DNA of 64,000 bases, from the NCBI GenBank assembly GCA_002722455.1, contig PBMB01000019.1, forward strand, positions 16,306 to 80,305, given 5' to 3'. The notes under the pieces are model-generated. The model was given only the letters and a program-made list of their open reading frames with translations. It ran no database searches and was not told the DNA's origin. The stretch comes from Chloroflexota bacterium. GTDB taxonomy: Bacteria > Chloroflexota > Dehalococcoidia > Lucifugimonadales > GCA-2722455. The translations under genes were made by a program, and so were the position numbers. Position 1 is the first letter of the stretch; the number at the start of each line of letters is the position of its first letter. Of the stretch, positions 1-64,000 are shown piece after piece.

Positions 1-1051
1 GTAGGAATACATTTTTGATATCTTCAAGAATAAACGGGACCTTTACGTGTTTTTGAAGAATCTTTTTGTATTTCACTTCACTAACCGTCATATCCAGATT
101 TATATTTTCATAACGAGCAAGCACTTTCTTTTCTTTCCAATTAAGACGTTCTTTGTGCTCTTTAATAAAGTTAATATCAAGCTTGATGTCATGATTAATT
201 ACAAATGCTGCTTCTTTCCAAGTAGATACTTTTGTTTCTGTGCTTGGCTTTTTAGCTTTTTTCGTTGCAATTTCATATGATACGTCTTCTTCACCTGCTG
301 ATTTACTAGCAATCAGATAAACTTTCTTTGTTGTTTCTAAGTCATGAACTTGCTTCATTTGGTCATATTTGATTAGAGCTTGCATACGATCAAATACGGG
401 ACAGCAAAGCACTTTCTCAAAACATTCTTCACCGATCTTTTCAAGAGTCGATTGCGCCATTTTACCCTGCTTTTGGTAAGATTTCTGGCTTGACGCCCAG
501 AAATTAAATGATTCTTTTGTTGTGCTTGCCGAAATCATTTGCAGATTATGAGGTTTAATACCAAATTCAAGAGCTTTTTGAAGAACAGGCAAGTAAGCTT
601 CTAGTTGTGAAGGCTTACGCTTAAACAATTGAACGCCATGAGATTCTAAAAGTTCATTGATTTTCGTTGCTTTATCTTCGTCCATACGACTTTGAGCAAG
701 CCAAGTGCTTATACCACGATTAAAAATTGGTTGAAGTTCTTCATCGGAAGGTAGAATAGACACATCGTTTTCTTCCAAATACTTTTCAAGACGAGCAAAT
801 GTTGTCTCCCAAGGCACACCTTGATTGTCAGCACCGATTTTGCCCATTACTTCGTATCTTTCAAACAGCTCTATCAGAACCGCACGATTGTTCATTCGGG
901 TAGGTGAGTTTTTATCTTCACGAACATTTCGCTCAATGAAGCCCAATAGATACTTATCCTCTTTCTCAGTTGGTCTACGACCATGTTTTTGGATAAATTT
1001 TTCAAGTTTCTTTACATTGTTTTTAAATATAGTTTCATTTTTTGTTGACAT
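1..1051 (-). CDS. HA (helicase-associated)-like repeat protein; paralogue of 1178..2020; 3' end runs off the window
   Basis: Not in the ORF track; translated by hand from ATG 1051 (MSTKNETIFKNNVKKLEKFIQKHGRRP...WETTFARLEKYLEENDVSILPS...ISTWLAQSR...YLPVLQKALEFGIKPHNLQM...KVLCCPVFDRMQA...). Open to position 2; aligns with the neighbouring ORF. Confidence 0.8.
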   Translation of the reverse strand, partial: MSTKNETIFKNNVKKLEKFIQKHGRRPTEKEDKYLLGFIERNVREDKNSPTRMNNRAVLIELFERYEVMGKIGADNQGVPWETTFARLEKYLEENDVSILPSDEELQPIFNRGISTWLAQSRMDEDKATKINELLESHGVQLFKRKPSQLEAYLPVLQKALEFGIKPHNLQMISASTTKESFNFWASSQKSYQKQGKMAQSTLEKIGEECFEKVLCCPVFDRMQALIKYDQMKQVHDLETTKKVYLIASKSAGEEDVSYEIATKKAKKPSTETKVSTWKEAAFVINHDIKLDINFIKEHKERLNWKEKKVLARYENINLDMTVSEVKYKKILQKHVKVPFILEDIKNVFL

Positions 1052-1177
1052 ACTTCCCAACCATTGTTTATTTTCAGATAGTGTCCTAATTCTAGCTTAA
1101 CTTTAAAAGGTGTACAAGATTTTTTTTCTAAAATCAAGCTAAAATTAGATCTCCCTCTCATTTTTTATTAAGTTTTT

Positions 1178-2020
1178 TTATGCTTTTCTATTAATGTTTT
1201 TAACTTTAACAGAACGAACCAAGCGTTTATCGAAAGATTCAAAAAGATCATTCGTTACCTGACGAATACGTTCACGAGTTAAACCATATTCGTCACCAAT
1301 ATCAGACATATTCCATTTTAGACTTTCTGTGATTTCTTTCATATAAGGCAATTTACGACCTTTTTCTTTAAAACTTTCTTCTACGACTTTTTTCCATAGC
1401 TCTAACGTTAGTGATTCCAAATCTTTGAAATCAAAAGCACCTTTAATATGTTTTTTCAATATCTTTTTAAACTTCAATTCACTTACTGAAAGTTCTGTAT
1501 TTACATTTTTATACTTTTCAAAGAAAGCACGTTCTTCTTTTGATAGTAGTTCTGACTTTTCACGAATTGAATCAATATCGTTTTTAATGTCATGCACTAC
1601 GACAAACTCAATATCATTCCAATTCGCTGCTTTATCAGCTTTAAATTTCTTTGGTTTCTTTGTTGTTACTTCATAAGTAAGATTTTCTTCACCTGCTTTT
1701 TTAGTCATTACAAGGAATACTTTTCGAGTTGTTTCTAGGTCAATATTGGTTTCCATTGAATCAAACTTAGCAACAGCACGTATTTTATCAAATACAGGGC
1801 AACAGAATACTTTGTTAAATGGTTTCTCACCAATTTCTTCCATTACCATAGGGTTTAGCTTACCGTCTTGACTTTGCTTCTTCTGGTATGACGCCCACCA
1901 GTAAAAATCGTCATTAGCTTCTGTTACTGCAAACATTTGTAGGTTCTTGGGTTTTAGACCTAGTTCAAACGCTTTTGAAATTACAGGTAGGTAAGAGATC
2001 AAACGTTCTTGTGGTGACAT
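1178..2020 (-). CDS. Putative transcription factor with C-terminal sigma70 region 4-like HTH
   Basis: C-terminal MSDIGDEYGLTRERIRQV resembles sigma70 region 4.2 (xEVGxxFxVTRERIRQI); start moved to ATG 2020 behind an AAGGTT RBS; no sigma region 2 seen. Confidence 0.7.
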   Translation of the reverse strand: MSPQERLISYLPVISKAFELGLKPKNLQMFAVTEANDDFYWWASYQKKQSQDGKLNPMVMEEIGEKPFNKVFCCPVFDKIRAVAKFDSMETNIDLETTRKVFLVMTKKAGEENLTYEVTTKKPKKFKADKAANWNDIEFVVVHDIKNDIDSIREKSELLSKEERAFFEKYKNVNTELSVSELKFKKILKKHIKGAFDFKDLESLTLELWKKVVEESFKEKGRKLPYMKEITESLKWNMSDIGDEYGLTRERIRQVTNDLFESFDKRLVRSVKVKNINRKA

Positions 2021-2178
2021 AATATTAACCTTTTTTTGTTTAGGAATTAGACATAATTTATTCTTTTTGATGCATAAAGTCAAGCTTTTTATTTGACTTT
2101 ATTTCTTTTTTTTTCTTGCCTTTTTTCTTTTTCTTTAGTATTATTTACACACTTCTTAACTGAAAGAGAGATTTTATT

Positions 2179-2499
2179 ATGCCACATTTAAACCAAGGCG
2201 CTACCATTATCAATGAAAATGCCAATCACGGTGCAACGATTCAAGAAGTTTTATCAAATCTTGAAATTGAAGCGGTTGAAGTATTGACTTTCATAGTAGA
2301 GACAATTGAAGATAAAGACGTTTCAAAAGCAATCGTTCGTTCTTCTGACAACAATACTGCCCCGTTTGTTGCTTCTGCATTAGGCGACCTTGTTAATATT
2401 GGCTTGGTTCAAATCTTAGACACAAAAGGTAATGAATCTATTGCTACTGTCAAACAAGACGTTTATGACGCTGTTATTAACTTCGAATTTGATTTCTAA
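2179..2499 (+). CDS. Hypothetical protein (possible winged helix)
   Basis: ORF with own promoter (TTGCCT..TATTAT), RBS and terminator. Confidence 0.6.
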   Translation: MPHLNQGATIINENANHGATIQEVLSNLEIEAVEVLTFIVETIEDKDVSKAIVRSSDNNTAPFVASALGDLVNIGLVQILDTKGNESIATVKQDVYDAVINFEFDF

Positions 2500-2648
2500 T
2501 CTTCTTCATTGATTTTAAGGCATAGTTTCGACTATGCCTTTTTCATTTCTGTCTCAACGAGATTTTGCTACTTTTTAATGTTTTTTATATTTTTATTTTA
2601 TGATAAAATATTTATTATTCAAAAAATTTAATTTATAGAGGAAGAACA

Positions 2649-3080
2649 ATGGAATACAGTTTAAATGACATAGTTGTTGTGTCATTCACTATTTTTGGTG
2701 TAATTTATGCCATTTTGTCTGATTATGCTGATTTTAATGAAGCCACTCGATTTAAAATCTTAAAAGCATTATCAACAAACAAAAAAGAGATTTTAAGTCG
2801 CAAAGATTTTCTTAATGATAACCTATCAGAAGAAGATAAAAACGAATCTATTGATATCTACACTCGTTATATTCAAGCGAAACTTGACAGTAAGGCAAAA
2901 GAACGAGGTTATTTTGCTGATACTAAGTCTATCCTTGATCAATTTAAATCTAAAAACCATTTTCATTATGCACAAATCCAAACAGGGGTTTTTAAAGAGA
3001 AACATACTCGACAAGGTTCTAACGGAACTGAAACCAAGTTTTTCTTTGTTCTTAATGATGAAATGTTAAACGCTGCTTAA
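2649..3080 (+). CDS. Hypothetical protein with N-terminal hydrophobic segment
   Basis: ORF with GAGG RBS. Confidence 0.6.
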   Translation: MEYSLNDIVVVSFTIFGVIYAILSDYADFNEATRFKILKALSTNKKEILSRKDFLNDNLSEEDKNESIDIYTRYIQAKLDSKAKERGYFADTKSILDQFKSKNHFHYAQIQTGVFKEKHTRQGSNGTETKFFFVLNDEMLNAA

Positions 3081-3158
3081 ATTATCCCCTACAAAGGATA
3101 ATTTAGCGATTATCCCCTGTAAGGGATAACAACGTCGATATCCCCGCTTGGGGATATT
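3078..3158. repeat. Three tandem palindromes with 28-bp period
   Basis: TATCCCC starts at 3083, 3111, 3139; GGATA at 3096, 3124, 3152. Confidence 0.85.
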
Positions 3159-3221
3159 TTTTTTCTTTACTTCTGAAAACATCGATGAGATCATAATGTC
3201 TCTACAATATGAGGCTTTATT

Positions 3222-3785
3222 ATGGCGAATTTTAACAATCTCCCTACATTAAAAAAACGATTTGAAAGTTACGCAAAAATGGAACTTCCAGAAATGTTCC
3301 ATGTTACTACTGAAAGTAATGCCCGTAGAATACTCGAAGAAGGTCTTTTAACTCAACATATGGGTAAAATACACGGTAGTATGGACACACAGCCGACAGA
3401 ACCCGTAGTTTATCTTTCTAAATATCCTGATTCAAACAACCTTAATTCAGATCTTTTTAATACAAATGAAAAGATTGTGTCTTTACATATAAACCCAAAA
3501 TGTATAGACCTTAGCAAGATTTACCCTGATGATGGTATGTTTGCTGCTATTGGTAATGAAGATTACTTTGAAACTACAGAAGAAATTGCAGAATTGTTAA
3601 ATATACCTATGGAAGAAGCTCAATATATCTATGAAAAAACATATGAAGTGAATTCTGATAATTTAAAAGAATGGAAGTGCTTTGCTCTGTTTTACTTGTT
3701 TACAGAAGGTGAAATCTCTGTTGCTCACGATATCCCGAAAGAACATATTAAGTTCGACCACTATGTCGAGATAAAATATCTCTAG
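3222..3785 (+). CDS. ADP-ribosyltransferase-fold protein (KptA/DarT-like)
   Basis: FHVTTESNARRILEEGL (H-x-T...IL..GL), VYLS strand, terminal GEI...DIPKEHI. Confidence 0.5.
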   Translation: MANFNNLPTLKKRFESYAKMELPEMFHVTTESNARRILEEGLLTQHMGKIHGSMDTQPTEPVVYLSKYPDSNNLNSDLFNTNEKIVSLHINPKCIDLSKIYPDDGMFAAIGNEDYFETTEEIAELLNIPMEEAQYIYEKTYEVNSDNLKEWKCFALFYLFTEGEISVAHDIPKEHIKFDHYVEIKYL

Positions 3786-3886
3786 AATAATTTTTGTGCA
3801 AAAAATAAACGAAACTCCTTGGCATTAAAAATCAGCTTTGTTACAATATCTTTACTTTCTGAAACAACTGACAAAAAGGTGATAAT

Positions 3887-4012
3887 ATGACTTTACAAGA
3901 AATTTTTACCAACCTATCTTTGCCAGAGATTTTGACGTTTGGTGTTGGTGGTGCAATCGTTGCCATGTATGGCATGAGCAAGCTTCATAAAGACGAAAAT
4001 ATCGACGATTAA
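3887..4012 (+). CDS. 41-aa single-TM peptide
   Basis: MTLQEIFTNLSLPEILTFGVGGAIVAMYGMSKLHKDENIDD; own promoter, AAGGTG RBS; below the ORF-track cutoff. Confidence 0.6.
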   Translation: MTLQEIFTNLSLPEILTFGVGGAIVAMYGMSKLHKDENIDD

Positions 4013-4032
4013 AAACAGATTTACTTACAAAG

Positions 4033-4066
4033 AAGGCTTGTTTATCAAGCCTTTTTTTTGTATAAT
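4033..4066 (+). promoter_or_regulatory. Fused terminator/sigma70 promoter
   Basis: Hairpin AAGGCTTG-TTTAT-CAAGCCTT + T-tract; -35 TTGTTT 4038, 17 bp, TATAAT 4061. Confidence 0.8.
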
Positions 4067-4102
4067 TTAACCATCAAAATACTTATATTTAAGGTTATCA
4101 AA

Positions 4103-4819
4103 ATGAAATTGATTCATAATATTAAAGATTCAATCCTTACTTTTTTAAAAGGCAATGACGGCTTTGAAGTTCTTTACAAAAAAGAAGCTAATAATATCGA
4201 TCAAATGAACAAAGATAGTGAAACCTTAATCAAAATGATTCAGACCTTTGAGAACGAAAACAAAGATAATACTGGATATGACGTTTCCCTTGTTCTTGCT
4301 AATCTTGTCAACGAGATGACCAAAAGCGAACAAAATAACAGTTTTAAATTCAACAAGTTATTTTCTCACCTCATTACTAATAAAGTTGCCGCTCAGATTG
4401 AAGACTTAAAGTATCTAATGCTTAAATTAGAAGAAAATAATTTTATTAACACAACAAGTAAAACTGAAATGTATGACCAGTCACAATCAGCAAACCACTT
4501 TTACAGTGTAATCAAAAATGGTGAAGAAAAAGCACTTTATGTTAACTCAACAATTCAGTTTATTGTTTTTATCAAAAAAGAAACAATTTACATTCGCAAA
4601 GTTTCTACCAATGATATTGAAAAAATTATTTCAAATGGCTTTGTTGACTCATTTTTTGATTTATATAATTTTGATTCTGACTTCATTCTTGAATCCGATT
4701 TATTTAATGATTTATCTTTACCCAAATCTCGAATCCAATCAATGTCGTTATTAGAATTGGCTTTGTTTAATATCCATAGTGGAGCTTGCTCTATTGAAAT
4801 CGAATTTAAAGAAGAATAA
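4103..4819 (+). CDS. Hypothetical protein
   Basis: ORF; start placed behind AAGGTT RBS. Confidence 0.65.
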   Translation: MKLIHNIKDSILTFLKGNDGFEVLYKKEANNIDQMNKDSETLIKMIQTFENENKDNTGYDVSLVLANLVNEMTKSEQNNSFKFNKLFSHLITNKVAAQIEDLKYLMLKLEENNFINTTSKTEMYDQSQSANHFYSVIKNGEEKALYVNSTIQFIVFIKKETIYIRKVSTNDIEKIISNGFVDSFFDLYNFDSDFILESDLFNDLSLPKSRIQSMSLLELALFNIHSGACSIEIEFKEE

Positions 4820-4885
4820 TTATGGATCTAGATTGTTCTTGTTTAAAATGTAATGGTCAAGAAATTACGGACGATATTTCACATT

Positions 4886-4920
4886 AAAAGGTTGTTTTTT
4901 GCGACCTTTTTTTGTATAAT
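4886..4920 (+). promoter_or_regulatory. Fused terminator/sigma70 promoter
   Basis: AAAAGGTTG..CGACCTTTT hairpin; -35 4892, 17 bp, TATAAT 4915. Confidence 0.75.
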
Positions 4921-4955
4921 TATCTTATTGAAATGAGAACTTTAAAGGTTATTTT

Positions 4956-5477
4956 ATGCAAGATACTCAGAAACGCCACATTGTAGCAAATCTAGATTCA
5001 GTTGATTTAGGTAATTCCGTTCTTTGTGTTTTAGAATATGACAAAGAAGGTCATTTTCCTACCGACCTTATTGTTGTTGCCGAATATGACGAAATTGACG
5101 ATAAACTAACTTGTGATTTCTCTCGTTTTCCAGATCTTGAAGGTAAAGCAGTTGGTGATGATTCTTTTGACCAATATTTGTCTCTTGTTGACGCTATGGA
5201 AAAAATCTATCTAAACTCAACAAACGACAACGAAAATAAAGTTTCAAAAATTAAGATCCCCGTTTATACTTCTATTGACCATATTAAAAAGAAAAGTGGC
5301 GAAGTTCTTTGTTCAGAAGATTTTGAAAACAAACATATGATTGAGTTTGCAAAAGATAAATGTCATATTGAATATGCAATTGAAGACCACTACCGAAATC
5401 AATCTAACCTAAGTCCATTTGGTGGCATGTTCTTAGACGACTACTTGAAAGACAGAATGAAACGATTAGGTTATTAA
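4956..5477 (+). CDS. Hypothetical protein
   Basis: ORF with RBS and promoter. Confidence 0.65.
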   Translation: MQDTQKRHIVANLDSVDLGNSVLCVLEYDKEGHFPTDLIVVAEYDEIDDKLTCDFSRFPDLEGKAVGDDSFDQYLSLVDAMEKIYLNSTNDNENKVSKIKIPVYTSIDHIKKKSGEVLCSEDFENKHMIEFAKDKCHIEYAIEDHYRNQSNLSPFGGMFLDDYLKDRMKRLGY

Positions 5478-5486
5478 AATTAAAGA

Positions 5487-5524
5487 AAAACGACTTGATT
5501 CATGAGTCGTTTTTTTTGTATTAT
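5487..5524 (+). promoter_or_regulatory. Fused terminator/sigma70 promoter
   Basis: AAAACGACTTG-ATTCA-TGAGTCGTTTT; -35 TTGATT 5495, 18 bp, TATTAT 5519. Confidence 0.7.
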
Positions 5525-5559
5525 ATAACTATTGAAACAAAGCGATAAAGGCTATTGAA

Positions 5560-6144
5560 ATGATTACTTTAAAAGAAAATAAATCTAACGCACCATTGTT
5601 TATCAGCTTCTATAATGTTGTTACCAAAGAAAAGCAAAACAATATTGTTAAATTCGATACTGTTAATGAATTAGCACTTGGTTTGGTTAAAGAAATCCTG
5701 ACTATCGACAAAAAACTGTCTGACGTTGTTGTTGCTGACTTAGATTTTGTTTTACTTGCTAACGGTGATAAAAAAGAAAATCTTTCAACAACCCAAGATT
5801 TTAATCACAAAATGTTACTTGTTCCTTTCTCTGGTTGGAATATCAATCTTTCTGTTGTAAATCGTGGTCGTCGAACTCGACTTTATTTTGCAGACAAAGA
5901 ACTTATGCCTGATTTGGCTGATCCTGATATTGACCTATACCACGTTGTGAAAGTACCTAAGAATATCTCTAAGCATGTTAGTAAAGGTAAAATGATTGTT
6001 TCTTGTTCTGACGAATACGCTAAAATTTACCATGACTCTGCTTACACAATCATTGATACCGTCAATAAAGACGAACTTTATGAAAATATTAACGTAGACT
6101 TTGAAAAATACGACTACTTTATCGCCAAAGAGTTTGTTAAATAA
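5560..6144 (+). CDS. Hypothetical protein
   Basis: ORF with RBS. Confidence 0.65.
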   Translation: MITLKENKSNAPLFISFYNVVTKEKQNNIVKFDTVNELALGLVKEILTIDKKLSDVVVADLDFVLLANGDKKENLSTTQDFNHKMLLVPFSGWNINLSVVNRGRRTRLYFADKELMPDLADPDIDLYHVVKVPKNISKHVSKGKMIVSCSDEYAKIYHDSAYTIIDTVNKDELYENINVDFEKYDYFIAKEFVK

Positions 6145-6216
6145 TTTTAATAAGGCACTTTCATAGTGCCTTATTTTTTGATATAATAAAGAATAGTTAT
6201 AAAAGGAGTGATCATC

Positions 6217-6369
6217 ATGATTATGAATATTTTAGCTAAAATCTTTTTATCAAAAGAAGCCAGAGAACTTGCTGAAATTGCTCGTGAGCAAAATTGTCAG
6301 TTTAAAATGACTCAAAATAGTGGCGGATACTGTATACACAGAATTGATAATGTAGATAAGAAAAAATAA
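6217..6369 (+). CDS. 50-aa hypothetical protein
   Basis: AAGGAG RBS; MIMNILAKIFLSKEARELAEIAREQNCQF...; flanked by promoter and terminator. Confidence 0.6.
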   Translation: MIMNILAKIFLSKEARELAEIAREQNCQFKMTQNSGGYCIHRIDNVDKKK

Positions 6370-6471
6370 ACAGCTTTCTTGGCTGTTTTTTTTATTTTTA
6401 AAACAAAACCTTTCTTTTCTCTAACTATTGTTGTATAATACAATCAGTTTGAAACGTTAAGAGAAATTTAA

Positions 6472-6789
6472 ATGCAGTTTTTTATTAGTCAAAATGGACA
6501 TATCCTTGCTATTGATTTTGAAGTAAATCTATCAAATATTGATGGGCAAGTTTCTATTTATAACAATGAAGAAGAACTGCAGTTAGACTACCCTAACATT
6601 ACAGACAATGACATTTCTAACAATATCCCTGTTCTGACGAAAAAAGTAACTGGTGAAGACGTTGAATATTTTCTCAATTCTTCCAAACTTAACAACGAAC
6701 ACGTTAGCTTAAGTTATGATGAAGATATTGAAGATTGGATTTCCGTGCAAGCTGAAACTTTCTCGACTAACTCAGGTTTACATTTCTAA
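6472..6789 (+). CDS. Hypothetical acidic protein
   Basis: ORF with promoter. Confidence 0.6.
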   Translation: MQFFISQNGHILAIDFEVNLSNIDGQVSIYNNEEELQLDYPNITDNDISNNIPVLTKKVTGEDVEYFLNSSKLNNEHVSLSYDEDIEDWISVQAETFSTNSGLHF

Positions 6790-6803
6790 GAGAGGATTAA
6801 ATT

Positions 6804-7079
6804 ATGGTTAAAATGCACCCTATGTTCAAAACGTCAATCCCTAGTGGTTTAAGCAAATCGCAAAAAGAATTGTTTGATAAATTATCCAATAAAGGCTATC
6901 AACTATTCTGTAACGAGGGCGAAAAATACCGTTGTTGGATTGAAAAAGGCAGTCAAAAAGCTTATGTTGATAATCGCACGGTCAATGCCTTATCAAACAA
7001 AGGCTATTTACTTCCCGATGATTCTTATCAAAATGATAAAATCGCCAAGTTCCGAATGAAACTAAATACTCGACTATAA
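6804..7079 (+). CDS. Hypothetical protein
   Basis: ORF with GAGG RBS. Confidence 0.6.
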   Translation: MVKMHPMFKTSIPSGLSKSQKELFDKLSNKGYQLFCNEGEKYRCWIEKGSQKAYVDNRTVNALSNKGYLLPDDSYQNDKIAKFRMKLNTRL

Positions 7080-7088
7080 GGTTAAATA

Positions 7089-7373
7089 ATGAAATTCCAT
7101 TCTGTTTCTCATTTAATTGAACAGCTTAAAGACCCAAGCCTGTTTGAAAAAATCAGAGAGTTATTTCTTTCTGGTAAAATTGGTGAATCACTTGGTAAAA
7201 GCCCTGCTGAGTTTGACGTTTTTTATATTGACACATTAGATTGTTGTTTGAAAATCAAAAACAAATCGGCTGTAGTTAATTTTGGTCGTGGTAAAGATCC
7301 TTATGGTGAAGAACCCAACCATTTTATCAAAATACCGCATGGATTTATAAATAATGAAACTATAGAACATTAA
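7089..7373 (+). CDS. Hypothetical protein
   Basis: ORF with AAGGT RBS. Confidence 0.6.
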   Translation: MKFHSVSHLIEQLKDPSLFEKIRELFLSGKIGESLGKSPAEFDVFYIDTLDCCLKIKNKSAVVNFGRGKDPYGEEPNHFIKIPHGFINNETIEH

Positions 7374-7395
7374 ATAATTCTTTTATTTTTAAAAC

Positions 7396-7429
7396 AAGCC
7401 TTGCTTTTATAGCAAGGTTTTGGTATTAT
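7396..7429 (+). promoter_or_regulatory. Fused terminator/sigma70 promoter
   Basis: AGCCTTGCT-TTTAT-AGCAAGGTT; -35 7401, 17 bp, TATTAT 7424. Confidence 0.8.
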
Positions 7430-7452
7430 ATGTGCATTAACTAATTGACGTT

Positions 7453-7794
7453 ATGGGGTGTAGAATGGAAAATAAAACATTAAAAATAGTTTTAGAATCT
7501 GTCGCAAAAGACAATAAAAAATACAATGAAATGATGGATTCTATTAGCAGTGAAGTTTATCAAGCGATTAATCGCTATGTTGGCGGCTACAATGACTCAC
7601 TAGGTAGTTTTGAAAAATCTTTTAATATAAATGAAATCGATCTTATTAAGCGTATTCGAAATCACACTGAAATGACGGTTGAAAAACTTGAAATGAAACT
7701 TGATATTGACATTAACAACCCTGAAACTGTTCAGCTTATCAGTGATCTTGCTAGTGGTGAAAAAGACATTGTTGATATTGAGGTAATTGCATAA
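7453..7794 (+). CDS. Hypothetical protein
   Basis: ORF. Confidence 0.6.
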   Translation: MGCRMENKTLKIVLESVAKDNKKYNEMMDSISSEVYQAINRYVGGYNDSLGSFEKSFNINEIDLIKRIRNHTEMTVEKLEMKLDIDINNPETVQLISDLASGEKDIVDIEVIA

Positions 7795-8012
7795 TGTATG
7801 CAGTCTTTCAAGAAGAAAACCGAAAGAAAAAAGACGCTACCAGAAATGGCGTCTTAACTACGGTGCTCCATGATTCTAAAAGAAATGGCACATACCGAAA
7901 TAACAAGATTAAACGAAATTCTTCTTGCCCTTGCGAAAGCGGCAAGAAATACAAAAACTGTTGTTTAAAAAGCGAACGAACAGTTGATATATTCAAAAAA
8001 TTTAATTTTTAA
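7794..8012 (+). CDS. SEC-C motif (Zn-binding) protein
   Basis: KIKRNSSCPCESGKKYKNCC matches the SEC-C consensus. Confidence 0.8.
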   Translation: MYAVFQEENRKKKDATRNGVLTTVLHDSKRNGTYRNNKIKRNSSCPCESGKKYKNCCLKSERTVDIFKKFNF

Positions 8013-8074
8013 TGTAGCATTTTAAACCATATCTTGTTATAATAACCCTATCTTAATTAGCGAGAATATTCACT

Positions 8075-8368
8075 ATGGCTTCTAAAACGATTCTTACAAT
8101 GGATAAAATTTCAGACGTTTGTCTTGGTTACTGGATTCGTAATGATACGCCTTATTACCAAGTCCAAGTCCAAGCTAAAAATGGAAGACGTTTTATTCTT
8201 TTAGGTTCAAGAACAACTAGTGAAGAAAAATGTTCTAATTTAATAGAAAAAATTAAATCAAAAGGGCAAATCGATCTTAGTAATTTTATCGAAGTTCAGC
8301 CTGATCCTGAAAGTGAAGCCTATTCTATTATGAAAGAAAAAGGTATTCTTGAAACATTAGAATCATAA
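8075..8368 (+). CDS. Hypothetical protein
   Basis: ORF with promoter. Confidence 0.6.
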   Translation: MASKTILTMDKISDVCLGYWIRNDTPYYQVQVQAKNGRRFILLGSRTTSEEKCSNLIEKIKSKGQIDLSNFIEVQPDPESEAYSIMKEKGILETLES

Positions 8369-8483
8369 CAGAAACTTTTTTTCGAATAATGAAAAAAAAC
8401 ACTTGCAAGAAGATTTAAAGTTTACTATTATACACACCAACGAAACAACTTATTGAAATATAAACAAAAAAAAAGGAAAATTA

Positions 8484-9092
8484 ATGAAACCAGTATTTAA
8501 AATTCAAGATCTACTAGCTAAACAACTTAAAGCACAAGGTAAAGCACACAACGAAGAAACTGTTGAAAAACTTTTCCGAGAAGCAATTTCTACACGAATG
8601 GCTGAAGACCCTGAATTTTTCGCTGACGTTTTGAATCTTGCTACAGCCAAGCAACTTCAAAAGCAACATACTGAAAAGGTAGCACAGAATAACGAAGAAA
8701 AAGCGGAAACACTTTTTGACCTTGGCAATGTTCTTTCTCAAATTGCACAACAAAAAGTAACAGGAAAGCAACCAAACAGTCAAAAACAAGCAATGACGAA
8801 TGATACACCTGAATCTGATATTCTTACTACTATGGTGTTTATGCCTTTTGTAGAAGAAGAACCAGAGCAACCTAAATCTCTTACACAAGATCAAGAGGCA
8901 CTGATTAAAGCGTCTATCACAGAACTGAAAAAATTTGGACTGCCAGTAGAACAGCTTTATGCAGAGCTAGAAAAAATTGAATCAGAAAAGCAAGCACCAA
9001 AAGACCAACATGCTTTTATGCGAAACTTTGCTGAAAAACTTGCAGAAGATTTAAATATTGATTCGGAAGATATCATTATTATTGCAAAATAA
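8484..9092 (+). CDS. Hypothetical helical protein
   Basis: ORF with strong promoter (TTGCAA..TATTAT) and terminator. Confidence 0.65.
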   Translation: MKPVFKIQDLLAKQLKAQGKAHNEETVEKLFREAISTRMAEDPEFFADVLNLATAKQLQKQHTEKVAQNNEEKAETLFDLGNVLSQIAQQKVTGKQPNSQKQAMTNDTPESDILTTMVFMPFVEEEPEQPKSLTQDQEALIKASITELKKFGLPVEQLYAELEKIESEKQAPKDQHAFMRNFAEKLAEDLNIDSEDIIIIAK

Positions 9093-9206
9093 ATATTTAT
9101 TTACATACAAAAGCCGTATTGAAAAATACGGCTTTTTCTATTGCTTTATTTTATTTCTATTGCTATAATACACCTATCAATAAAAAAGATTAAAAAGGTT
9201 TTAATA

Positions 9207-9464
9207 ATGTTTATATTTAGATTCTCATTTATTTTTATTTTTAAAAACCTTTATCTTTTTGCCAAAAATCTTATTGTTTTTTCTAAACATTTTTCAGTAT
9301 TCCCATTCTCTCTATATCAATTTAGAATTATTAAAGTAAGAAAATTTAAACCTTGGCAAATACAAAAAAGACATCGTATTTTTTTTTGGAAAGATATAGA
9401 GGGTGGTTTCGACTCTTTTCAGGAAGCAAAAAACAAGGTAGAAGAAATTAAAGCAAATAGATAA
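9207..9464 (+). CDS. Hypothetical protein
   Basis: Start behind AAGGTT RBS. Confidence 0.5.
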   Translation: MFIFRFSFIFIFKNLYLFAKNLIVFSKHFSVFPFSLYQFRIIKVRKFKPWQIQKRHRIFFWKDIEGGFDSFQEAKNKVEEIKANR

Positions 9465-9504
9465 GTCTGCAAAGGCTTATCTTTTTTTTGATGAAATATA
9501 TATT

Positions 9505-9672
9505 ATGCAATTTGTTAAAGCGACAAACAAAATCACTTACCCTAATCAGGCTATTTTTTCAGTTCTCTCTGACAATAAATCATTGATTGACTATATATTT
9601 AAAGATTACAGTCAAAAAGAAGATTTAAAAGACGCTATCGGTAGCCTTGCCAAAAGTATTTCTCGAATTTAA
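9505..9672 (+). CDS. 55-aa hypothetical protein
   Basis: MQFVKATNKITYPNQAIFSV...; weak RBS; followed by terminator. Confidence 0.4.
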   Translation: MQFVKATNKITYPNQAIFSVLSDNKSLIDYIFKDYSQKEDLKDAIGSLAKSISRI

Positions 9673-9785
9673 AAATAAGCAACCAATAAAAAACCGCCAC
9701 TTAGCGGCTTTTTTGTTTTTGTATTAAACTCAAAATTTATGCACAAAAAAAAGCCCTAACAATAGGGCTTTTCTTTTCAATACTT

Positions 9786-10151
9786 TTAAGCGAAATCGAA
9801 CATTACCATTTCTGTATAAACTTGAGCTTGTTCTTTCAATTCCTTAATTCTACATTCTACGTCATAATCTGTTAGATTTTCTGCAAATTGATTTTCTGGA
9901 TAACCCATCTTTTGCCACTCTTCAGAAGTACAAACTTTTGCAGATTCTAAGAATCGAGTTAGATTACCTTTTTCATCCAAATATAAAGGTTCTCCATCCG
10001 CCATATGTGGAATACGGTCATCACAAATCACAACAAGAGAACATTTATTTCTACCCGAAATAAAATCGTCTCTTTCTCGAATATCACCTAAAAGAACTTC
10101 CAGTTTTTGAATCTTTGATAGCAAAAATAGGTAAGCAGTTTTATGATTCAT
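9786..10151 (-). CDS. Hypothetical protein
   Basis: Minus-strand promoter TTGAGA..TGCTATAAT near 10186-10214; convergent terminators. Confidence 0.6.
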   Translation of the reverse strand: MNHKTAYLFLLSKIQKLEVLLGDIRERDDFISGRNKCSLVVICDDRIPHMADGEPLYLDEKGNLTRFLESAKVCTSEEWQKMGYPENQFAENLTDYDVECRIKELKEQAQVYTEMVMFDFA

Positions 10152-10321
10152 TTTTTCATCTCTATGTTGTTTTAAACTATCGTTATTATAGCAATAAAAA
10201 TTTATTTTCTCAATCATTTTTAAAAACAAATTATACTTACTCTTGTATTTTATTATTTCTATGCTATTTTAATTTTCATTGTTAATAATTTTATCTAATT
10301 TAAAAATAAAGGAGACCAACA

Positions 10322-10855
10322 ATGACAGAAAAAAAAGAAGACAAGAAAGAAGAACTTAAGGCAAAAGCAGAAGAACTTAAAGCAAAAACAACAGAGCAAG
10401 CCAAAGAAAAAGCCGAACTAGCGAAAGAACAACTTTCAAAAGTTGATTTTAAGGATAAAAAAGTTTTAGGTGGACTTGTGGGTGGTGGAGTTGCAGTCAT
10501 TCTTTTAGGTAGCTTGCTATTTGGTGGCACACCTATTATTGAAAAATATCAAAACACCTCTTTAAAAGCTGACGTATCTTACGATAGAACACAAGATGAA
10601 GATTACTCAATTAGTAAAGGTGCTGCAATGAACTACAAAGGCAAATATGATGTCCAATTTACAAAATCAGGCATTGTTGTTGGAGGTACAAATAAGGTAG
10701 ATGGCACTTGGGAAGATAACGGCAGTACATTTAAACTTTTGAATCCGAAAGAACCTTCTCGATATTTTGAATTTTATGAAGAAAAAGATGGCGTCTTGTG
10801 TATGACTAAAAGTGGTGATAACAAATACATGTGTTTTAAAAATTTAAACACATAA
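10322..10855 (+). CDS. Membrane-anchored protein (charged N-terminus, single TM)
   Basis: AAGGAG RBS; TM VLGGLVGGGVAVILLGSLLFGG. Confidence 0.7.
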   Translation: MTEKKEDKKEELKAKAEELKAKTTEQAKEKAELAKEQLSKVDFKDKKVLGGLVGGGVAVILLGSLLFGGTPIIEKYQNTSLKADVSYDRTQDEDYSISKGAAMNYKGKYDVQFTKSGIVVGGTNKVDGTWEDNGSTFKLLNPKEPSRYFEFYEEKDGVLCMTKSGDNKYMCFKNLNT

Positions 10856-11067
10856 TTAAAAGATAAAAAAAATAAAAAAACCGCTTCCTGCGGTTTTTAT
10901 TTTTGTCATATTACTCTAATTTACTGAATTTAAAATATAAATTATATTGATATTTTATATATTCTTTGTTATTTTTTCAAAAATAAAAAAAAATATATAA
11001 AAAGATGAAAAGTTTTTTAACATAAACGTTCCCTTATACCAATACTAAAAATTAATGAGGGTAGGTC

Positions 11068-12981
11068 ATGGACATTTTTAATAAAATAACTGTAAAAACA
11101 AAATTAGTGATTATTTGTATATTAGTCGCTTCTTTATCTCTAATTTATGCAATATTTGAAAACCACAGCATAAATAAAATAATTGAACTTGAAGATATTA
11201 AATCATTAAATTGGAAAGTTGAGGCTGAAATATTAACATTAAGAAGACACGAAAAAGATTTTCTTAATAGACACGAATTTAAATATGTTGATAAATTCGA
11301 AAAAACAATGGATCATTTAATTCACGATCTTGAAGAACTAGACCAATACTATTCAGACGTATTTAATGACAATCATTCTTCTGGTTATTTAGAAATCCGT
11401 GATAAATTAAAACACTATGACGAAATCTTTCATAAAATTGGTCAAGAGTATAAAACACTATATCAAGACGGTGGATTATTACTTGATATAAAAACATTGA
11501 GACATGAAGTAGAAGCAGAGCTTATAAAAAATATAAAGTTACTGAGAAAATCTGTTGAAACTGAATTATTAAAAGGTCAAGATATTCAGCAAGAACATTA
11601 TTTCTTAGTTATGATTGAAAGTGATTATGAGTTTTTAATCGATCATACTCAAAAGAACTTAAACGCTTTCATAAAAGCAAAGTCTGACTTTACTGAATCT
11701 ATTAAAAATTCAAAAAATCCTGCTCTATTAACTAAAACTGAAGAATATATAAATGCTTATTCTATTTATATTGATATTATATCAAGAATTGGTTTTAAAT
11801 ATGATGAAGGTATGTTATTAGAACTAAGAGAAGATGTCCATGCAGCAGAAAAATTTATTATCAATAAAATTCGAGAAATAGATATTATTATTAGAAATGA
11901 AATTTCTATTGTTAAATCAGAATTACATTATTTTTCTATCTTTATTACTGGTCTTTCATTAACTTCCATTATTTTTGTCGCTTATCTAATTAGCGGCAGA
12001 ACAAGATTACTAATGAATAAAATGGATAATGTTGCAAATGGTGATAGAGATTTAACAACTAGATTAACATTGAAAGGCAACGATGAATTTACAACTATTG
12101 CTAATCACTTCAACACTTTTGTTAAAGGTTTGCAAGAATCATTTAAAGAAATAAAAGACATATCTTTAACTATAGATACAAGCACTAATAACTCTTTAAA
12201 CAATATTGAAAAAACAGAAGAAAATTATCAATCAACCTTATCTGAAATAACACATATGGGTAGTGCAATCCATGAAATGGTTACTGCCAACAAAGAAATA
12301 AGCAATGCCTTAATGCAAGCAGATTTTTCTGCTGAAAATCTTAAAGGTGTTAATGACGAAGCACATAAAATATTTGTTGAATCTAACGAAAAAGTTGCAA
12401 ATCTTTATTTACAACTAATTGAAGGTCAAAAACATATTGATGAACTTCATCATAAATCAGAAAACATACAATCTGTAACTCAATCTATTCAAAATATAGC
12501 CTCTCAAATCAACTTACTTTCCTTAAATGCAGCCATTGAAGCCGCAAGAGCAGGAGAGCACGGAAAAGGATTTGCTGTTGTTGCTGACGAAGTTAGACAG
12601 CTTTCAATACAAACAGATCAAGCTACAAACAATATTGATTCGACAATTCAATCATTAAAAAAAGAAATTCATGAAGTTATTGACCTTATGAAAAGTGCTT
12701 CAAATGTCGCAGAGAGTACAAGTGAACATAGTGAAGAAGCTACGCAAAAATTTGGCACTGTTTATGATCACACTATGGATGTTAAAGACCGAATGACACA
12801 AATCTCAACCGCAAGTGAACAACAAAGCTATGCTAACAAGGAAATTGACGTTAATTTACAAAGTATTACAGGATTTTCAAACAATATTGCGAATGATATT
12901 TCGAGTTGTCGTGAAGAAGCTAAAAACATAAATGATAAAGCGAGTAAACTTACACATATAGTGGATCAATTTAAAATCTAA
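11068..12981 (+). CDS. Methyl-accepting chemotaxis protein
   Basis: Two TMs around a periplasmic domain, HAMP ([12 protein letters not shown]), signalling tip [34 protein letters not shown]. Confidence 0.95.
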
Positions 12982-13076
12982 AACATAAAAAGCGGCTTTT
13001 AGTCGCTTTTTGTTCTTGTTTTTTGTTTTTGTTTTTGTTATGGTATTTGTCATCCATAACAAAGAGAAATTTACAA

Positions 13077-13988
13077 ATGTCCATTAAAATCAAGAAATCA
13101 AAACATTCAGTATCTTTTGAAACAGAACTTCAAACCATTCCTTTAAACAAAGATTACTCTGTTTTTAAATCTGTTCGTAAAGAGATTAAAAATGGTAAAA
13201 CCGTTAATACCGAAACAACACAAGGGGTGTCTTTAAAATCTGAGATTAATAAATTAGTCGAAGAAGGTCGAGTTGTAAGCCCTGATTCTAGTTTTGTTTT
13301 TTACACCGAAGATGTTCGACACTTGCTTACTCATTATGGCTTTCCTCGTTTTTACAACGTAACTCAAATGTGTAACAGCAAAGGTGAAGTGCTTGAGCTT
13401 CAAGAAGCTTGGTTAAAGTCATATTCAGAAGCTGCCATTGATTTCGATTCTGTTGCCAACGATCTTTCTTTGCTTGATAACATTTTACGCCTTGACAGTT
13501 TTCAACACGTTCCAAAATTTGCTTCTACTAACAAAGTAGCAAACTTTGCTATTAGCACTGAAAATCTTTTAATCAAATCAGAATATATTGGTTCTGAGTT
13601 TGTCCCTACTTTGGCAGAACTTATCAAACAAGAACGTTTGTCATTTGAGTTAATCGACGAAATTGATTATGAACTTGCGACTAACATTCAAGAATATCAA
13701 GTTCGTAAAACAGTTTCTGAAAACTTGGTTAGTTATGTCTCAGGGATTGGTCAATGTATTCACCATACAACTGTTGTTAGTTTTACTGACGAAGAGTTTG
13801 AAAAACTTATGACACTAAATAACGAACTTCAAAAAGAAAGTAAACACAGATTACACTCAGATATATCCCTTGTCGGTGTTGCTCTATTTAAACTTGATCT
13901 TTTCAATATTTCAAGTGACTATTATGGTTATGAAGACGGCAACGTTTATAAAACTCGTGACGATTTTGAATACGAAGACGATTGTTAA
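13077..13988 (+). CDS. Hypothetical protein
   Basis: Long ORF; start behind GAGA RBS. Confidence 0.7.
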   Translation: MSIKIKKSKHSVSFETELQTIPLNKDYSVFKSVRKEIKNGKTVNTETTQGVSLKSEINKLVEEGRVVSPDSSFVFYTEDVRHLLTHYGFPRFYNVTQMCNSKGEVLELQEAWLKSYSEAAIDFDSVANDLSLLDNILRLDSFQHVPKFASTNKVANFAISTENLLIKSEYIGSEFVPTLAELIKQERLSFELIDEIDYELATNIQEYQVRKTVSENLVSYVSGIGQCIHHTTVVSFTDEEFEKLMTLNNELQKESKHRLHSDISLVGVALFKLDLFNISSDYYGYEDGNVYKTRDDFEYEDDC

Positions 13989-14068
13989 AAAAAACAAATT
14001 AACTCTTGATTTTTAAGGGCTAGTTATATAAAATCTCACTATCTTAAACAAACACAAAGAGAAAAATT

Positions 14069-14542
14069 ATGACTATTGTTGCAAAAAAAATGACTTTAGC
14101 TAAACACAAAAAACTATCAAAAATTCTAGGTTCTGACGGTGAAAGAATCACTAACCCTGAATTTTCAATTTCTACTGACCGAAGTGAAGCTAATCTTCCT
14201 GCATACATTATGAAGAAAGCACAAGAGCTTCAAGAAATTGCTGATATTCTTGAATGTGACGTTTCTGAACTTCAAATGCAATACAATTTTGACACCTCTG
14301 ATCATGAAGACGCAAATCACGAAATTGACATGAACAACGAAACAGTGGTTGTTGGTGGTTTGTGTGAATACAAAGATTCTGTTTGGACTATTGAAAAAAT
14401 TGATGGAGAAACAGATATTGTTAGCCTTTCTCAAGGTGAAAAGACTGCTCAAATCGGTTTGAGTGCTGTTAAAATGGCAAGTTGGAATACGGTCTTTGTC
14501 TCTCGTGGCGAAACAACCTATGAAGAAGTTTATTCATATTAA
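14069..14542 (+). CDS. Hypothetical protein (possible SH3/Tudor-like insert)
   Basis: ORF; VVVGGLCEYKDSVWTIEKIDGETDIVSL beta pattern. Confidence 0.6.
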   Translation: MTIVAKKMTLAKHKKLSKILGSDGERITNPEFSISTDRSEANLPAYIMKKAQELQEIADILECDVSELQMQYNFDTSDHEDANHEIDMNNETVVVGGLCEYKDSVWTIEKIDGETDIVSLSQGEKTAQIGLSAVKMASWNTVFVSRGETTYEEVYSY

Positions 14543-14684
14543 AATGCATTAAATTGAAAATTAAACATTAAGACTGCATTTATGCAGTCTTTTTTCTTTT
14601 AAACATAAATAACCTTTTTAAAACTTGATTTGATATATCAATTTTGATATTATTGTTCCAGTTTAGTTTAATGAGAAATAACAA

Positions 14685-15479
14685 ATGGTCAGTAAAGAAA
14701 AACTAATTAAATCTTTAAAAAACAAAGAAGCAATTAAAATTGTTAAAAAAGTTCTTAATTATAACTTTAAAGATGAAAAAAAAACCGATTCTTTAATTGA
14801 TGTTATAAAAAACTATCTTATCGAAAACAAATCTTCTCTAAGTGAAGTCCATGATTATGTTAAAAAAAATTCACTCCAGATAACAGAAGACAATGAAAAA
14901 GAAAGAGTATTTAGAAAAGTATCAGATCTTACAAATATTCTAAAATCAAAATCGAACACAAACCTTAACATTAAATCAATTTTAGATATCGGCACTGGAA
15001 ATGGAAATATTTTAGTCAATTTAGGTAAAAATCTAGGAATTGAAAAAGAATATTTATATGGTGTAGATACAGTCGATTACACAATAAACAATGCTTTTAA
15101 TCATTTGTCTTACGACAATAATTCTATTCCAGTAAAAGACAATTCCATTGACTTAATTACAATCATGATGGTGCTTCACCATACAGATAACCCTCTTGAT
15201 ATACTGAATGAATCATATAGAGCATTGAGCGAAAATGGAACTGTCATTATTCGAGAAACTAATGCTTATAATAATGATATCTTAGAATTTAATATTATTA
15301 TGGAGTATATATTTTACACTATTTTACTCGATATCCCAGTTAGCATCACAGAAAACTATTTATCAGACAATGAATGGGAACAATTGTTTGAATCAGTTGG
15401 CTTTAAATTTGAAAAAGTTGTAGAAAACAAACTAAAAGATGACCCTTTTACTTCAATGTATTATATTCTCAAAAAATAA
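14685..15479 (+). CDS. Class I SAM-dependent methyltransferase
   Basis: ILDIGTGNG motif I, YGVD, IPVKDNSIDLITIMMVLHH, ESYRALSENGTVIIRE. Confidence 0.9.
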   Translation: MVSKEKLIKSLKNKEAIKIVKKVLNYNFKDEKKTDSLIDVIKNYLIENKSSLSEVHDYVKKNSLQITEDNEKERVFRKVSDLTNILKSKSNTNLNIKSILDIGTGNGNILVNLGKNLGIEKEYLYGVDTVDYTINNAFNHLSYDNNSIPVKDNSIDLITIMMVLHHTDNPLDILNESYRALSENGTVIIRETNAYNNDILEFNIIMEYIFYTILLDIPVSITENYLSDNEWEQLFESVGFKFEKVVENKLKDDPFTSMYYILKK

Positions 15480-15579
15480 AAAAAACTGATCGTTTATAAA
15501 GCGAAAATCAAAGCTTTTTTCTTGTTTTTTCAACAATGTTTTACTATAATTACCTTATTGAAACGAATTGAGATAAATT

Positions 15580-16152
15580 ATGAAAACTATCACATTGGAA
15601 CAACTTCTAAATCTTCAATATATGGCATTTACAGGTAAACTATTCAATGAATATAATATTTACCTATTTAAACGCTATAATGAATTTTTTAAAGAAATCG
15701 GTTCTAATTTAACTGTTGAAACGCTCATCAACAGCGAAATTAATGACTATTCTAATAAAATTAAAATCGTTTTGGAAATGGTTGAATGTTTGGTTAAGAC
15801 TAACTCAAATCAAGATAGTGTGAAAAACTCACTTTCTACTTTTGATATCGAAGACCTTATTGTTGTTCTTAATGAGAATAATTTTCAAAAAGAGACTTTT
15901 TATATCAACGAAGATACTTATAAGATTCTTCGTGATTCTTTTATCTTTGCTTACGATACCAATAGAGAACAACATAAATTCGTTATTAAAAAACGTAACG
16001 TTGCTATGCTAATTCCTGATGAACACATTCATCAACTTGATAAAATTCATAAAGAAATAATCAATAAACGTTGGGCTATGAATTGCATTAATTCTTTCTT
16101 AATGCTTCGAGAATACTTTGACGTTGAAGACGAAGAGTTAGGACTTGTTTAA
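15580..16152 (+). CDS. Hypothetical protein
   Basis: ORF with promoter and terminator. Confidence 0.65.
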   Translation: MKTITLEQLLNLQYMAFTGKLFNEYNIYLFKRYNEFFKEIGSNLTVETLINSEINDYSNKIKIVLEMVECLVKTNSNQDSVKNSLSTFDIEDLIVVLNENNFQKETFYINEDTYKILRDSFIFAYDTNREQHKFVIKKRNVAMLIPDEHIHQLDKIHKEIINKRWAMNCINSFLMLREYFDVEDEELGLV

Positions 16153-16263
16153 AAATAATATCAATTAAAACATATTAAAGCAGCTATCATGGCTGCTTTT
16201 TTATTTGTCTTTTTTTTTAAAAAAGTTATTATTTTATTAAATGAGAATTAAAAGGAATTAATT

Positions 16264-17301
16264 ATGAAAAAATTTATTGTTGGTTTAAGTGTTTTCATTA
16301 CGTTAAATACTTACGCAACTGACTTTAATGTAATCATTTCGAAAGAAAATAATAGCTATGACGTTGCAAAAGGATATATCATTGTAACTGAAACGACAAA
16401 CTGGACAACGCTTTCTAACGCTTGTTCTGAAACTACACCTCTTGAAAATATCTACTTTGGCGTTTCTGTTAATGAAGAAGTTGTGTGCCAAGATTACCAA
16501 GAAAGAGATAAAATAACTAAAAAAGTCTATAACAGTGGAACAGAAGAAATATTAAATACAGAAACAGAATCTCAATATATTGAAACGTCAAGAAATACAG
16601 TTACATTAGTTGGAACACACCAAGAAGATACTTGCTTAAATATACAGACATTCGACAATACATTACCTGACGGTCAATATTCTGTCTTTATTGATAACTC
16701 TGAAATACACGTATTATGCGATATGACAACTGACGGTGGAGGTTGGACTAAAGTTGCCAGAATCAATCCAAAAGCGACTCTTGTTGTTGAAAGTGATTCT
16801 TGGCAAAGCATTCATAACTTAACTTCTTACAGTGGTTCACATGCATTAAAATACTTAGCTAAATTTAATCCACAAAACATATTATTTAAAAACACTTCTG
16901 TTGAACCCTATTATGGTGGTGATGACTTGATTATTGTTTCAAGAACAACAGGAGCTTGGAATTGGATTCCATATAATTACAACAACAACAGTCAACAAAC
17001 CGCTCGTTTTTATGACGCTTCTGCAGATTCTTGGAATAATTTAGGAAATGCTACTTACGCTTCTCATGAAGGAAATCCTTGGCAACAAGCTTCACTTTCA
17101 TTTACCATTAATGGTATACAGAATGGTTATCGATCTGAGCAGGATAACCGATTGATTTTAGGACCTACTTTTTCTAGTATTTCAAGCAGTAGCGCACGTT
17201 GGTTTAACTTTTATGGAAATGAGGCTTCAAGTGTTAATAATGCTTGGTCAATGGGAACAAACAGTGATCAGAATGCCACTGGCGAAGTTTGGATGAAATA
17301 A
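16264..17301 (+). CDS. Secreted fibrinogen-related domain protein
   Basis: Signal peptide MKKFIVGLSVFITLNTYA; TC..I....LPDGQYSV...VLCDMTTDGGGWTKVA. Confidence 0.8.
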   Translation: MKKFIVGLSVFITLNTYATDFNVIISKENNSYDVAKGYIIVTETTNWTTLSNACSETTPLENIYFGVSVNEEVVCQDYQERDKITKKVYNSGTEEILNTETESQYIETSRNTVTLVGTHQEDTCLNIQTFDNTLPDGQYSVFIDNSEIHVLCDMTTDGGGWTKVARINPKATLVVESDSWQSIHNLTSYSGSHALKYLAKFNPQNILFKNTSVEPYYGGDDLIIVSRTTGAWNWIPYNYNNNSQQTARFYDASADSWNNLGNATYASHEGNPWQQASLSFTINGIQNGYRSEQDNRLILGPTFSSISSSSARWFNFYGNEASSVNNAWSMGTNSDQNATGEVWMK

Positions 17302-17319
17302 CACACTTTTAAAACAAAT

Positions 17320-17353
17320 AAACCTTGTTCAATGAGCAAGGTTTTGTTATAAT
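17320..17353 (+). promoter_or_regulatory. Fused terminator/sigma70 promoter
   Basis: AAACCTTGTTC-AAT-GAGCAAGGTTT; -35 17325, 17 bp, TATAAT 17348. Confidence 0.8.
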
Positions 17354-17382
17354 TAGAATATTATTTATTCAGAGGTATTCTT

Positions 17383-17751
17383 ATGTTTATACACAAAAAA
17401 CACCTTCTTTTATTAAAAAAGAACAACTGGAACTGTATAGTTGATAAAGAAAAAGATATCGTTCTCTCTATTAAAAATACTGAAACAGGACATGACCTTA
17501 CTGGCACATATGCTCATACTTTTGCAGTTCAAAAAATTGAAAAGTATCTTGAAGAAGAAATTAAAGACAAGAAAGAAAGTTTAACTCTGAAAGAAAAACA
17601 AGATCTTTTGGGTGAATATGGATATTTTATTACTTGCACCAATCCGCTTGTTATTCATACTGAATCTGCTCACGCTGCTTCTGGTGAATGTGCCGAGCAT
17701 TTAATGGATATGGTTCTTACAAGCAAACTTCGTAATGATTTTATACTTTAA
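17383..17751 (+). CDS. Hypothetical protein (two similar halves)
   Basis: ORF with GAGG RBS. Confidence 0.6.
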   Translation: MFIHKKHLLLLKKNNWNCIVDKEKDIVLSIKNTETGHDLTGTYAHTFAVQKIEKYLEEEIKDKKESLTLKEKQDLLGEYGYFITCTNPLVIHTESAHAASGECAEHLMDMVLTSKLRNDFIL

Positions 17752-17763
17752 TAGGTTTTTATT

Positions 17764-17979
17764 ATGCAAGAATGGCAAATTTATCTAGCTCTTTATTTTT
17801 TAGTCGTTTTTCTGTGGTTTTGTGATGTTTTGTTTATCCCGCTATACAGAATACGACAAAGAAGTGTTTTATTTAGAAAAACTTGGGATAAATCACTAAT
17901 TCCAAACATTTCAATTTCTCAATCTCAAATCATACAAGATAGAGCCTTTAAGATCTTAAATAAGTCTGTTGTGTATTGA
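17764..17979 (+). CDS. Small membrane protein
   Basis: Hydrophobic N-terminus. Confidence 0.55.
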   Translation: MQEWQIYLALYFLVVFLWFCDVLFIPLYRIRQRSVLFRKTWDKSLIPNISISQSQIIQDRAFKILNKSVVY

Positions 17980-18095
17980 TTTTTTTTACCGTCAGTCTTG
18001 GCGGTTTTGTTTTTTTAATCAAGAAATTCATTGTTTTGTTTATTCAAATTTGCTATAATTACTTTGTTGAAACGCACACACACTAAGGCTTTAAA

Positions 18096-18662
18096 ATGAA
18101 AAAAGTAGAATTCCAAGATGTCCTACAACGCACTATTCGATTTGAATCTTTTATTGATGAAGAAGAACTTGAAGGTCGATACACTCTTGCTTGTCAATCT
18201 ATTAGTTCTAAATTTTTCGACGAAGCACATTTACACAGTGGGCTTTTCATTATTAGAGCAGAAAATAAAGATGTTTTAGAAGAAAAAACATTTGAACTTA
18301 TTTCAGAAATTACTCGCTTGCAAAAAAACCGTATCTATTCTGATTACAACGGTGAAATTGAAGAAACAGGCATTAATATGTCTCCAAGTGAGTTTAAACG
18401 TTCAGAGGTTGGCAATTCTTATGTTTTGTGGACAGACGAAAATGATGAAGACGAAAACGAGCTAGAATACGCAATCTTTTTTGAAGATCACTCAAAGTTT
18501 GTTGAAAGCATTAAAAACGACGAAGAAGAAATGCAAAACTTTTTAGACGATTTCCCTTTGAACCCTAAATCTTCTGATTTCGATATCGAAGGTGACGTTT
18601 ATGGTGACATTCATGTTTTCACTAAACAAGACGCTTCTATGTTTTTTAAATTTGAAGAATAG
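18096..18662 (+). CDS. Hypothetical acidic protein
   Basis: ORF with promoter. Confidence 0.65.
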   Translation: MKKVEFQDVLQRTIRFESFIDEEELEGRYTLACQSISSKFFDEAHLHSGLFIIRAENKDVLEEKTFELISEITRLQKNRIYSDYNGEIEETGINMSPSEFKRSEVGNSYVLWTDENDEDENELEYAIFFEDHSKFVESIKNDEEEMQNFLDDFPLNPKSSDFDIEGDVYGDIHVFTKQDASMFFKFEE

Positions 18663-18730
18663 GTAGGTTTTTATTGTTGGATTTATTTTGGTTTTTCTTC
18701 AAAGACAAAGAACTTAGCCAACAACACAAT

Positions 18731-18765
18731 AAAGCTTTGCAACTGCAAAGCTTTTTTTGTATAAT
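18731..18765 (+). promoter_or_regulatory. Fused terminator/sigma70 promoter
   Basis: AAAGCTTTGCA-AC-TGCAAAGCTTT; -35 TTGCAA 18737, 17 bp, TATAAT 18760. Confidence 0.8.
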
Positions 18766-18796
18766 AAATTTAACTTAAAACAATAGAGAACATATC

Positions 18797-19204
18797 ATGC
18801 TCAATACACAAAATGTGAATCTTGTTATCGAAAAACGTAAACGAAACTTAAATGATATTAAGTCTTACATTGAAGATTATCATCAAGATTTAGATCGAGA
18901 AGTTTCAAAATTCAATATTCAAGCAGTCGATAAAATGTTTACTGTCAATGAAGGTGTCTTTGATCTTCAAGTCATCGATATTCTTTCAAGAGCTAAAAGT
19001 GATTACACTATTAAAAAGTACATTTCATTGTTTGATGGTCAAATGAAAGATCTTACAAGTCTTCTTGGTCGAATTGAAGATAGCTTTATTAAAGAAGGTA
19101 AAGACGTAGATTCTTATTTTGCAGCAAAAGTAAAATCACTTAAAAATGAAATTGGGACTATTAAAAAAGCAATTTCAGATCTAAACTTTGCTATTGAAGT
19201 TTAA
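18797..19204 (+). CDS. Hypothetical coiled-coil protein
   Basis: ORF. Confidence 0.65.
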   Translation: MLNTQNVNLVIEKRKRNLNDIKSYIEDYHQDLDREVSKFNIQAVDKMFTVNEGVFDLQVIDILSRAKSDYTIKKYISLFDGQMKDLTSLLGRIEDSFIKEGKDVDSYFAAKVKSLKNEIGTIKKAISDLNFAIEV

Positions 19205-19401
19205 TTATGTCTCCTGAATATCCTATTCCTAATGTCGTTTTATTTGCTCGGCTTGGGCGAAGGCTTGTTGCTAAGTAAGAACATTCAACCCATCGTTTTT
19301 ATTTCTTATAACAAAAGACCTCTCGATGAGGTCTTTTTTCTTTTTTTAATATAAAAAAAGCAAGGTATCAAACCTTGCTTAATCTTTTCTGTATTACTTT
19401 G

Positions 19402-19812
19402 TTATTCATCAATATCAGCATAGTTGTAGAAGCCACGAGTTAAAGAGAAAAACGGAATTTTCTTCTTATTCGTTTTCTTCTTTCTGTCTTCTCCAAGAGT
19501 GTTTTTCTCAAAACCCCAACTTAGAATGTAGTTACAATGACCTTTATAGTAATAATAAACGCCTTCCACTTTACCTGTATCAGTATCATAAAATGTTACC
19601 GTTTTATCATACTTCATGCCACGTTCTTTTTTGTCGAGCACAAATTCAGTAACAAAACCTAAATCACCGCTAAATGATTTACAAAGTTCATCAGCAGGAC
19701 GACCTACTTGTGGAAAAGAATTTAACTCATCCACAATTTCTTCAGGCGTTTTTGTAACCAAATAATCATCCAACATTTTTAGTCGTTCTTCTAAAGGCAA
19801 TATTTTTTTCAT
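19402..19812 (-). CDS. Hypothetical protein
   Basis: Minus-strand promoter TTGTTT..TGCTATAAT near 19843-19871. Confidence 0.6.
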   Translation of the reverse strand: MKKILPLEERLKMLDDYLVTKTPEEIVDELNSFPQVGRPADELCKSFSGDLGFVTEFVLDKKERGMKYDKTVTFYDTDTGKVEGVYYYYKGHCNYILSWGFEKNTLGEDRKKKTNKKKIPFFSLTRGFYNYADIDE

Positions 19813-20012
19813 TTTTCAATACTCTTTTTTTTAAGATAGCTTATTATAGCATTAACAACACTTAAAAACAAACTTTTCTTGTTTGCTTTTTTTGTTTTTT
19901 TCATACCGATAGTGTTAAAATCTTTAGCTTATTAAACTAAAAAAAACATTGCTTTAATTTTTGGCATTTGTTATAATTTAGTCTCTTTCGAAAACACACA
20001 TAAGGTTTTAAA

Positions 20013-20498
20013 ATGCTTAATTATCTAACACTCAAACTTATTGATGAACGTATTCAATCTTCTGTTATTCAAGCAATCCTTGAATCAATGGATGAAACTC
20101 ACAAAGCTATTCTTGAAAACTTCCAATCTACTTACAACAGTATTGTCAATACTTCTGGTGGTGAAGGTTTCTTTACTTCTTGTGCTAGTGATGTTCAAAA
20201 TGGTTATTCACTAGAAATTCAACTTCAAGTTTTTGATCGCTATCGTCGCATTCTAAAACTAAAACCGCAAACTGCGTTTGTTGAAGCTGTAGACAATTCT
20301 GAAATTGTCGAAGATCTTGGTAAAGTCCTTGATTCCATGAAAGACGACATGCTTCCACCAACAAAAGGAACGCTTTATGGTGATAATTTAGCTCGATACC
20401 AATCTGAAATGCAAGCGATTCAGAAGATTAATAAAAACATGACACTAGGTTTAGTTTCTGCACTTCGAATTCTGGAAAGTTACAAAGAAACGGCTTAA
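20013..20498 (+). CDS. Hypothetical protein
   Basis: ORF with promoter and terminator. Confidence 0.65.
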   Translation: MLNYLTLKLIDERIQSSVIQAILESMDETHKAILENFQSTYNSIVNTSGGEGFFTSCASDVQNGYSLEIQLQVFDRYRRILKLKPQTAFVEAVDNSEIVEDLGKVLDSMKDDMLPPTKGTLYGDNLARYQSEMQAIQKINKNMTLGLVSALRILESYKETA

Positions 20499-20560
20499 AT
20501 CAACATTAAAATAATGTAGGCTTGTCTTTGGCAAGCCTTTTTTCTTAAAGGTTTAAAATT

Positions 20561-20890
20561 ATGAAAAAAATCCCTTTACTGGTTGTTCAAATCAGTAATG
20601 ACGACAAACACGCTGTTTCTGACGCCAATGCAAAACATTGGGCTGATAATCTTATTTCAGAACTTATTGAAAAAAAAGAAGAAAGAAGCGTTGTTAAGCT
20701 TTCTACTGGCACTATGTTTGCTTACCTACGTATTGCTTTAAAAAAAGGTATAATTGAAAAATTATTAGTCTCATTTGACGGTTTTGAATTTGATTGCATT
20801 GATAATAATGGCAAAGTCCGAGCATACATTCTACCCGATCATTATCAAATCTTTCCAGAATATAGAGAAACTTTAATGGAATTATTATAA
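20561..20890 (+). CDS. Hypothetical protein
   Basis: ORF with RBS. Confidence 0.6.
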   Translation: MKKIPLLVVQISNDDKHAVSDANAKHWADNLISELIEKKEERSVVKLSTGTMFAYLRIALKKGIIEKLLVSFDGFEFDCIDNNGKVRAYILPDHYQIFPEYRETLMELL

Positions 20891-21073
20891 TTTTTGTTAA
20901 ATACATTCATTAAAATTATATGATGCACCGTTTTTATATGAAATTACATTAAGTTTTTGTTTTATTGAAATATTACTCGTAAAATAATTCTATAATAAGC
21001 GAATTATTTTTTTACTTTCGTTTTTAATTCTTGTATTATTAACTCAATTAATCAACCAAATTAAGGAAACACA

Positions 21074-22261
21074 ATGAAGTCAAAAATCTTTGCCTCGGCT
21101 CTTATTGCAGCTATGTCTTTTTCTGCTAATGCTGTAGTTGGTAATCCTGACGGGGTAAGAGCAAGTTTTAACAACTATCCATTTTTCGCACAACTTGGTC
21201 ATCTTGTTGACTATGGTAACGGTGATGGCGTGGAATTCGGACAATTTTGTGGTGGCTCTATCATTTCTGCCGATCAAATCCTAACAGCAGCTCACTGTGT
21301 CGATGACTATGTTTATGGCGGCAAAGATTTCACTAAATTAAAAGTTCTTGTTTATAACAATGAAAAACAATATATTGGAATGCAAGAAGTTAAAGGTGTT
21401 GACAACATTATCATCATGGGTAGTGCTGATGACGCTTTAACTGGAACAGATTTATATTTATCTCGTAACTACCCAAGTGGTGTTTATGAAGAATCTACGA
21501 CCCCTGCTGCCAATGACGTTGCTATTATCACACTTGAGAGCGCAATTCAAGACAATGTTCGAGTTGCCAATCTTGCCCACAGTGTAAACAATTCACTTTC
21601 TTTGAATGACGGTGATTTATTGCAAGTTGCAGGTCAAGGTAAAGATTCGATGGTATACAAATATACCGATTCAGATGGTAATTTGGTTTATGACGCTCAT
21701 GACGACTCTACCTTTAACGAAGCTGATACTGTTTTTGTTGATGACACTTCTTGTTCTAGTTTGGGAACGAGTCTTGTAGACATAAACATTGAAAAGTCTC
21801 AAACAATTTGTACAACACACATTGATTTTTCTAACAATCAATTAGGTCGTGCTTGTTCTGGTGACTCAGGAGGACCATTAGTTCGTTCTGGTGTTCAAAT
21901 TGGTATTGTAAGTCGTGGTTCTAGTGGTTGTTCAGATGACGGATACTCAATGTTTGTAGACGTTCAAGATCCAGAAGTTCAAGCATTTATTGATCACTAC
22001 AAAAATTCTGATACTTTACCTGCATTCGTCCCTGTTTCAAACGGTATTGCAACCCAAAAAAGTGTTGGTGACGGTCTTACTAATTTAGAAGTTTGTGCAG
22101 ACTTAGGTATTGATTCAACTAATTGTCCTGACGGTTCAATGAGTGACGGTGGCGGTAGTGATAATGGTGGTTCTAATGGCGGTGGCGGTGGCGGTGGCTC
22201 TACTGGTCTACTAACGCTACTTGGTCTTGGTCTACTAACACTACGTCGAGTTAAAAAATAA
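21074..22261 (+). CDS. Secreted trypsin-like (S1) serine protease with GlyGly-CTERM anchor
   Basis: Signal peptide; FCGGSII..ILTAAHC, NDVAII, CSGDSGGPL triad motifs; C-terminal GGGGGGSTGLLTLLGLGLLTLRRVKK. Confidence 0.95.
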   Translation: MKSKIFASALIAAMSFSANAVVGNPDGVRASFNNYPFFAQLGHLVDYGNGDGVEFGQFCGGSIISADQILTAAHCVDDYVYGGKDFTKLKVLVYNNEKQYIGMQEVKGVDNIIIMGSADDALTGTDLYLSRNYPSGVYEESTTPAANDVAIITLESAIQDNVRVANLAHSVNNSLSLNDGDLLQVAGQGKDSMVYKYTDSDGNLVYDAHDDSTFNEADTVFVDDTSCSSLGTSLVDINIEKSQTICTTHIDFSNNQLGRACSGDSGGPLVRSGVQIGIVSRGSSGCSDDGYSMFVDVQDPEVQAFIDHYKNSDTLPAFVPVSNGIATQKSVGDGLTNLEVCADLGIDSTNCPDGSMSDGGGSDNGGSNGGGGGGGSTGLLTLLGLGLLTLRRVKK

Positions 22262-22370
22262 GAGAAACAAATAAACATAAAGAAAAGCCTGTCAAAGACA
22301 GGCTTTTTTATTGCCTTAAAAACACTACTTTGATATAATAACACTAACTTAAATAATTGGTATATTTACA

Positions 22371-23369
22371 ATGAATACTTTTATAGCTAATGTTATTAAA
22401 AATGTTGCAAAACATCGCACAACATTTCAAACCCTAGCCTTTGACATTAAAGATCAAAGAGTTATTGCAAAAGTAAGTAATCTTAAAGATAAAGAACTTG
22501 ATAAATTCATCAATGAAAAGCTAGAAGAAGGATATTTTCCTTCTGAGGAAGTATTCAAACAACATGGACTTATTCTTTATTATCTTGAAGATCTTTCAAG
22601 ATTTACTCGATACTGGCAAGTTAACTACACTGATTTATTTGATATGGAAGATCTTGACCGAATTGAAATTAATGAAGTTGAAGAATGCAATGTTGAACTA
22701 AACAAAATGCTTGATTCTTCTAGCACTGAATACCTTGTAAAAGCTTCACTAAGAACTTGTAATCAAGATCAAATGGAAGCCTTTGAATATGCCTTAGAAA
22801 ACTTCTTTAATGTGCTTAGAAAAGACGATTGTGACGATTTTGACCCTATGACTATCACATTACAAGACTATCATAAACAGATTTCAGCTAAACTATTATC
22901 TGCATTTTCGGAAATATTCCTTTATACTTCTGATATTGAAGTGTTTGAAAGTTGTGATAATGGTCGTGCTGTTATTCCATATCAATTTAAAAACCTAGCA
23001 ATTATTAATCATTTAAAAGATATTTTAACTCGTTGTGCTTTCAATAGTTTAGAAGAATATGAAAACCGTTTTCGTTATGCTGAAACACATAACTTAACTG
23101 CTTCTGATTATGAATATATTAAAAAACATTGCTTAGAAATTGAAGTTAATTCTATTAAACCGTTTTCAGATTATGTGACCCGTCATCGTTTTGAATATTC
23201 AGAAGAAAAATCTGGCTATGTCTGTTATTACTCTACAAAAACAGGTTGGAGCAGTTACAGCCCCGAACAATTAGATTGTTATTTAGTTTGTAACCATAAT
23301 GAGTTTAACAAATTCATTGATTCTCTTCGTGGAGAAGTTCATTCTATCTTTGTTAAATCTAAAAAATAG
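22371..23369 (+). CDS. Hypothetical protein
   Basis: 332-aa ORF with promoter. Confidence 0.7.
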   Translation: MNTFIANVIKNVAKHRTTFQTLAFDIKDQRVIAKVSNLKDKELDKFINEKLEEGYFPSEEVFKQHGLILYYLEDLSRFTRYWQVNYTDLFDMEDLDRIEINEVEECNVELNKMLDSSSTEYLVKASLRTCNQDQMEAFEYALENFFNVLRKDDCDDFDPMTITLQDYHKQISAKLLSAFSEIFLYTSDIEVFESCDNGRAVIPYQFKNLAIINHLKDILTRCAFNSLEEYENRFRYAETHNLTASDYEYIKKHCLEIEVNSIKPFSDYVTRHRFEYSEEKSGYVCYYSTKTGWSSYSPEQLDCYLVCNHNEFNKFIDSLRGEVHSIFVKSKK

Positions 23370-23430
23370 TTGTCTTTTTCCTTTTTGTTCGCTATGATGC
23401 TTAACAATTAATACAAAGTAAGGTTTTCAA

Positions 23431-23655
23431 ATGAGTGATAAAAAATCAGAAAATAATGGTGAATTTTCATGCGCTACTTTTTCGTATCTAAAAGATCCTG
23501 ATATGAATGGTGGATACAGTCAAGTTGGTGACGGTAATCAAGTTACAGAGCTTTTATTGACAAAAGGTGATCAAAAAATGACTCTTAACGATGAAGAAAT
23601 TATTCAATTAATGAAAACTATGCGTGGGATTAACCCAACTATTCAAGTTTATTAA
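23431..23655 (+). CDS. Hypothetical protein
   Basis: ORF with RBS. Confidence 0.6.
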   Translation: MSDKKSENNGEFSCATFSYLKDPDMNGGYSQVGDGNQVTELLLTKGDQKMTLNDEEIIQLMKTMRGINPTIQVY

Positions 23656-23871
23656 TTTTGGAGTAAATTTTTTCTTATGTATCTATTGCCCGTTTTTTGT
23701 TTTTGGTTTATTCTCCACACCCTATCGGGCAAAATTAAATCAGTTCGACAAATACTTCAAAAAATGGACAAAAAATACGAAGATAAATATCAAAAAAATT
23801 AAAATTAAGAGTGATATTTGTCGCCCTTTTTGTTATTATATTTGCATCTTAAATTACAAGGTGAAGCTAAA

Positions 23872-24345
23872 ATGAAAAAAGCAATTGAACGAATTGAACA
23901 ACTTATCAGCGAACGTTTGTATTGGAATGAAAAAATGAGCAAAGTTGTTTCAACAACAAATTTTACACTCGAACAAGAAAATTTTGTTGAATTTGCTAAA
24001 TCAATTCGCACTTCAGAAAGAACACTTAACGAGGTTCTTGTTAATCTTAAGGTTGTTTCGGCACTTCGTTCCCTACAAGAAAAAATTGAATCTTCTGAAT
24101 CAAAAGAACAACTTTTCATTGAAAAAATCATTACTGACGCTGCAGAACCATTTTCTGTTTCAAGAAAGCGTCATGAATTATACGTTAAAAGTATTGAAGA
24201 TATTCGTGATAATCTCCGAAGTAAAGGTGAATGGAACGATGATAATCGTGCTTCGATCAATCAAGCAATCATTACCACTCAATATTCAGCACAGTTAAAC
24301 ACACAAGCTTATGTTGATATTGAAACAATTATTGACTATTTGTAA
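23872..24345 (+). CDS. Hypothetical helical protein
   Basis: Start behind AAGGTG RBS. Confidence 0.65.
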   Translation: MKKAIERIEQLISERLYWNEKMSKVVSTTNFTLEQENFVEFAKSIRTSERTLNEVLVNLKVVSALRSLQEKIESSESKEQLFIEKIITDAAEPFSVSRKRHELYVKSIEDIRDNLRSKGEWNDDNRASINQAIITTQYSAQLNTQAYVDIETIIDYL

Positions 24346-24451
24346 TTCTTAATTAAAAAAAACAACAGACAAAAGCAAGAATTGCTTGTTCTTGTTTTTT
24401 TTTATTGTTATGATATAAGCAATTAAATAACTATATAAGGCTCAAAACAAT

Positions 24452-25084
24452 ATGGATTCAAAAGAACTTTTTAAGAAAACGAATACATTCCTGACGGTTG
24501 CAGGTATTGCTTCTTTTCTCATTATGCTTATTTTGTTCTTAATTTTTGGACAAGAAATGCTATGGGTTCCTATTGGTATTTACTCTATTCTTCTTGTATC
24601 TTCTATTTTTACTTATGGAAAACAATACAATCAGGAAAAATTCACGAAGAATCAATTAACAAATTGTTTCCATGAAGTTTTTACACCTATTATTACTATT
24701 GCTACTGCATTTTTAACTTGGTATTTTACGGGATACAGTTTTGAAGTAGCTTTTTATAATAATATTGGCTTTGCATTAGTTGCATCTGGTTGCATTAGCT
24801 TGATTTTAGAAAAGAAAAATATTATTCGTCGAAAAGATACGCCAAATGGATATACTAGTGGAACATATTTAATGCTTGGCTTGCTTGCTTTGGTTGCAAA
24901 AGCATTCCTTGGAGAACAAACGTCCTTGTTTTACATAATGATTCTTCGACCTATGCTTTATCCACTACTTATCATTTATAACTGTGGCAAAGAAGAAGCT
25001 CCAAAATATCTAACATACTGTTTAGACTCTATGCTCACTGATAAAATAAAAGACGCAAATAAAACAATTAAATTTAATAAATAA
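24452..25084 (+). CDS. Multi-pass membrane protein
   Basis: About six hydrophobic segments. Confidence 0.7.
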   Translation: MDSKELFKKTNTFLTVAGIASFLIMLILFLIFGQEMLWVPIGIYSILLVSSIFTYGKQYNQEKFTKNQLTNCFHEVFTPIITIATAFLTWYFTGYSFEVAFYNNIGFALVASGCISLILEKKNIIRRKDTPNGYTSGTYLMLGLLALVAKAFLGEQTSLFYIMILRPMLYPLLIIYNCGKEEAPKYLTYCLDSMLTDKIKDANKTIKFNK

Positions 25085-25159
25085 AACACTAAGCCGCAAT
25101 TGATATTGAGGCTTTTTTTTGCTATAATTCATTTATTGAAATTACGTAAGGTTTTAAAA

Positions 25160-25597
25160 ATGATTTACATTGAATCCACTCTTGAAGACGGAACATACAT
25201 TAACAACATTGAATTTAAAGAAAACAAAGTTGTTATCGAAACTTCAGAGGGCGAAGAACTGGAATTTTTACTAGACGAAGAAATTGAAGTTCGAGTTTTT
25301 GACGTTGTGGAAATTAAAACTGTTGAAGATTTCATTAATGCAGCAAAAGACAATCGTGTTTATTGCAATCAAGATCTTGAAAAAGAAGCATTAATGCAAG
25401 TATTCCCTGACATTAACCTTAAAGGTCTTATCGTTGACGATTCCTTAGAACTTGAAGAACTTGCTAACATTTCAAATTATGCTTTTGGTAAGCTTAAAGG
25501 CAAAAGAAAAGATATTACTTTTGCTGAAATGAAAAAAATCATTGATAAAGCAGTTATCAGTGAAAAAGAGGAACTTGATTTAAGTTCTTATAAATAG
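25160..25597 (+). CDS. Hypothetical protein
   Basis: Start behind AAGGTT RBS. Confidence 0.65.
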   Translation: MIYIESTLEDGTYINNIEFKENKVVIETSEGEELEFLLDEEIEVRVFDVVEIKTVEDFINAAKDNRVYCNQDLEKEALMQVFPDINLKGLIVDDSLELEELANISNYAFGKLKGKRKDITFAEMKKIIDKAVISEKEELDLSSYK

Positions 25598-25598
25598 G

Positions 25599-25636
25599 TT
25601 GATATAACATTATGCCTATTGTATAATATAGGCATA
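25599..25636 (+). promoter_or_regulatory. Promoter with the -10 box inside an inverted repeat
   Basis: TTGATA 25599, 17 bp, TATAAT 25622; TATGCCTAT-[TGTATAAT]-ATAGGCATA. Confidence 0.7.
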
Positions 25637-25667
25637 TTTTAAAACCATTGCTGAAAAAAGGTCGCAA

Positions 25668-26186
25668 ATGAAAGCACTTATTAAAAATCTTATTCCTATA
25701 ATTGAAAACGAAAAAACAGTTGGTCTTCGATTAGATGTTGAAAATGCAACTGATCTTGAAATCAATGTTTATGTCTCTTATATGCAAAATCGAATTACTT
25801 CCGATACTGTAATGTGTCCTATGCCTTTCATCTCCTCCGATGAAAAGGAAAGAGTTGTTGTAGAGTATGGACATCACCAAAATGTCGAAATCGTTGTTGA
25901 TTGGCTTGGTTGTCCCTTTGAATATCGTTCGCTTGCTAATCTTCATAATATTGCTATCATCTCTGTTGAAGGTAGCGGTTTTGTATCTCGAATTATGGAT
26001 CTCAAAGACGATCAAATTGTTCAAAAAGAAGGTTTTGAAGATTGTATAGGTCGTTCAAACTTCTATGCAAGGGCAGGTATTTTAGCTTATATTGCTTATC
26101 GTGAAAAACAAAATCCTGAAAAAATGGCTGATCTTTTAGATTCTCAAATTAAATCGAACGAAAAAGGAAAAATCGTTTTTTCTTAG
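25668..26186 (+). CDS. Hypothetical protein
   Basis: ORF with RBS. Confidence 0.65.
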   Translation: MKALIKNLIPIIENEKTVGLRLDVENATDLEINVYVSYMQNRITSDTVMCPMPFISSDEKERVVVEYGHHQNVEIVVDWLGCPFEYRSLANLHNIAIISVEGSGFVSRIMDLKDDQIVQKEGFEDCIGRSNFYARAGILAYIAYREKQNPEKMADLLDSQIKSNEKGKIVFS

Positions 26187-26194
26187 AACCTTTG

Positions 26195-26224
26195 AAATAG
26201 AACGGTAGTTCTACCGTTCTATTT
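26195..26224. repeat. Perfect 14-bp inverted repeat with TT centre (terminator-like)
   Basis: AAATAGAACGGTAG-TT-CTACCGTTCTATTT. Confidence 0.8.
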
Positions 26225-26244
26225 ATTTTAAGGGCAAAATAATA

Positions 26245-26445
26245 ATGAAAAAATTAATTGAAATAATATCCGTAATTATCACAAAAGAAAGTGAAAAAGA
26301 AATATACAACAGCATAAAATCAATCAAACCTGATCTTAGCGAAAATGAGGTTTCTGAAATTATTGCTGCTGCTAAACTTTATAATACAAGAAGAATGACA
26401 AAGACATTCTTAACTCATAAATTAAAAAAATACGGATTTGAATAA
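26245..26445 (+). CDS. Small hypothetical protein (similar to 34364..34576)
   Basis: ORF; alignment by eye. Confidence 0.55.
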   Translation: MKKLIEIISVIITKESEKEIYNSIKSIKPDLSENEVSEIIAAAKLYNTRRMTKTFLTHKLKKYGFE

Positions 26446-26534
26446 AATAAATTATATTTTTTCTTGCATGTTTTTCTTTGTTTGTGTATTATTACCTCTC
26501 TCCCGCAAACAATAACTAATTAAGAGAATTTATT

Positions 26535-26714
26535 ATGAGTATAATTGAAAAACAAACAACAGAAGTTCTACAATTCAGTCTAACAGAAGCTCGTAATCAT
26601 GCGCTAAATAAAGATAAATCAGAGCAAGAACGTCAAAAAGCAAAAAACCAAGCTGAGAAGATTGCCCTTGTTCTTCAAGAGCGTGGTGAAACAGTTTCCG
26701 AGTGGAACGTTTAA
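26535..26714 (+). CDS. 59-aa hypothetical protein
   Basis: MSIIEKQTTEVLQFSLTEARNHALNKDKSEQERQ...; own promoter and terminator. Confidence 0.65.
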   Translation: MSIIEKQTTEVLQFSLTEARNHALNKDKSEQERQKAKNQAEKIALVLQERGETVSEWNV

Positions 26715-26891
26715 TTTTTACTTTTATGGCTCTGTCTGAGCCATAATCAATCAAACAGAAATTTTATACAACATAAAATAAAGGATAAGCCACTACTCTT
26801 ATTTGCTTTTTTTCTGTGTTTTTATTATTATTATTTGTTGACTAAATCACGTTTTTTTGATATTATTGCCACAACAAATAAGGGGTTTACT

Positions 26892-27053
26892 ATGAAAAGT
26901 TGCAAATCGTTAAATACGTTTCAAACAAAAATAGTTCAAATATTTCTAATTTTATCTGCTATTGCGTCTCTTATTCAACCTGCTATGATTGCGGTTTTGA
27001 TTATTTTCGCTGCACCTATTTTGGCTTATAAATTTAAACAAGCTTGTTTGTAA
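26892..27053 (+). CDS. Small two-TM membrane protein
   Basis: AAGGGG RBS; hydrophobic. Confidence 0.55.
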   Translation: MKSCKSLNTFQTKIVQIFLILSAIASLIQPAMIAVLIIFAAPILAYKFKQACL

Positions 27054-27195
27054 TGTAATTTAAATTAACTTAGGGAAAACAAATTTTTGTTGATAAAGTT
27101 TGTTTTCTCTAAGCATATTTATTGTAACAGATTCATTTATTTTCTTAGTTTTTTTATAATTATTCCATATTAAACAACTTTAAAGAGATTTAGTA

Positions 27196-27951
27196 ATGCC
27201 AAAATTTGACGTATTTGTAAAAGGAAAAAAAGTTAAAGTTCAGAAAAACGATTCTGGATTTCCTAGTATCATGAATGATTTTCAATATGTTGGCAATCTT
27301 ATTGGAAGCACTAAAATTAATGCTCTTACACAAGCAAAAGCAAAAGTTGCTGCAGGTTTTTTTAACGTTGAAACAAAAGATAATAAATCTTCTATGATTG
27401 ATTTGACTCAATCAATGTCAAAACTTCAAAAGGAAACCCGCAAAAACGATAAGTCTTATATTATTACTGATTTTGACGGAGTTCTTGACGAACCTAGCGT
27501 CAAACAAAGTGTTCCTTACAATTTTAATGAAGTCGTTAATACTTATTTAAGCTCTATTGCTTGTCCACACAAAATGTATCTTTTAGCTAAACTTGCTATT
27601 GAAACGAACTCAAACATTGTTCTAAGTAGCACATATCGCACAGCAGATCCTTGTATGGACATTGTTATTCGAAAAGCACTTCGTCGTTCTGGTGTTGAAG
27701 AATATATCGAATTTGCTAAAAAGTACAAATACGAGCTTCGAGAGCTTTGTGTTGAGCCAAACACAAAATACAATCAGAAATCACGAAATGAACAGATCCA
27801 AGATTATGTTGATTTTATGAAACTTGATAAATTCGTGGTATTTGAAGACCGAGAACGTATTGATTCTGAACTAAACCCTGTTTATACCGCTTCTTCTGTT
27901 GGACTTACACAAGAACATATCGACAAGGCAAAAGAATACTTAATTTCTTAA
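27196..27951 (+). CDS. HAD-family phosphatase (Swiss-Army-Knife RNA-repair HAD-like) with N-terminal extension
   Basis: ITDFDGVL motif I, IVLSSTYR, FVVFED, VGLTQEHIDKAKEYL. Confidence 0.75.
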   Translation: MPKFDVFVKGKKVKVQKNDSGFPSIMNDFQYVGNLIGSTKINALTQAKAKVAAGFFNVETKDNKSSMIDLTQSMSKLQKETRKNDKSYIITDFDGVLDEPSVKQSVPYNFNEVVNTYLSSIACPHKMYLLAKLAIETNSNIVLSSTYRTADPCMDIVIRKALRRSGVEEYIEFAKKYKYELRELCVEPNTKYNQKSRNEQIQDYVDFMKLDKFVVFEDRERIDSELNPVYTASSVGLTQEHIDKAKEYLIS

Positions 27952-27963
27952 ATTTTTAAAACA

Positions 27964-27998
27964 AAAAGGTTGTTCTCTTAGCAACCTTTTGCTATTAT
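27964..27998 (+). promoter_or_regulatory. Fused terminator/sigma70 promoter
   Basis: AAAAGGTTGTT..AGCAACCTTTT; -35 27970, 17 bp, TATTAT 27993. Confidence 0.8.
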
Positions 27999-28031
27999 TA
28001 TCTTATCGTTAAAAACAAAGAGAGATTCAAA

Positions 28032-28295
28032 ATGCAAGATTGTGTAATTGAAAAATTTCAAGCTCAACGTGATAAATTACTAACAGATTTTGAAGAAACA
28101 ACAAATGTTGTCATTTGTGATCAAAAACATTTTAACTTTACTCACAAAACATTACCTGTCTCTGCTCGTATTACTTTATCTTATGGCGAAGAAGATCTCA
28201 TTAATCGACCTAATGTTGTTGGTATGGAAGTTTCATTTAGTTCTGAAAATCAAAAAACGCTTTCAAAACAGGTTGAAAAGAAATACAAAATTTAA
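28032..28295 (+). CDS. Hypothetical protein
   Basis: ORF. Confidence 0.6.
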   Translation: MQDCVIEKFQAQRDKLLTDFEETTNVVICDQKHFNFTHKTLPVSARITLSYGEEDLINRPNVVGMEVSFSSENQKTLSKQVEKKYKI

Positions 28296-28318
28296 GTTAA
28301 TTTAAAAAAACAAAGTTT

Positions 28319-28353
28319 AAAGCCTTGCTTAGTCAGGGCTTTTTTTGTATAAT
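28319..28353 (+). promoter_or_regulatory. Fused terminator/sigma70 promoter
   Basis: AAGCCTTG..CAGGGCTT; -35 28325, 17 bp, TATAAT 28348. Confidence 0.8.
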
Positions 28354-28388
28354 AACCTTATCTTGTTTAATCTATACGGTTTATCATA

Positions 28389-28886
28389 ATGCAAAAATTT
28401 ATAATCGAGATTACTAACCTTATTCAACTTCACTCTCTTTTCAAAGCAATTCAAAATGAAGACGTTTCAGACCGATTTGTTCGCACTCGAAAAACTCGCT
28501 TTCACATTAACTTACCAGAGATAGAAGTAAAGGCTGAACTTTCTCTTGATTACCATACGGACGGTTATCTCGCATTTAAAGGGCAAAAAGATAAAACATT
28601 GTTTTTCTACCCTAATACAAATGGATTTATTAATAAAAACGAACAAACAAAAGAACTGCTTTCTCGAATGATCAAGGCTTCTTTTAAAGATTCTCTTGTT
28701 TTCAATAAACCAGAAGATTATGACGCTGAAAATATCGCTTTCTTAGAGTTATGTGGCTTTGATGCGTCTGACGGTTACGATATTGAAGACTTAGAATCTC
28801 ACCAAGGGATTTTTAGACACTTATCAGAAGTCTTTACCCCTTGCTTGTTAGAGCATAAGAAAATGCTTAATTTTAATCAATATTAA
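28389..28886 (+). CDS. Hypothetical protein
   Basis: ORF. Confidence 0.65.
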   Translation: MQKFIIEITNLIQLHSLFKAIQNEDVSDRFVRTRKTRFHINLPEIEVKAELSLDYHTDGYLAFKGQKDKTLFFYPNTNGFINKNEQTKELLSRMIKASFKDSLVFNKPEDYDAENIAFLELCGFDASDGYDIEDLESHQGIFRHLSEVFTPCLLEHKKMLNFNQY

Positions 28887-29080
28887 TTTGTATTATTTGT
28901 TTTGAGGTAATGTATTTAAGTCAATATTTTGAGCTGCTTATGCAAAATGGTTTTTCTTAGGATCAAGGAGTGAATTATGTTAAACGAATACGAAGGTTTT
29001 TAATATTAAAAAAAACTTGCCTTTTTATTATTTTTTATGTATAATTTATTCCGTAAGTAAGATTTAAGAGATTATGATTT

Positions 29081-29275
29081 ATGACAACAACAAAACGTGA
29101 AAGCGAAGCACCTATTACCACCGAACTTGCAAAAGAATTTATTCGAGAGCAAGATCATAATTCTAGTGACGTTTTTTCAAAGTGGGAATGGGACGCTATC
29201 ATTAACAATCTTGAAACAGGTGTTTGGGATCGAAAAGAGCTTGATAAAAATATTAAAGAGCTTGCGAATCGATAA
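29081..29275 (+). CDS. Small hypothetical protein
   Basis: ORF with promoter and terminator. Confidence 0.6.
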   Translation: MTTTKRESEAPITTELAKEFIREQDHNSSDVFSKWEWDAIINNLETGVWDRKELDKNIKELANR

Positions 29276-29376
29276 TTTATTTTTTGAAAAACCGTCTTTT
29301 TAGGCGGTTTTTTTTGTTTTTATTTTCTATTAATGCTATAATAAACACTCATTAAAAGAATCTTTCTTGGTGCAAT

Positions 29377-30384
29377 ATGTCTCTTAAAAAATTAAACAAA
29401 GTGATTAACAATATCAATGATTATCACAATGCACGAATTGAAAAAATCAAAAACTACAACCCTAGTTCTTACAAATTAAGGCTAGATGATTTTTTTGGAC
29501 GTCTTCATCTTTCAAGAGATTTGCTTCCTGAGTTTTACCCTGAATTAGACGAAAAGTGCCTGAACCACTTTAAAGAAAATATTTCTTTTCAAGAGTTTGC
29601 AACTTATTATCATGAGACAGATTTTCAACATTATTGTGATAAATCTCGAATTGTTAAAGACTTAGTTAATAAGTTCTATCCAAATATTGATTTTGGCTTA
29701 TTTGAAGCGATTCAAGCCGCTTCTTGTAACTGGATTGGATATGACCGATTTGATAACGAGTCAACTTTTAAAATTTTTAACTCTATCCACTCTGATTTAT
29801 CTATTCCTTTTGGCGATCAGCGATTCAGTGTAAAACCTATTTATTCAAATATGTTTTGTGGTTTTAGCGATAATTCTTCTTTGTTTCGAGATAAAAACGT
29901 AAAATATAAAGTTCGTCATTACTGCGATAAGCAAGATAAGTATATTGAAAAAGAAAACAATCGACTTTTTCTAGATTCAAGACTTGGGTTAGTTTTTTAC
30001 TTTAAAAACAAACCTGCTTTTTATGTTAGTTTTTATATTGACCAAGATATGAACGTATTCATTCGTCAAATACAAGGTTGTCAAAAAGGGCGTGGTCATT
30101 ATGTTCTAGGTGACAAATGGAGAACCGAAGTTGTTCAATATTTGAAAGATTCACTTTCTTTTGCGAATGATTTTTATGTAATCACAGAAGACGCAGCATT
30201 TGATTTTGTTATTTCCACTTATGACAAAAATAGTTTAAAAGACGTTGTTTTAAACACAGTAAGAAAAGCATCAAGCGTTTATTTAGAATTTAAAAACGAG
30301 AATGTTTTTCACCAAGTGCCAAGACATTTATCATTTGGCTTTCGTCATTCCAAAGAGATAAAAGATACTTTCTACTTGTTTTAA
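29377..30384 (+). CDS. Hypothetical protein (weak VirK/YbjX-like segment)
   Basis: VSFYIDQDMNVFIRQIQG segment; function uncertain. Confidence 0.55.
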   Translation: MSLKKLNKVINNINDYHNARIEKIKNYNPSSYKLRLDDFFGRLHLSRDLLPEFYPELDEKCLNHFKENISFQEFATYYHETDFQHYCDKSRIVKDLVNKFYPNIDFGLFEAIQAASCNWIGYDRFDNESTFKIFNSIHSDLSIPFGDQRFSVKPIYSNMFCGFSDNSSLFRDKNVKYKVRHYCDKQDKYIEKENNRLFLDSRLGLVFYFKNKPAFYVSFYIDQDMNVFIRQIQGCQKGRGHYVLGDKWRTEVVQYLKDSLSFANDFYVITEDAAFDFVISTYDKNSLKDVVLNTVRKASSVYLEFKNENVFHQVPRHLSFGFRHSKEIKDTFYLF

Positions 30385-30421
30385 AAACTAAAAAAACACA
30401 GCTCTTTGGCTGTGTTTTCTT

Positions 30422-31075
30422 TTATTCTTGAAAAAATATTAACTCACCTTTATCTGAAACATGAGCTGTTTTCTTTTCTGTCTTTGCGCTATACCACAAT
30501 AGAAAATCTAAATCTGGAATTGTCATTTTTGGTTTTACTTTTGAAGCTAACTCTAAAAAGGCACTTTCTAACTCTTCATATAATTTAGGCTTTGAGGGTG
30601 TTTGCTCTGGTGCTTCATAACCATTTGCTCTTAGAAACTTTAATATATGAGTGTCTAGTATTGCACAATCTTCTATATCTGCTCTGTTATACACCATAAA
30701 GAAACGAGAGCTTTTTTTTCCAACTCCTCTAAGACTTTCTAGCTCTTTTAAACTGCAGTTCATTAAATCCATTTTCGTAGATTTAAGATCTCGAAAGAAA
30801 TTCAACAATAATGAATATTTACCTGTCTTGTGTTTTTTTAACATTTCCAACAGTTTTTCAAAATCATTTTTTCCATAATTTTCTATTATGTATGAAAATA
30901 AAGATTCTGGCTTATCTTTACCTATTAAGTCTGCAATTAATTCATTTGTCTTCTTTTTTATTGTTTCCGAGCTTTTACCTGCTACCATAACTGCAAATAG
31001 CAAAAATGATTCTTTATAAAACAAAGGGTAATCTAACTTTCCTTTTACATCATTTGGATCAACATAAATCGTCAA
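30422..31075 (-). CDS. Helix-hairpin-helix DNA glycosylase (8-oxoG glycosylase/Ogg-like)
   Basis: LESLRGVGKKSSRFF HhH with catalytic Lys position, AILDTHIL, Y.ELE..F, LDFLLW; TTG start after AAGGAGG. Confidence 0.8.
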   Translation of the reverse strand: MTIYVDPNDVKGKLDYPLFYKESFLLFAVMVAGKSSETIKKKTNELIADLIGKDKPESLFSYIIENYGKNDFEKLLEMLKKHKTGKYSLLLNFFRDLKSTKMDLMNCSLKELESLRGVGKKSSRFFMVYNRADIEDCAILDTHILKFLRANGYEAPEQTPSKPKLYEELESAFLELASKVKPKMTIPDLDFLLWYSAKTEKKTAHVSDKGELIFFQE

Positions 31076-31172
31076 TTTTTCCTCCTTTTATTTTCAATTT
31101 AAAAAAAATATTAACAAAAGTCAAACAAAAAAAAAGCTTGGCATTTGCCAAGCTCTTTGGATTCTGTTTAAA

Positions 31173-31355
31173 TTAATGTGCTTCCACTTCTTCCATAATG
31201 TCGTTTAGTGCGCCTAGTCGAATAGTATAACCTCTTTCAAAAGCTCGTTTTACAACTTCTTTTGGTGTGTTTACTGTTGGATCTTCATTAATCTCTTGAT
31301 TCAACTCAACACTCTTTTGATAGTCTTCTACGCTTGAAATATTAATCATGCTCAT
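31173..31355 (-). CDS. Small hypothetical protein
   Basis: GGAG RBS on the minus strand. Confidence 0.55.
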   Translation of the reverse strand: MSMINISSVEDYQKSVELNQEINEDPTVNTPKEVVKRAFERGYTIRLGALNDIMEEVEAH

Positions 31356-31596
31356 TTTGTCTCTCCAAGTTAGCTTCTCTCGATTAACTTATTACAGTAT
31401 ACAATGCTTTCTGAATAATAAAAGTCTTACCAGTATAATTTTCGACATACTTATCACTTCTTTGCAAACGTTACAAATCACTGTTTTATTTTTAAATATT
31501 AAACTTTTTTTTATTTTTGTATTGAATATTTTTTTGCATTTTTTTCTTACTTTTGTTATAATTTACGCAACTTAAAAGCAAACAAAAGGCACAATC

Positions 31597-31920
31597 ATGT
31601 CAGAGCCAAAAATCACATTTGAATTTTCTCAAAGCGTTACTATTCTTGGTGGCACTGCTACTCTTTCAATCGTTGAGAGTTCTTATGTGCTCCCAGAAAA
31701 GAGTTTGTATGGCGCAGGACAAACTCGACATAAGACTGACGCAAAAATCACTTACAACCATTCAGGTGATGAATACACGGTTATTTACTGGAATACTCCA
31801 GAGAAGCAAAATCTTTTAAAAACTGATTTTGAAACTTCTTTTGAAGACCAAGCAAAAGAAATCATTAACAAACACATGCTTGGTGCATTACTTACTGGCA
31901 TTGAAGAAGATTGCGACTAG
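31597..31920 (+). CDS. Hypothetical protein
   Basis: ORF with promoter. Confidence 0.6.
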   Translation: MSEPKITFEFSQSVTILGGTATLSIVESSYVLPEKSLYGAGQTRHKTDAKITYNHSGDEYTVIYWNTPEKQNLLKTDFETSFEDQAKEIINKHMLGALLTGIEEDCD

Positions 31921-31995
31921 CAATCTTCTCTTACATTGACCTTTTTATTTGATTTTGCTATAATTCATTTTCGATTTAAATATTAAGGCAAAATC

Positions 31996-32130
31996 ATGTT
32001 TATTTTAAAATTCCTATTTTTCTTAGCTTGTTCTGGTGCTTTCATTGCCCTTCTTGCTAAAACAACAGGGAAAAATAAAAAACAATATCATTGTGAACGC
32101 AATGGCAGAGACAGAAGCCACAAAGATTAA
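31996..32130 (+). CDS. 44-aa membrane/secreted peptide
   Basis: MFILKFLFFLACSGAFIALLAKTTGKNKKQYHCERNGRDRSHKD; promoter and AAGG RBS. Confidence 0.5.
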   Translation: MFILKFLFFLACSGAFIALLAKTTGKNKKQYHCERNGRDRSHKD

Positions 32131-32139
32131 AAGGTTTAT

Positions 32140-32406
32140 ATGAGCGAACAAAATTACGAAGAACGACTGCAAAAAGCCATAGAAGAAGAATACGCTAGGA
32201 AGTTTCCTACTTGTTCTTGTCAATTCTGTGAAGGTACAGAAGGCAAAGAAGAACTTGTTTGGACTGGCGATGAAGAATCTTTTGGCGGTTGGGAAATCTG
32301 GTTTTGTTGCAAGTCTTGCCAAGAAAAAGGTCAACCGTCTGAAACTTTCATGTGGCTTGATATACCAGAAGAATTTAAACACGATCATTGGAGATACAAT
32401 GGATAA
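32140..32406 (+). CDS. Small Cys-rich (Zn-binding) protein
   Basis: CSCQFC..CCKSC. Confidence 0.6.
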   Translation: MSEQNYEERLQKAIEEEYARKFPTCSCQFCEGTEGKEELVWTGDEESFGGWEIWFCCKSCQEKGQPSETFMWLDIPEEFKHDHWRYNG

Positions 32407-32623
32407 TAAAGAACTTTTTGAGCGATTTAAAAGTGATCGCTGTTTTAAATCATATATGTTTTTGCTTTTTTCTCCACTACTAATCATTTTTTGTTCCGTG
32501 ATGTCCTACATTGATAAGGGCTTATGTGTGGAATTTGTTTTTGGACTTACTTTTGCTATCTGGACTTTAAAAGTTGCAAATGAAATGATTGGTAAAAAGT
32601 TATTAGAAATCGAATTTGGTTGA
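32399..32623 (+). CDS. Small two-TM protein
   Basis: GGAG RBS; hydrophobic. Confidence 0.55.
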   Translation: MDNKELFERFKSDRCFKSYMFLLFSPLLIIFCSVMSYIDKGLCVEFVFGLTFAIWTLKVANEMIGKKLLEIEFG

Positions 32624-32678
32624 TTTAAGGCTACTTTTAAAGTATAATTCAACTTGTTTTTAATGAAAGGTATTACTT

Positions 32679-32999
32679 ATGTATCAAGAGTTTTTATTGT
32701 TACCAAAAGGCGTTCAAGATTTACTGCTTTATGTCAAAGAATCACAAACTTCTGATGAAGGATTTGGAGAGGGCAACCCAGGGCATTATTGTGAGTTTGA
32801 CTCAGAGGGTATGAAGCCACACTTGCCAGAAGATATCATGATCGCAAAAAAAATCCCTTGGGTTATCTTTGACGAAGAAGAAAGCGATATTCCTAATCCA
32901 TACAAAGAACACGTTTATGGCGTTGCTTTTATCAGTATTAAAGAAGACGCTTTAACAAAAATTCCAGAAATTGGAAGTGAACTCGATAATCGAGAATAA
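32679..32999 (+). CDS. Hypothetical protein
   Basis: ORF. Confidence 0.6.
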   Translation: MYQEFLLLPKGVQDLLLYVKESQTSDEGFGEGNPGHYCEFDSEGMKPHLPEDIMIAKKIPWVIFDEEESDIPNPYKEHVYGVAFISIKEDALTKIPEIGSELDNRE

Positions 33000-33018
33000 T
33001 CAAATATAAGGTGAAAAA

Positions 33019-33438
33019 ATGCGTAATATTTTTAAATCCGATCTATATCCTATTGTTGCTGTTGTAGCCATTGCTTTCTTTTTATATAAAATGAGCACTG
33101 ACTTTGCTGTTATCTTTTCATTCTTGGCTACCATTGGATTGATTTTCAATGTTGCCACGACAAATAATTACAATCGTTTGGAGTTTGTTAACGTATTGTT
33201 TTTTGGTTTTATCCCTATCTTCTTTACCAGTAATTGCCAAGCAAGCATTATTGTTGGAGCGATGACATTAATCCCGTTCTCTATTTCTGCATATCGACAA
33301 TATGTTTTTAAGAAAAGAGGCGACATTTTAATGACTAAATTTGAACATTCAGTCAAAAAAACGTCCACTCTGGTGCAAAAATTGAAAGAGGAATCTCAAA
33401 ACGAACTCTATTCAAAAACGTTACAATCGAAAGCTTAA
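33019..33438 (+). CDS. Membrane protein
   Basis: About four hydrophobic segments. Confidence 0.65.
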   Translation: MRNIFKSDLYPIVAVVAIAFFLYKMSTDFAVIFSFLATIGLIFNVATTNNYNRLEFVNVLFFGFIPIFFTSNCQASIIVGAMTLIPFSISAYRQYVFKKRGDILMTKFEHSVKKTSTLVQKLKEESQNELYSKTLQSKA

Positions 33439-33459
33439 AATTATTCAATTTTAAAACAA

Positions 33460-33495
33460 AAAAAGGTTGCTTGTTGCGACCTTTTTTTATATAAT
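33460..33495 (+). promoter_or_regulatory. Fused terminator/sigma70 promoter
   Basis: AAAAGGTTGC-TTGTT-GCGACCTTTT; -35 33467, 17 bp, TATAAT 33490. Confidence 0.8.
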
Positions 33496-33529
33496 TATCT
33501 TATTCCTTAAACACTTAAAGGCTTTTGAA

Positions 33530-33718
33530 ATGACTACGAATGTTGCTATCCTTGCTGCTCACGTTATTGGCGCTAGTGCTGCTACTTGTGACACTTACCA
33601 TATTAAAATGTATCGTGAAAAACCTATTCAGATCCCTACTATTCGTAAGCACAATTACCCTTTCTATCATTCCGTGGGTAAGCGTCAAAATAAAAAAGCT
33701 GTCTACCGTAAACTTTAA
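33530..33718 (+). CDS. Small basic protein
   Basis: Start behind AAGG RBS. Confidence 0.5.
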   Translation: MTTNVAILAAHVIGASAATCDTYHIKMYREKPIQIPTIRKHNYPFYHSVGKRQNKKAVYRKL

Positions 33719-33733
33719 CAAGAGGAATCTCTT

Positions 33734-34168
33734 ATGTTAGGACAAAAACTTATTGACCGAATGAACGAAGAAGAACTTAAAGATCTTCAAATTCAAAAAG
33801 AACGCAAAGAAGAGCAAGAACGTAAAGACAAAGAAGAAATTGGCTTTGTTTCTGATCTTATGCAACAAATCCGAGAAGAGGCAGAACGACTTCCTAATGC
33901 CAAAAAGGTTCATGTTCACAATGGCTTGTTCCGTGTTGTCGAAGGTCGTAAATTGAGTGCCAAAAAACGTAAATTTCTTTGCAACGACTATGCAACTGAA
34001 AGTCTATTCACCCGTTTTAAAGACGCTAAATTTGCAAATGTTATGTCTAAAATGAGTGACTGGATGAAAGAAAATGGTATTGAAGATCTTATTGCTACTT
34101 ATGAGCATGACGGGCTTGGACACAGTTCAAAATCTTGGAATAACTTTCATGTTAAACCAAAATACTAA
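33734..34168 (+). CDS. Hypothetical protein
   Basis: GAGG RBS. Confidence 0.65.
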   Translation: MLGQKLIDRMNEEELKDLQIQKERKEEQERKDKEEIGFVSDLMQQIREEAERLPNAKKVHVHNGLFRVVEGRKLSAKKRKFLCNDYATESLFTRFKDAKFANVMSKMSDWMKENGIEDLIATYEHDGLGHSSKSWNNFHVKPKY

Positions 34169-34363
34169 ATTGATTATTTATTAATCTTCTTATTAATTAA
34201 AGGTTCTGACTTAGAACCTTTTTTTTTATTTTTATCCTTAAAAATGCGTTTTTTATCTTGCAATCCAAGTTAACTATTGATAGTATATACACATAGTCAA
34301 GGCGGAGAGCACTGACTTAAAAATAACTTATTTGTCTTCTAATTATTAAAAAAGGTATGTATT

Positions 34364-34576
34364 ATGAAAAAAGTTATTGAAAACCTAGTTGAAGCAGTTA
34401 AAACCTCTAATCCTGTTGATTCTGTTCAAACCCTGCACCCTAAACTAAGTTCTTCTGCAGCAGAAGGTGTCGTTTCTGACGTTAAAAGCTATATGGACGG
34501 TGATTTAGAGTTTGATAAACTAGCTATGTTTCTAATGAAAGATGGAGTTGTTAATCAAGAAACAATGGAGTCTTAA
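34364..34576 (+). CDS. Small hypothetical protein
   Basis: ORF behind an AGTCAAGG-class promoter. Confidence 0.65.
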   Translation: MKKVIENLVEAVKTSNPVDSVQTLHPKLSSSAAEGVVSDVKSYMDGDLEFDKLAMFLMKDGVVNQETMES

Positions 34577-34686
34577 GCCACAATATTTATATAATTAAAG
34601 CCTCAAACTTGAGGCTTTTTTTATTGATTAAAATCCTTTATTTTAGTATAATTTACTCAACTTAAAAACAAATCAAAAGGTGTAAA

Positions 34687-35196
34687 ATGAACAACCAAGA
34701 GAAATTACGTTTAGAAGCTTTTCAGACTTTAATTAATCGTGTTTTGAATATTTTTAATATCATTGACGATATTAAGATTGAAACAGATAGCGGTTTTCAT
34801 TCTTTTTCACATCGAAAAGATGATCTTGTTCTTGAGTCTGTTATTGCTCACTTCAACGGATTAACACCCACAATGTCAGATATTTTTGAGATTCTTAATC
34901 TAGCTCGTAAGCTAACTGACAATGAAGACGTTATTGAATCCTTAGAAAAAGCGTTCAAACACCTTAAAGAAGGTAGAGAAGCTTATAAATATAGCTCTGT
35001 CACGTATGAATTAGACCACCCATATATGACAGTTGCTCGATTAATTCTCGATTATAAATGTTATGTTTCTGAGTATGGCTACCCTAAACTAAGTGATTCT
35101 ATGCTAGAAACTGCTTTGGTTCTTTCAAAAAACTTTGAACATGATTTTGTCGTCTCTCGTTATCTCGAATCACTCAAAGAAAAATCAGTCGCTTAA
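34687..35196 (+). CDS. Hypothetical protein
   Basis: ORF. Confidence 0.65.
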   Translation: MNNQEKLRLEAFQTLINRVLNIFNIIDDIKIETDSGFHSFSHRKDDLVLESVIAHFNGLTPTMSDIFEILNLARKLTDNEDVIESLEKAFKHLKEGREAYKYSSVTYELDHPYMTVARLILDYKCYVSEYGYPKLSDSMLETALVLSKNFEHDFVVSRYLESLKEKSVA

Positions 35197-35295
35197 AGTG
35201 TTCAAAAAAGAGTCAATTATTGGCTCTTTTTTATTGCCCCAAATCTCATTCTTTGCTATAATTAACGCAGTTAAAAAGAAAGATATGGTGAAATT

Positions 35296-35574
35296 ATGCT
35301 TACTGCAAAAGTTTTTTTAATTGTTACTACTACCGTTAGTATGGTTAATGGTGACAAATTCGCTGAAAACGTTGTTGAACGTGTTACTCCGTATACTTCT
35401 TATAGTGAATGCAAAGACGCTATTAGAGCTGATAGCAAACGTTACAACGCAGAAAGAAAAGACAAGCGAAAAAGAAAAGATACTTACACTTACAAAAAGA
35501 TTAAATGCAAGTCTAAAAGAATCGATTTGGCAGAAGGTGGCATTGCCAAAGAATTATTCAAAATTCGCTTCTAA
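35296..35574 (+). CDS. Small possibly secreted basic protein
   Basis: Hydrophobic N-terminus; YxECK..IKCK pattern. Confidence 0.55.
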   Translation: MLTAKVFLIVTTTVSMVNGDKFAENVVERVTPYTSYSECKDAIRADSKRYNAERKDKRKRKDTYTYKKIKCKSKRIDLAEGGIAKELFKIRF

Positions 35575-35611
35575 TGTATCATTTCTCGATTTTTAAAACA
35601 TTGGGCTAAAT

Positions 35612-36628
35612 ATGTGTAAACTTGAACAATTTAAATCAGAAGCAAGTGAAAAAGGCTTAACTCTTCTTGGTAAGAGCAACAGCCCTGAATCTTATTTGTA
35701 TCGGTTTAATTCATGTGGACACACGAAAGAATACAAGCCCTATGAACTCAGAAACACTAATCCTGTCTGTAATGAGTGTAAACTCGAACAATTCAAACTT
35801 GAAGCCAACGAGAAAGGTTTAACTCTTCTTCACAAAAGTGACAAGCGAAGCCATTACTGGTATCAGTTTGATAAATGTGGTCATCAAAAGGAATATAAGC
35901 CCTCCCACGTTAGACGTAGACAGCCAACTTGTGAAAGCTGTCAAATAGAGCAATTCAAATTTGAAGCCAAAGAGAAAGGATTAACTCTTATTCGCAAAGC
36001 TGAGAAATTCGGTAATTATGTTTATCAATTTGACAAATGTGGTCATCAAAAGGAATATCAAGCAGTCCACGTTCGAAAAAAACAGCCACATTGTGAGATT
36101 TGTCAATTTGAACAATTCAAACTTGAAGCTGACCAAAAAGATATGAGTATTATAAGCAAAGGGACTAAAACAGGATATTATCTCTATCAATTTAATGAAT
36201 GTGGTCATCAAAAAGAATATCAACCTTCTGACATTCGACATAAAAGCGTCTGTTGTGAGTTCTGTGGCAATTCTCATTTCCACCAAAAAACTTATGTTTA
36301 CTTACTTCTCATACACAATGAAGAAAATTCATTCTTGAAACTTGGTATTGCTAATAATATTTTAAGCCGACAAAAGAACTACAAACTTGATAAATCTTAT
36401 ACTGTTGAAGAATTAGATTCTGTTTTAGTCGATACTAAATTCATTGCTCTTGAATATGAAAAAAACATTCATTCTAATTATACTTCAAACAACTTAGATC
36501 ACTCTATTATGAATGAAATCATGGCTTCTGGTTATACAGAGTGTTATCCTGTTATTCTCGAAAAGGCGTTACTTGCAGAAATAGACCTTATCAAGATAAA
36601 AGAAAAAGAACTTAAAAAAGTTGCCTAA
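35612..36628 (+). CDS. Zn-ribbon repeat protein with C-terminal GIY-YIG-like nuclease (homing-endonuclease-like)
   Basis: Four ~54-aa repeats EQFKxEAxEKGLTL..YQFDKCGHQKEY..CxxC; then YVYLL..FLKLGIANN..RQ..E..IH..GYTECY. Confidence 0.75.
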   Translation: MCKLEQFKSEASEKGLTLLGKSNSPESYLYRFNSCGHTKEYKPYELRNTNPVCNECKLEQFKLEANEKGLTLLHKSDKRSHYWYQFDKCGHQKEYKPSHVRRRQPTCESCQIEQFKFEAKEKGLTLIRKAEKFGNYVYQFDKCGHQKEYQAVHVRKKQPHCEICQFEQFKLEADQKDMSIISKGTKTGYYLYQFNECGHQKEYQPSDIRHKSVCCEFCGNSHFHQKTYVYLLLIHNEENSFLKLGIANNILSRQKNYKLDKSYTVEELDSVLVDTKFIALEYEKNIHSNYTSNNLDHSIMNEIMASGYTECYPVILEKALLAEIDLIKIKEKELKKVA

Positions 36629-36683
36629 ATCGACGTTTTTTGCTATGATAAACGCAGTTTAAAAACGATTGTAAGAGGTTTAA

Positions 36684-37049
36684 ATGTCAAAACTCAATGC
36701 AGAAAAAATCTTGCCTATCATAGAATCCGAACTTCATCTTGGTTCTGATTTAGTTAGAAAGATTGCGCTTGTTTTTGATAAAACCATTTATTTTCGTGGT
36801 ATTGGAGAAAAACGAGTTCTTCAAGCTCTCAACTTATTTCTTCAAAATAAGACCCCAAATCACAACTTGGCTGACTCTTTTTATAATTCGTCTTCTTCTG
36901 GATTTACAGCTATTCTTTCTTCTGTACGATACTTACATAAGCACGACTCCACAGAAGAGCAAGCATTGGCATTTCTTAAAAAATTCAGTGAAAACCTAAC
37001 TAAATTAGAACGTGAACATTTGTTTACACAAGAAAAAATCAACCATTAA
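36684..37049 (+). CDS. Hypothetical protein
   Basis: ORF. Confidence 0.6.
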   Translation: MSKLNAEKILPIIESELHLGSDLVRKIALVFDKTIYFRGIGEKRVLQALNLFLQNKTPNHNLADSFYNSSSSGFTAILSSVRYLHKHDSTEEQALAFLKKFSENLTKLEREHLFTQEKINH

Positions 37050-37058
37050 GGAAAAGCA

Positions 37059-37535
37059 ATGAATCTTAAACCTCATCTAGTTCCAGAAATTTATGATGTT
37101 GCGCAAGTTTATGAAAGAACTAATTTGAAAAAATTCCCGATTTTTAAAGAACTGATTGATAAAATGGATCTCAATTCAGCAGAAGAAGAAGAAAACGTGT
37201 TTAACTCACTGCAAGATATTCTTGAAAATTATCAATCCACAACGCTTCTTCATTTTGAATCCAAAATCGTTCCTATCAATGACGAAGGCGACGAAATGCC
37301 TGTTTATTTTTACAATGAAGCATTGAACGAATCCGAAGAACAAAAGAAAACAATGGATTATCTGTGTAAGTCTGTTCAGGTAGCTCATTACTTACACAAT
37401 ACAAAAGAACCGTTTAGTAAATTACCAAATGAAGTTAAATTTGTCGATTTCATGGCTAACGAAGGAAATTACAAAAAAATGATTAAGCATTTTTATTCTA
37501 CGCCATTCATTATCCACATGGATCTGCTTTATTAA
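37059..37535 (+). CDS. Hypothetical protein
   Basis: ORF. Confidence 0.6.
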   Translation: MNLKPHLVPEIYDVAQVYERTNLKKFPIFKELIDKMDLNSAEEEENVFNSLQDILENYQSTTLLHFESKIVPINDEGDEMPVYFYNEALNESEEQKKTMDYLCKSVQVAHYLHNTKEPFSKLPNEVKFVDFMANEGNYKKMIKHFYSTPFIIHMDLLY

Positions 37536-37544
37536 ATCTTTTTT

Positions 37545-37982
37545 ATGATTTTTGTTAAAAATTACTATAAAGATTTTGGTGCAAGAGAATTAGCACACCG
37601 TGTTAAATCCAAAGACCAGAAATCATTACAATTAATGGCTGAAGAGATTTCAGCCATATTACCATCTGACGTTATTATTGTCCCTGTTCCTTCTCGAAAT
37701 GGATATGCCACTGACACTTTAGACATTGCTCAGATTATTGTTCGCCTTAATGGTGGCAAAGTTCTTGATATATTAAAAGGAAAAGAGAGAGAATCATTAT
37801 ATTCACTGAAAAAAAACAATAAAAAGATCGATGAAGACTTTTTTTGCTTTTATCTCGTTGGTAATGAACCTGATTCTGTATATTATGTTCTTGATACTGT
37901 TGTCGATACTGGACGAACATTAAACGAAATAAGTAAGTTACTCTCAAACCCCTTGTTTGTTTGTCACTCAAAAGTTTTCTAA
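37545..37982 (+). CDS. Phosphoribosyltransferase-fold protein (ComF-like)
   Basis: IIVPVPSR and a PRPP-loop-like VLDTVVDTGRTL. Confidence 0.7.
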   Translation: MIFVKNYYKDFGARELAHRVKSKDQKSLQLMAEEISAILPSDVIIVPVPSRNGYATDTLDIAQIIVRLNGGKVLDILKGKERESLYSLKKNNKKIDEDFFCFYLVGNEPDSVYYVLDTVVDTGRTLNEISKLLSNPLFVCHSKVF

Positions 37983-38060
37983 CCAACCATAAAAAACGTT
38001 GTTTCGTTGGTCTTTTTATTGTATAATTAACGTAGTTTAAAAACAAAAGGTTTTAAAGTT

Positions 38061-38327
38061 ATGGCTAAATTAGTATTAAGACACATTGATTTTCGTGAAA
38101 AAATTATTGAAATTTCCGATCAAGGTATTTGGGCTGATTATGTCCGTAATGAAGTGACCTATAGTGAATTTATTGCTATGTCTACCGAAGATCGTAAACA
38201 AATGTTCAATGAATACATTATGGACGTAGATTTTGAAGAACTTATCGATCAAAATCGTTGGGAAGGCATTTACAAAGAAGAACCAACATTTAACGATGAA
38301 TTTGTTTCTGGATACGAAGAGGAATAA
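38061..38327 (+). CDS. Small acidic protein
   Basis: ORF. Confidence 0.6.
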   Translation: MAKLVLRHIDFREKIIEISDQGIWADYVRNEVTYSEFIAMSTEDRKQMFNEYIMDVDFEELIDQNRWEGIYKEEPTFNDEFVSGYEEE

Positions 38328-38329
38328 TA

Positions 38330-38629
38330 ATGACTAAGTCAAAAGCAACACTAATGGAAACACTTGTCGCACCTAGTGGCAATTATGACGCATTTACCGA
38401 TTCACAAGGTTTTACCATTGTTGATTTAAATACCAGTGGTGACAATTATTGCCATCGAGCAGAAGCCAATGCCGCATTTGTATATAAAAACCACTTAATT
38501 AGTATGTCTACTTCTGGTCTAAATCATGGTGCTTGTCGAACAAAAATTGCTATTTTTGATAAAAATCGTAAAATTGTTACTGAAACTGACACTGTTGAAG
38601 AAGCCATTGAATACTTAAACGAAATGTAA
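38330..38629 (+). CDS. Hypothetical protein
   Basis: ORF. Confidence 0.6.
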   Translation: MTKSKATLMETLVAPSGNYDAFTDSQGFTIVDLNTSGDNYCHRAEANAAFVYKNHLISMSTSGLNHGACRTKIAIFDKNRKIVTETDTVEEAIEYLNEM

Positions 38630-38793
38630 TAAATTACATTCTTGATTAATGAAATACGAAAAGCCTCTTATCATCAGAGGCTTTTTTTCTTGTTTAACAT
38701 TATCCTCATTACACTGTTTTACAAAACAAGTATCCCTATTTTTTAAATAATAAATGCGTATTCATTAAAAAAAGCAGCTCAAGCTGCTTTTTT

Positions 38794-39261
38794 TTAAATT
38801 GCTTCCAATTCTACTGCATATCCTGTTTCTCGCCAGTTTTCATCGAGAATTAATAAATACATTTTTCCTTCATTTCTTTGAACTTTTACAAAACCTGACT
38901 CTACTTTATTCCAGAAATGAATAGATTGAGCGTTTTTTAATTTAAAACTCATTTCTGCATACTTGCTGTCAATGCCTGTTAATACACGGATAACAATATT
39001 CATATCAGGGCTTTTGTTTATTTTATGCAAAAAGTAATCAAATGGAAAAAATGCTTTTGTTGAGGCATTTGCATATTTAAAAGAACCATTTGTACTATTC
39101 ATTCGTTTTAACTTATAAACGCCCCCTTCTCTCGGTGATTTTTGGCTCGGACTTCTACGACTCTCTAATTTTTCAACAAACAAAGAATCTGTATACTCAG
39201 ATACATTATTTGAATAATGTTGTTTGCCCTCTTTGTCCAAATAAACTGCAACTGTCATCAT
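38794..39261 (-). CDS. Hypothetical protein
   Basis: Second gene of a minus-strand pair; AAGGA RBS. Confidence 0.6.
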   Translation of the reverse strand: MMTVAVYLDKEGKQHYSNNVSEYTDSLFVEKLESRRSPSQKSPREGGVYKLKRMNSTNGSFKYANASTKAFFPFDYFLHKINKSPDMNIVIRVLTGIDSKYAEMSFKLKNAQSIHFWNKVESGFVKVQRNEGKMYLLILDENWRETGYAVELEAI

Positions 39262-39268
39262 TTTTTCC

Positions 39269-39769
39269 TTACATTACAGGAATCAACATTTCTGATTCTT
39301 GATTGATTACGCTCATTACCATAACCAAATCTTTATCAGTGCCTACTACAAGAGAAACCTTATCATTGATTAAAGACTGTTCTCCCATTTTTTCACAATT
39401 CGCTTTTGCTTCTGTCTCTTTGTAGCTTAAAGTGTCACACATTGATTCAAAATCAATATGTTTCAACAGTTTTCTGGTTAACGTAAGAACCTCTTGCTTT
39501 AATTCTTCTTTACTTAATTCTTCGACCTTTGATACTGGTGGAGTCACTTCAAAGAACAAAGTTTTCTGACCATACTGATCTACTTTGATTGAATACTTTT
39601 GAACACAATCTAAATTTTTCAAGTAATTGTTTACCTTAAAATCTAAAACTTTTGGAATAGTGATTGAAACACCGACTTTAATCATGTTCTTACTTATAAA
39701 TTCTTTAATCTCTGCTTTCAGTGATTCATCTTCAATTTTATTCATAATTGACACTAATGATAATGACAT
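39269..39769 (-). CDS. Hypothetical protein
   Basis: Minus-strand promoter TTGTTT..TGGTATAAT near 39803-39831. Confidence 0.65.
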   Translation of the reverse strand: MSLSLVSIMNKIEDESLKAEIKEFISKNMIKVGVSITIPKVLDFKVNNYLKNLDCVQKYSIKVDQYGQKTLFFEVTPPVSKVEELSKEELKQEVLTLTRKLLKHIDFESMCDTLSYKETEAKANCEKMGEQSLINDKVSLVVGTDKDLVMVMSVINQESEMLIPVM

Positions 39770-39911
39770 TTTTCAACCTTTAATATGTTTTTAATTTTAT
39801 TAATTATACCAAAATGATTCTTTAAAAACAATCATTTTAATTTATTCTTTTCCTTGTTTTTTTTCTTTTTTTATTTTATAATTTGTTGATTCAAACAATG
39901 CAGGTTCTTCT

Positions 39912-40208
39912 ATGAAAAATAAAAAAGCACAACTGCTATTAAGCCAAACAACAGAAAAAGGTCGAGTTTCAGTATCTGCAGAAGGTAAACGACTTAGACT
40001 CTATTTCTACAGCGAATCTCAATATCGAATGAAACATAATACTTCTAGTATTTCTGATTCCTCTTACGAGTTTTGTTCAAATCCACAAAAAATTATGGTG
40101 AATGGTAAAGTTCAAAATTATTCTGAAGTTTGCGATGACGTAACACGTAAAAGTCAATTTCGTGACGCCAAGGTTTTGGCTGTTTCTACAAGTGACTCAT
40201 TAGTTTAA
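39912..40208 (+). CDS. Hypothetical protein (shares N-terminal module with the next gene)
   Basis: ORF. Confidence 0.6.
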   Translation: MKNKKAQLLLSQTTEKGRVSVSAEGKRLRLYFYSESQYRMKHNTSSISDSSYEFCSNPQKIMVNGKVQNYSEVCDDVTRKSQFRDAKVLAVSTSDSLV

Positions 40209-40275
40209 AAACGCTTGTTTTTCTTGCGTTAATATTTTATAATTACCACAACTTAAAAATAAATCGGTATTAAAA

Positions 40276-41070
40276 ATGAAAAATCGCTTTGCTAAGAGCC
40301 TTCTTAAAAAATCTACTGTAAGTGGAACAGTTTCTATTTCAGCGTCAGGCGAACGATACGTTTCGTATCGTGGTGTTCGACCAATCTTTGAATCCGAATT
40401 CAAAGATAACGCACTAACGACAGAAAACTACAAATCCCACTTTTTAGGTCATGCCATTGATATGAATGGCTACAAATCAGACCTTTATTTAATTGAATAC
40501 GTTAAAGGCGGTTTTTCAGTTGATCGATATAATGCGATTATTAAATATGCAGAAGACGATCCTTGCTATTCTAGCGGTCTTTGCTTTATGATTAATGCTT
40601 TGGTTTACAAGCAATCTTACAATGAGGCTTTGATTACACTTTACAAACGTGCCGTTAAAGCAAGTATTCTTAAAGAAGAGTCCTACATTGTTGGTTATTC
40701 AGACAAACTAAACGATTTAGAGGACGAGAAGTATTACAACTCTGAGTATTACCTAAATCGACCTGAAAATGTTAATTACTTGTCAAAAGAAGTTGAAGAA
40801 ATGTCGGATGAAGACGTTGACCAACTGGAAAAAGAAACAAAACAAAAGCAAACTGACTATGATAACGCATATCGCAAAGAAAACGGATCTGTGCCTGTTG
40901 CTCCTGTATTAAAAAATCCTAAATATCATACATTTGAGTCAGAAAAAGAAGCTCAAAAATATTGTGGTAAATATTGGCGTAAAGTTAATGCTTTTTCAAA
41001 ATCTCATCTTAATGAAATTGTTAAAGAGATTGATTTTAATAAAATGATTATGAAAGACCTTTTTGCTTAA
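40276..41070 (+). CDS. Hypothetical protein
   Basis: ORF. Confidence 0.7.
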   Translation: MKNRFAKSLLKKSTVSGTVSISASGERYVSYRGVRPIFESEFKDNALTTENYKSHFLGHAIDMNGYKSDLYLIEYVKGGFSVDRYNAIIKYAEDDPCYSSGLCFMINALVYKQSYNEALITLYKRAVKASILKEESYIVGYSDKLNDLEDEKYYNSEYYLNRPENVNYLSKEVEEMSDEDVDQLEKETKQKQTDYDNAYRKENGSVPVAPVLKNPKYHTFESEKEAQKYCGKYWRKVNAFSKSHLNEIVKEIDFNKMIMKDLFA

Positions 41071-41090
41071 AAATTGACTTTATTTCTTTT

Positions 41091-41126
41091 AAAAGGTTGA
41101 ACTGTTCAACCTTTTTTTTGTATAAT
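41091..41126 (+). promoter_or_regulatory. Fused terminator/sigma70 promoter
   Basis: AAAAGGTTGAAC-T-GTTCAACCTTTT; -35 41097, 18 bp, TATAAT 41121. Confidence 0.75.
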
Positions 41127-41300
41127 TTCTTTATGTTTTTGATACTTAGAAAAAGAGCTAATAGAATATATCCAAGCGCACTTTATTACGACAGAACCGA
41201 AAAAAGAGAGTTTTTTCGAAAAAATATGGAATTCTCTTTTTTAAATGTATGTTTTTTGCTATAATTTAAAAACAAATTAAAAATAAAAAGGTTTACTACA

Positions 41301-41585
41301 ATGTATCAAGATTATTCTTTGGAAACTTCTTTTGGTGACTTCGTGGTTTCTATTCCAGAAAATTCAAAAGACCCACATGCTGCAGCCGTTGAGGAAATGA
41401 CTAATCAGTTAAACTCTGCTAATTGTCGTCAATCTTATCCTGACGAAAATGGCACTATTCAATCTATTGACGTTGGTTTTTACTATGGTCATAGTGTTGT
41501 TGATATTGAATATGACACTAACAGTGAGTCTATTGCACTAGATATTGCTACCGATAAATTAATTAAAGAACTTCAAGAACAATAA
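41301..41585 (+). CDS. Hypothetical acidic protein
   Basis: ORF. Confidence 0.6.
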   Translation: MYQDYSLETSFGDFVVSIPENSKDPHAAAVEEMTNQLNSANCRQSYPDENGTIQSIDVGFYYGHSVVDIEYDTNSESIALDIATDKLIKELQEQ

Positions 41586-41659
41586 TCAATAAAATAAATT
41601 ATACTTTTATAATATTTAATTCTAATTATTTTAAAGCCCTTTTCTTAGGGCTTTTTTAT

Positions 41660-42590
41660 TTTAAATGTTTGTCTGCTTTTTATTTTGCTATTGTTTTTGC
41701 GTATTTTGTTTTTTATTCTCTTTTATTTCATAAACTTAAACTCCAATATGTCATGTCTTTTATCCGCTTTGCATTTCTTTTGCTTTAAATAGTTAGAATT
41801 TTAATTCTTATATATAAATCCTTATTTTTTAAATTATTTGTTAATATAGTTTTTTATAATCTCATGTTTCTCATTTTTCCTTCTTTTTCTCTTTTTTGTG
41901 TTTTTTTAAAATAATTGTTTTTATTATCAATGTTTTATTGCTCATATATAATATGTAATCCTTTGTTTTTTTCCGTCTTTCGTTTTTTTGTTTTTATTCA
42001 ATATAGTCTTACATTTGTAAGACTATATTTAGAAGATTGAAAAATAAAATCCTTATTTTAAAGCAATGGGAAGCCATTATTTATTTTCTTTTTTTATTAT
42101 TATTGTTTTATTTATCTTTTTAAAAAACAATTCTTTTATTATCAGTGGTTTATTATTTATATATACAACATACAATCCTTTGTTTTTGTTAGTTGTTTGC
42201 TTTACTTATTGTTATTTAATGTCTTTTGTTTTTCAAAAGTTAAATTTAAATATCAACCAAATTAAATACTTATTTTTAAAGCTTTTTTTTAAATTGTATT
42301 TTTTACATTTTTTTAATTGCTCACTTTTTTTTGTTTTTTAAAATTATTTTGTTTTAGAACAATACCTTAGAGTTTATATAAAGAACCTAAATTTTGACAC
42401 TTATTTCTCTCTACTATTTTTAAAGAAGATTTTATTATTATATATAGTTTTCATTTAAATAAAAAAACTTGTTTTTAGATAAAAAACAAATTCCTTTTGC
42501 ATTATTGGCTTTCTTTTTATTGGTTTTTTTAGACTTTTTATTGGCTTTCTTTCATGAAACAGTAATTTAAGTCTTAAATAACCTCAAAAA
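41660..42590. other. Gene-free, extremely AT/T-rich region; candidate replication origin or recombination site
   Basis: Perfect palindrome 42000-42029; ~65-bp imperfect direct repeats with IHF consensus at 41925 and 42140; recurring AATCCTT(A/T) boxes. Confidence 0.5.
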
Positions 42591-42629
42591 AATGCTGCAA
42601 GCTGCAGCATCTTTATTTTCTTGTCGGCT

Positions 42630-43592
42630 TTATCTTTCTATCACGAAAAATTCTGCTATTTCGAGAGTTTTCTCTGATAATGATTTTGGTAATGTATCAA
42701 ATACCTCCCCTAACAAATCACCTTCTTCATTTTGGTATTCAAAATATGGAGCTGTCATTACCTCAAAGCCTTCAAACAGATCATTGTCCTTACCATAAAG
42801 CCAAGACCAAAACTCTTTCTCTGCCCCTGCCTGTTTCATTTGAGCAATCATTTCTTCTGGCTTTATAAATTGACCTTCTTCATTAGTTAAAATCCAAGTT
42901 CCAGATAAAGCGCAGTCTATTTCGCCTATTGTGTAAAACACCGTAGAATCGCTTTCTAGTTCGTGTCCAAACAAATGAACAGCCTTGTAGTCTGAAATAG
43001 AATCGTTTTTGATACTTTCATAGTTGAAGCTAACCATTTCTTCAAAAAGAATATAACAGCTTCGAAATGCGTCTAATTCAGAACCATTATCAAAATATAA
43101 ATCGGCTACAATCCCTTCGTCTGTTGTTTTCACTTCAACAAAATGCTCTTTATCTAATTTGATATGCCAACCGTTCCAAACGTCTTGATCTGTTAGCATC
43201 TTCTCAAAAGAACCAAAAGACAGATCTTTTATGAAACCTTCAGAGACAATATTTTCGATAGAAAAACCCATATCTTTTGAAATACCGAGTTCTTTATCGT
43301 TTATTGCCACATAGTAACAAAATTCTTCTTCTTCGCTAAAACACTCAAATTGTTTTGTGTTTACGACCAAAGGTAAATAAAGAATACCTGATATAACGAC
43401 AGGAGAGCGTTCTTCTAGGTTTTTAGATAGTTTGTTTAAGGGTTTGTTGAATAAACTTCTAGATAGCGCATTTTGCGCTTCTGATAGCGTTTTAAATTTT
43501 GATTGTTTTTTTAATTTCTTCGCTTCGTTTTTAAGCGTAGATAGTGGTTTGCCGTTTGGCAGAAATGTGAAGTTTTTAGTTTTGTTTTGCAT
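42630..43592 (-). CDS. Hypothetical protein with N-terminal 'glyoxalase superfamily' (Glyoxalase_8)-like helical domain
   Basis: LSTLKNEAKKLKKQSKFKTLSEAQNALSRSLFNKPLNKL. Confidence 0.65.
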   Translation of the reverse strand: MQNKTKNFTFLPNGKPLSTLKNEAKKLKKQSKFKTLSEAQNALSRSLFNKPLNKLSKNLEERSPVVISGILYLPLVVNTKQFECFSEEEEFCYYVAINDKELGISKDMGFSIENIVSEGFIKDLSFGSFEKMLTDQDVWNGWHIKLDKEHFVEVKTTDEGIVADLYFDNGSELDAFRSCYILFEEMVSFNYESIKNDSISDYKAVHLFGHELESDSTVFYTIGEIDCALSGTWILTNEEGQFIKPEEMIAQMKQAGAEKEFWSWLYGKDNDLFEGFEVMTAPYFEYQNEEGDLLGEVFDTLPKSLSEKTLEIAEFFVIER

Positions 43593-43740
43593 AATGAGTT
43601 CCTATTATTTTGCAATACGAAACAGCCCATAGTTCTTAATGCTTAGAAAAACATTAATGTTCGTGTTTGTTTATTTTGTTTTACTTCTCGTATCTAATAC
43701 TTTACCAAGTGGGCTTGGAGGCTTAGAAGACAACCTACTC
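43593..43740 (-). ncRNA. Candidate structured 5' leader RNA (copy A)
   Basis: Promoter TTGTAC-17-TAATAT, then AGGTTG-N7-AGCC-N8-CACTTGGTAAA; long-range AGCCCA/TGGGCT stem; shared with 60275. Confidence 0.55.
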
Positions 43741-43833
43741 ACTAATATTAACTCAAGATTATTTTTAGTACAAGCTTTTTTATTGTTGCTTTTTTGTTTG
43801 TTTTTTAGTATTATATGCGTATCTTAAAAACAA

Positions 43834-44085
43834 ATGAGAAATCACATGAGTAAAACAACAACCTTGAGCAGTCACAAATGTTTTAACTGTAAAGAATCTG
43901 ATAAATATCACCTTGATGACTCATTTGGTGAAAATTGCTCTCAATGTTCAGAAAATTCTCTTTGTGAAGAATGTCTATTGGACAAAGAATACCCGCATGT
44001 TGTTTCTCATAGTAACCAACATTGTTCTTTTAAAGCCATTGCTCGTGGAAAAACAAAAAAAGAAGCTGTTGAAGCTTGGGAATAA
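43834..44085 (+). CDS. Cys-rich protein with Lar-like C-terminal motif
   Basis: Several CxxC; GKTKKEAVEAW. Confidence 0.55.
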   Translation: MRNHMSKTTTLSSHKCFNCKESDKYHLDDSFGENCSQCSENSLCEECLLDKEYPHVVSHSNQHCSFKAIARGKTKKEAVEAWE

Positions 44086-44134
44086 AATAACAACGTTAAA
44101 AACGCAAGACAAACTTGTTAATTTTGGAGCTATT

Positions 44135-44794
44135 ATGATCGTCAAACGACTTGAATGTGTTCTCGACAAAGATATGAAAAAACGATTTGTCGCCATCTTA
44201 AACTCAACTATGGAGAAGCTTAATTACAAGCCTTCTGATTATCACATTGTTGAACGAAATAACATGATTGGAGCATTTTACTCTCCTATTGATCTAGACC
44301 TTGATTATTCTAAAAATGAACCGAAATCAAAACCTTTATACATTGCTGATACGTCTTTTTGTCTTTCCATAGGCAAACACGCTTTTAGCGATGAAATCCT
44401 GTTCGGTTTAGAACATAAAAACGCTAATTTCTTATTTGGCGCACAGACTCCATATAATGAATCTACTGAATATGCTTCTGTTAGAGCCATTATTGATAAC
44501 TTTGTTCTTTTTACCGAAACAACATTAGAACATTTCTACTTTGGAAACGGCAAACCAGAGTTGTTATTGAAAAACAATCGTATTCTTATGGAAACAGACG
44601 ATTATTTGAAATCTATGCTTAAAAAGATTATGCGCTCTAATCTTTATACTGAAATGAATGAGGAAATTTATTTTAGTCAGCAAGAAATCAAAGCAAATTT
44701 TGAAAAACGCATTAAAGTCGTTGAAGAAATTTTAAAAAAAAAAACACAGCACAAAAAGCCGCCTCCAGTGGCTTTTTTCTTTTGTATTTTATAA
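44135..44794 (+). CDS. Hypothetical protein
   Basis: Start behind GGAG RBS; 3' end reads through a terminator hairpin. Confidence 0.6.
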   Translation: MIVKRLECVLDKDMKKRFVAILNSTMEKLNYKPSDYHIVERNNMIGAFYSPIDLDLDYSKNEPKSKPLYIADTSFCLSIGKHAFSDEILFGLEHKNANFLFGAQTPYNESTEYASVRAIIDNFVLFTETTLEHFYFGNGKPELLLKNNRILMETDDYLKSMLKKIMRSNLYTEMNEEIYFSQQEIKANFEKRIKVVEEILKKKTQHKKPPPVAFFFCIL

Positions 44795-45055
44795 AATAAT
44801 ACAATCATTTAATCACAGGTATTAGAAATAGAATTACAAAGTTTTGTTGAGAAATTAAAAACAGCTTCAATTGATCAAATTAAAGATATGCAAACTTCAA
44901 GACATCACTTTGTTGAGAATTATTCTTTTTTTCGTCATGTCTGAAAACCAGTCAGTTTTTAAGAAGAAATACGTCAAAAATATAATTTCAAACATTGTTT
45001 TGTAGTCTTTGTTTTGCTATAATATTTAGACATTTTAAAGCAAAGAGAAATCAAA

Positions 45056-45475
45056 ATGATTAAAGATAAATTAAATGCAATGCCGTATATTGGTGGACAT
45101 ACAGGGTTTGTCGCTAATTTCGAAACCATGACAAATAAAGACATTGACGTTTATCTTGCTTATTTACTAGGTGAAATTAACGCAGATCAGTTAATCAATG
45201 GTGTTACTGTTACTCGCTATACTGAATCTGAGACAGAAGCCTACAAACTCATTCATGAAAACAGCATTGCTATTATTCCTATTAAAGAGAATGGCTACCG
45301 TGCAGCAAAAATGGAGTTTAATGATTCCGAAGAAATGGAGTACGTCTCTGGTTACAAATCTTGTTCTGAAAATGATCTTGTCCCTATCGTTTCTGGATTA
45401 AAAACTCTTTGCCGAGTTCTTGAAATCGAAGAATTAGAAAAAGCAATTAATCTGTTTGAAACTCTACAAAAATAG
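45056..45475 (+). CDS. Hypothetical protein
   Basis: ORF with promoter. Confidence 0.65.
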   Translation: MIKDKLNAMPYIGGHTGFVANFETMTNKDIDVYLAYLLGEINADQLINGVTVTRYTESETEAYKLIHENSIAIIPIKENGYRAAKMEFNDSEEMEYVSGYKSCSENDLVPIVSGLKTLCRVLEIEELEKAINLFETLQK

Positions 45476-45547
45476 TGTTTTATTCGTTGATTATTATTTT
45501 GGATTAGGTTAAGATTAAAGCACATTTCGGAGATAGGAAGAAAAATT

Positions 45548-45886
45548 ATGAGCATGAACCTTCATTTAAAAATCGACGGTGAAGACATTCCATTGGAGCA
45601 GACCAAAACAAAAGAGACTTCTTTTGTCCTTGGTGTCGATGTTGAAAAATGCACAGACGGTCAAGGTTATTCAACTGGATTTCAACTTTCTTCTATTAAA
45701 AATCCAGATTCATTTAATGAAGCTTACGAGCGACTAAAAGAATTGGCTTTTACAAAATCTGTTGAACATGGCAGTATTGATAACTTGCTAATTGAAGGAA
45801 CTATCCGAATCAAAGACTCTTTAAACTATCTTAGTTATAAGGGTAATATCCCTGTTCGTAGTGAAGCAGTTCTTTACTTTCTTTAA
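45548..45886 (+). CDS. Hypothetical protein
   Basis: ORF. Confidence 0.6.
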   Translation: MSMNLHLKIDGEDIPLEQTKTKETSFVLGVDVEKCTDGQGYSTGFQLSSIKNPDSFNEAYERLKELAFTKSVEHGSIDNLLIEGTIRIKDSLNYLSYKGNIPVRSEAVLYFL

Positions 45887-46003
45887 TCTTTGATTTTTCT
45901 TATTAACATTTATTGGACAAAAAAAATAAAAATAATGTAACAGCCTTTTAATTTGTAGATTATTTGGCTATTATATTAAAACAATATATTCTCGGTTAAA
46001 TAA

Positions 46004-46642
46004 ATGGACATGACACTAGACGATTTTCTAAACAAAGATAATGTTGAAGTTAAACACATTAGAAAAAATGTAAGAAAAGCAGGAAACGATACTTATTATT
46101 ATTCAGTTGCTCTCATTATTACTATCAAGCAGGGATTTGAAAACAAAGATTTAGAAATCGCATTCTTTCAAGAAAAAGATGAATCAAAAACCAATTTAAT
46201 AATTGCACCTTCCATTAGACTTGGGAATAAAAACATTGGTTTGTTAAGTGTTTTTGAGATTGAACCCGATATTGCAAAAATCGTTAAAAATGAAATCGTT
46301 TCTTTTTTAACGGCTTTCGAATTTAACTTTTTGGGTTATGGCGAAACGCTTGACGATTTTAAAATCAAAAAACACAAAGATAATCAAGATATTTTCTCTA
46401 TTCACCCGCTTAAAGACATTGGCTACAATGACTCATTAGAAATTGAAAAAAATATATTCCGACACTTTCTAAAATCCAATAAAGCATTGAACTTTGAAAA
46501 TGAAAATGACATTGATTTTATCAAAGACCCAAAAATTTTTGATATTCTATGCCATTTAAAAATGAAAGAAATTGAAAATTTACTGTCTGGACATTCTTCT
46601 AAAGATTGGGTTGATATTATTTTATTAAACAAAACTATCTAA
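46004..46642 (+). CDS. Hypothetical protein
   Basis: ORF. Confidence 0.65.
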   Translation: MDMTLDDFLNKDNVEVKHIRKNVRKAGNDTYYYSVALIITIKQGFENKDLEIAFFQEKDESKTNLIIAPSIRLGNKNIGLLSVFEIEPDIAKIVKNEIVSFLTAFEFNFLGYGETLDDFKIKKHKDNQDIFSIHPLKDIGYNDSLEIEKNIFRHFLKSNKALNFENENDIDFIKDPKIFDILCHLKMKEIENLLSGHSSKDWVDIILLNKTI

Positions 46643-46651
46643 AGGTATTGT

Positions 46652-46867
46652 ATGACTGAAAAACGAGTTATGATTAAAAATCGACAAACTGGTAAGTATT
46701 GGTATGGGTTTGGAAAAGGTGAGTCAACCAGTAGTTTTTTTGAAGAACGAGATTATGAAGATACGACAATCAAACAAGCTACTCATTATGATCTAAATGA
46801 CAAGCGAGAGTCTGATTATCTCAATGCAAACTTTAATGAAAAAGAGCATGAACTTATTGAAGTTTAA
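46652..46867 (+). CDS. Small hypothetical protein
   Basis: ORF. Confidence 0.6.
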   Translation: MTEKRVMIKNRQTGKYWYGFGKGESTSSFFEERDYEDTTIKQATHYDLNDKRESDYLNANFNEKEHELIEV

Positions 46868-46912
46868 TAATTAAAAGAAAAGCCGCTTCAAGCGGCTTTT
46901 TTTGATTCTGAA

Positions 46913-47110
46913 TTATTCTTTCAACGATTCGTCTTTAATTTCCCAACGTCTATTACAGGTTGTGCAACAATCGTGGTTTTGATCGTAAATCAATGGCATA
47001 CCAAAAGAACAAAAAGGACAAATCTCTGTCTCAGGCTTTTGTCTTACAGGTGGTTTCTTCTTTGGTTTTGAAAAAATTGCTTTAAGATTTGGAATTTTAA
47101 TCGTCTTCAT
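46913..47110 (-). CDS. Small Zn-ribbon protein
   Basis: CPFC..CTTC; minus-strand TGCTATAAT promoter. Confidence 0.6.
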   Translation of the reverse strand: MKTIKIPNLKAIFSKPKKKPPVRQKPETEICPFCSFGMPLIYDQNHDCCTTCNRRWEIKDESLKE

Positions 47111-47244
47111 TTTGCTAATCTCTTCTTTGTCTATTTGCTTTATTATAGCAAGAAATCACCATTAGAACAAGTTTGTTTTTTTATTGCTTTAAATCTATTT
47201 TTATCGTATAATTAACTTAGTTTAAAAATCAAAAGGGCGCAGAA

Positions 47245-48312
47245 ATGCTAGTTTCAGTTCAAGACGTTAAAGTAAGAAAGCACACAGATTCTCAACGTGA
47301 AAAAACGTATTATCTTGATTCTCTAATTAAAAGAAAAATCAAAGAGAAAGGCTCTGTTTTCCCTAAGCTTTTCCGTCACCTTGATACTTTTGACATGGAA
47401 CAAGTTTCTAAGCACATTTCAGAAGATTTTGGTTTAAACATGCGTAAGCTGCAGGTTTCTACCTCTTACATTGGAAGCAGCCACACGGTAAGTTATGCAG
47501 AAGGTGGTGATATTTTCATTCACAACGGTCATAGACACTCTTTAATGGTTCTTCTTCATGAATACGCTCATATTTTTACAGATTTCTTTTTCCGTTCTGT
47601 AAATGGTTCTGCTCATGACGGTTATTTTAATGCTGCATACCGATTTTTACTAAATCATTATCATATTTTGTCTTATGACGAATTTAATGAACTTGCTAAG
47701 ATTGCAAAAGTTGAAGTCTATGTTGACGCAATCGCAGGTTTCGATTTTGTTACAGAAGACGTTTTTAACAGTCTCTATCAAGAACTTGTTGAAAATGATA
47801 AAGACGTTTACTTGCCGTATTGGGTTCGCTGTAATGGCTTAGAGCGCAATATTTTCAATGGTAAAAGAACGGTTCATTACTTTATTAAAAACCCTATCAC
47901 TGGTCAATTTATTGTTTCTTCTGTTAATAAGTGTCATTTTGAATATAGTCATGAATTTTCAGAAATGACAAAAGAAGAAATGAAAAATACTGTATTGCTA
48001 TCACCTGTTTTCCTTATGGACGAAAGCGGTGAAAAAGTAACAGGTCGAGATTTTGGTAGTCCAAGAGGTTGTTATGGCTATGCTATTGCTGATGGACGCA
48101 ACATTGACAATGGCTTATGTGGCTTTCACTCAACTTCTGGCTTCTACTCATACGGTTGCGAAAAAGAAGACAAAAAAGATTCCGCAAAAGAACTTAGCAA
48201 TGATGTTAAATACTTTAAAAAATCTGGTCTTAATGTCATTAAAACCACTTCTGAAAAAGAATATCGTCGTTTATATTCACTTATGAGAGAACGTTATTAC
48301 GATGTAAGATAA
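47245..48312 (+). CDS. Zincin (HExxH) metalloprotease domain protein, SprT-like
   Basis: VLLHEYAHI...AHDGYF. Confidence 0.7.
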   Translation: MLVSVQDVKVRKHTDSQREKTYYLDSLIKRKIKEKGSVFPKLFRHLDTFDMEQVSKHISEDFGLNMRKLQVSTSYIGSSHTVSYAEGGDIFIHNGHRHSLMVLLHEYAHIFTDFFFRSVNGSAHDGYFNAAYRFLLNHYHILSYDEFNELAKIAKVEVYVDAIAGFDFVTEDVFNSLYQELVENDKDVYLPYWVRCNGLERNIFNGKRTVHYFIKNPITGQFIVSSVNKCHFEYSHEFSEMTKEEMKNTVLLSPVFLMDESGEKVTGRDFGSPRGCYGYAIADGRNIDNGLCGFHSTSGFYSYGCEKEDKKDSAKELSNDVKYFKKSGLNVIKTTSEKEYRRLYSLMRERYYDVR

Positions 48313-48380
48313 TTTGTTACAATTTAATCGACGATTAAAACAAAATCTTATTTAAATAACCAATTTAAAAGACAACCAAT

Positions 48381-48683
48381 ATGACTATTCCTGAATACTG
48401 GTGTTGTTTGACTGACGAAGGCAACACCTTTTACACTGAACTTGCAAAAAAATACCAACCCATTTTCGAAAGCACCGAAGAACCTGTCGAATCAATGATT
48501 GCTTATTTGAAAGAAGGCGTTGCATTTGAAGCAACTCCTGATGGTCTTAACGCAGACGTCACAAAAGAAGTTCAAGCGTTTGTTTACCAATTTGTTTCAG
48601 ACTCATTAAAACGATTTAATGTAACAGAAGAACAAGTTAACGAACTTTATTGGGAAGCGTATTATGACTACAATTTTACCTAA
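48381..48683 (+). CDS. Hypothetical acidic protein
   Basis: ORF. Confidence 0.6.
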   Translation: MTIPEYWCCLTDEGNTFYTELAKKYQPIFESTEEPVESMIAYLKEGVAFEATPDGLNADVTKEVQAFVYQFVSDSLKRFNVTEEQVNELYWEAYYDYNFT

Positions 48684-48772
48684 TTTTTTATCTTTTACCT
48701 TTGATTCTTGTTTTTATTTTTGATATAATACACGCATTCATTAAACAGTTATTTAGATTAAGGTTTAAGCCC

Positions 48773-49087
48773 ATGATTGAAGTTAAAAACAAGAGCATTG
48801 CTACTATTGTTCTAAAACTTGTGCAAAAAAAGAAAAAGAATCTTTTTGAAATCGATCTACACGAAGCTGTCGAGCGAATTAAAGGTAGCACTGTTTTCTT
48901 TGACGACTTAGAAATCAAACCTATTGTTTCAAACTGGCTTATGCTTAATTCTGATAAACAACAAGAAGCTTTGAAAACAAATCCACATTTGAAAAAGTTT
49001 CAAAAAAACATTACAGAATCATTCGCAGAGTTCGACACTACTCCTGAAGAGTTTTTCACTACCATTCATAACACTTACAAAAAATAA
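48773..49087 (+). CDS. Hypothetical protein
   Basis: Start behind AAGGTT RBS. Confidence 0.6.
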   Translation: MIEVKNKSIATIVLKLVQKKKKNLFEIDLHEAVERIKGSTVFFDDLEIKPIVSNWLMLNSDKQQEALKTNPHLKKFQKNITESFAEFDTTPEEFFTTIHNTYKK

Positions 49088-49095
49088 GGCTTATT

Positions 49096-49587
49096 ATGCT
49101 TCTCGAAGAAAACGAAATTACAGAAGAAACCATTAACAAAAAAACACATAGTCGAACCGTTTTAATCCTACCAACAGAAGGTGTTGAAATTGGAGCTGTT
49201 TTTGAAGCGAATTTTAACGTGGAAAAAGTCCTTGACGAAGAAGATTCAAATTGTTTTCTTTCTGACACTTCTCTGATGGCAGAAGTTCGCCCGTCTAAAC
49301 ATGCTTTTATCATTTCCGATATTAGCACTATTAATTTTGATACTTTTGTCAAACCGCAAGAAGTTTTTGACTTTGAAGATATCAAAGAAGAATCAAAAGG
49401 TGTTATTTATCAATTTCCAATGGGTTTTGACACTGAAAATGATAGCTATGACGAAGTTATGAAAAAAGTTGGCATTGACACTTTGCTTTCTTGGTTCGAC
49501 GACGAAAAAGACCCATTTATGAGAATCTTTAACGAGATTCATAAAATTTATGGCAATGACCCGAAAAACTTTATCTTAAAAAAATAA
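49096..49587 (+). CDS. Hypothetical acidic protein
   Basis: ORF. Confidence 0.6.
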   Translation: MLLEENEITEETINKKTHSRTVLILPTEGVEIGAVFEANFNVEKVLDEEDSNCFLSDTSLMAEVRPSKHAFIISDISTINFDTFVKPQEVFDFEDIKEESKGVIYQFPMGFDTENDSYDEVMKKVGIDTLLSWFDDEKDPFMRIFNEIHKIYGNDPKNFILKK

Positions 49588-49606
49588 TTGTTTTAAAAAT
49601 AAATAA

Positions 49607-49641
49607 AAAGCCTTGTCTATACAGGGCTTTTTTTGTATAAT
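49607..49641 (+). promoter_or_regulatory. Fused terminator/sigma70 promoter
   Basis: AAGCCTTGT-CTAT-ACAGGGCTT; -35 49613, 17 bp, TATAAT 49636. Confidence 0.8.
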
Positions 49642-49670
49642 AGCCTTATCGTTTTTTTTAAGGCTATCTC

Positions 49671-50120
49671 ATGATTTTTTATCGAATTGAATGCAATGGT
49701 TTAGGTCTTTATGATTCAGGTTGTGGTCATAGAGCGCAAGACTTAACAACTGCAGAACATTCTATTTCTCAGCAATCACCTGAAAGAGCTTTTCCCGACA
49801 TCTTCAATTATTTGAATGATGATCGCAAAAACTATTACTTTGCATTCCCTACCATTGAAGCAATTTATGAATGGTTCAACACTGTTGAATCTATTGCATA
49901 TCTTGAGTTTAGAGAATGTGAAATTTTGAAATATGAAATTGATGGTGATTATCATATTTCTGGCAATCAGCTTATCTATCGCAAAGGAAAAGAAACATTT
50001 ATTGAAAAAGTGCCTTTTTCTTATGATAATCTGGAAAAACTTACACACATTAAAATCCATATTCCTTATAAATTTCGAAATTACCTTATCGAAAACAACT
50101 TAACAGAGTATTCATTATGA
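49671..50120 (+). CDS. Phage-type hypothetical protein
   Basis: FYRIE..GLGLY...FAFPTIEAIYEWF pattern recalled from large-phage hypotheticals. Confidence 0.55.
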   Translation: MIFYRIECNGLGLYDSGCGHRAQDLTTAEHSISQQSPERAFPDIFNYLNDDRKNYYFAFPTIEAIYEWFNTVESIAYLEFRECEILKYEIDGDYHISGNQLIYRKGKETFIEKVPFSYDNLEKLTHIKIHIPYKFRNYLIENNLTEYSL

Positions 50121-50533
50121 ATGAAATTGAAAAATTCCTAAAAGAACAAAACTTACCAAGCGACATTGAAAACGCTATCACCAAAGAATTTATCACTCGA
50201 TTTTTTATAGATAATCCAGAAGAGTTTTCAAAGATTTCTCAGCGAGTTTTCAATCAACAAACACAAAAGATTAAAGACTTGGAACAGAAGCAAAAACAGA
50301 CGCATGTTGCTTTAATGCCTGTCATTTCAATGTGCATGTTTGGCAATCAAAATTCAACAAACGTTTCATCGTTCCGTGGTCTTCTTGGTGATCGTAAAAC
50401 AGAAGATCGAGTTGACGAAAATATGGAAAAAGTATTTCAACACTTAACTGTTGATAAAAAAATTGTTTTAAAATTGCGTGAAGATGGGGGATTAGACGTT
50501 CCAGATTCACTCAGAGAAGAAACAGAAGAGTAA
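50117..50533 (+). CDS. Hypothetical protein
   Basis: ATGA overlap with the previous gene. Confidence 0.6.
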   Translation: MNEIEKFLKEQNLPSDIENAITKEFITRFFIDNPEEFSKISQRVFNQQTQKIKDLEQKQKQTHVALMPVISMCMFGNQNSTNVSSFRGLLGDRKTEDRVDENMEKVFQHLTVDKKIVLKLREDGGLDVPDSLREETEE

Positions 50534-50655
50534 CTGATTGATTTTAAATAGATAATTTTATTTAAAAAGTCACATTATTGTGGCTTTTTTTATTGATTTT
50601 TGATTTGTTTTATTGTATAATTAAGCCATAGATTAAATGATTAGGTTGAAACTAA

Positions 50656-51159
50656 ATGGAGGTAAAAATGACTTTAAAAAAACTTTTTTTGATTATCGTT
50701 TTGATTGTTTCTGCTCTATTGGTATGGTTTCTTGATAAACCCCTTGCAGTAGCTACTAATGGACTGCCTTTTCAATTAGAAAAAGAAATTGATTTTGAAC
50801 ATCGTGGGGAATACATTCAAATATCCGAGTATGCCCAAAAAGCAGGGTATGACTTAGGCATTCGTTTTATTCCTGACGAAAATTTAGTTGGTGATTATAA
50901 CTATGACGATTATTTCATTTTATATCAAAAAGATGAGATGCCGTCTAATATTGTAACTAGAAGAGTGTTTGACTCCATTGAGGAATGTCAAAAAAATGCT
51001 GAAAAAGTCTTTAATATTTTAAATAAAGACGAGATTTACGAAGAAAAAGCAAATGGTTCAGTCCTAACAAACAGAACCGAGAGCATTCAATGGTCTTGTC
51101 ACCAAAGTATTAAAGAAAAAAACAAATTTCAACAATATATAAACTACTACTTAAATTAA
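50656..51159 (+). CDS. Membrane-anchored/secreted protein
   Basis: N-terminal TM; GGAGG RBS. Confidence 0.65.
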   Translation: MEVKMTLKKLFLIIVLIVSALLVWFLDKPLAVATNGLPFQLEKEIDFEHRGEYIQISEYAQKAGYDLGIRFIPDENLVGDYNYDDYFILYQKDEMPSNIVTRRVFDSIEECQKNAEKVFNILNKDEIYEEKANGSVLTNRTESIQWSCHQSIKEKNKFQQYINYYLN

Positions 51160-51164
51160 AAAAA

Positions 51165-51199
51165 TAAACCTTGCTTTTTAAGCAGGGTTTTTTTATAAT
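51165..51199 (+). promoter_or_regulatory. Fused terminator/sigma70 promoter
   Basis: AAACCTTGCTT-TTT-AAGCAGGGTTT; -35 51171, 17 bp, TATAAT 51194. Confidence 0.8.
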
Positions 51200-51234
51200 A
51201 AATATATCCTACATTTAGCAACTAAAGGTTTATT

Positions 51235-51804
51235 ATGAGCAAGAAATCTCGTCTTTTTGCCGACAAAAAACATCAAGAAGCAGGAACGCTATTTAACGGC
51301 AAAAGATACCGTGTTCATACTGATGGCGTTGCTAACATTGTTAAAAACACAATTATCACTTACCCGTCATACGTAGACAGAATGCAACTATTAACCTATT
51401 CTGTTGAAACTGCCGATTTACACGATACACTTGAAGATACAGACACTACATTTGAAGAACTTGTTTCAGAATTTGGTGAAGTCGTTGCTAAGTCTGTTGA
51501 TAACGTAACTGATATTGACGCAGAAAATCGTGAAGAACGTAAAAGACTTACCATTCAAAGATTTGCTCATTTTGAAGTAAGTGTTCTATCCGAACTTATT
51601 GCATTGATTGTAAAACCTGCTGATCGCTACCATAACTGGTACACAGCTATCAAGCTAAACCAGAAAAAATACATTAAAATGTATTACCGTGAATATCCTA
51701 TATTCAAGCTTTCTGTCTACCGTCCTGATTTGGTCGAAAAGCTATGGAGCGACTTAGACGAACTTGATTTATATGTTCGAAAGAACTACAATTTTACTCG
51801 ATAA
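51235..51804 (+). CDS. HD-domain hydrolase, RelA/SpoT/Mesh1 small-alarmone-hydrolase-like
   Basis: FA.KKH..G..YRVH..GVA, LHDTLEDT..TFEEL..EFG..VA..V..VTD, IVKPADRYHN. Confidence 0.85.
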   Translation: MSKKSRLFADKKHQEAGTLFNGKRYRVHTDGVANIVKNTIITYPSYVDRMQLLTYSVETADLHDTLEDTDTTFEELVSEFGEVVAKSVDNVTDIDAENREERKRLTIQRFAHFEVSVLSELIALIVKPADRYHNWYTAIKLNQKKYIKMYYREYPIFKLSVYRPDLVEKLWSDLDELDLYVRKNYNFTR

Positions 51805-51920
51805 TTAGATTTATTTTAAAAAAGGCTATTTTTATAGTCTTTTTTATTGACCTTTATTAATAATTCTAGTATTATTTATGCAAATTAAAATATATTTTGT
51901 AAACAACAAAGGTAAATACC

Positions 51921-52445
51921 ATGTCAAAACAAGCTAAACAATTCGCTATTGCTAAATCGTCAAATGGCACAATTGGTCTAATTACTTCAAAAGAAATGGT
52001 AGACCATACTTACCCAGATCAAACAGAACCGACTCAGGTTTGGAAAGGCGTTATCATCCAACCTAATACATTTACGGGACGTAATGGCTCGATCATCGAA
52101 GCAAAAGCAGGTGGTCTATGGACTTCTTCTAACCCAGAAGTTATTGGCTATGCCGACCCTGAAATGATTGCACAGCTTGTGCAAGACTCTAATGAAGTTC
52201 AGCAGTTCTCTATCGCTAAATCATCAAATGGCACTGTCGGTCTAATCACTTCAAAAGAAATGGTAGATCATATCTATCCTGACAAAGAAGAAGCAACTAA
52301 GGTCTGGAAAGGTGTTATCATTCAGCCTAATACCTTCACTGTTGGCGAAGACAAGGTTATTGAAGCAAAAGCGGGTGGTCTATGGACTTCTTCAAATCCA
52401 CAAGTCGTTGGTCATATTGATCCTGCAATGATTGAAGCTGCTTAA
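51921..52445 (+). CDS. Tandem two-domain hypothetical protein
   Basis: Two near-identical ~85-aa units QFxIAKSSNGTxGLITSKEMVDH...GGLWTSSNP. Confidence 0.75.
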   Translation: MSKQAKQFAIAKSSNGTIGLITSKEMVDHTYPDQTEPTQVWKGVIIQPNTFTGRNGSIIEAKAGGLWTSSNPEVIGYADPEMIAQLVQDSNEVQQFSIAKSSNGTVGLITSKEMVDHIYPDKEEATKVWKGVIIQPNTFTVGEDKVIEAKAGGLWTSSNPQVVGHIDPAMIEAA

Positions 52446-52470
52446 AAATAACTTGTTTTAAAAACAAATA

Positions 52471-52505
52471 AAAACCTTGCTTTCATAGCAGGGTTTTTTT
52501 ATAAT
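52471..52505 (+). promoter_or_regulatory. Fused terminator/sigma70 promoter
   Basis: AAAACCTTGCT..AGCAGGGTTTT; -35 52477, 17 bp, TATAAT 52500. Confidence 0.8.
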
Positions 52506-52534
52506 AGTCGTATCATAAATAACAAGGTTTTAAA

Positions 52535-52876
52535 ATGAAAAATTTATCAGTTTCTATTAAAGGCACTTATGAAAGTTGTGACCGTAGACGCTTATTCGTT
52601 TATCTCGAAAACGCTGATATGTCGAATATTGATAATGTTCCTTGTTATGCAGGTGAGCATCTTAGAGATGCTATCCAACAAGTTTTTCAACTTGCCGACT
52701 TTTTTGAGCTAGAACGACCTAGCCTTGATCACTTAATCTCTGACCGTCTTTTTTCAAAAGACGAAATCAATTCTGCAATTGAAGACGTTAGCGGAATGAT
52801 TGAAATGTTTGAACGCAACAAACAAATGAGAATTGAAATGAAAAAAGAAAGTAAGAAACAATCAACTTCTAAATAA
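52535..52876 (+). CDS. Hypothetical protein
   Basis: ORF. Confidence 0.6.
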   Translation: MKNLSVSIKGTYESCDRRRLFVYLENADMSNIDNVPCYAGEHLRDAIQQVFQLADFFELERPSLDHLISDRLFSKDEINSAIEDVSGMIEMFERNKQMRIEMKKESKKQSTSK

Positions 52877-52980
52877 TTTGTTTTAAAAATAGTAAAATAA
52901 ACCTTGTTTTTTAATTTTTGTTTTGCTATTATATATTCTCAGTCAGGGCATTCACCACTATCTAAGCAAAGGGCAAGATT

Positions 52981-53526
52981 ATGACTAACGCACAAAAAGA
53001 ATTGGTTTCTCTAATTAACTCTCTAAACAACGCTAACAACGTTGAGGGTTCTTTATGGTTTCAAGCTTTGTCTACTGATCTAGCTTACTGGGCTAAGTTT
53101 GGTGTGGAAACTGTTAAAGATTTCCAAGCAAAAGCGGCTGCTTTTGCCGAGCATCTTGATGCTATGGCTAAAAAACAAGAGGTAGAAAATGTTTCTATTG
53201 GTCTTGTTACTGACCTAGAACACTGGAATGTTCGTGGTATCCAAACTGTTGAGCAATTGGATCATTACCTAGCTCAATCAACCCACTATGACCTTTACAA
53301 AGAGGTTAATGGGATTCGTCCACGTTGGTTTAAGTATGACGAAATGACCACGGAAGAAATCGAAAAGGAAATCGACTCTCTTTGTAACCAAATGGAGAAA
53401 GAAGAACAATGGCAAAAGGAAATTGAAGAAGCGGAGCAAAAGGAACACGAAGAACGTAAAGCTCGTAATGCTTATCAGCCTAACTTGGCTTTGAGTGGCT
53501 TAAAAGATTTAATGGACAAGCAATAG
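52981..53526 (+). CDS. Phage-type conserved hypothetical protein
   Basis: Repeated TDLxxW..GxxTV and YDLYKEVNGIRPRW motif recalled from large myoviruses. Confidence 0.7.
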   Translation: MTNAQKELVSLINSLNNANNVEGSLWFQALSTDLAYWAKFGVETVKDFQAKAAAFAEHLDAMAKKQEVENVSIGLVTDLEHWNVRGIQTVEQLDHYLAQSTHYDLYKEVNGIRPRWFKYDEMTTEEIEKEIDSLCNQMEKEEQWQKEIEEAEQKEHEERKARNAYQPNLALSGLKDLMDKQ

Positions 53527-53588
53527 CTTGTCCTTTTAAAAAGTCCTTTCTCATTTTACTTCAAATCATAGATTAATCGAGAATAATC

Positions 53589-54137
53589 ATGAAAAAAAAC
53601 AAAATCGATCTGATTAAGTTTCATCGAAATGCTATTTTTAAAAATGCAGCTAAAACATTTAAACCAAGTATTCGCAACGAGTTTATGCGTATCACTCAAA
53701 TTATGTTAAATGAAAACCCTACTCTTTGGTTGAAGATTTTTGAATTTGAAACAATGAATCTAAATCGAAAAGAACTAGGCGAATTTCATAGTCAGGTTAA
53801 TGAACTTCGAAAAAACCTTAGAATCAAAGATCACTACCCTATTCTTACAACAGAGCAAGAAGAGCGAATTTATAAAGAGTTCTATTTCAGTTGTTTTATT
53901 CGAGACGAAGCGAACTCAAAATCTGCTTGTCTTACTACTTTGCGTGATGTTTCCTATCGTTATGACTTTCAATATTTCCCTGTTGAAAAGATTCAAAATC
54001 TGCATTACTTGCGCAGGAACATTCATGCAGAAAAGAAGATTCGTAAACACCTTAACAATCTTCTGAAAATTTTGCCTAAAATGATTGTTAGTGAAATAAA
54101 CAAAATTGACGCAAAAAAACATAATGTGGCTGTTTAA
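53589..54137 (+). CDS. Hypothetical protein
   Basis: ORF. Confidence 0.6.
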   Translation: MKKNKIDLIKFHRNAIFKNAAKTFKPSIRNEFMRITQIMLNENPTLWLKIFEFETMNLNRKELGEFHSQVNELRKNLRIKDHYPILTTEQEERIYKEFYFSCFIRDEANSKSACLTTLRDVSYRYDFQYFPVEKIQNLHYLRRNIHAEKKIRKHLNNLLKILPKMIVSEINKIDAKKHNVAV

Positions 54138-54171
54138 TACAGCCTTAAACACACGTTAAAAGGTTTTTGTT

Positions 54172-54441
54172 GTGAATCAGATTGATATTGCTAATCCACT
54201 TAATGCGGCTTTAATTGAAGATGCTGAAAGCGTTTCTAACACTCTTAATCAATCTGGTTCTGAACCTTTTTCATTTCTTGCTTTGCTTGTTCTTTTAATT
54301 TGTGTTGCTCCTGTCCTATTTTTCTTCTTTCGTTCTCTTGGTAGCGACACAAAAAACAATTCAACCCCATTGCACCTACCCGATAGTTTCCTTAAAAACT
54401 TAAAAATTAACGATATTCGTTTTAAAAACAAAAAAAAGTAA
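54172..54441 (+). CDS. Single-TM protein
   Basis: GTG start behind AAGG; central TM. Confidence 0.55.
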   Translation: MNQIDIANPLNAALIEDAESVSNTLNQSGSEPFSFLALLVLLICVAPVLFFFFRSLGSDTKNNSTPLHLPDSFLKNLKINDIRFKNKKK

Positions 54442-54513
54442 ATTACCATTATACTTCTCTTACTTGTTTTGATATAATATCTCTATCTTATAAAAGACAG
54501 AGAGAGTTTTGTT

Positions 54514-54852
54514 ATGTCAGAATTGATTAAACATGAAAACGGTGGTCATTCTTTTTCAATCCCTAAAAGTGCAGTTGAAAAATTAGGTTCTCAACTTGTC
54601 CTTATCAACCTAGATCGAATTAAAAACTATTTTGAGACTATGGTTAAACACTATCCTGTTAAAGCCGAAAATCTTCCTGCTCTTAAAGACTATGCTAATA
54701 TTCAAAGTGAAACATTGCCTAACACGTATGTAGTTTGTTCAGAGACAGATTTTAAGGTATTTATTGACGGAATAAAAAACAATGTCGATTTGATCACTCG
54801 TAATGATTATTTGGCGAACAACAAAATTAATTCATACCACTTTGAGGTTTAA
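54514..54852 (+). CDS. Hypothetical protein
   Basis: ORF. Confidence 0.6.
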   Translation: MSELIKHENGGHSFSIPKSAVEKLGSQLVLINLDRIKNYFETMVKHYPVKAENLPALKDYANIQSETLPNTYVVCSETDFKVFIDGIKNNVDLITRNDYLANNKINSYHFEV

Positions 54853-54853
54853 A

Positions 54854-55261
54854 ATGGATATTCGAAAAGCAAATGAACTACTGGCTTCTATGATTAAAGA
54901 TATCTATGAAGACCATGACGGAAAACTTTCAAAGAAGACTGGTTTAAAAGCAATGAATCTTGTTGCTACAAGCCCAGAGATTCAACGTTTGATTAATATT
55001 GGTAATTATCCTGCATTTCGCAAACAAATCATTGCAGAGCTTAATGAGCAATCTGCAGAACTTAAAGAATCAAATGTTGTTTTTGCTGATTTACTTCGTG
55101 ACCTATACACTAGTCGAACTGGTCGCTGTAAAAAATCAACTGCTAAAAAAGTTATGGTTTTTATGGAAAATAATTCAGATTTTCAACACCTTGCCAATAT
55201 CGGAAATTACGAAAAACTAGAAACTCAGATTTCCGAAGATTTAAACAAAAAAGTTGCTTAA
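54854..55261 (+). CDS. Two-repeat helical protein
   Basis: Two units ending QxLxNIGNY..QI..LN. Confidence 0.65.
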   Translation: MDIRKANELLASMIKDIYEDHDGKLSKKTGLKAMNLVATSPEIQRLINIGNYPAFRKQIIAELNEQSAELKESNVVFADLLRDLYTSRTGRCKKSTAKKVMVFMENNSDFQHLANIGNYEKLETQISEDLNKKVA

Positions 55262-55279
55262 TTTTTGTTTTTTTAAAAC

Positions 55280-55315
55280 AAACCCCTTGCTATCCTAGTT
55301 AGGGGTTGCTATAAT
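55280..55315 (+). promoter_or_regulatory. Hairpin-embedded sigma70 promoter
   Basis: AACCCCT..AGGGGTT; -35 TTGCTA 55287, 17 bp, TATAAT 55310. Confidence 0.7.
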
Positions 55316-55372
55316 TACCACTCACTTGCAAAGACATTCTTTGTTAATTATCAAGCAAATTGGACGTTTATT

Positions 55373-56011
55373 ATGACTAGCCTATTTCACGTTGTTAAAT
55401 TTGAAGAAATTCCTTACGAAAAATTTGATCACGCAGTTGTTTGCACAACTCTTGATCTAGATAGTGCTATTGAAAAAGCGGAAGAAGTGCTTGAAAAAGA
55501 TATCTTTGATAAGTTTGGATACCGAGCAGAAGAAGAATCTGGTGTTTACATCGCTGATTTTAGACGTATCGCTGAATATGCTTCAAAAGAGATTTTTAAG
55601 CGTAAAAGGTGTTATGGTAATGAGCAAAATGTATTCATTCTTGAAGTGAAAGCAGGAGAACTTATTTCACTGCCGACTTTAACACATGAAAACAAAGGTG
55701 TTATTTGGCAAGCAAACGACGAAACGTTGTTTAAAATCTTCAACAAACACCTTGACCTTATTATGGTTCGAGACAATCTTGATATGCTTCCTAAATCTGA
55801 AAAAACGATTCTTTGGGAGCAATTCAAGAAAGAAAAAAGCCTTCTTTCCAATGTTAGCCCTACATTGGAGCGTTTAAAGGCTCTTGGTTGTAAAAATCGT
55901 CGCCTTTCTGTTAAGAACAAGCTTGAACTTAATATGAATGGTGCTGATATTTGGGCTATGACTTCAATCAACAAGCAAGAAGAAATGCTTTATCAAACCT
56001 ATGAAGCGTAA
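55373..56011 (+). CDS. Hypothetical protein
   Basis: ORF. Confidence 0.65.
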   Translation: MTSLFHVVKFEEIPYEKFDHAVVCTTLDLDSAIEKAEEVLEKDIFDKFGYRAEEESGVYIADFRRIAEYASKEIFKRKRCYGNEQNVFILEVKAGELISLPTLTHENKGVIWQANDETLFKIFNKHLDLIMVRDNLDMLPKSEKTILWEQFKKEKSLLSNVSPTLERLKALGCKNRRLSVKNKLELNMNGADIWAMTSINKQEEMLYQTYEA

Positions 56012-56038
56012 TTAAAATCAAAAAAAAGATAACAAAAA

Positions 56039-56096
56039 GCACAATTCATCCCCGCCCTAGAAACGGGCGAGGGTTTCTTGTGGTTTATTCGCTAAA
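56039..56096 (-). mobile_element. Orphan IS200/IS605-like terminal hairpin
   Basis: CAATTCATCCCCGCCCTAGAAACGGGCGAGGGTTTCTTG resembles IS605/IS1341-group end palindromes; no tnpA/tnpB nearby. Confidence 0.55.
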
Positions 56097-56247
56097 ATCA
56101 TAAAATCCCTTTCAAATCTGGAGCCTTTTTGGGTTCAAGATAAACTTAAAAAAGGTGCAAAATACAAAGGAAATATTGCTTAATCACTTCACTTTTTAGT
56201 TATTTTTATTTATAATATAGGCACTTAACCAATGAGAGGAAATTTCA

Positions 56248-56463
56248 ATGTCTCTAAATACTTGTCCTTGTGGTAATGAAACAAAAAACAACTATATGTG
56301 TTCTCCTTGTATTGAGGATTCTTTTCCCGCTTATCTTGCCGACGAAAATGGCAACGAAATGACAATTGAGGAAGTTATGGCAAACTCCGTTGTCGTTGAC
56401 GAACAACCTTCAACTAATGATACAGAGGCTTCTTCGGAAGCCTCTAATCCTTCAGCCTTTTAG
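56248..56463 (+). CDS. Small Cys-rich acidic protein
   Basis: CPC..CSPC; GAGG RBS. Confidence 0.6.
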   Translation: MSLNTCPCGNETKNNYMCSPCIEDSFPAYLADENGNEMTIEEVMANSVVVDEQPSTNDTEASSEASNPSAF

Positions 56464-56533
56464 TAATATTTTCAAATCAACTTGATAAATCTAAATTTTT
56501 GTTTTAATATCGCAAAAAAAGGAATTATCAAAA

Positions 56534-57130
56534 ATGCAAGAAAACAACTCTGATTTTATTAATTATCCACTTTTAATTGAGAAGGTTAAACGCTCTTTCT
56601 TACGAAAAAAAATCAATGTAAATCATTTTAATTATCTTGATAAAAGAACTGTTCGATCTGCTTTATTTGATTATTTCCTTAAATATCATAGCTTAGACAT
56701 TTATGTTAACAAAGTTAACACAAATAATCCTTTCTGCATTAATAATTTACATAAATCCAGTGAATATGCTGTCTTATGGTATTTTGCACACTATTCTTTC
56801 TCTGATATTTATCCTGAAACCATTGACGTAACTAGTGGCGAAGAAAAAGACGAACTGCATTACTATTTAGATAATATTTCTGATTTTAATGGCTTCCTTA
56901 ACTCTTATGAATCCCTTCTTGATATGAAAAAAATCAAAGATCACTGTTTTGCAAATGGCTTTAAAAATTTACAAGAACAATATTCTGAGATTCAAAAGGA
57001 TATGAATGAAGAATTCAAAGAGTATTATTACTGGTTTTTCATTTGTTTCTCTAAATCAATCGCTTCGAAAGTGCCAAAGCAAATAAAAAAAGAAGCGTCC
57101 GAAATGGTTTTTTTACTTTCAAAGTCTTGA
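56534..57130 (+). CDS. Hypothetical protein
   Basis: ORF. Confidence 0.6.
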   Translation: MQENNSDFINYPLLIEKVKRSFLRKKINVNHFNYLDKRTVRSALFDYFLKYHSLDIYVNKVNTNNPFCINNLHKSSEYAVLWYFAHYSFSDIYPETIDVTSGEEKDELHYYLDNISDFNGFLNSYESLLDMKKIKDHCFANGFKNLQEQYSEIQKDMNEEFKEYYYWFFICFSKSIASKVPKQIKKEASEMVFLLSKS

Positions 57131-57294
57131 TTCTAAAGGGTTTATTGAAAACTTCCTTTTTTTTCGAAAAAAAAGACAAAAAATGGTTTCTTTTTCTTGC
57201 TTTTTAAAAATAGGCTTGCTATTATATATCCATAGTCAAGGGGGCAACAACGAAACGCTTCCAAATCAATCACTTAAATAGAGAGAACTTCACT

Positions 57295-57780
57295 ATGACA
57301 GCTACTAAAACTACTTCAACTCGTGGTCGTAAATTCAACAAATCAAAATATGCTATCACTCGTGCTTGGGAAATCGCTCGAAACGCAGAAGTAGCGCATA
57401 ACACTAACCCAGTAGACGTTGCTCAACGTGGTCTAGTTAAAGCGTCAGAATATTTCGCTATTGCCCTAAAAGAAGCTTGGAAAGAAGCACGTCAAAAAGC
57501 GGCTAAACTTGAAAACATTGAAATGTATGTTCTTCATAAAGTGCCTAAGAAGAACCAGAAAAAGATTCTTAACGCTATCGACATGCTAATCGAAACAAAA
57601 GCGTCAATTGGTGAAACTCCAACAAACCAAATGATTGCGGAAACTGTTTTCCAAGCACGATACACTACACCGTCAGCTATCAGCTCACACCGTCATATCC
57701 GTGATTCAATCGCAGAAGTGGCAGCAACAAAAGAGCTATCAGAAGCGGTAATCGGTGAGTCTACTTACTCAGTAGCATAA
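57295..57780 (+). CDS. Phage-type hypothetical protein, probably highly expressed
   Basis: RAWEIAR..FAIALKEAWKEAR motif; biased codons (CGT, GCT, ATC); AGTCAAGG-class promoter. Confidence 0.7.
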   Translation: MTATKTTSTRGRKFNKSKYAITRAWEIARNAEVAHNTNPVDVAQRGLVKASEYFAIALKEAWKEARQKAAKLENIEMYVLHKVPKKNQKKILNAIDMLIETKASIGETPTNQMIAETVFQARYTTPSAISSHRHIRDSIAEVAATKELSEAVIGESTYSVA

Positions 57781-57907
57781 AACCAAATTAAAGAAAAAGC
57801 CCTTGCATTGCAGGGGCTTTTTTTTGCTTTTAAAAAACAAAATTGCCTGGTTTTTAATCGGATATGCTACTATAATACTATTAGAAACTAACGGAAAGGT
57901 TAAAATT

Positions 57908-58189
57908 ATGAACACTAAGGCAAGAAAAGAAACTATCATTAATATTCATAGAGATTTAAACGCTACTCTGTCAAGCTATAAAGTCACTATTTTATTTACA
58001 TTTATCTTTATTTCTGTTCATACATTATTTTCTTTGTCTTTTAGTAATGAAAATACGTTTGGTTATGAAATTGCTGCTAGAAATTTAATGATCATTGCCT
58101 TTGGTTTTTTCAATCTATTTATATGTTTCTTAAATGCTGCCACGCACAAAGAAAATCTAAAAAACAACATCGATTTACTTTTGAAATAA
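57908..58189 (+). CDS. Two-TM protein
   Basis: Start behind AAGGTT RBS. Confidence 0.6.
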   Translation: MNTKARKETIINIHRDLNATLSSYKVTILFTFIFISVHTLFSLSFSNENTFGYEIAARNLMIIAFGFFNLFICFLNAATHKENLKNNIDLLLK

Positions 58190-58201
58190 CAAGGTTAAAA
58201 T

Positions 58202-58501
58202 ATGCTTCTATTTACTCTTAGCGAAACAAATGTAAAACATGAACTTTATCGAAACTATGATTGTTTTAAAAAAGCAAAGAAAAAACTAAATTCTTTTCTG
58301 AGCTTTTACATTTCCTTTATCATTGTCTGTTTCTCGGTTTTAACGGCTGTTGAGGCTCAACCCGTTACATTTGCTATTGCTTTTGTGTTTGCGTTTTTAG
58401 GTTTAATGTTCCTTTTCCCTATTCAACAAGTGTATATGATTAGAAAAGAAAACCTGAATGATTCTGTCGATTATTTTAAGGTCTTGTTAAAACATTCTTA
58501 A
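58202..58501 (+). CDS. Two-TM protein (likely paralogue of the previous gene)
   Basis: Shared KENLxxxxD tail after the second TM. Confidence 0.6.
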   Translation: MLLFTLSETNVKHELYRNYDCFKKAKKKLNSFLSFYISFIIVCFSVLTAVEAQPVTFAIAFVFAFLGLMFLFPIQQVYMIRKENLNDSVDYFKVLLKHS

Positions 58502-58517
58502 TAACGCAGAGGTCATT

Positions 58518-58712
58518 ATGGGTAGAGTTTCTAGCAAAAAGGCAAGACATATAATGTGTAATGCTTGGAATGCTTCAACAAATGATTGCATAGCTCATGT
58601 GGTTCGTGGTAAAATAGTGTTCAACTTTGGGTTAGACGAAAGAATCCCATATAACTATGTTGTCACCGATCCCGTTTCTTTAATAGGCGAAAAATTAAAG
58701 GTTAAAAAATGA
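58518..58712 (+). CDS. Small hypothetical protein
   Basis: GAGG RBS. Confidence 0.55.
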   Translation: MGRVSSKKARHIMCNAWNASTNDCIAHVVRGKIVFNFGLDERIPYNYVVTDPVSLIGEKLKVKK

Positions 58713-58957
58713 AATATTTAGTTCACTTCATTACCAACGAAAAAGCACAACTTGGCGAAAATCGCTATGCCAATGCTGTAATTACTGCCCCTACAAAAGA
58801 ACAGGCTATTAAACAGGCTTCATTTCGTCCACATTTTAAAGAAGCTTTCTTAGTCGTTGTTAAGCACCATAGTCGAATTGAAAAAGTTATTGACGCTATG
58901 GTTGCTAAATATGGACACCATGACGGAATCCATGACATTCGAAAAGAAACAGCTTAA
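58709..58957 (+). CDS. Small hypothetical protein
   Basis: ATGA overlap. Confidence 0.6.
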   Translation: MKYLVHFITNEKAQLGENRYANAVITAPTKEQAIKQASFRPHFKEAFLVVVKHHSRIEKVIDAMVAKYGHHDGIHDIRKETA

Positions 58958-59051
58958 ATTATTTAAAAAAAGACCTTTTCTAAGGTCTTTTTTTGTTTTA
59001 TTGTTTTATTTTTGCTATAATTAAGTCCTACCAATTAATCAGGATAGAACA

Positions 59052-59645
59052 ATGCCTAAGCAATACAAAATCAAAGCAGAACTAAACAACATGACTCTTA
59101 CTGTTTTCTCTGAAAGTCGTTATGGTAAAGATTTTCTTGGACGTATTATCTTTATGTCTACTGAAAATAATTCTTCTGTCTATCAAATTTCATGTGTTGT
59201 TTCTCGTAAAGGTTTTGGCTTTATGACATATCAATGTTTGCTTATGGCTGCAAAAATTAACGGCTTCACTGTTTGTAGTGATCGTGACACTGAAACAACT
59301 GAAACTTGCTTTATTCTTTGGAATAAGCTTCACAAGCTTGATAAAGCAATTCGCAACCCTTTATCTGAAAAACTAAACCATAAGTTTTTAGAGTTCACCT
59401 CAGAGGAAGAATCACCAGAAATGTTTGCTTCTTATTCATTAGAACCTACGCCCTATTTCCTAGATAATTTCGGTGTTGTCAAGGAAGATAGTTTTGCAGA
59501 AACAGCCAAAGAACAAGGTTGGGATGATTTTTTTGAAAAAGCTTATTATTCAAATGACGCTGAATATCGAGAGGAAAACCATTTTATTGATGCTGATTTT
59601 CCAATGAATATTGAAGTCGATAAATCACACGAAATTGTCTATTGA
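59052..59645 (+). CDS. Hypothetical protein, possible GNAT fold
   Basis: YQISCVVSRKGFGFMTYQ..SD....WNKL resembles the GNAT acetyl-CoA loop. Confidence 0.5.
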   Translation: MPKQYKIKAELNNMTLTVFSESRYGKDFLGRIIFMSTENNSSVYQISCVVSRKGFGFMTYQCLLMAAKINGFTVCSDRDTETTETCFILWNKLHKLDKAIRNPLSEKLNHKFLEFTSEEESPEMFASYSLEPTPYFLDNFGVVKEDSFAETAKEQGWDDFFEKAYYSNDAEYREENHFIDADFPMNIEVDKSHEIVY

Positions 59646-59714
59646 TTTCTTGCTTTGTTGTTTTATTTTTTGTATAATAAATCCAAGTTAATTAAAAGAG
59701 TTAGAGAATAAATT

Positions 59715-60149
59715 ATGCCAATACTATCAATTAAAAATCAACTAAAAATCGTTTCTTTTGACGCAGAAGATGCAGTAATCAATGTTGCAAAAGGTGATTT
59801 TGAAGTCTTTGGAGCTGTTGAAGAAATCAATCTTGTTCTTCAAGGTCAAGAGTTTGATATTGAATCTGCAAATTGGGAATATGTTTACGAAGACGATCCT
59901 GAAAATGCTTCTATTTTCTCTGACTACTGTGTTCTTGCGGTTACAGACAGTAAAGATACTGGCTATCAAGTTGTAGACCCTTACAATGCGATTGACGAAG
60001 TTGATAACTACAAACATTGTGACAATTTTGGTCTTTTTGAGATTCCTTGTGGCAATGGAGGTTGTTGTTTTATTTACACAGCTAAAAATGATTCTGGTGA
60101 AATCATTGCTGTTAAAGTTTGTGGTGTTCACCCCGAAGATATGGAATAA
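59715..60149 (+). CDS. Hypothetical acidic protein
   Basis: ORF. Confidence 0.6.
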   Translation: MPILSIKNQLKIVSFDAEDAVINVAKGDFEVFGAVEEINLVLQGQEFDIESANWEYVYEDDPENASIFSDYCVLAVTDSKDTGYQVVDPYNAIDEVDNYKHCDNFGLFEIPCGNGGCCFIYTAKNDSGEIIAVKVCGVHPEDME

Positions 60150-60239
60150 TGCCAATTTAACCAATTAAACGCCCTGTTACGCAGGGCGTTTTTTTTTATT
60201 TTTTTTCCTTGCTTTTCTTTGTCTACTAACCTATAATTA

Positions 60240-60414
60240 CTCTTAGATTAAGCAAACAAATAAGCCTTAGTCCAAGGTTGACAACCTAGCCGCTCTTACA
60301 CTTGGTAAATCGTCTTTATACTACAAAAAAAGAAACTTTCACTTTATCTTAATTGATATTTGAAAGCTAACGAAAAGAGCAAGTTTATCAAATCAAACTT
60401 TTAGGAAAAACAAA
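60240..60414 (+). ncRNA. Candidate structured 5' leader RNA (copy B)
   Basis: AGGTTG 60275-N7-AGCC-N7-CACTTGGTAAA 60299; GCTCTT 60292/AAGAGC 60375 stem; inner CTTTCA/TGAAAG hairpin. Confidence 0.55.
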
Positions 60415-60984
60415 ATGAAAGCTAAAAATCTATTTTCTCTACTTACTCGCAAAGAACTAACCAACATCGCTACCGAAATTGCTAACTGCAAAGTTCACGG
60501 TATGAAAGTAAAAGCAAATCAATTTATTGAAGCTATCGCACAAATGAACGGCAAAGGTTCAGAAGCTTTACTTAATGATATGAATAATGAATCATTGTTC
60601 TCGTTTAATGACTTACACGCTATCTTTGACCATTCTTCTGGTGAAACTGCACTTGCTGCTATTGGCTTCTCTATATCTGTTAACGGTTTCTGGGATCGCA
60701 GTAAAATCCGTGTGTGTGAAGGCACATTTGAAGAGAACTCTATCTTTATGCGTGATGTCCGTGTTGAATTTACGGGTTCTTCTAATGGCGTTGATAATGA
60801 TATTGACCTATCAACCAATGAACGCAATAGAAACTTACGTATGGCTATCAACGCAGCCTTTGAGCTTGCAGAAACAATCAACTCTAACAAAAGACAAATC
60901 AAAAGTGAAAAAGATCTTCAAAAGCTAATTCAGGAAGAATGGGAAATTCGACATATTCAAAAAGAAAAAGCAACTGTCTTATAA
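60415..60984 (+). CDS. Hypothetical protein with N-terminal Glyoxalase_8-like helical domain
   Basis: LTRKELTNIATEIA..KVKANQFIEAIAQMNGKGSEALL. Confidence 0.65.
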   Translation: MKAKNLFSLLTRKELTNIATEIANCKVHGMKVKANQFIEAIAQMNGKGSEALLNDMNNESLFSFNDLHAIFDHSSGETALAAIGFSISVNGFWDRSKIRVCEGTFEENSIFMRDVRVEFTGSSNGVDNDIDLSTNERNRNLRMAINAAFELAETINSNKRQIKSEKDLQKLIQEEWEIRHIQKEKATVL

Positions 60985-60996
60985 TCTTAACATTAG

Positions 60997-61030
60997 AAGC
61001 CTTGATTCACTCAAGGCTTTGTTATACAAT
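60997..61030 (+). promoter_or_regulatory. Fused terminator/sigma70 promoter
   Basis: AAGCCTTGA-TTCAC-TCAAGGCTT; -35 61002, 17 bp, TACAAT 61025. Confidence 0.75.
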
Positions 61031-61064
61031 CAGACTATTAAATATTCTCTACAAGGAATAACCT

Positions 61065-61286
61065 ATGAAAACAAGTCTAGAAGTTTTGCTTGAAATTCAC
61101 ACTACGTATGCTGCTAATGTTGGCGGTAATTATCAAAGTGCAACCCTTTCTTTGAAAAAAGCTATGGATAATGGTTCATTGCATTCTGATATTGAAAAAC
61201 TTGTTAAAAAACATGATCAATGGTCAAAAGACGTTGGTGGTAATTATCGTGATCTTGTTAAAACACTCAAAAAATTTGTTTCTTAG
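61065..61286 (+). CDS. Small two-repeat protein
   Basis: VGGNY repeated twice. Confidence 0.6.
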   Translation: MKTSLEVLLEIHTTYAANVGGNYQSATLSLKKAMDNGSLHSDIEKLVKKHDQWSKDVGGNYRDLVKTLKKFVS

Positions 61287-61297
61287 GGGGGGGGTAT

Positions 61298-61669
61298 ATG
61301 GTTGAATTTTTAGACGAATCAGAAGAATTTTTAAAACTACAGCAGTCAAATGCATTGGTTCGTAATCAAGTTCGTCAGATATTAAGATCTTCAGAATGCG
61401 ACGAAGAAATCGAGAGAAAGAAAAAGCAACGATTAGAAAAAAGTTTTGTTCAGTTTAAAAAGTTTCTCAATAAAAACTTATCTGCCCTTTCTCATTATAA
61501 AATTGATATTGTTATTAACTGGTCTATTCGAATCCTTATTGGACAAGAAAAAGAATGGCTGTCCAGAACAACCTTTGAAGAACGAAAACGAATGGAAATG
61601 TTTCTTATTTTAGAAAATAAAGACCCAAAAGATATACACAATAAAAAGACATTAGAAGCAAAATTCTAA
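61298..61669 (+). CDS. Hypothetical protein
   Basis: ORF. Confidence 0.55.
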   Translation: MVEFLDESEEFLKLQQSNALVRNQVRQILRSSECDEEIERKKKQRLEKSFVQFKKFLNKNLSALSHYKIDIVINWSIRILIGQEKEWLSRTTFEERKRMEMFLILENKDPKDIHNKKTLEAKF

Positions 61670-61730
61670 ACCAATAAGATTTAGTGTTGATTTTTGTTTT
61701 TAAACTTGATAATATATAGTCTCTTTCCTA

Positions 61731-61994
61731 ATGACAAACAAGGTTATTGAAATGATCAAGAATCAAGCAAAAATTGAAGAATTCCAAATTGACGTTCGCA
61801 CTACACTAGACCCAGTGTGTGAGTATTCAGACGCTTATAAAAAACTTCAACATATTCGAAGCGAAGCAATGAAAACGCTTGAAGCAACAGAAGAAGAAGT
61901 TGCTGAACTAATGGAATTACATTTCGGAAACTGTCTTGAAATCGATGACGCACTTATTGCAATCTACCCTGAACAATTCGGTGATCGTGAATAA
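61731..61994 (+). CDS. Hypothetical protein, duplicate copy 1
   Basis: Ends HFGNCLEIDDALIAIYPEQFGDRE; true start may be the second Met behind AAGGTT. Confidence 0.7.
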   Translation: MTNKVIEMIKNQAKIEEFQIDVRTTLDPVCEYSDAYKKLQHIRSEAMKTLEATEEEVAELMELHFGNCLEIDDALIAIYPEQFGDRE

Positions 61995-62227
61995 CAAAGC
62001 GTATACATAATCAAACTTAAAGAGCTTTTTGTTTCGCACACCAAGCTCTTTTTTGTTATAATATCACCATAAAAAATAATAGAGAGATTGCAAAATAATT
62101 AAACTATTCAACACTTTTTTGAATTCCCTAAAACTTCTTCAATATTTTATAAAATTATTCAATTTGTTTTTTTTGTTTTAGTATTGATTTTTGTTTTTAA
62201 ACTTGATAATATATAGTCTCTTTCCTA

Positions 62228-62491
62228 ATGGCAAACAAGGTTACTAAAATGATTAACAATCCAGAAAAAATTGAAAATTTTCAAATTAATGTTCGTATCG
62301 CACTAGACCCAATTTCTGATTATTCTGAAGCTTATGGAAAGCTTCAAGAAATCCGAAATGAAGCAATTGAAACACTTGACGCCACAAATGAAGAAGTCGC
62401 TGAAATGATGGAATCTCATTTTGGAAATTGCCTTGAAATCGATGACGCACTTATTGCAATCTACCCTGAACAATTCGGTGATCGTGAATAA
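62228..62491 (+). CDS. Hypothetical protein, duplicate copy 2
   Basis: C-terminus identical to copy 1. Confidence 0.7.
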   Translation: MANKVTKMINNPEKIENFQINVRIALDPISDYSEAYGKLQEIRNEAIETLDATNEEVAEMMESHFGNCLEIDDALIAIYPEQFGDRE

Positions 62492-62591
62492 TAAAGTATA
62501 TACATAATTAAACTTAAAGAGCTTTTTGTTTTACACATTAGGCTCTTTTTTTTTATAATAACAACATTAAAAACAATAGCGAGATTCGATT

Positions 62592-63311
62592 ATGAAAAAA
62601 ATCATTAATTCCCTTATCAAAGAATTATCAGACACAGCTACTATTCAACTAATTCAAAAGCCCGACAATGAAAATCGAATTTTTTTGAAACTTACCTTTC
62701 ACAATTCTCAATTCTTTGTTCCATTTAAACTTCAGTTTGCCAAATATAATTGCGCTTATTATTTCGAAGATTTTTGTTCCGACTCCAATACTTCAAAAAA
62801 TAATCTCTTCAATATTGTAGAACAGGCTTATAGAAAACATAACAATGTTCAAATAAATGACTCTGGAAATTATTTAGTTAGCGTTTGGATTAAAAAAAGA
62901 CGAGTCTCATTTTTTGAAGAACTTTCTAAATCTGAATATTTTTCACGAGTTCTACGTCATTATGAGACAGTTTTTAATTCTTTAATACCAAAAATTGAAA
63001 AAGAAGTATCAACCACATTCCAAAACAATGCAGAAAATCTTTTTGACCTTGGTTTTTCGACAATAAACCTTGTTAAGAGATATCCTGAATTATTTCCTAA
63101 TAGCAATCTGTTTATAGGTAAGGTCGATATTGATTCTTTTGATTTGCTTTATAAAGACGTTTTAAATTACGATTCAAAACAAGGGATTTCAGTTTATAAA
63201 ACTCCTGACGGTTATCTTTATGCCGAGGGTGATTCTGATTTCATTTTTATCAAAGCTCGATTCTTGAAAAATCTTTTTATAACCGAAGAACCCTTAGAAC
63301 TCGAACCTTGA
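62592..63311 (+). CDS. Hypothetical protein
   Basis: ORF. Confidence 0.65.
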   Translation: MKKIINSLIKELSDTATIQLIQKPDNENRIFLKLTFHNSQFFVPFKLQFAKYNCAYYFEDFCSDSNTSKNNLFNIVEQAYRKHNNVQINDSGNYLVSVWIKKRRVSFFEELSKSEYFSRVLRHYETVFNSLIPKIEKEVSTTFQNNAENLFDLGFSTINLVKRYPELFPNSNLFIGKVDIDSFDLLYKDVLNYDSKQGISVYKTPDGYLYAEGDSDFIFIKARFLKNLFITEEPLELEP

Positions 63312-63419
63312 TTTTATTTTAAATTTAGTATCTTTTTTGCTCATGTTTCTTGATTTTTAAAAGAAAGTCGCATATAATATATTCATTCGATTGGCAAACC
63401 CTACTTTGGAGATATTTTT

Positions 63420-63635
63420 ATGGGACGCAAAACAAAAGCGCAAAAGAAAAAATTATCTGGTAAAGCATTGTCTAAGCAGGAGCAAGCGCAAGCTTCTAAG
63501 CCTCGCAACGAGTTGGTTCGCCAAATAGTTGAGCAAGGCGGCATAGGTGGTGCAGGTAAACACCGTGATCGTCGTTACGAAGCCAAAAATGGTGGTCGTC
63601 AAAAACACAAAGGCAAAGATTACGACGAGTATTAA
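63420..63635 (+). CDS. Small basic protein (weak ArfA-like pattern)
   Basis: RNELVR..GAGKHRDRR..RQKHK; GGAG RBS. Confidence 0.6.
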   Translation: MGRKTKAQKKKLSGKALSKQEQAQASKPRNELVRQIVEQGGIGGAGKHRDRRYEAKNGGRQKHKGKDYDEY

Positions 63636-63695
63636 ACAGATATTAAAGAGCGACTCAATTGAGTCGTTTTTTTTATTTTTCCTTTTTTTGTTGCA

Positions 63696-63835
63696 AAAAA
63701 AAGAGACATTCAATGCCTCTTTTCTTTTTTTATTATTTGAATTTCGAAATTTGAACCTTTCAAAACTCTAGCTGTTCATGTGCCAATTGCTCATAATCAA
63801 GCATTCAACCAAATCTTCAGGGGGTTGCAAGAGGA
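63696..63835 (-). ncRNA. Candidate sRNA or mini-ORF transcript
   Basis: Extended -10 TGCTATAAT at 63841-63849; terminator 63696-63726; only a 14-codon ORF inside. Confidence 0.4.
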
Positions 63836-63889
63836 CTTTTATTATAGCATAAAAAAACGACCCTTTCGAGTCGTTTTTCTTTATTTGTT

Positions 63890-64000
63890 TTATTTTTTTC
63901 TACGCAAGGTCAATAAACTAAGACCAAGTAAAGTAAGTAATCCAGTAGAACCACCCGAATCACCTGAATTACTTGAATCAACACTTGAGCTTGTTTTACC
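63890..64000 (-). CDS. C-terminus of a second GlyGly-CTERM surface protein (5' part outside the window)
   Basis: Translates GKTSSSVDSSNSGDSGGSTGLLTLLGLSLLTLRRKK-stop. Confidence 0.85.
   Translation of the reverse strand, partial: GKTSSSVDSSNSGDSGGSTGLLTLLGLSLLTLRRKK

Follow-up and report, generated by a model that had tools for sequence, protein, structure and literature searches.

The closest described counterparts of the elements analysed here are the promoter-early stem-loop (PeSL) cassettes of T4-type phages. For the coliphages RB49 and phi1, the report by Arbiol et al. (2010, PMC2839356) describes composites of a sigma70 promoter and a stem-loop in ORFan-rich regions, reports both promoter and terminator activity, and distinguishes five subclasses by stem-loop position, overlap with the -35 among them. 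In KVP40 and nt-1, the PeSL consensus is A3-4G3-loop-C3T3-4 together with TTGYVH-N17-TAWWAT (Comeau, Arbiol, Krisch 2014, PMC4122927). Phage morons, as outlined in PMC2839356, are likewise single genes bracketed by start and stop signals of their own, with promoter and terminator kept separate and not forming a conserved repeated unit. Finally, PMC6978380 and PMC10372574 indicate that RNA polymerase kept on the DNA after intrinsic termination can restart at a nearby promoter.

We analysed a stretch of 64,000 nt (the window; 31% G+C), in which an initial annotation had proposed that the -35 box lies inside a terminator hairpin at 15 or more places. Stable hairpins with this fused geometry are indeed present at 15 of the 16 listed plus-strand sites. 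In the common layout, a TTG sits in the 5' arm, the spacer of 17-18 bp consists of the 3' arm plus T-run, and the next feature is a -10 resembling TATAAT. In a MAFFT alignment anchored on the TTG the stems fell out of register, so the whole assembly was scanned by rules instead. The elements of the window are given below, with single-hairpin folding energies and z-scores (each site against 200 dinucleotide shuffles) and, for some, their state in the close relative L028.

4029..4066, plus strand: fused junction, 12-bp stem, -35 TTGTTT at 4038, 8 T, TATAAT; -14.5 kcal/mol, z -4.9; conserved in L028.
4886..4920, plus strand: fused junction, -35 TTGTTT at 4892, 7 T, TATAAT; -10.7 kcal/mol, z -4.6; identical in L028.
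5483..5524, plus strand: fused junction, 15-bp stem, -35 TTGATT at 5495, spacer 18, 8 T, TATTAT; -13.9 kcal/mol, z -4.5; identical in L028.
6149..6190, plus strand: variant, terminator hairpin with TTCATA in the loop, T-run, TGA TATAAT.
7396..7429, plus strand: fused junction, -35 TTGCTT at 7401, 4 T, TGG TATTAT, TTTAAAACAA box upstream; -13.2 kcal/mol, z -3.7.
14003..14034, plus strand: weak candidate only, 7-bp stem without T-run, TAAAAT; -4.1 kcal/mol, z -1.5.
17320..17353, plus strand: fused junction, -35 TTGTTC at 17325, 4 T, TGT TATAAT, TTTAAAACAA upstream; -12.5 kcal/mol, z -5.6.
18731..18765, plus strand: fused junction, -35 TTGCAA at 18737, 7 T, TATAAT; -12.6 kcal/mol, z -3.9.
22262..22370, plus strand: tandem-register junction, terminator, T-run, ATTGCC (-35), 17 nt, TGATATAAT.
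27964..27998, plus strand: fused junction, -35 TTGTTC at 27970, 4 T, TGC TATTAT, TTTAAAACAA upstream; -11.3 kcal/mol, z -4.1.
28319..28353, plus strand: fused junction, -35 TTGCTT at 28325, 7 T, TATAAT, then a CCTTATC box; -10.5 kcal/mol, z -2.4.
33458..33495, plus strand: fused junction, 13-bp stem, -35 TTGCTT at 33467, 7 T, TATAAT, TTTAAAACAA upstream; -15.8 kcal/mol, z -5.7.
34577..34686, plus strand: tandem-register junction.
35197..35295, plus strand: tandem-register junction.
41091..41126, plus strand: fused junction, -35 TTGAAC at 41097, spacer 18, 8 T, TATAAT; -10.7 kcal/mol, z -4.3.
49605..49641, plus strand: fused junction, -35 TTGTCT at 49613, 7 T, TATAAT, then a CCTTATC box; -13.8 kcal/mol, z -4.8.
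50534..50655, plus strand: tandem-register junction.
51166..51199, plus strand: fused junction, -35 TTGCTT at 51171, at least 6 T, TATAAT; -12.6 kcal/mol, z -4.0.
52470..52505, plus strand: fused junction, -35 TTGCTT at 52477, at least 6 T, TATAAT; -14.6 kcal/mol, z -6.1.
52877..52940, plus strand: degraded element in intergenic sequence, AAACCTTG 5' arm and promoter TGCTATTAT kept, 3' arm gone.
55281..55315, plus strand: promoter with doubtful terminator, internal stem mismatch around -35 TTGCTA at 55287, T-run of 2, TGC TATAAT; -13.8 kcal/mol, z -3.0.
60996..61030, plus strand: fused junction, -35 TTGATT at 61002, 3 T then GTT, TACAAT; -13.1 kcal/mol, z -4.8.
63841..63878, minus strand: fused junction, hairpin, 7 T, TGC TATAAT (TGCTATAAT), -35-like TCGAAA in the loop.

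The minus-strand site had been suggested as a probable further case near 63864; its hairpin, run of 7 T and TGCTATAAT are present (63878-63841), and the hexamer in the loop is TCGAAA, without the TTG.

All 16 listed plus-strand sites carry a TTG and a -10-like hexamer (TATAAT at 11, TATTAT at 3, TACAAT and TAAAAT at 1 each), separated by 17 nt at 14 sites and by 18 nt at 5495 and 41097. Folds at 15 of them range from -10.5 to -15.8 kcal/mol (z -2.4 to -6.1), and the exception is 14006, where 20 of the 200 shuffles fold equally well. Stems span 9-15 bp with loops of 3-6 nt (14 sites), giving the terminator-type stem, short loop and U-run. The T-run after the stem has at least 6 T at ten sites, exactly 4 at three and 3 or fewer at three; the six with 4 T or fewer may include some that terminate poorly. 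An A-run forms the stem base at 15/16 sites and supplies the AT-rich tract upstream of the -35 that characterises PeSLs. At seven sites with long T-runs, TTTTTTTG lies directly 5' of TATAAT and is not a canonical TGn extended -10. As had been claimed from the letters alone, stem sequences vary while pairing and spacing persist: the three positions before the TTG (-1, -2, -3) alternate between C:G, G:C and A:T or T:A, are paired in 14/14 sites, and covary with the 17-bp spacing retained. One G.U wobble is common to four elements. This anatomy supports reading each element as an intrinsic-terminator-like hairpin and a putative sigma70-type promoter combined in one unit of ~35-40 bp.

We scored this geometry with a detector that requires a TTG, a spacer of 16-18, a -10 matching at 5 or more of 6 positions, and a stem that includes the TTG, stops short of the -10 and has 7 or more pairs, 3 or more of them G-C. 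On the window's plus strand, 14 of 85 promoter-like sites have the fused form, and the minus strand has 1 among 31; the site at 55287 is not caught at this stringency. The same detector finds a mean of 0.2 sites and a maximum of 2 in 200 dinucleotide shuffles against the 14 real plus-strand sites, and we rejected a chance or compositional artefact on this basis. Across the assembly, the rule-based scan gives 13.8 fused sites per 100 kb on contig C19 compared with 38 sites in the remaining 2.37 Mb. The TTTAAAACAA box, described initially as often lying upstream, is enriched in the window (14 occurrences, 3.45 expected) and stands in exact form at 5/16 sites; at 49613 and 52477 it is present as its reverse complement.

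With the same detector, Vibrio phage KVP40 yields 8 sites of the same design in the 149.8 kb examined, for example AAAAGGGTTGC-ttcg-GCAACCCTTTT-tgcg-TATTAT. The likeness to PeSL cassettes drawn in the initial annotation is apt, and closer than it stated, because KVP40 has the same geometry; since such cassettes are published (PMC4122927), the design is of a known kind. The elements share with the KVP40/nt-1 PeSLs the A-run, the G/C clamp, the TTG in the 5' arm, the loop, its complement and the T-run, the 17-18 bp spacer holding that T-run, the TATTAT/TATAAT -10, a conserved box after the -10, and a location between small ORFan genes. They differ in that the clamp is 2-3 nt here (GCC, GG or CC) but GGG there, G+C is 31% here and 42% there, a T4-like core gene was not found in the present assembly, the fused form is accompanied by an equally common register with the terminator directly 5' of the -35, and the indels relative to L028 do not fall at elements. 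In the 100-150 kb stretch of RB49, by contrast, the common form is a GGGG/CCCC hairpin wholly within the spacer and without a T-run (7 sites), and the fused detector found no element of the A-run/T-run type. Unlike in morons, the stop signal of a gene here uses the same bases as the start signal of the gene after it. In summary, the design itself is already known, and the replicon is new for it.

A wider stop-then-start punctuation occurs in two fixed registers, and the fused junctions make up one of them. Of 94 terminators on C19, 47 have a -10 no further than 100 nt away, and their distances from stem to -10 are bimodal, with 14 terminators at 5-9 nt (fused) and 14 at 29-31 nt, where the T-run abuts the -35 and the terminator stands directly upstream of the promoter. 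The previous stop codon lies 12-75 nt upstream of the TTG at 15/16 sites and the next ATG 23-36 nt after the -10 at 14/16, mostly with an AAGG ahead, which is the intergenic position before a Shine-Dalgarno sequence and start codon that PeSLs occupy. The elements are co-directional with genes in 15/16 cases (the plus strand holds 104 of 117 ORFs). As in PeSL surroundings, the region is rich in ORFans: 8 of 102 window proteins match a PHROG at 1e-5, and the median ORF on C19 is 137 aa.

We consider it about 80% probable that the fused elements are compact stop-then-start junctions of PeSL type. One competing reading, which we regard as very unlikely, takes the palindromes not as terminators but as operators, at which a dimeric regulator would sit across the -35 and spacer. 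Inverted repeats overlapping the -35 and spacer are indeed the classical position for a repressor, and some sites are preceded by a further AT-rich palindromic box, TTGTTTTAAAAACAA; against this, the stem sequence is unconserved and pairing alone is kept, loop length varies from 3 to 6 nt, and all stems have flanking A- and T-runs, as do the stand-alone terminators that follow convergent genes in the window. Comparably improbable is that the elements are terminators only, their -10 and -35 matches being by-products of T-runs in AT-rich sequence. The 31% G+C of the window favours such by-products, and loose promoter matches mean little here, as 20 kb yields 104 promoter-like sites in a generic scan and shuffles yield 92. 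Yet a TTG at promoter spacing (16-18 nt) accompanies 16 of the 22 terminators with a -10 at 4-10 nt downstream and only 8 of the 72 others, the spacer is exactly 17 nt at 14 of 16 sites, the -10 falls into two sharp registers, and the distance to ribosome-binding site and ATG is fixed. Moreover, the same promoter consensus and downstream box also occur without hairpins: at the 39 TGnTATAAT sites on C19+, the three TTG positions (-23 to -21) match in 37, 31 and 28 of 39, and this TTG and the T-rich spacer are the same with or without a hairpin. Least probable is that the elements are copies of a small, dispersed MITE- or REP-like mobile repeat whose promoter and terminator features are incidental, since the similarity of three element pairs between unrelated genes, which stops sharply at about 50 nt, and the same G.U wobble in four elements are outweighed by most pairs being just 33-65% identical, by the location of all copies between genes, in the same orientation and at a constant distance from start codons, and by our seeing neither terminal inverted repeats beyond the hairpin, nor target duplications, nor any presence/absence difference from L028.

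The PeSL-type junctions could be followed in L028, the one close relative, over 20 kb at 96-97% identity. All 7 elements in the shared region are retained, with TTG and -10 unchanged in each and stem changes that keep pairing; the element at 18737 has two loop changes and one A-to-G that preserves a G.U pair. Some 7-8 changes fall within the ~266 nt of the elements, a divergence not evidently lower than the 3-4% overall, so purifying selection is not demonstrated at this depth. The initial annotation had further suggested that the junctions serve as recombination handles, its most interesting inference, which tested negative on a small sample: none of the 4 indels relative to L028 lies at an element. 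All four have breakpoints at short direct repeats, one within a gene and three spanning a gene and adjoining intergenic sequence. Three element pairs between unrelated genes are 77-81% identical over 57 nt (4892/33467, 79%; 28325/49613, 81%; 51171/52477, 77%), and one tandem duplication takes in its junctions; these leave room for the recombination idea.

From the base sequence we infer termination and initiation at the junctions as follows. The transcript of the upstream gene would form an RNA hairpin of A-run, 2-4 nt G/C clamp, TTG, loop and complement with a U-run after it, as in an intrinsic and possibly bidirectional terminator, with release predicted within the T-run just 5' of the -10. 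As duplex DNA, the same bases would act as a promoter of the host sigma70 type, with the TTG as -35, the 3' arm and T-run as a T-rich spacer of 17 bp and TATAAT as -10, and the A-run with its TTTAAAACAA box would sit where an UP element is expected. Initiation of the next transcript would be expected ~7 nt past the -10, some 15 nt beyond the previous 3' end, and this transcript would carry a short leader with an AAGG ribosome-binding site. Such overlap is easy to evolve, because the replicon's general promoter consensus already consists of a TTG, a T-rich 17-mer and TATAAT. Polymerase recycling, as presented in the reports cited above, offers a possible analogy in that the promoter here would lie at the release point, but it is a mechanism and not a sequence family.

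The assembly holds 204 terminator-to-promoter junctions, 93 of them in the two fixed registers and none on 'core' contigs. The accessory contigs (about 1.23 Mb) are AT-rich and ORFan-rich and lack a recognisable capsid, terminase or RNA polymerase gene. They have 99 tRNA genes, arranged in tandem arrays, a full-length Pol I of their own, and additional TilS-like and TrpRS-family genes. Because CTA-anticodon tRNAs are present, we considered stop-codon recoding and rejected it, as reading TAG or TGA as sense brought no gain in coding density. Gp23, Terminase_6N, DNA_pol_B, TerL_ATPase and HK97 capsid were not found as T4-like or other phage hallmarks in the 2.48 Mb assembly, which is 89% complete; the rest of the replicon may be unbinned, and the Gp23 search matched no control genome either; one gp30.2-like protein is present. 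Searches for relatives gave little. Window positions 11068-13988 had no match in phages by megablast, nor did two large accessory-contig proteins by tblastn; three window proteins and one alignment found no close relative among viral contigs, one of these queries giving only 34-38% identical HD-domain matches without fused elements. The junction DNA pattern had 3 single matches in viral contigs, none a fused element, and searches of genome contigs gave no match. The protein of 16264-17301 had no real match in 400 other genomes of the same order, and its C2 paralogue, without a junction downstream, is uninformative. Rfam assigned no family to the window. We offer only tentatively, as a rather unlikely possibility, that the fused junctions are the densest part of a replicon-wide punctuation, representing PeSL-style modularity beyond the T4-like phages, whether in a giant mobile element not yet recognised, in a group of huge phages or in a divergent cell, with the fused register as a hand-over point where the terminating polymerase would re-initiate.

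These elements open no new mechanism; they extend the PeSL design of the KVP40 type to marine DNA that is very AT-rich and has no demonstrable T4-like character. The existence of two discrete registers, the fused form being one, offers a useful rule for placing promoters and terminators when similar 'dark' replicons are annotated. For genes that are otherwise unannotatable, the junctions provide a sequence-level map of transcription, in which the predicted units are short, frequently comprising one or two genes, and each has its own strong promoter of host type.

All 16 plus-strand sites that the initial annotation had proposed as fused terminator-promoter junctions (numbered here by the window coordinate of the -35 TTG) carry TTG, a -10-like hexamer and, between the two, a spacer of 17 nt (18 nt at 5495 and 41097). 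RNA folding returned a single hairpin at 15 of them, with energies between -10.5 and -15.8 kcal/mol (z between -2.4 and -6.1). The hairpin at 14006 is unconvincing (-4.1 kcal/mol, z -1.5), and 55287 has an internal stem mismatch and a T-run of 2. We also used a strict detector that demands TTG, a spacer of 16-18 nt, a -10 with at least 5/6 matches, and a mismatch-free stem of seven or more pairs, three or more of them G-C, that spans the TTG and stops before the -10. Of the promoter-like sites in the window, it accepted 14 of the 85 on the plus strand and 1 of the 31 on the minus, while 200 dinucleotide-preserving shuffles gave a mean of 0.2 sites and a maximum of 2. The observation of fused hairpin-promoter sites is thus confirmed, and from their sequence we put the probability that they are fused terminator-promoters of the PeSL type (promoter-early stem-loop cassettes of T4-type phages) at roughly 0.8. 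Across the assembly, strict sites number 16 (13.8 per 100 kb) on C19, the 115,854-bp contig (31.5% G+C) that holds the window at positions 16306-80305, versus 38 in the other 29 contigs (2.37 Mb). The proposed minus-strand site near 63864 stands in part: it has the hairpin, a T7 tract and TGCTATAAT, but TCGAAA occupies the -35 position instead of TTG.

The TTG test was rerun without the -35 requirement on the 94 plus-strand terminator-like hairpins of C19. A -10-like hexamer lies 4-10 nt past the last stem G/C in 22 of these, and in 16 of the 22 a TTG is located 16-18 nt upstream of the hexamer, every time within the 5' arm; the remaining 72 have TTG at the equivalent place in 8 cases, under a more generous criterion. 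This enrichment and the shuffle result are the independent support for the fused design. Stem sequences vary while pairing is kept, as claimed: at the three positions ahead of TTG, the 14 strict sites differ in base and still pair (position -1: C:G 9, G:C 4, T:A 1; -2: C:G 8, G:C 5, A:T 1; -3: G:C 6, A:T 7, G:T 1). This pairing is partly guaranteed by the site-selection rule.

The preceding stop codon lies 12-75 nt ahead of TTG in 15 of the 16 sites, and the next ATG follows 23-36 nt past the -10 in 14, usually with AAGG before it. Given how intrinsic terminators and sigma70 promoters are known to behave, we infer that release in the U-run would leave the 3' end of the upstream transcript directly ahead of the -10, and that a start about 7 nt past the -10 would place the next 5' end about 15 nt beyond the previous 3' end. 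The T-run is at least 6 in 10 sites and at most 4 in the other 6, so terminator strength probably differs between sites. In seven long-T sites TTTTTTTG directly precedes TATAAT; it is not the canonical TGn extension, which occurs at 7401, 17325, 27970 and 55287.

A strong -10 lies within 100 nt of 47 of the 94 plus-strand terminators of C19, the corresponding figure for the minus strand being 2 of 59. On the plus strand, the distances between the last stem G/C and the -10 show two peaks, with 14 cases at 5-9 nt (fused) and 14 at 29-31 nt, where the T-run leads directly into the ATTG of the -35 (tandem register).

Classes of the 94 junctions between consecutive plus-strand window ORFs, strict criteria (the strict -10 rule skips some of the 16 sites, e.g. 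5495)
Fused: 11/94
Tandem: 6/94
Terminator and promoter at other spacing: 6/94
Promoter only: 19/94
Terminator only: 13/94
Neither signal: 39/94

The promoter class occurs on C19 both with and without hairpins. At 39 plus-strand TGnTATAAT sites of this contig, T, T and G occupy positions -23, -22 and -21 in 37, 31 and 28 cases, and the spacer is T-rich. As TTG and TATAAT with 17 T-rich bases between them already make up the consensus, the promoter can accommodate the 3' half of a terminator. A box past the -10, TATAATNNNCTTAT, occurs 5 times versus 0.09 expected.

PeSLs were described in RB49/phi1 (PMC2839356) and later in T4/PST and KVP40/nt-1 (PMC4122927). The unit comprises an AT-rich tract, a sigma70-like promoter, a stem-loop, a Shine-Dalgarno sequence and a start codon (PMC4122927 and PMC2839356; in the latter, the stem-loops fall into five positional subclasses, -35 overlap among them). 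The nt-1/KVP40 form reads A3-4G3-loop-C3T3-4 and TTGYVH-N17-TAWWAT (PMC4122927). With the -10 relaxed to at least 4/6, the same detector was run on three stretches of KVP40 (149.8 kb) and found the fused geometry at 8 sites. These combine an A-run and GGG with a TTG that falls in the 5' arm, followed by the complementary bases, a spacer containing a T-run, and TATTAT; the structural stretch at 195-245 kb has no site of this type. RB49 (100-150 kb) usually shows another form: at 7 sites a GGGG/CCCC hairpin without a T-run sits entirely within the spacer. The likening of the junctions to PeSLs is therefore borne out, and the anatomy first described is that of the KVP40 type, since the KVP40 sites match it and the RB49 form differs.

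The junctions had also been proposed to act as recombination handles, with gene-content breakpoints falling at them. The sole comparison was with L028, a metagenome contig from a close relative that matches window 3215-23585 at 91-97% identity in five blocks, four of them at 95-97%. L028 keeps 7 of 7 elements of the shared span, with TTG and -10 unchanged in all. The six strong elements together have two changes at 4038 (A-run, loop) and three at 18737 (a pair of loop changes and an A-to-G retaining a G.U pair), and the rate within elements is not clearly under the overall 3-4%.

Indels between the window and L028
9575: 158 nt
18674-18701: 457-nt ORF missing from the window, present in L028
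About 19300: 153 nt
20913-22083: 1,170 nt missing from L028

Short direct repeats are found at the breakpoints of all four indels, one of which lies within a gene while three span a gene and adjoining intergenic DNA. None of the four coincides with a fused element, and the handle proposal is not supported by this one test. The 1,170 nt absent from L028 take in the promoter and the larger part of the trypsin-like protease gene (21074-22261). This loss and the window's lack of the 457-nt ORF suggest gene decay via deletions at short repeats.

Some features of the window are nevertheless hints in favour of recombination handles. Three element pairs are alike over 57 nt (4892/33467, 79% identical; 28325/49613, 81%; 51171/52477, 77%), with the likeness stopping sharply at about 50 nt and unrelated flanking genes, and the same G.U wobble is common to four elements. 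Only two genes of the window are paralogues of each other (61731-61994 and 62228-62491); they form a tandem duplication that takes in its junctions, and the duplicated 300-nt unit (61680-62476; copies 85% identical and 497 nt apart) holds a promoter, an 87-aa gene and the beginning of the next junction. Site 52877 has kept its 5' arm and promoter and lost its 3' arm.

A greedy call gave 201 ORFs on C19, with a median length of 137 aa; 89% are encoded on the plus strand. Part of this DNA recurs in other sequencing data: DNA runs X2-X9 contain 43-73% of its sequence words, and metatranscriptome runs X15, X16 and X18-X20 contain some of it. PHROG matches at 1e-5 were obtained for 8 of 102 window proteins. 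Among the 16 largest, 6 have a Pfam match at 1e-3, 4 of them above the curated cut-off (MCP-like, trypsin-like protease, methyltransferase, HAD_SAK_2). Outside the window, 7 of 69 C19 proteins match Pfam, including NUDIX, metallophosphoesterase, AdoMet decarboxylase and dCMP deaminase domains; this part also holds an array of seven tRNA genes and a gp30.2-like protein with 1,450 phage matches, mostly T4-type, at about 28% identity. The MCP-like protein (11068-12981; 637 aa, HAMP plus MCP signalling domain) lies within an ORFan array and matches phrog_8572, and its signalling-domain DNA matches MCP genes on contigs C2, C21 and C25 at 73-82%. A possible sigma-like or anti-sigma factor of the replicon is a 301-aa protein (1178-2083, minus strand) with a weak Sigma70_r4 match (E 8e-4, under the curated cut-off). 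In intergenic 3081-3140, the motif ATTATCCCC / GATATCCCC occurs three times as short palindromes ahead of a terminator. The HD-domain protein at 51235-51804 has a 38% identical relative in L021, a viral-collection record (IMGVR_UViG_2974536336_000001; 1,473,573 bp, 26% G+C at the locus), with no fused element in the 17.6 kb of it that were examined.

The contigs of assembly GCA_002722455.1 split cleanly into an accessory-like class (C1, C2, C11, C12, C15, C19, C21, C22, C25) and a core-like class formed by the others. No contig is mosaic, and the bin may therefore hold two entities. With C19, the accessory-like class amounts to 1.23 Mb (26-31.5% G+C) and has short ORFs; its terminator-like hairpins number 1,179 and its terminator-to-promoter junctions 204.

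Contig classes (core-like; accessory-like without C19; C19)
Size: 1.26 Mb; 1.11 Mb; 0.116 Mb
G+C: 32-36%; 26-30%; 31.5%
Median ORF: about 300 aa; 155-262 aa; 137 aa
Terminator-like hairpins: 217; 1,026; 153
Strong -10 sites: 257; 796; 124
Terminator-to-promoter pairs within 100 nt: 0; 155; 49
Pairs with gap 5-9 nt: 0; 9; 14
Pairs with gap 29-32 nt: 0; 56; 14
tRNA genes: 37, mostly single; 92, largely tandem arrays; 7

A protein family with five paralogues is common to C19, C1 and C2; it was detected in none of the 400 other genomes searched from the same order and has 11 matches among 5.8 billion proteins, 9 of them at 40-98% identity. Pfam matches were obtained for 20 of 58 large accessory-contig proteins, including MsrAB, M3 peptidase, MCPs and TnpB, and PHROG matches at 1e-8 for 2 of 59 tested; profile searches of the assembly found no capsid, terminase or family-B polymerase. 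Beside the core copies, the accessory-like contigs carry second copies of Pol I (full-length; a 908-aa open frame matching DNA_pol_A in full) and of a PP-loop/TilS-like gene, and a third TrpRS/TyrRS-family gene. The 99 accessory-like tRNAs lie largely in same-anticodon tandem arrays, with 10 consecutive tRNA-Glu(ttc) on C1 and other arrays of 8 tRNA-Asp and 9 tRNA-Leu.

Second copies of cell-type genes, accessory-like contigs
C15:42422-43576
C25:47362-47886
C12:71781-72620

tRNA arrays
C1:72117-116643
C22:14224-15042
C15:11807-12811
C11:8824-30475
C2:34280-34959

Two tRNAs with a CTA anticodon, at C19:101986-102054 (L011:1681-1749) and C11:30399-30475, would read the amber codon. We rejected stop-codon recoding on these contigs, as reading TAG or TGA as sense neither lengthened the ORFs nor raised coding density.

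C19 may belong to a huge phage, to a giant element resembling a plasmid or to a second, divergent cell. The assembly has one RNA polymerase beta-prime gene, on a core contig. The sigma70-type promoters of C19 and its lack of a polymerase of its own speak for dependence on a bacterial holoenzyme. The fused design is of an already known kind; its carrier is new.

Follow-up and report, generated by a model that had tools for sequence, protein, structure and literature searches.

A long 5' leader shared by two unrelated orphan genes is a candidate for a new cis-regulatory RNA

The systems closest to the element described here are the orphan cis-regulatory leader motifs catalogued in Rfam, the autogenous translational operators of phage T4 (the leader pseudoknot of gene 32 and the hairpin of gene 43), the ompA leader, whose 5' stem-loop stabilises the mRNA against 5'-end-dependent decay, the processive antitermination RNAs (lambda nut boxA/boxB and HK022 put) and the type III toxin-antitoxin loci (ToxIN), in which a tandem-repeat antitoxin RNA lies upstream of the toxin gene. 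Within a 64-kb stretch of DNA (hereafter the window), two open reading frames without a family assignment, gene A (42630..43592, minus strand, 320 aa) and gene B (60415..60984, plus strand, 189 aa), each follow a long leader carrying the same composite motif, AGGTTG-N7-AGCC-N7/8-CACTTGGTAAA. Our preferred reading, to which we give a probability of about 0.5, is that both stretches represent the same conserved 5' leader RNA, one that acts in cis and is absent from Rfam. The leader is probably a regulatory RNA not described before, with a putative function.

This element shares with the Rfam orphan motifs a long 5' leader, conserved single-stranded nucleotides between short helices and a narrow gene family. 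Unlike those motifs, it has no Rfam match, precedes two unrelated proteins and has three DNA copies for comparison (n = 3), across which covariation is at most putative. As in the T4 operators, a structured 5' element is followed, in A and B, by an A-rich and weakly structured stretch reaching to the ribosome-binding site, and the surroundings are an array of small genes, each transcribed on its own. The differences from T4 are that one element serves two unrelated proteins, that no pseudoknot is conserved between the copies and that binding of nucleic acid by the A or B protein is hypothetical. ToxIN is similar in that a protein gene, in a region that looks mobile, is directly preceded by a non-coding RNA. 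A toxin-antitoxin-like pair of type III, one of the readings offered by the first-pass annotation, was nevertheless not borne out, as tandem RNA repeats, a terminator separating RNA from gene and a PADLOC match are all lacking. Tandem Repeats Finder (score 30) detected no tandem repeats in either leader and found T-rich low-complexity arrays only outside them.

The window has a G+C content of 31% and contains ~100 small genes, mostly on the plus strand, nearly all of which lacked a family match (92 ORFs searched against Pfam, 59 against PHROGs). Repeat analysis showed that most intergenic spacers hold a hairpin plus T run followed by TTG-N17-TATAAT, and this terminator-then-promoter arrangement suggests that the genes of the array are transcribed separately. 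The whole 116-kb contig is of the same gene style. Across the assembly, contigs at 26-31.5% G+C carried 1-6 TTG-N17-TATAAT sites per 10 kb and all six chemoreceptor genes, and contigs at 32-36% G+C carried 0-0.7 sites per 10 kb and rpoB. The assembly thus looks like two populations of contigs, and the genomes searched as relatives (order, class) may be unrelated to the contig of A and B. No homologue with accompanying DNA was found in 400 genomes of the order, 150 relatives, or viral or JGI metagenome contigs; because of the two-population assembly, the empty searches of the 400 genomes and the 150 relatives are weakly informative on the range of the leader element.

With predicted lengths of ~145 nt (A) and 171 nt (B), the two leaders are 5-6 times as long as the local median, 28 nt, a value obtained from the 45 of 91 ORFs for which our script found a TTG-N16-18-TATAAT-like promoter. 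This bore out the earlier remark that both leaders are unusually long. Predicted leaders longer than 100 nt occurred in 3 of these 45 ORFs, gene B among them. For gene B, the predicted promoter (TTGCTT, 17 nt, TATAAT; 60209-60237, plus strand) lies just past the terminator of the upstream gene (60167-60191 plus a T run, plus strand, terminator scan) and places the transcription start near 60244. The candidate promoter of gene A was read by eye (TTGTAC, 17 nt, TAATAT; 43745..43773, minus strand); it was missed by both the consensus scan and the script because its -10 element matches TATAAT at 4 of 6 positions. It would start transcription near 43738, 2-3 nt before the motif. A perfect TATAAT at 43815-43810, also upstream of A, has no usable -35 element, and from it the motif would still be transcribed. 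RNA runs contain 21-50% of the sampled words of 43400-43900.

Terminator scans identified no terminator-like site within leader A or leader B, which makes transcription attenuation unlikely. Like the antitermination RNAs, the motif sits just downstream of a promoter, and a stretch in B, CGCUCUUACAC, resembles the boxA element. Unlike in those systems, A and the copy of the leader in Photobacterium (see below) have no CGCUCUUACAC and each leader serves one gene. The sequence CGCTCTTA occurred 24 times in the assembly, about the chance level by our estimate, and no rRNA-leader boxA was found in the assembly. The motif itself was also considered as a promoter. The spacings of 23-24 nt (AGGTTG/GGTAAA) and 12-14 nt (AGCC/GGTAAA) differ from the 16-18 nt of a sigma-70-type promoter, and spacing likewise ruled out a promoter for another sigma factor. 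The promoter consensus scan returned nothing on the motif in A and, in B, only CTTACA-16-TATACT, which has no counterpart in A. A uORF or leader peptide was rejected as well, since the open frames over the motif differ among A, B and the Photobacterium copy.

The composite motif, hereafter block 1, occurred twice in the window. In leader A it reads AGGTTG-TCTTCTA-AGCC-TCCAAGCC-CACTTGGTAAA (43736-43701, minus strand) and in leader B AGGTTG-ACAACCT-AGCC-GCTCTTA-CACTTGGTAAA (60275-60309, plus strand), upstream of ORFs 42630-43592 and 60415-60984, respectively. The distance from its 3' end to the start codon is 108 nt in A and 105 nt in B. The two copies reported by the first-pass annotation were thereby confirmed, and no third was present in the whole 2.48 Mb assembly, whether up to 2 mismatches were allowed or the regular expressions were relaxed. 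An additional CACTTGGTAAA at 7189, which the annotation had put down to chance, indeed lies inside a coding frame (ORF 7089-7373). The 11-mer CACTTGGTAAA alone is not beyond chance: allowing up to 1 mismatch, it has 4 matches where 1.56 are expected, a count that 7 of 100 shuffles attain. For the composite motif, the figure of 0 of 100 shuffles is circular, as the pattern was derived from the very two copies tested. A fairer test shuffled both leaders and compared local alignment scores under four scoring schemes. Of 1000 shuffles, 9, 1 and 1 attained the A-B score with the three gap-tolerant schemes, and 64 did so with the strict scheme. The alignment is collinear from AGGTTG through to the ribosome-binding site.

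Further DNA copies of the composite pattern were sought in several collections. In the genome-contig collection there were 3 exact matches (~8 expected by our own estimate), all within long open frames of GC-rich unrelated genomes; metagenome contigs gave 1 exact match, at the end of a GC-rich coding region, and viral contigs gave none. A search of 400 genomes of the class that tolerated up to 2 mismatches gave 12 matches, spread over 11 genomes, and the reversed control gave 9, which is chance level. A relaxed 14-base pattern, run on the own genome and three plasmid records, matched exactly only at the three known copies, and with 1 mismatch its frequency was about that of the controls. A blastn search of the leaders against plasmids and phages returned chance fragments and nothing else. 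In the literature text open to full-text searching, nothing relevant appeared and every motif match was a primer or siRNA. One could ask whether the shared sequence has any function, or is a remnant of past duplication or recombination between two leaders, plus chance. The marginal strict alignment and the chance-level 11-mer agree with this, but the identity falls in separate blocks with diverged spacers and not in one contiguous patch, and an A-type leader is kept where the proteins share merely 29-47% identity (see below). We consider a functionless remnant highly improbable.

Further evidence came from the relatives of gene A. Homologues of A formed 7 clusters in a word-indexed search and 68 representatives in an exhaustive profile search, and those of both A and B come from marine and plankton assemblies. 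Two lineages, 35-47% identical to A in protein sequence, carry N-terminal extensions that are read-through translations of the leader. Cluster P0004 (369 aa, 47% identical to A) has an extension of 51 aa, present in 5 of its 6 members, and P0039 (356 aa) has one of 45 aa. The extension peptides PPSPLGKVLDT (P0004) and PPSPLGEALDA (P0039) compare with PPSPLGKVLDT in A's own frame, and the longer stretches ..RLTSQPPSPLGKVLDTE.. (P0004) and MSQPPSPLGEALDAM.. (P0039) compare with leader A, which in the frame of the start codon reads ..SRLSSKPPSPLGKVLDTRSKTK and then a stop. Further downstream, ..LWAVSDCK.. of P0004 matches A's UGGGCUGUUUCGUAUUGCAAA in another frame. Block 1, which is non-coding in A, is kept in both translations as ..RLTSQPPSPLGKVLDT.. 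(P0004) and MSQPPSPLGEALDA.. (P0039), so that on these extension sequences it is conserved near letter for letter at 35-47% protein identity. A second conserved block of A, UGGGCUGUUUCG.., is also compatible with both. Back-translated, the P0004 extension was compatible with A at 107 informative positions and incompatible at 19, and the P0039 extension at 89 and 16, compatibility being a weaker criterion than identity. The GGUAAAG of block 1 is GGUGAAG-compatible in P0039, so that the seemingly invariant core varies. Searching with the read-through part of P0004 returned P0004 itself and nothing further.

A third relative of A is a hypothetical protein on a 599-kb plasmid of Photobacterium damselae, 29% identical over 94% of A and, among the plasmids searched for homologues, the sole DNA match available for leader comparison. 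Its locus has the same layout, with an upstream terminator, a TTGCGT-N16-TATAAT promoter and a ~159-nt leader that begins GGGTTC-TCGCTC-AGCC-C-CCAAG-TTCTCCAA-GGTAAAG, that is, the reduced pattern GGTT-N7-AGCC-N-CCAAG-N8-GGTAAAG. Compared as above, the A and Photobacterium leaders gave scores reached by 88, 6 and 26 of 1000 shuffles under the gap-tolerant schemes and by 826 of 1000 under the strict one; B and Photobacterium showed no similarity beyond chance (109-891 of 1000 shuffles). The Photobacterium copy is single and in the equivalent leader position, on which basis site-specific inversion between two inverted copies was rejected. The motif therefore does occur upstream of homologous domains for the A family (P0004, P0039 and P. 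damselae). As far as sequence comparison goes, the leader of gene A is conserved far beyond its own genome and more strongly than the protein. Homologues of gene B formed two clusters. Residues 44-165 of B are 34-37% identical to hypothetical proteins on ~0.9 Mb Vibrio plasmids, where the gene lies 19 nt behind its neighbour and has no long leader.

Conservation so close to a promoter could also mean that block 1 acts as double-stranded DNA, bound by a transcription factor that blocks RNA polymerase. Its position in A and the Photobacterium copy, 2-5 nt past the predicted start, suits an operator, as does the inverted repeat CCAAG-N4-CTTGG within block 1 of A. In B, however, block 1 begins ~31 nt past the predicted start, and the inverted repeat is missing from both B and the Photobacterium copy. 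A DNA site would also leave unexplained the second conserved block, UGGGCUGUUUCG.., which lies ~75 nt downstream and is complementary to block 1, and the small hairpin predicted in block 1 (P1, below) needs a U-G pair that is available on the sense strand only. We consider a DNA operator unlikely.

If the element acts as an RNA, its predicted architecture would consist of two helices around a conserved single-stranded core. P1 would be a small hairpin (GGUU/AGCC with a loop of 7-8 nt), placed at the transcript's extreme 5' terminus in A and the Photobacterium copy; in B it would sit behind one extra hairpin. The core would hold the conserved unpaired stretch YNNGGUAAA(G/U). P2 would be a 6-bp long-range helix with its 5' strand 3-6 nt before GGUAAA and its 3' strand 31-37 nt before the start codon, closing a variable domain of ~80 nt with an inner hairpin. 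In leader A, P1 (43720..43735, minus strand) pairs GGUU 43735-43732 with AGCC 43723-43720 around an 8-nt loop, with predicted pair probabilities of 0.97-0.99. P2 (43624..43715, minus strand) pairs AGCCCA 43715-43710 with UGGGCU 43629-43624 (pair probabilities 0.71-0.98) and spans ~80 nt, within which lie the unpaired CUUGGUAAAG (43709-43700) and a 9-bp inner hairpin (43657-43636). Directly 3' of P2, the minimum-energy fold (MFE) contains a further hairpin, GUUUC/GGAAC (43598..43623, minus strand), in which the GGAAC of the ribosome-binding site AGGAAC (43603-43598) is paired with GUUUC. The plus-strand leader B begins with its own extra hairpin, GAUUAAG/CUUAGUC (60246..60272, in the MFE), followed by P1 (GGUU 60276-60279/AGCC 60288-60291, pair probability 0.56-0.57) and P2 (60292..60380), in which GCUCUU 60292-60297 pairs with AAGAGC 60375-60380 (pair probabilities 0.81-1.0) across CUUGGUAAAU (60301-60310) and an inner hairpin (60336-60366). 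Its fold showed no equivalent sequestering of the ribosome-binding site.

All the nested pairings proposed by the first-pass annotation (GGUU/AGCC, AGCCCA/UGGGCU and GCUCUU/AAGAGC) thus fell within the ViennaRNA MFE, and P1 plus P2 form the minimum-energy fold in both A and B, with pair probabilities of 0.56-1.0. The crossing, pseudoknot-like pairings that it had also drawn do exist, GAUACGAGA/UUUCGUAUU in A (from the helix list) and UUGGUAAA/UUUAUCAA in B (by hand), but at non-equivalent positions, for which reason they are not counted as support. In the Photobacterium leader the P1 plus P2 model lies 5.4 kcal/mol above the MFE, with pair probabilities near 0. Folding energies were no better than those of shuffled sequences (MFE z-scores of -0.98 for A, -0.59 for B and +0.47 for Photobacterium).

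The P2 candidate has three different sequences and is complementary in each of the three DNA copies (n = 3; A, B and Photobacterium). A search for helices joining the 13 nt that precede GGUAAA to positions 27-46 nt ahead of the start codon, with windows set post hoc, returned AGCCCA/UGGGCU as the best helix in A (reached by 32 of 5000 shuffles), GCUCUU/AAGAGC in B (43 of 5000) and AGUUCU/AGAACU in the Photobacterium copy (413 of 5000). With wider windows the best helices were reached by 107 (A), 111 (B) and 367 (Photobacterium) of 2000 shuffles. When the 3' strands are aligned (AUGGGC/AAGAGC), both members of 2 of the 5 pairs change from A to B with pairing retained; the 5' strands can be aligned only if moved by 4-5 nt against the conserved blocks that flank them. 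UGGGCU is also present farther down the P. damselae leader. An outer pair of P1, lacking in B, is G-C in the Photobacterium copy and a possible A-U in A. Consensus folding based on MAFFT misaligned B and retained P1 as the sole consensus helix. The structural support for a leader RNA, drawn from three DNA copies, is suggestive but thin.

Searches of Rfam agreed with the first-pass annotation, which could name no family. None of the 4227 models of Rfam 15 matched the 64-kb window at the gathering score, and at E <= 10 none of 18 weak matches in the two 3-kb loci overlapped either leader, the nearest lying on the upstream terminator of B. Another reading is a constitutive leader without a sensor. 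Here 5' hairpins would protect against 5'-end-dependent decay, as in ompA, or the leader would be a translational enhancer, inherited with the gene. The likeness to ompA is a hairpin a few nucleotides from the 5' end of an unusually long leader, and all three copies have a hairpin 2-4 nt past the predicted start (P1, or the extra hairpin in B). In contrast to ompA, the present leaders also conserve a specific unpaired sequence and a long-range helix. A stabilising hairpin requires no conserved sequence, so that the 11-mer shared by A and B and the unpaired GGUAAAG would go unexplained, and ~90 neighbouring genes manage without such a leader. A purely constitutive role seems improbable to us.

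The two proteins downstream gave few clues to function. Neither matched a family above cut-off in Pfam, PHROGs or NCBIfam, PADLOC assigned 0 families, and sequence searches of the ESM Atlas and PDB yielded nothing usable. The AlphaFold2 model of gene A (mean pLDDT 94.1) comprises a short strand, three helices (17-29, 36-48 and 52-61) and then two beta-rich parts. Foldseek gave no match with it (TM about 0.1), and the best hit of a Foldseek-independent structure search (Z 4.5) was under the level treated as meaningful; judged by its model, gene A is without a clear solved-structure neighbour. The model of gene B was poor (pLDDT 48.7). The best conserved part of A is its N-terminal ~64 residues (31 of 61 columns invariant), modelled as the strand plus three lysine-rich helices. 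Its first ~80 residues recur with other C-termini in P0078 and P0085, an A-type N-terminal module lies behind an extra N-terminal domain in P0061, P0076, P0086 and P0092, and on these alignments A starts with a separable module of ~80 residues. In B, the first 45 residues are best conserved.

The first-pass annotation had interpreted both N-termini as related, Glyoxalase_8-like helical modules that carry variable effectors. For gene A the recurrence of its ~80-residue module with other C-termini upholds the modular part of that idea, but the relation between A and B was not supported, as BLASTP gave no N-terminal alignment and hhalign of the two families returned a probability of 0.12%. No Glyoxalase_8 resemblance emerged either, with no Pfam match for either protein at E <= 10 or for 27 A-family members at E <= 1, a null result behind which HMMER filters may conceal very weak matches. 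With N-termini that are not detectably related, the basis for an RNA plus RNA-binding-domain module is gone. Taken together, the earlier observation was partly confirmed and its interpretation partly supported. The main idea of the first-pass annotation was autogenous control, in which each protein would bind its own leader through an N-terminal helical module and repress its own translation. The conservation of both N-termini, the lysine-rich helices and the recurrence of the A module with other C-termini would fit, as would the joint presence of leader and module in A, P0004, P0039 and the Photobacterium homologue. The same RNA block nevertheless precedes two proteins without a detectable N-terminal relation, and family, PDB sequence and structure searches found no nucleic-acid-binding family or fold for A or B, the model of B being too poor for comparison. 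Autogenous control is, in our view, quite unlikely.

That the element is shared by two unrelated proteins instead favours a common factor acting at the RNA level. In the mechanism we propose, P1 and GGUAAAG would form a platform bound by a hypothetical factor common to both genes, in the simplest case a protein of the same gene array, and binding would set translation initiation or mRNA lifetime. In A, control could run through the P2-adjacent hairpin, in which the ribosome-binding site is paired. Alternative pairings do exist beside P2 in A, either GUUUC with the ribosome-binding site or UUUCGUAUU with the upstream GAUACGAGA, and these, together with the length and conservation of the leader, could suit a riboswitch, in which the P1/P2 junction with GGUAAAG would bind a small molecule and toggle access to the ribosome-binding site. 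For this the conserved core is small, the ribosome-binding site of B is not sequestered and there is no terminator. Moreover, the genes bear no signature of metabolism or transport, a genome holds only two copies, and no Rfam riboswitch matched even at E <= 10. A riboswitch is very unlikely. We therefore place a common factor ahead of autogenous control, a riboswitch, a DNA operator and a passive stabiliser, all of which have lower odds. More speculatively, the leader may be a portable riboregulatory cassette of giant marine orphan-gene arrays, moved between unrelated genes, with a P1/GGUAAAG/P2 core and a dedicated factor or ligand through which a few genes are switched together, a broader proposal that we hold to be rather doubtful.

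What the analysis establishes is a real, conserved and unusually long leader common to two unrelated orphan genes, and this leader can credibly be proposed as a new cis-regulatory RNA. For this candidate, ~70 protein clusters with upstream DNA in public assemblies provide a test set. Gene A adds a confidently modelled protein without a clear solved-structure neighbour. If the structure fails, what remains would be an ordinary finding, a leader sequence conserved in a small gene family. If the structure holds, the leader would be a cis-regulatory RNA not described before, with a small and well-defined core. It would also be a first handle on the control of expression in very large arrays of separately transcribed orphan genes, which are found on Vibrionaceae megaplasmids as well and of whose genes almost none has a known function.

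The entire 116 kb of contig C19 (PBMB01000019.1), including the window, was occupied by an array of small genes in which one strand predominated. In most cases a gene of this array had a TTG-N17-TATAAT promoter and a hairpin terminator to itself; a family assignment was lacking for nearly all genes. The few Pfam matches on the contig corresponded to MCP (chemoreceptor), methyltransferase, trypsin, HD, Ogg, NUDIX, AdoMet decarboxylase, dCMP deaminase and metallophosphatase domains. One further ORF (1178-2083, minus strand, 301 aa) gave a weak, below-cut-off match to Sigma70_r4 (E = 8e-4). If this ORF encodes a genuine sigma-like factor, the promoters of the array may be of their own kind.

In the window, two tandem paralogous genes of 87 aa each (61731-61994 and 62228-62491) overlapped stretches (61680-61979 and 62177-62476) that were 85% identical over 300 nt, upstream regions included. 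ORF 35612-36628, which matched PHROG 681 ('endonuclease'), contained four head-to-tail repeats of 162 nt (54 aa) at 35615-36262 that were 63-75% identical, and ORF 51921-52445 carried a 247-nt internal duplication (51924-52434, 77% identical).

The AlphaFold2 model of the gene A protein (42630-43592, minus strand) had a mean pLDDT of 94.1. A search with the whole model retrieved no convincing neighbour among solved structures (Foldseek TM ~0.1; best VIA Z 4.5), and the protein is a candidate new fold. Divergent from gene A was an ORF for an 83-aa cysteine-rich protein with several CxxC pairs (43834-44085, plus strand), whose promoter overlapped the promoter region of gene A. This small ORF had no family match and was not conserved next to the gene A homologue of Photobacterium.

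The C-terminal part of gene B (60415-60984, plus strand) had homologues on ~0.9 Mb plasmids of Vibrio vulnificus and V. parahaemolyticus. On both plasmids these homologues occurred within a conserved run of small genes comprising DUF4942, two hypotheticals, the gene B homologue, zf-TFIIB, and YopX or a hypothetical. The window's orphan genes thus have relatives on Vibrionaceae megaplasmids. Within the long 5' leader of gene B, the stretch CGCTCTTACAC (60290-60300) resembled the boxA antitermination element; it was absent from both the leader of gene A and the corresponding leader on the Photobacterium damselae plasmid. The 8-mer CGCTCTTA occurred in the assembly at chance-level frequency.

The bin represented by assembly GCA_002722455.1 appeared mixed, and neither terminase nor ParB was found in it. 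Nine contigs (C1, C2, C11, C12, C15, C19, C21, C22 and C25; ~1.2 Mb) formed a low-G+C group of 26-31.5% G+C in which sigma-70-like promoter matches had a density of 1-6 per 10 kb, and four of these nine held all six MCP genes. The contigs of 32-36% G+C, where rpoB was located, had 0-0.7 such matches per 10 kb. The replicon, or the organism, to which the window's contig belongs may differ from that of the marker genes.
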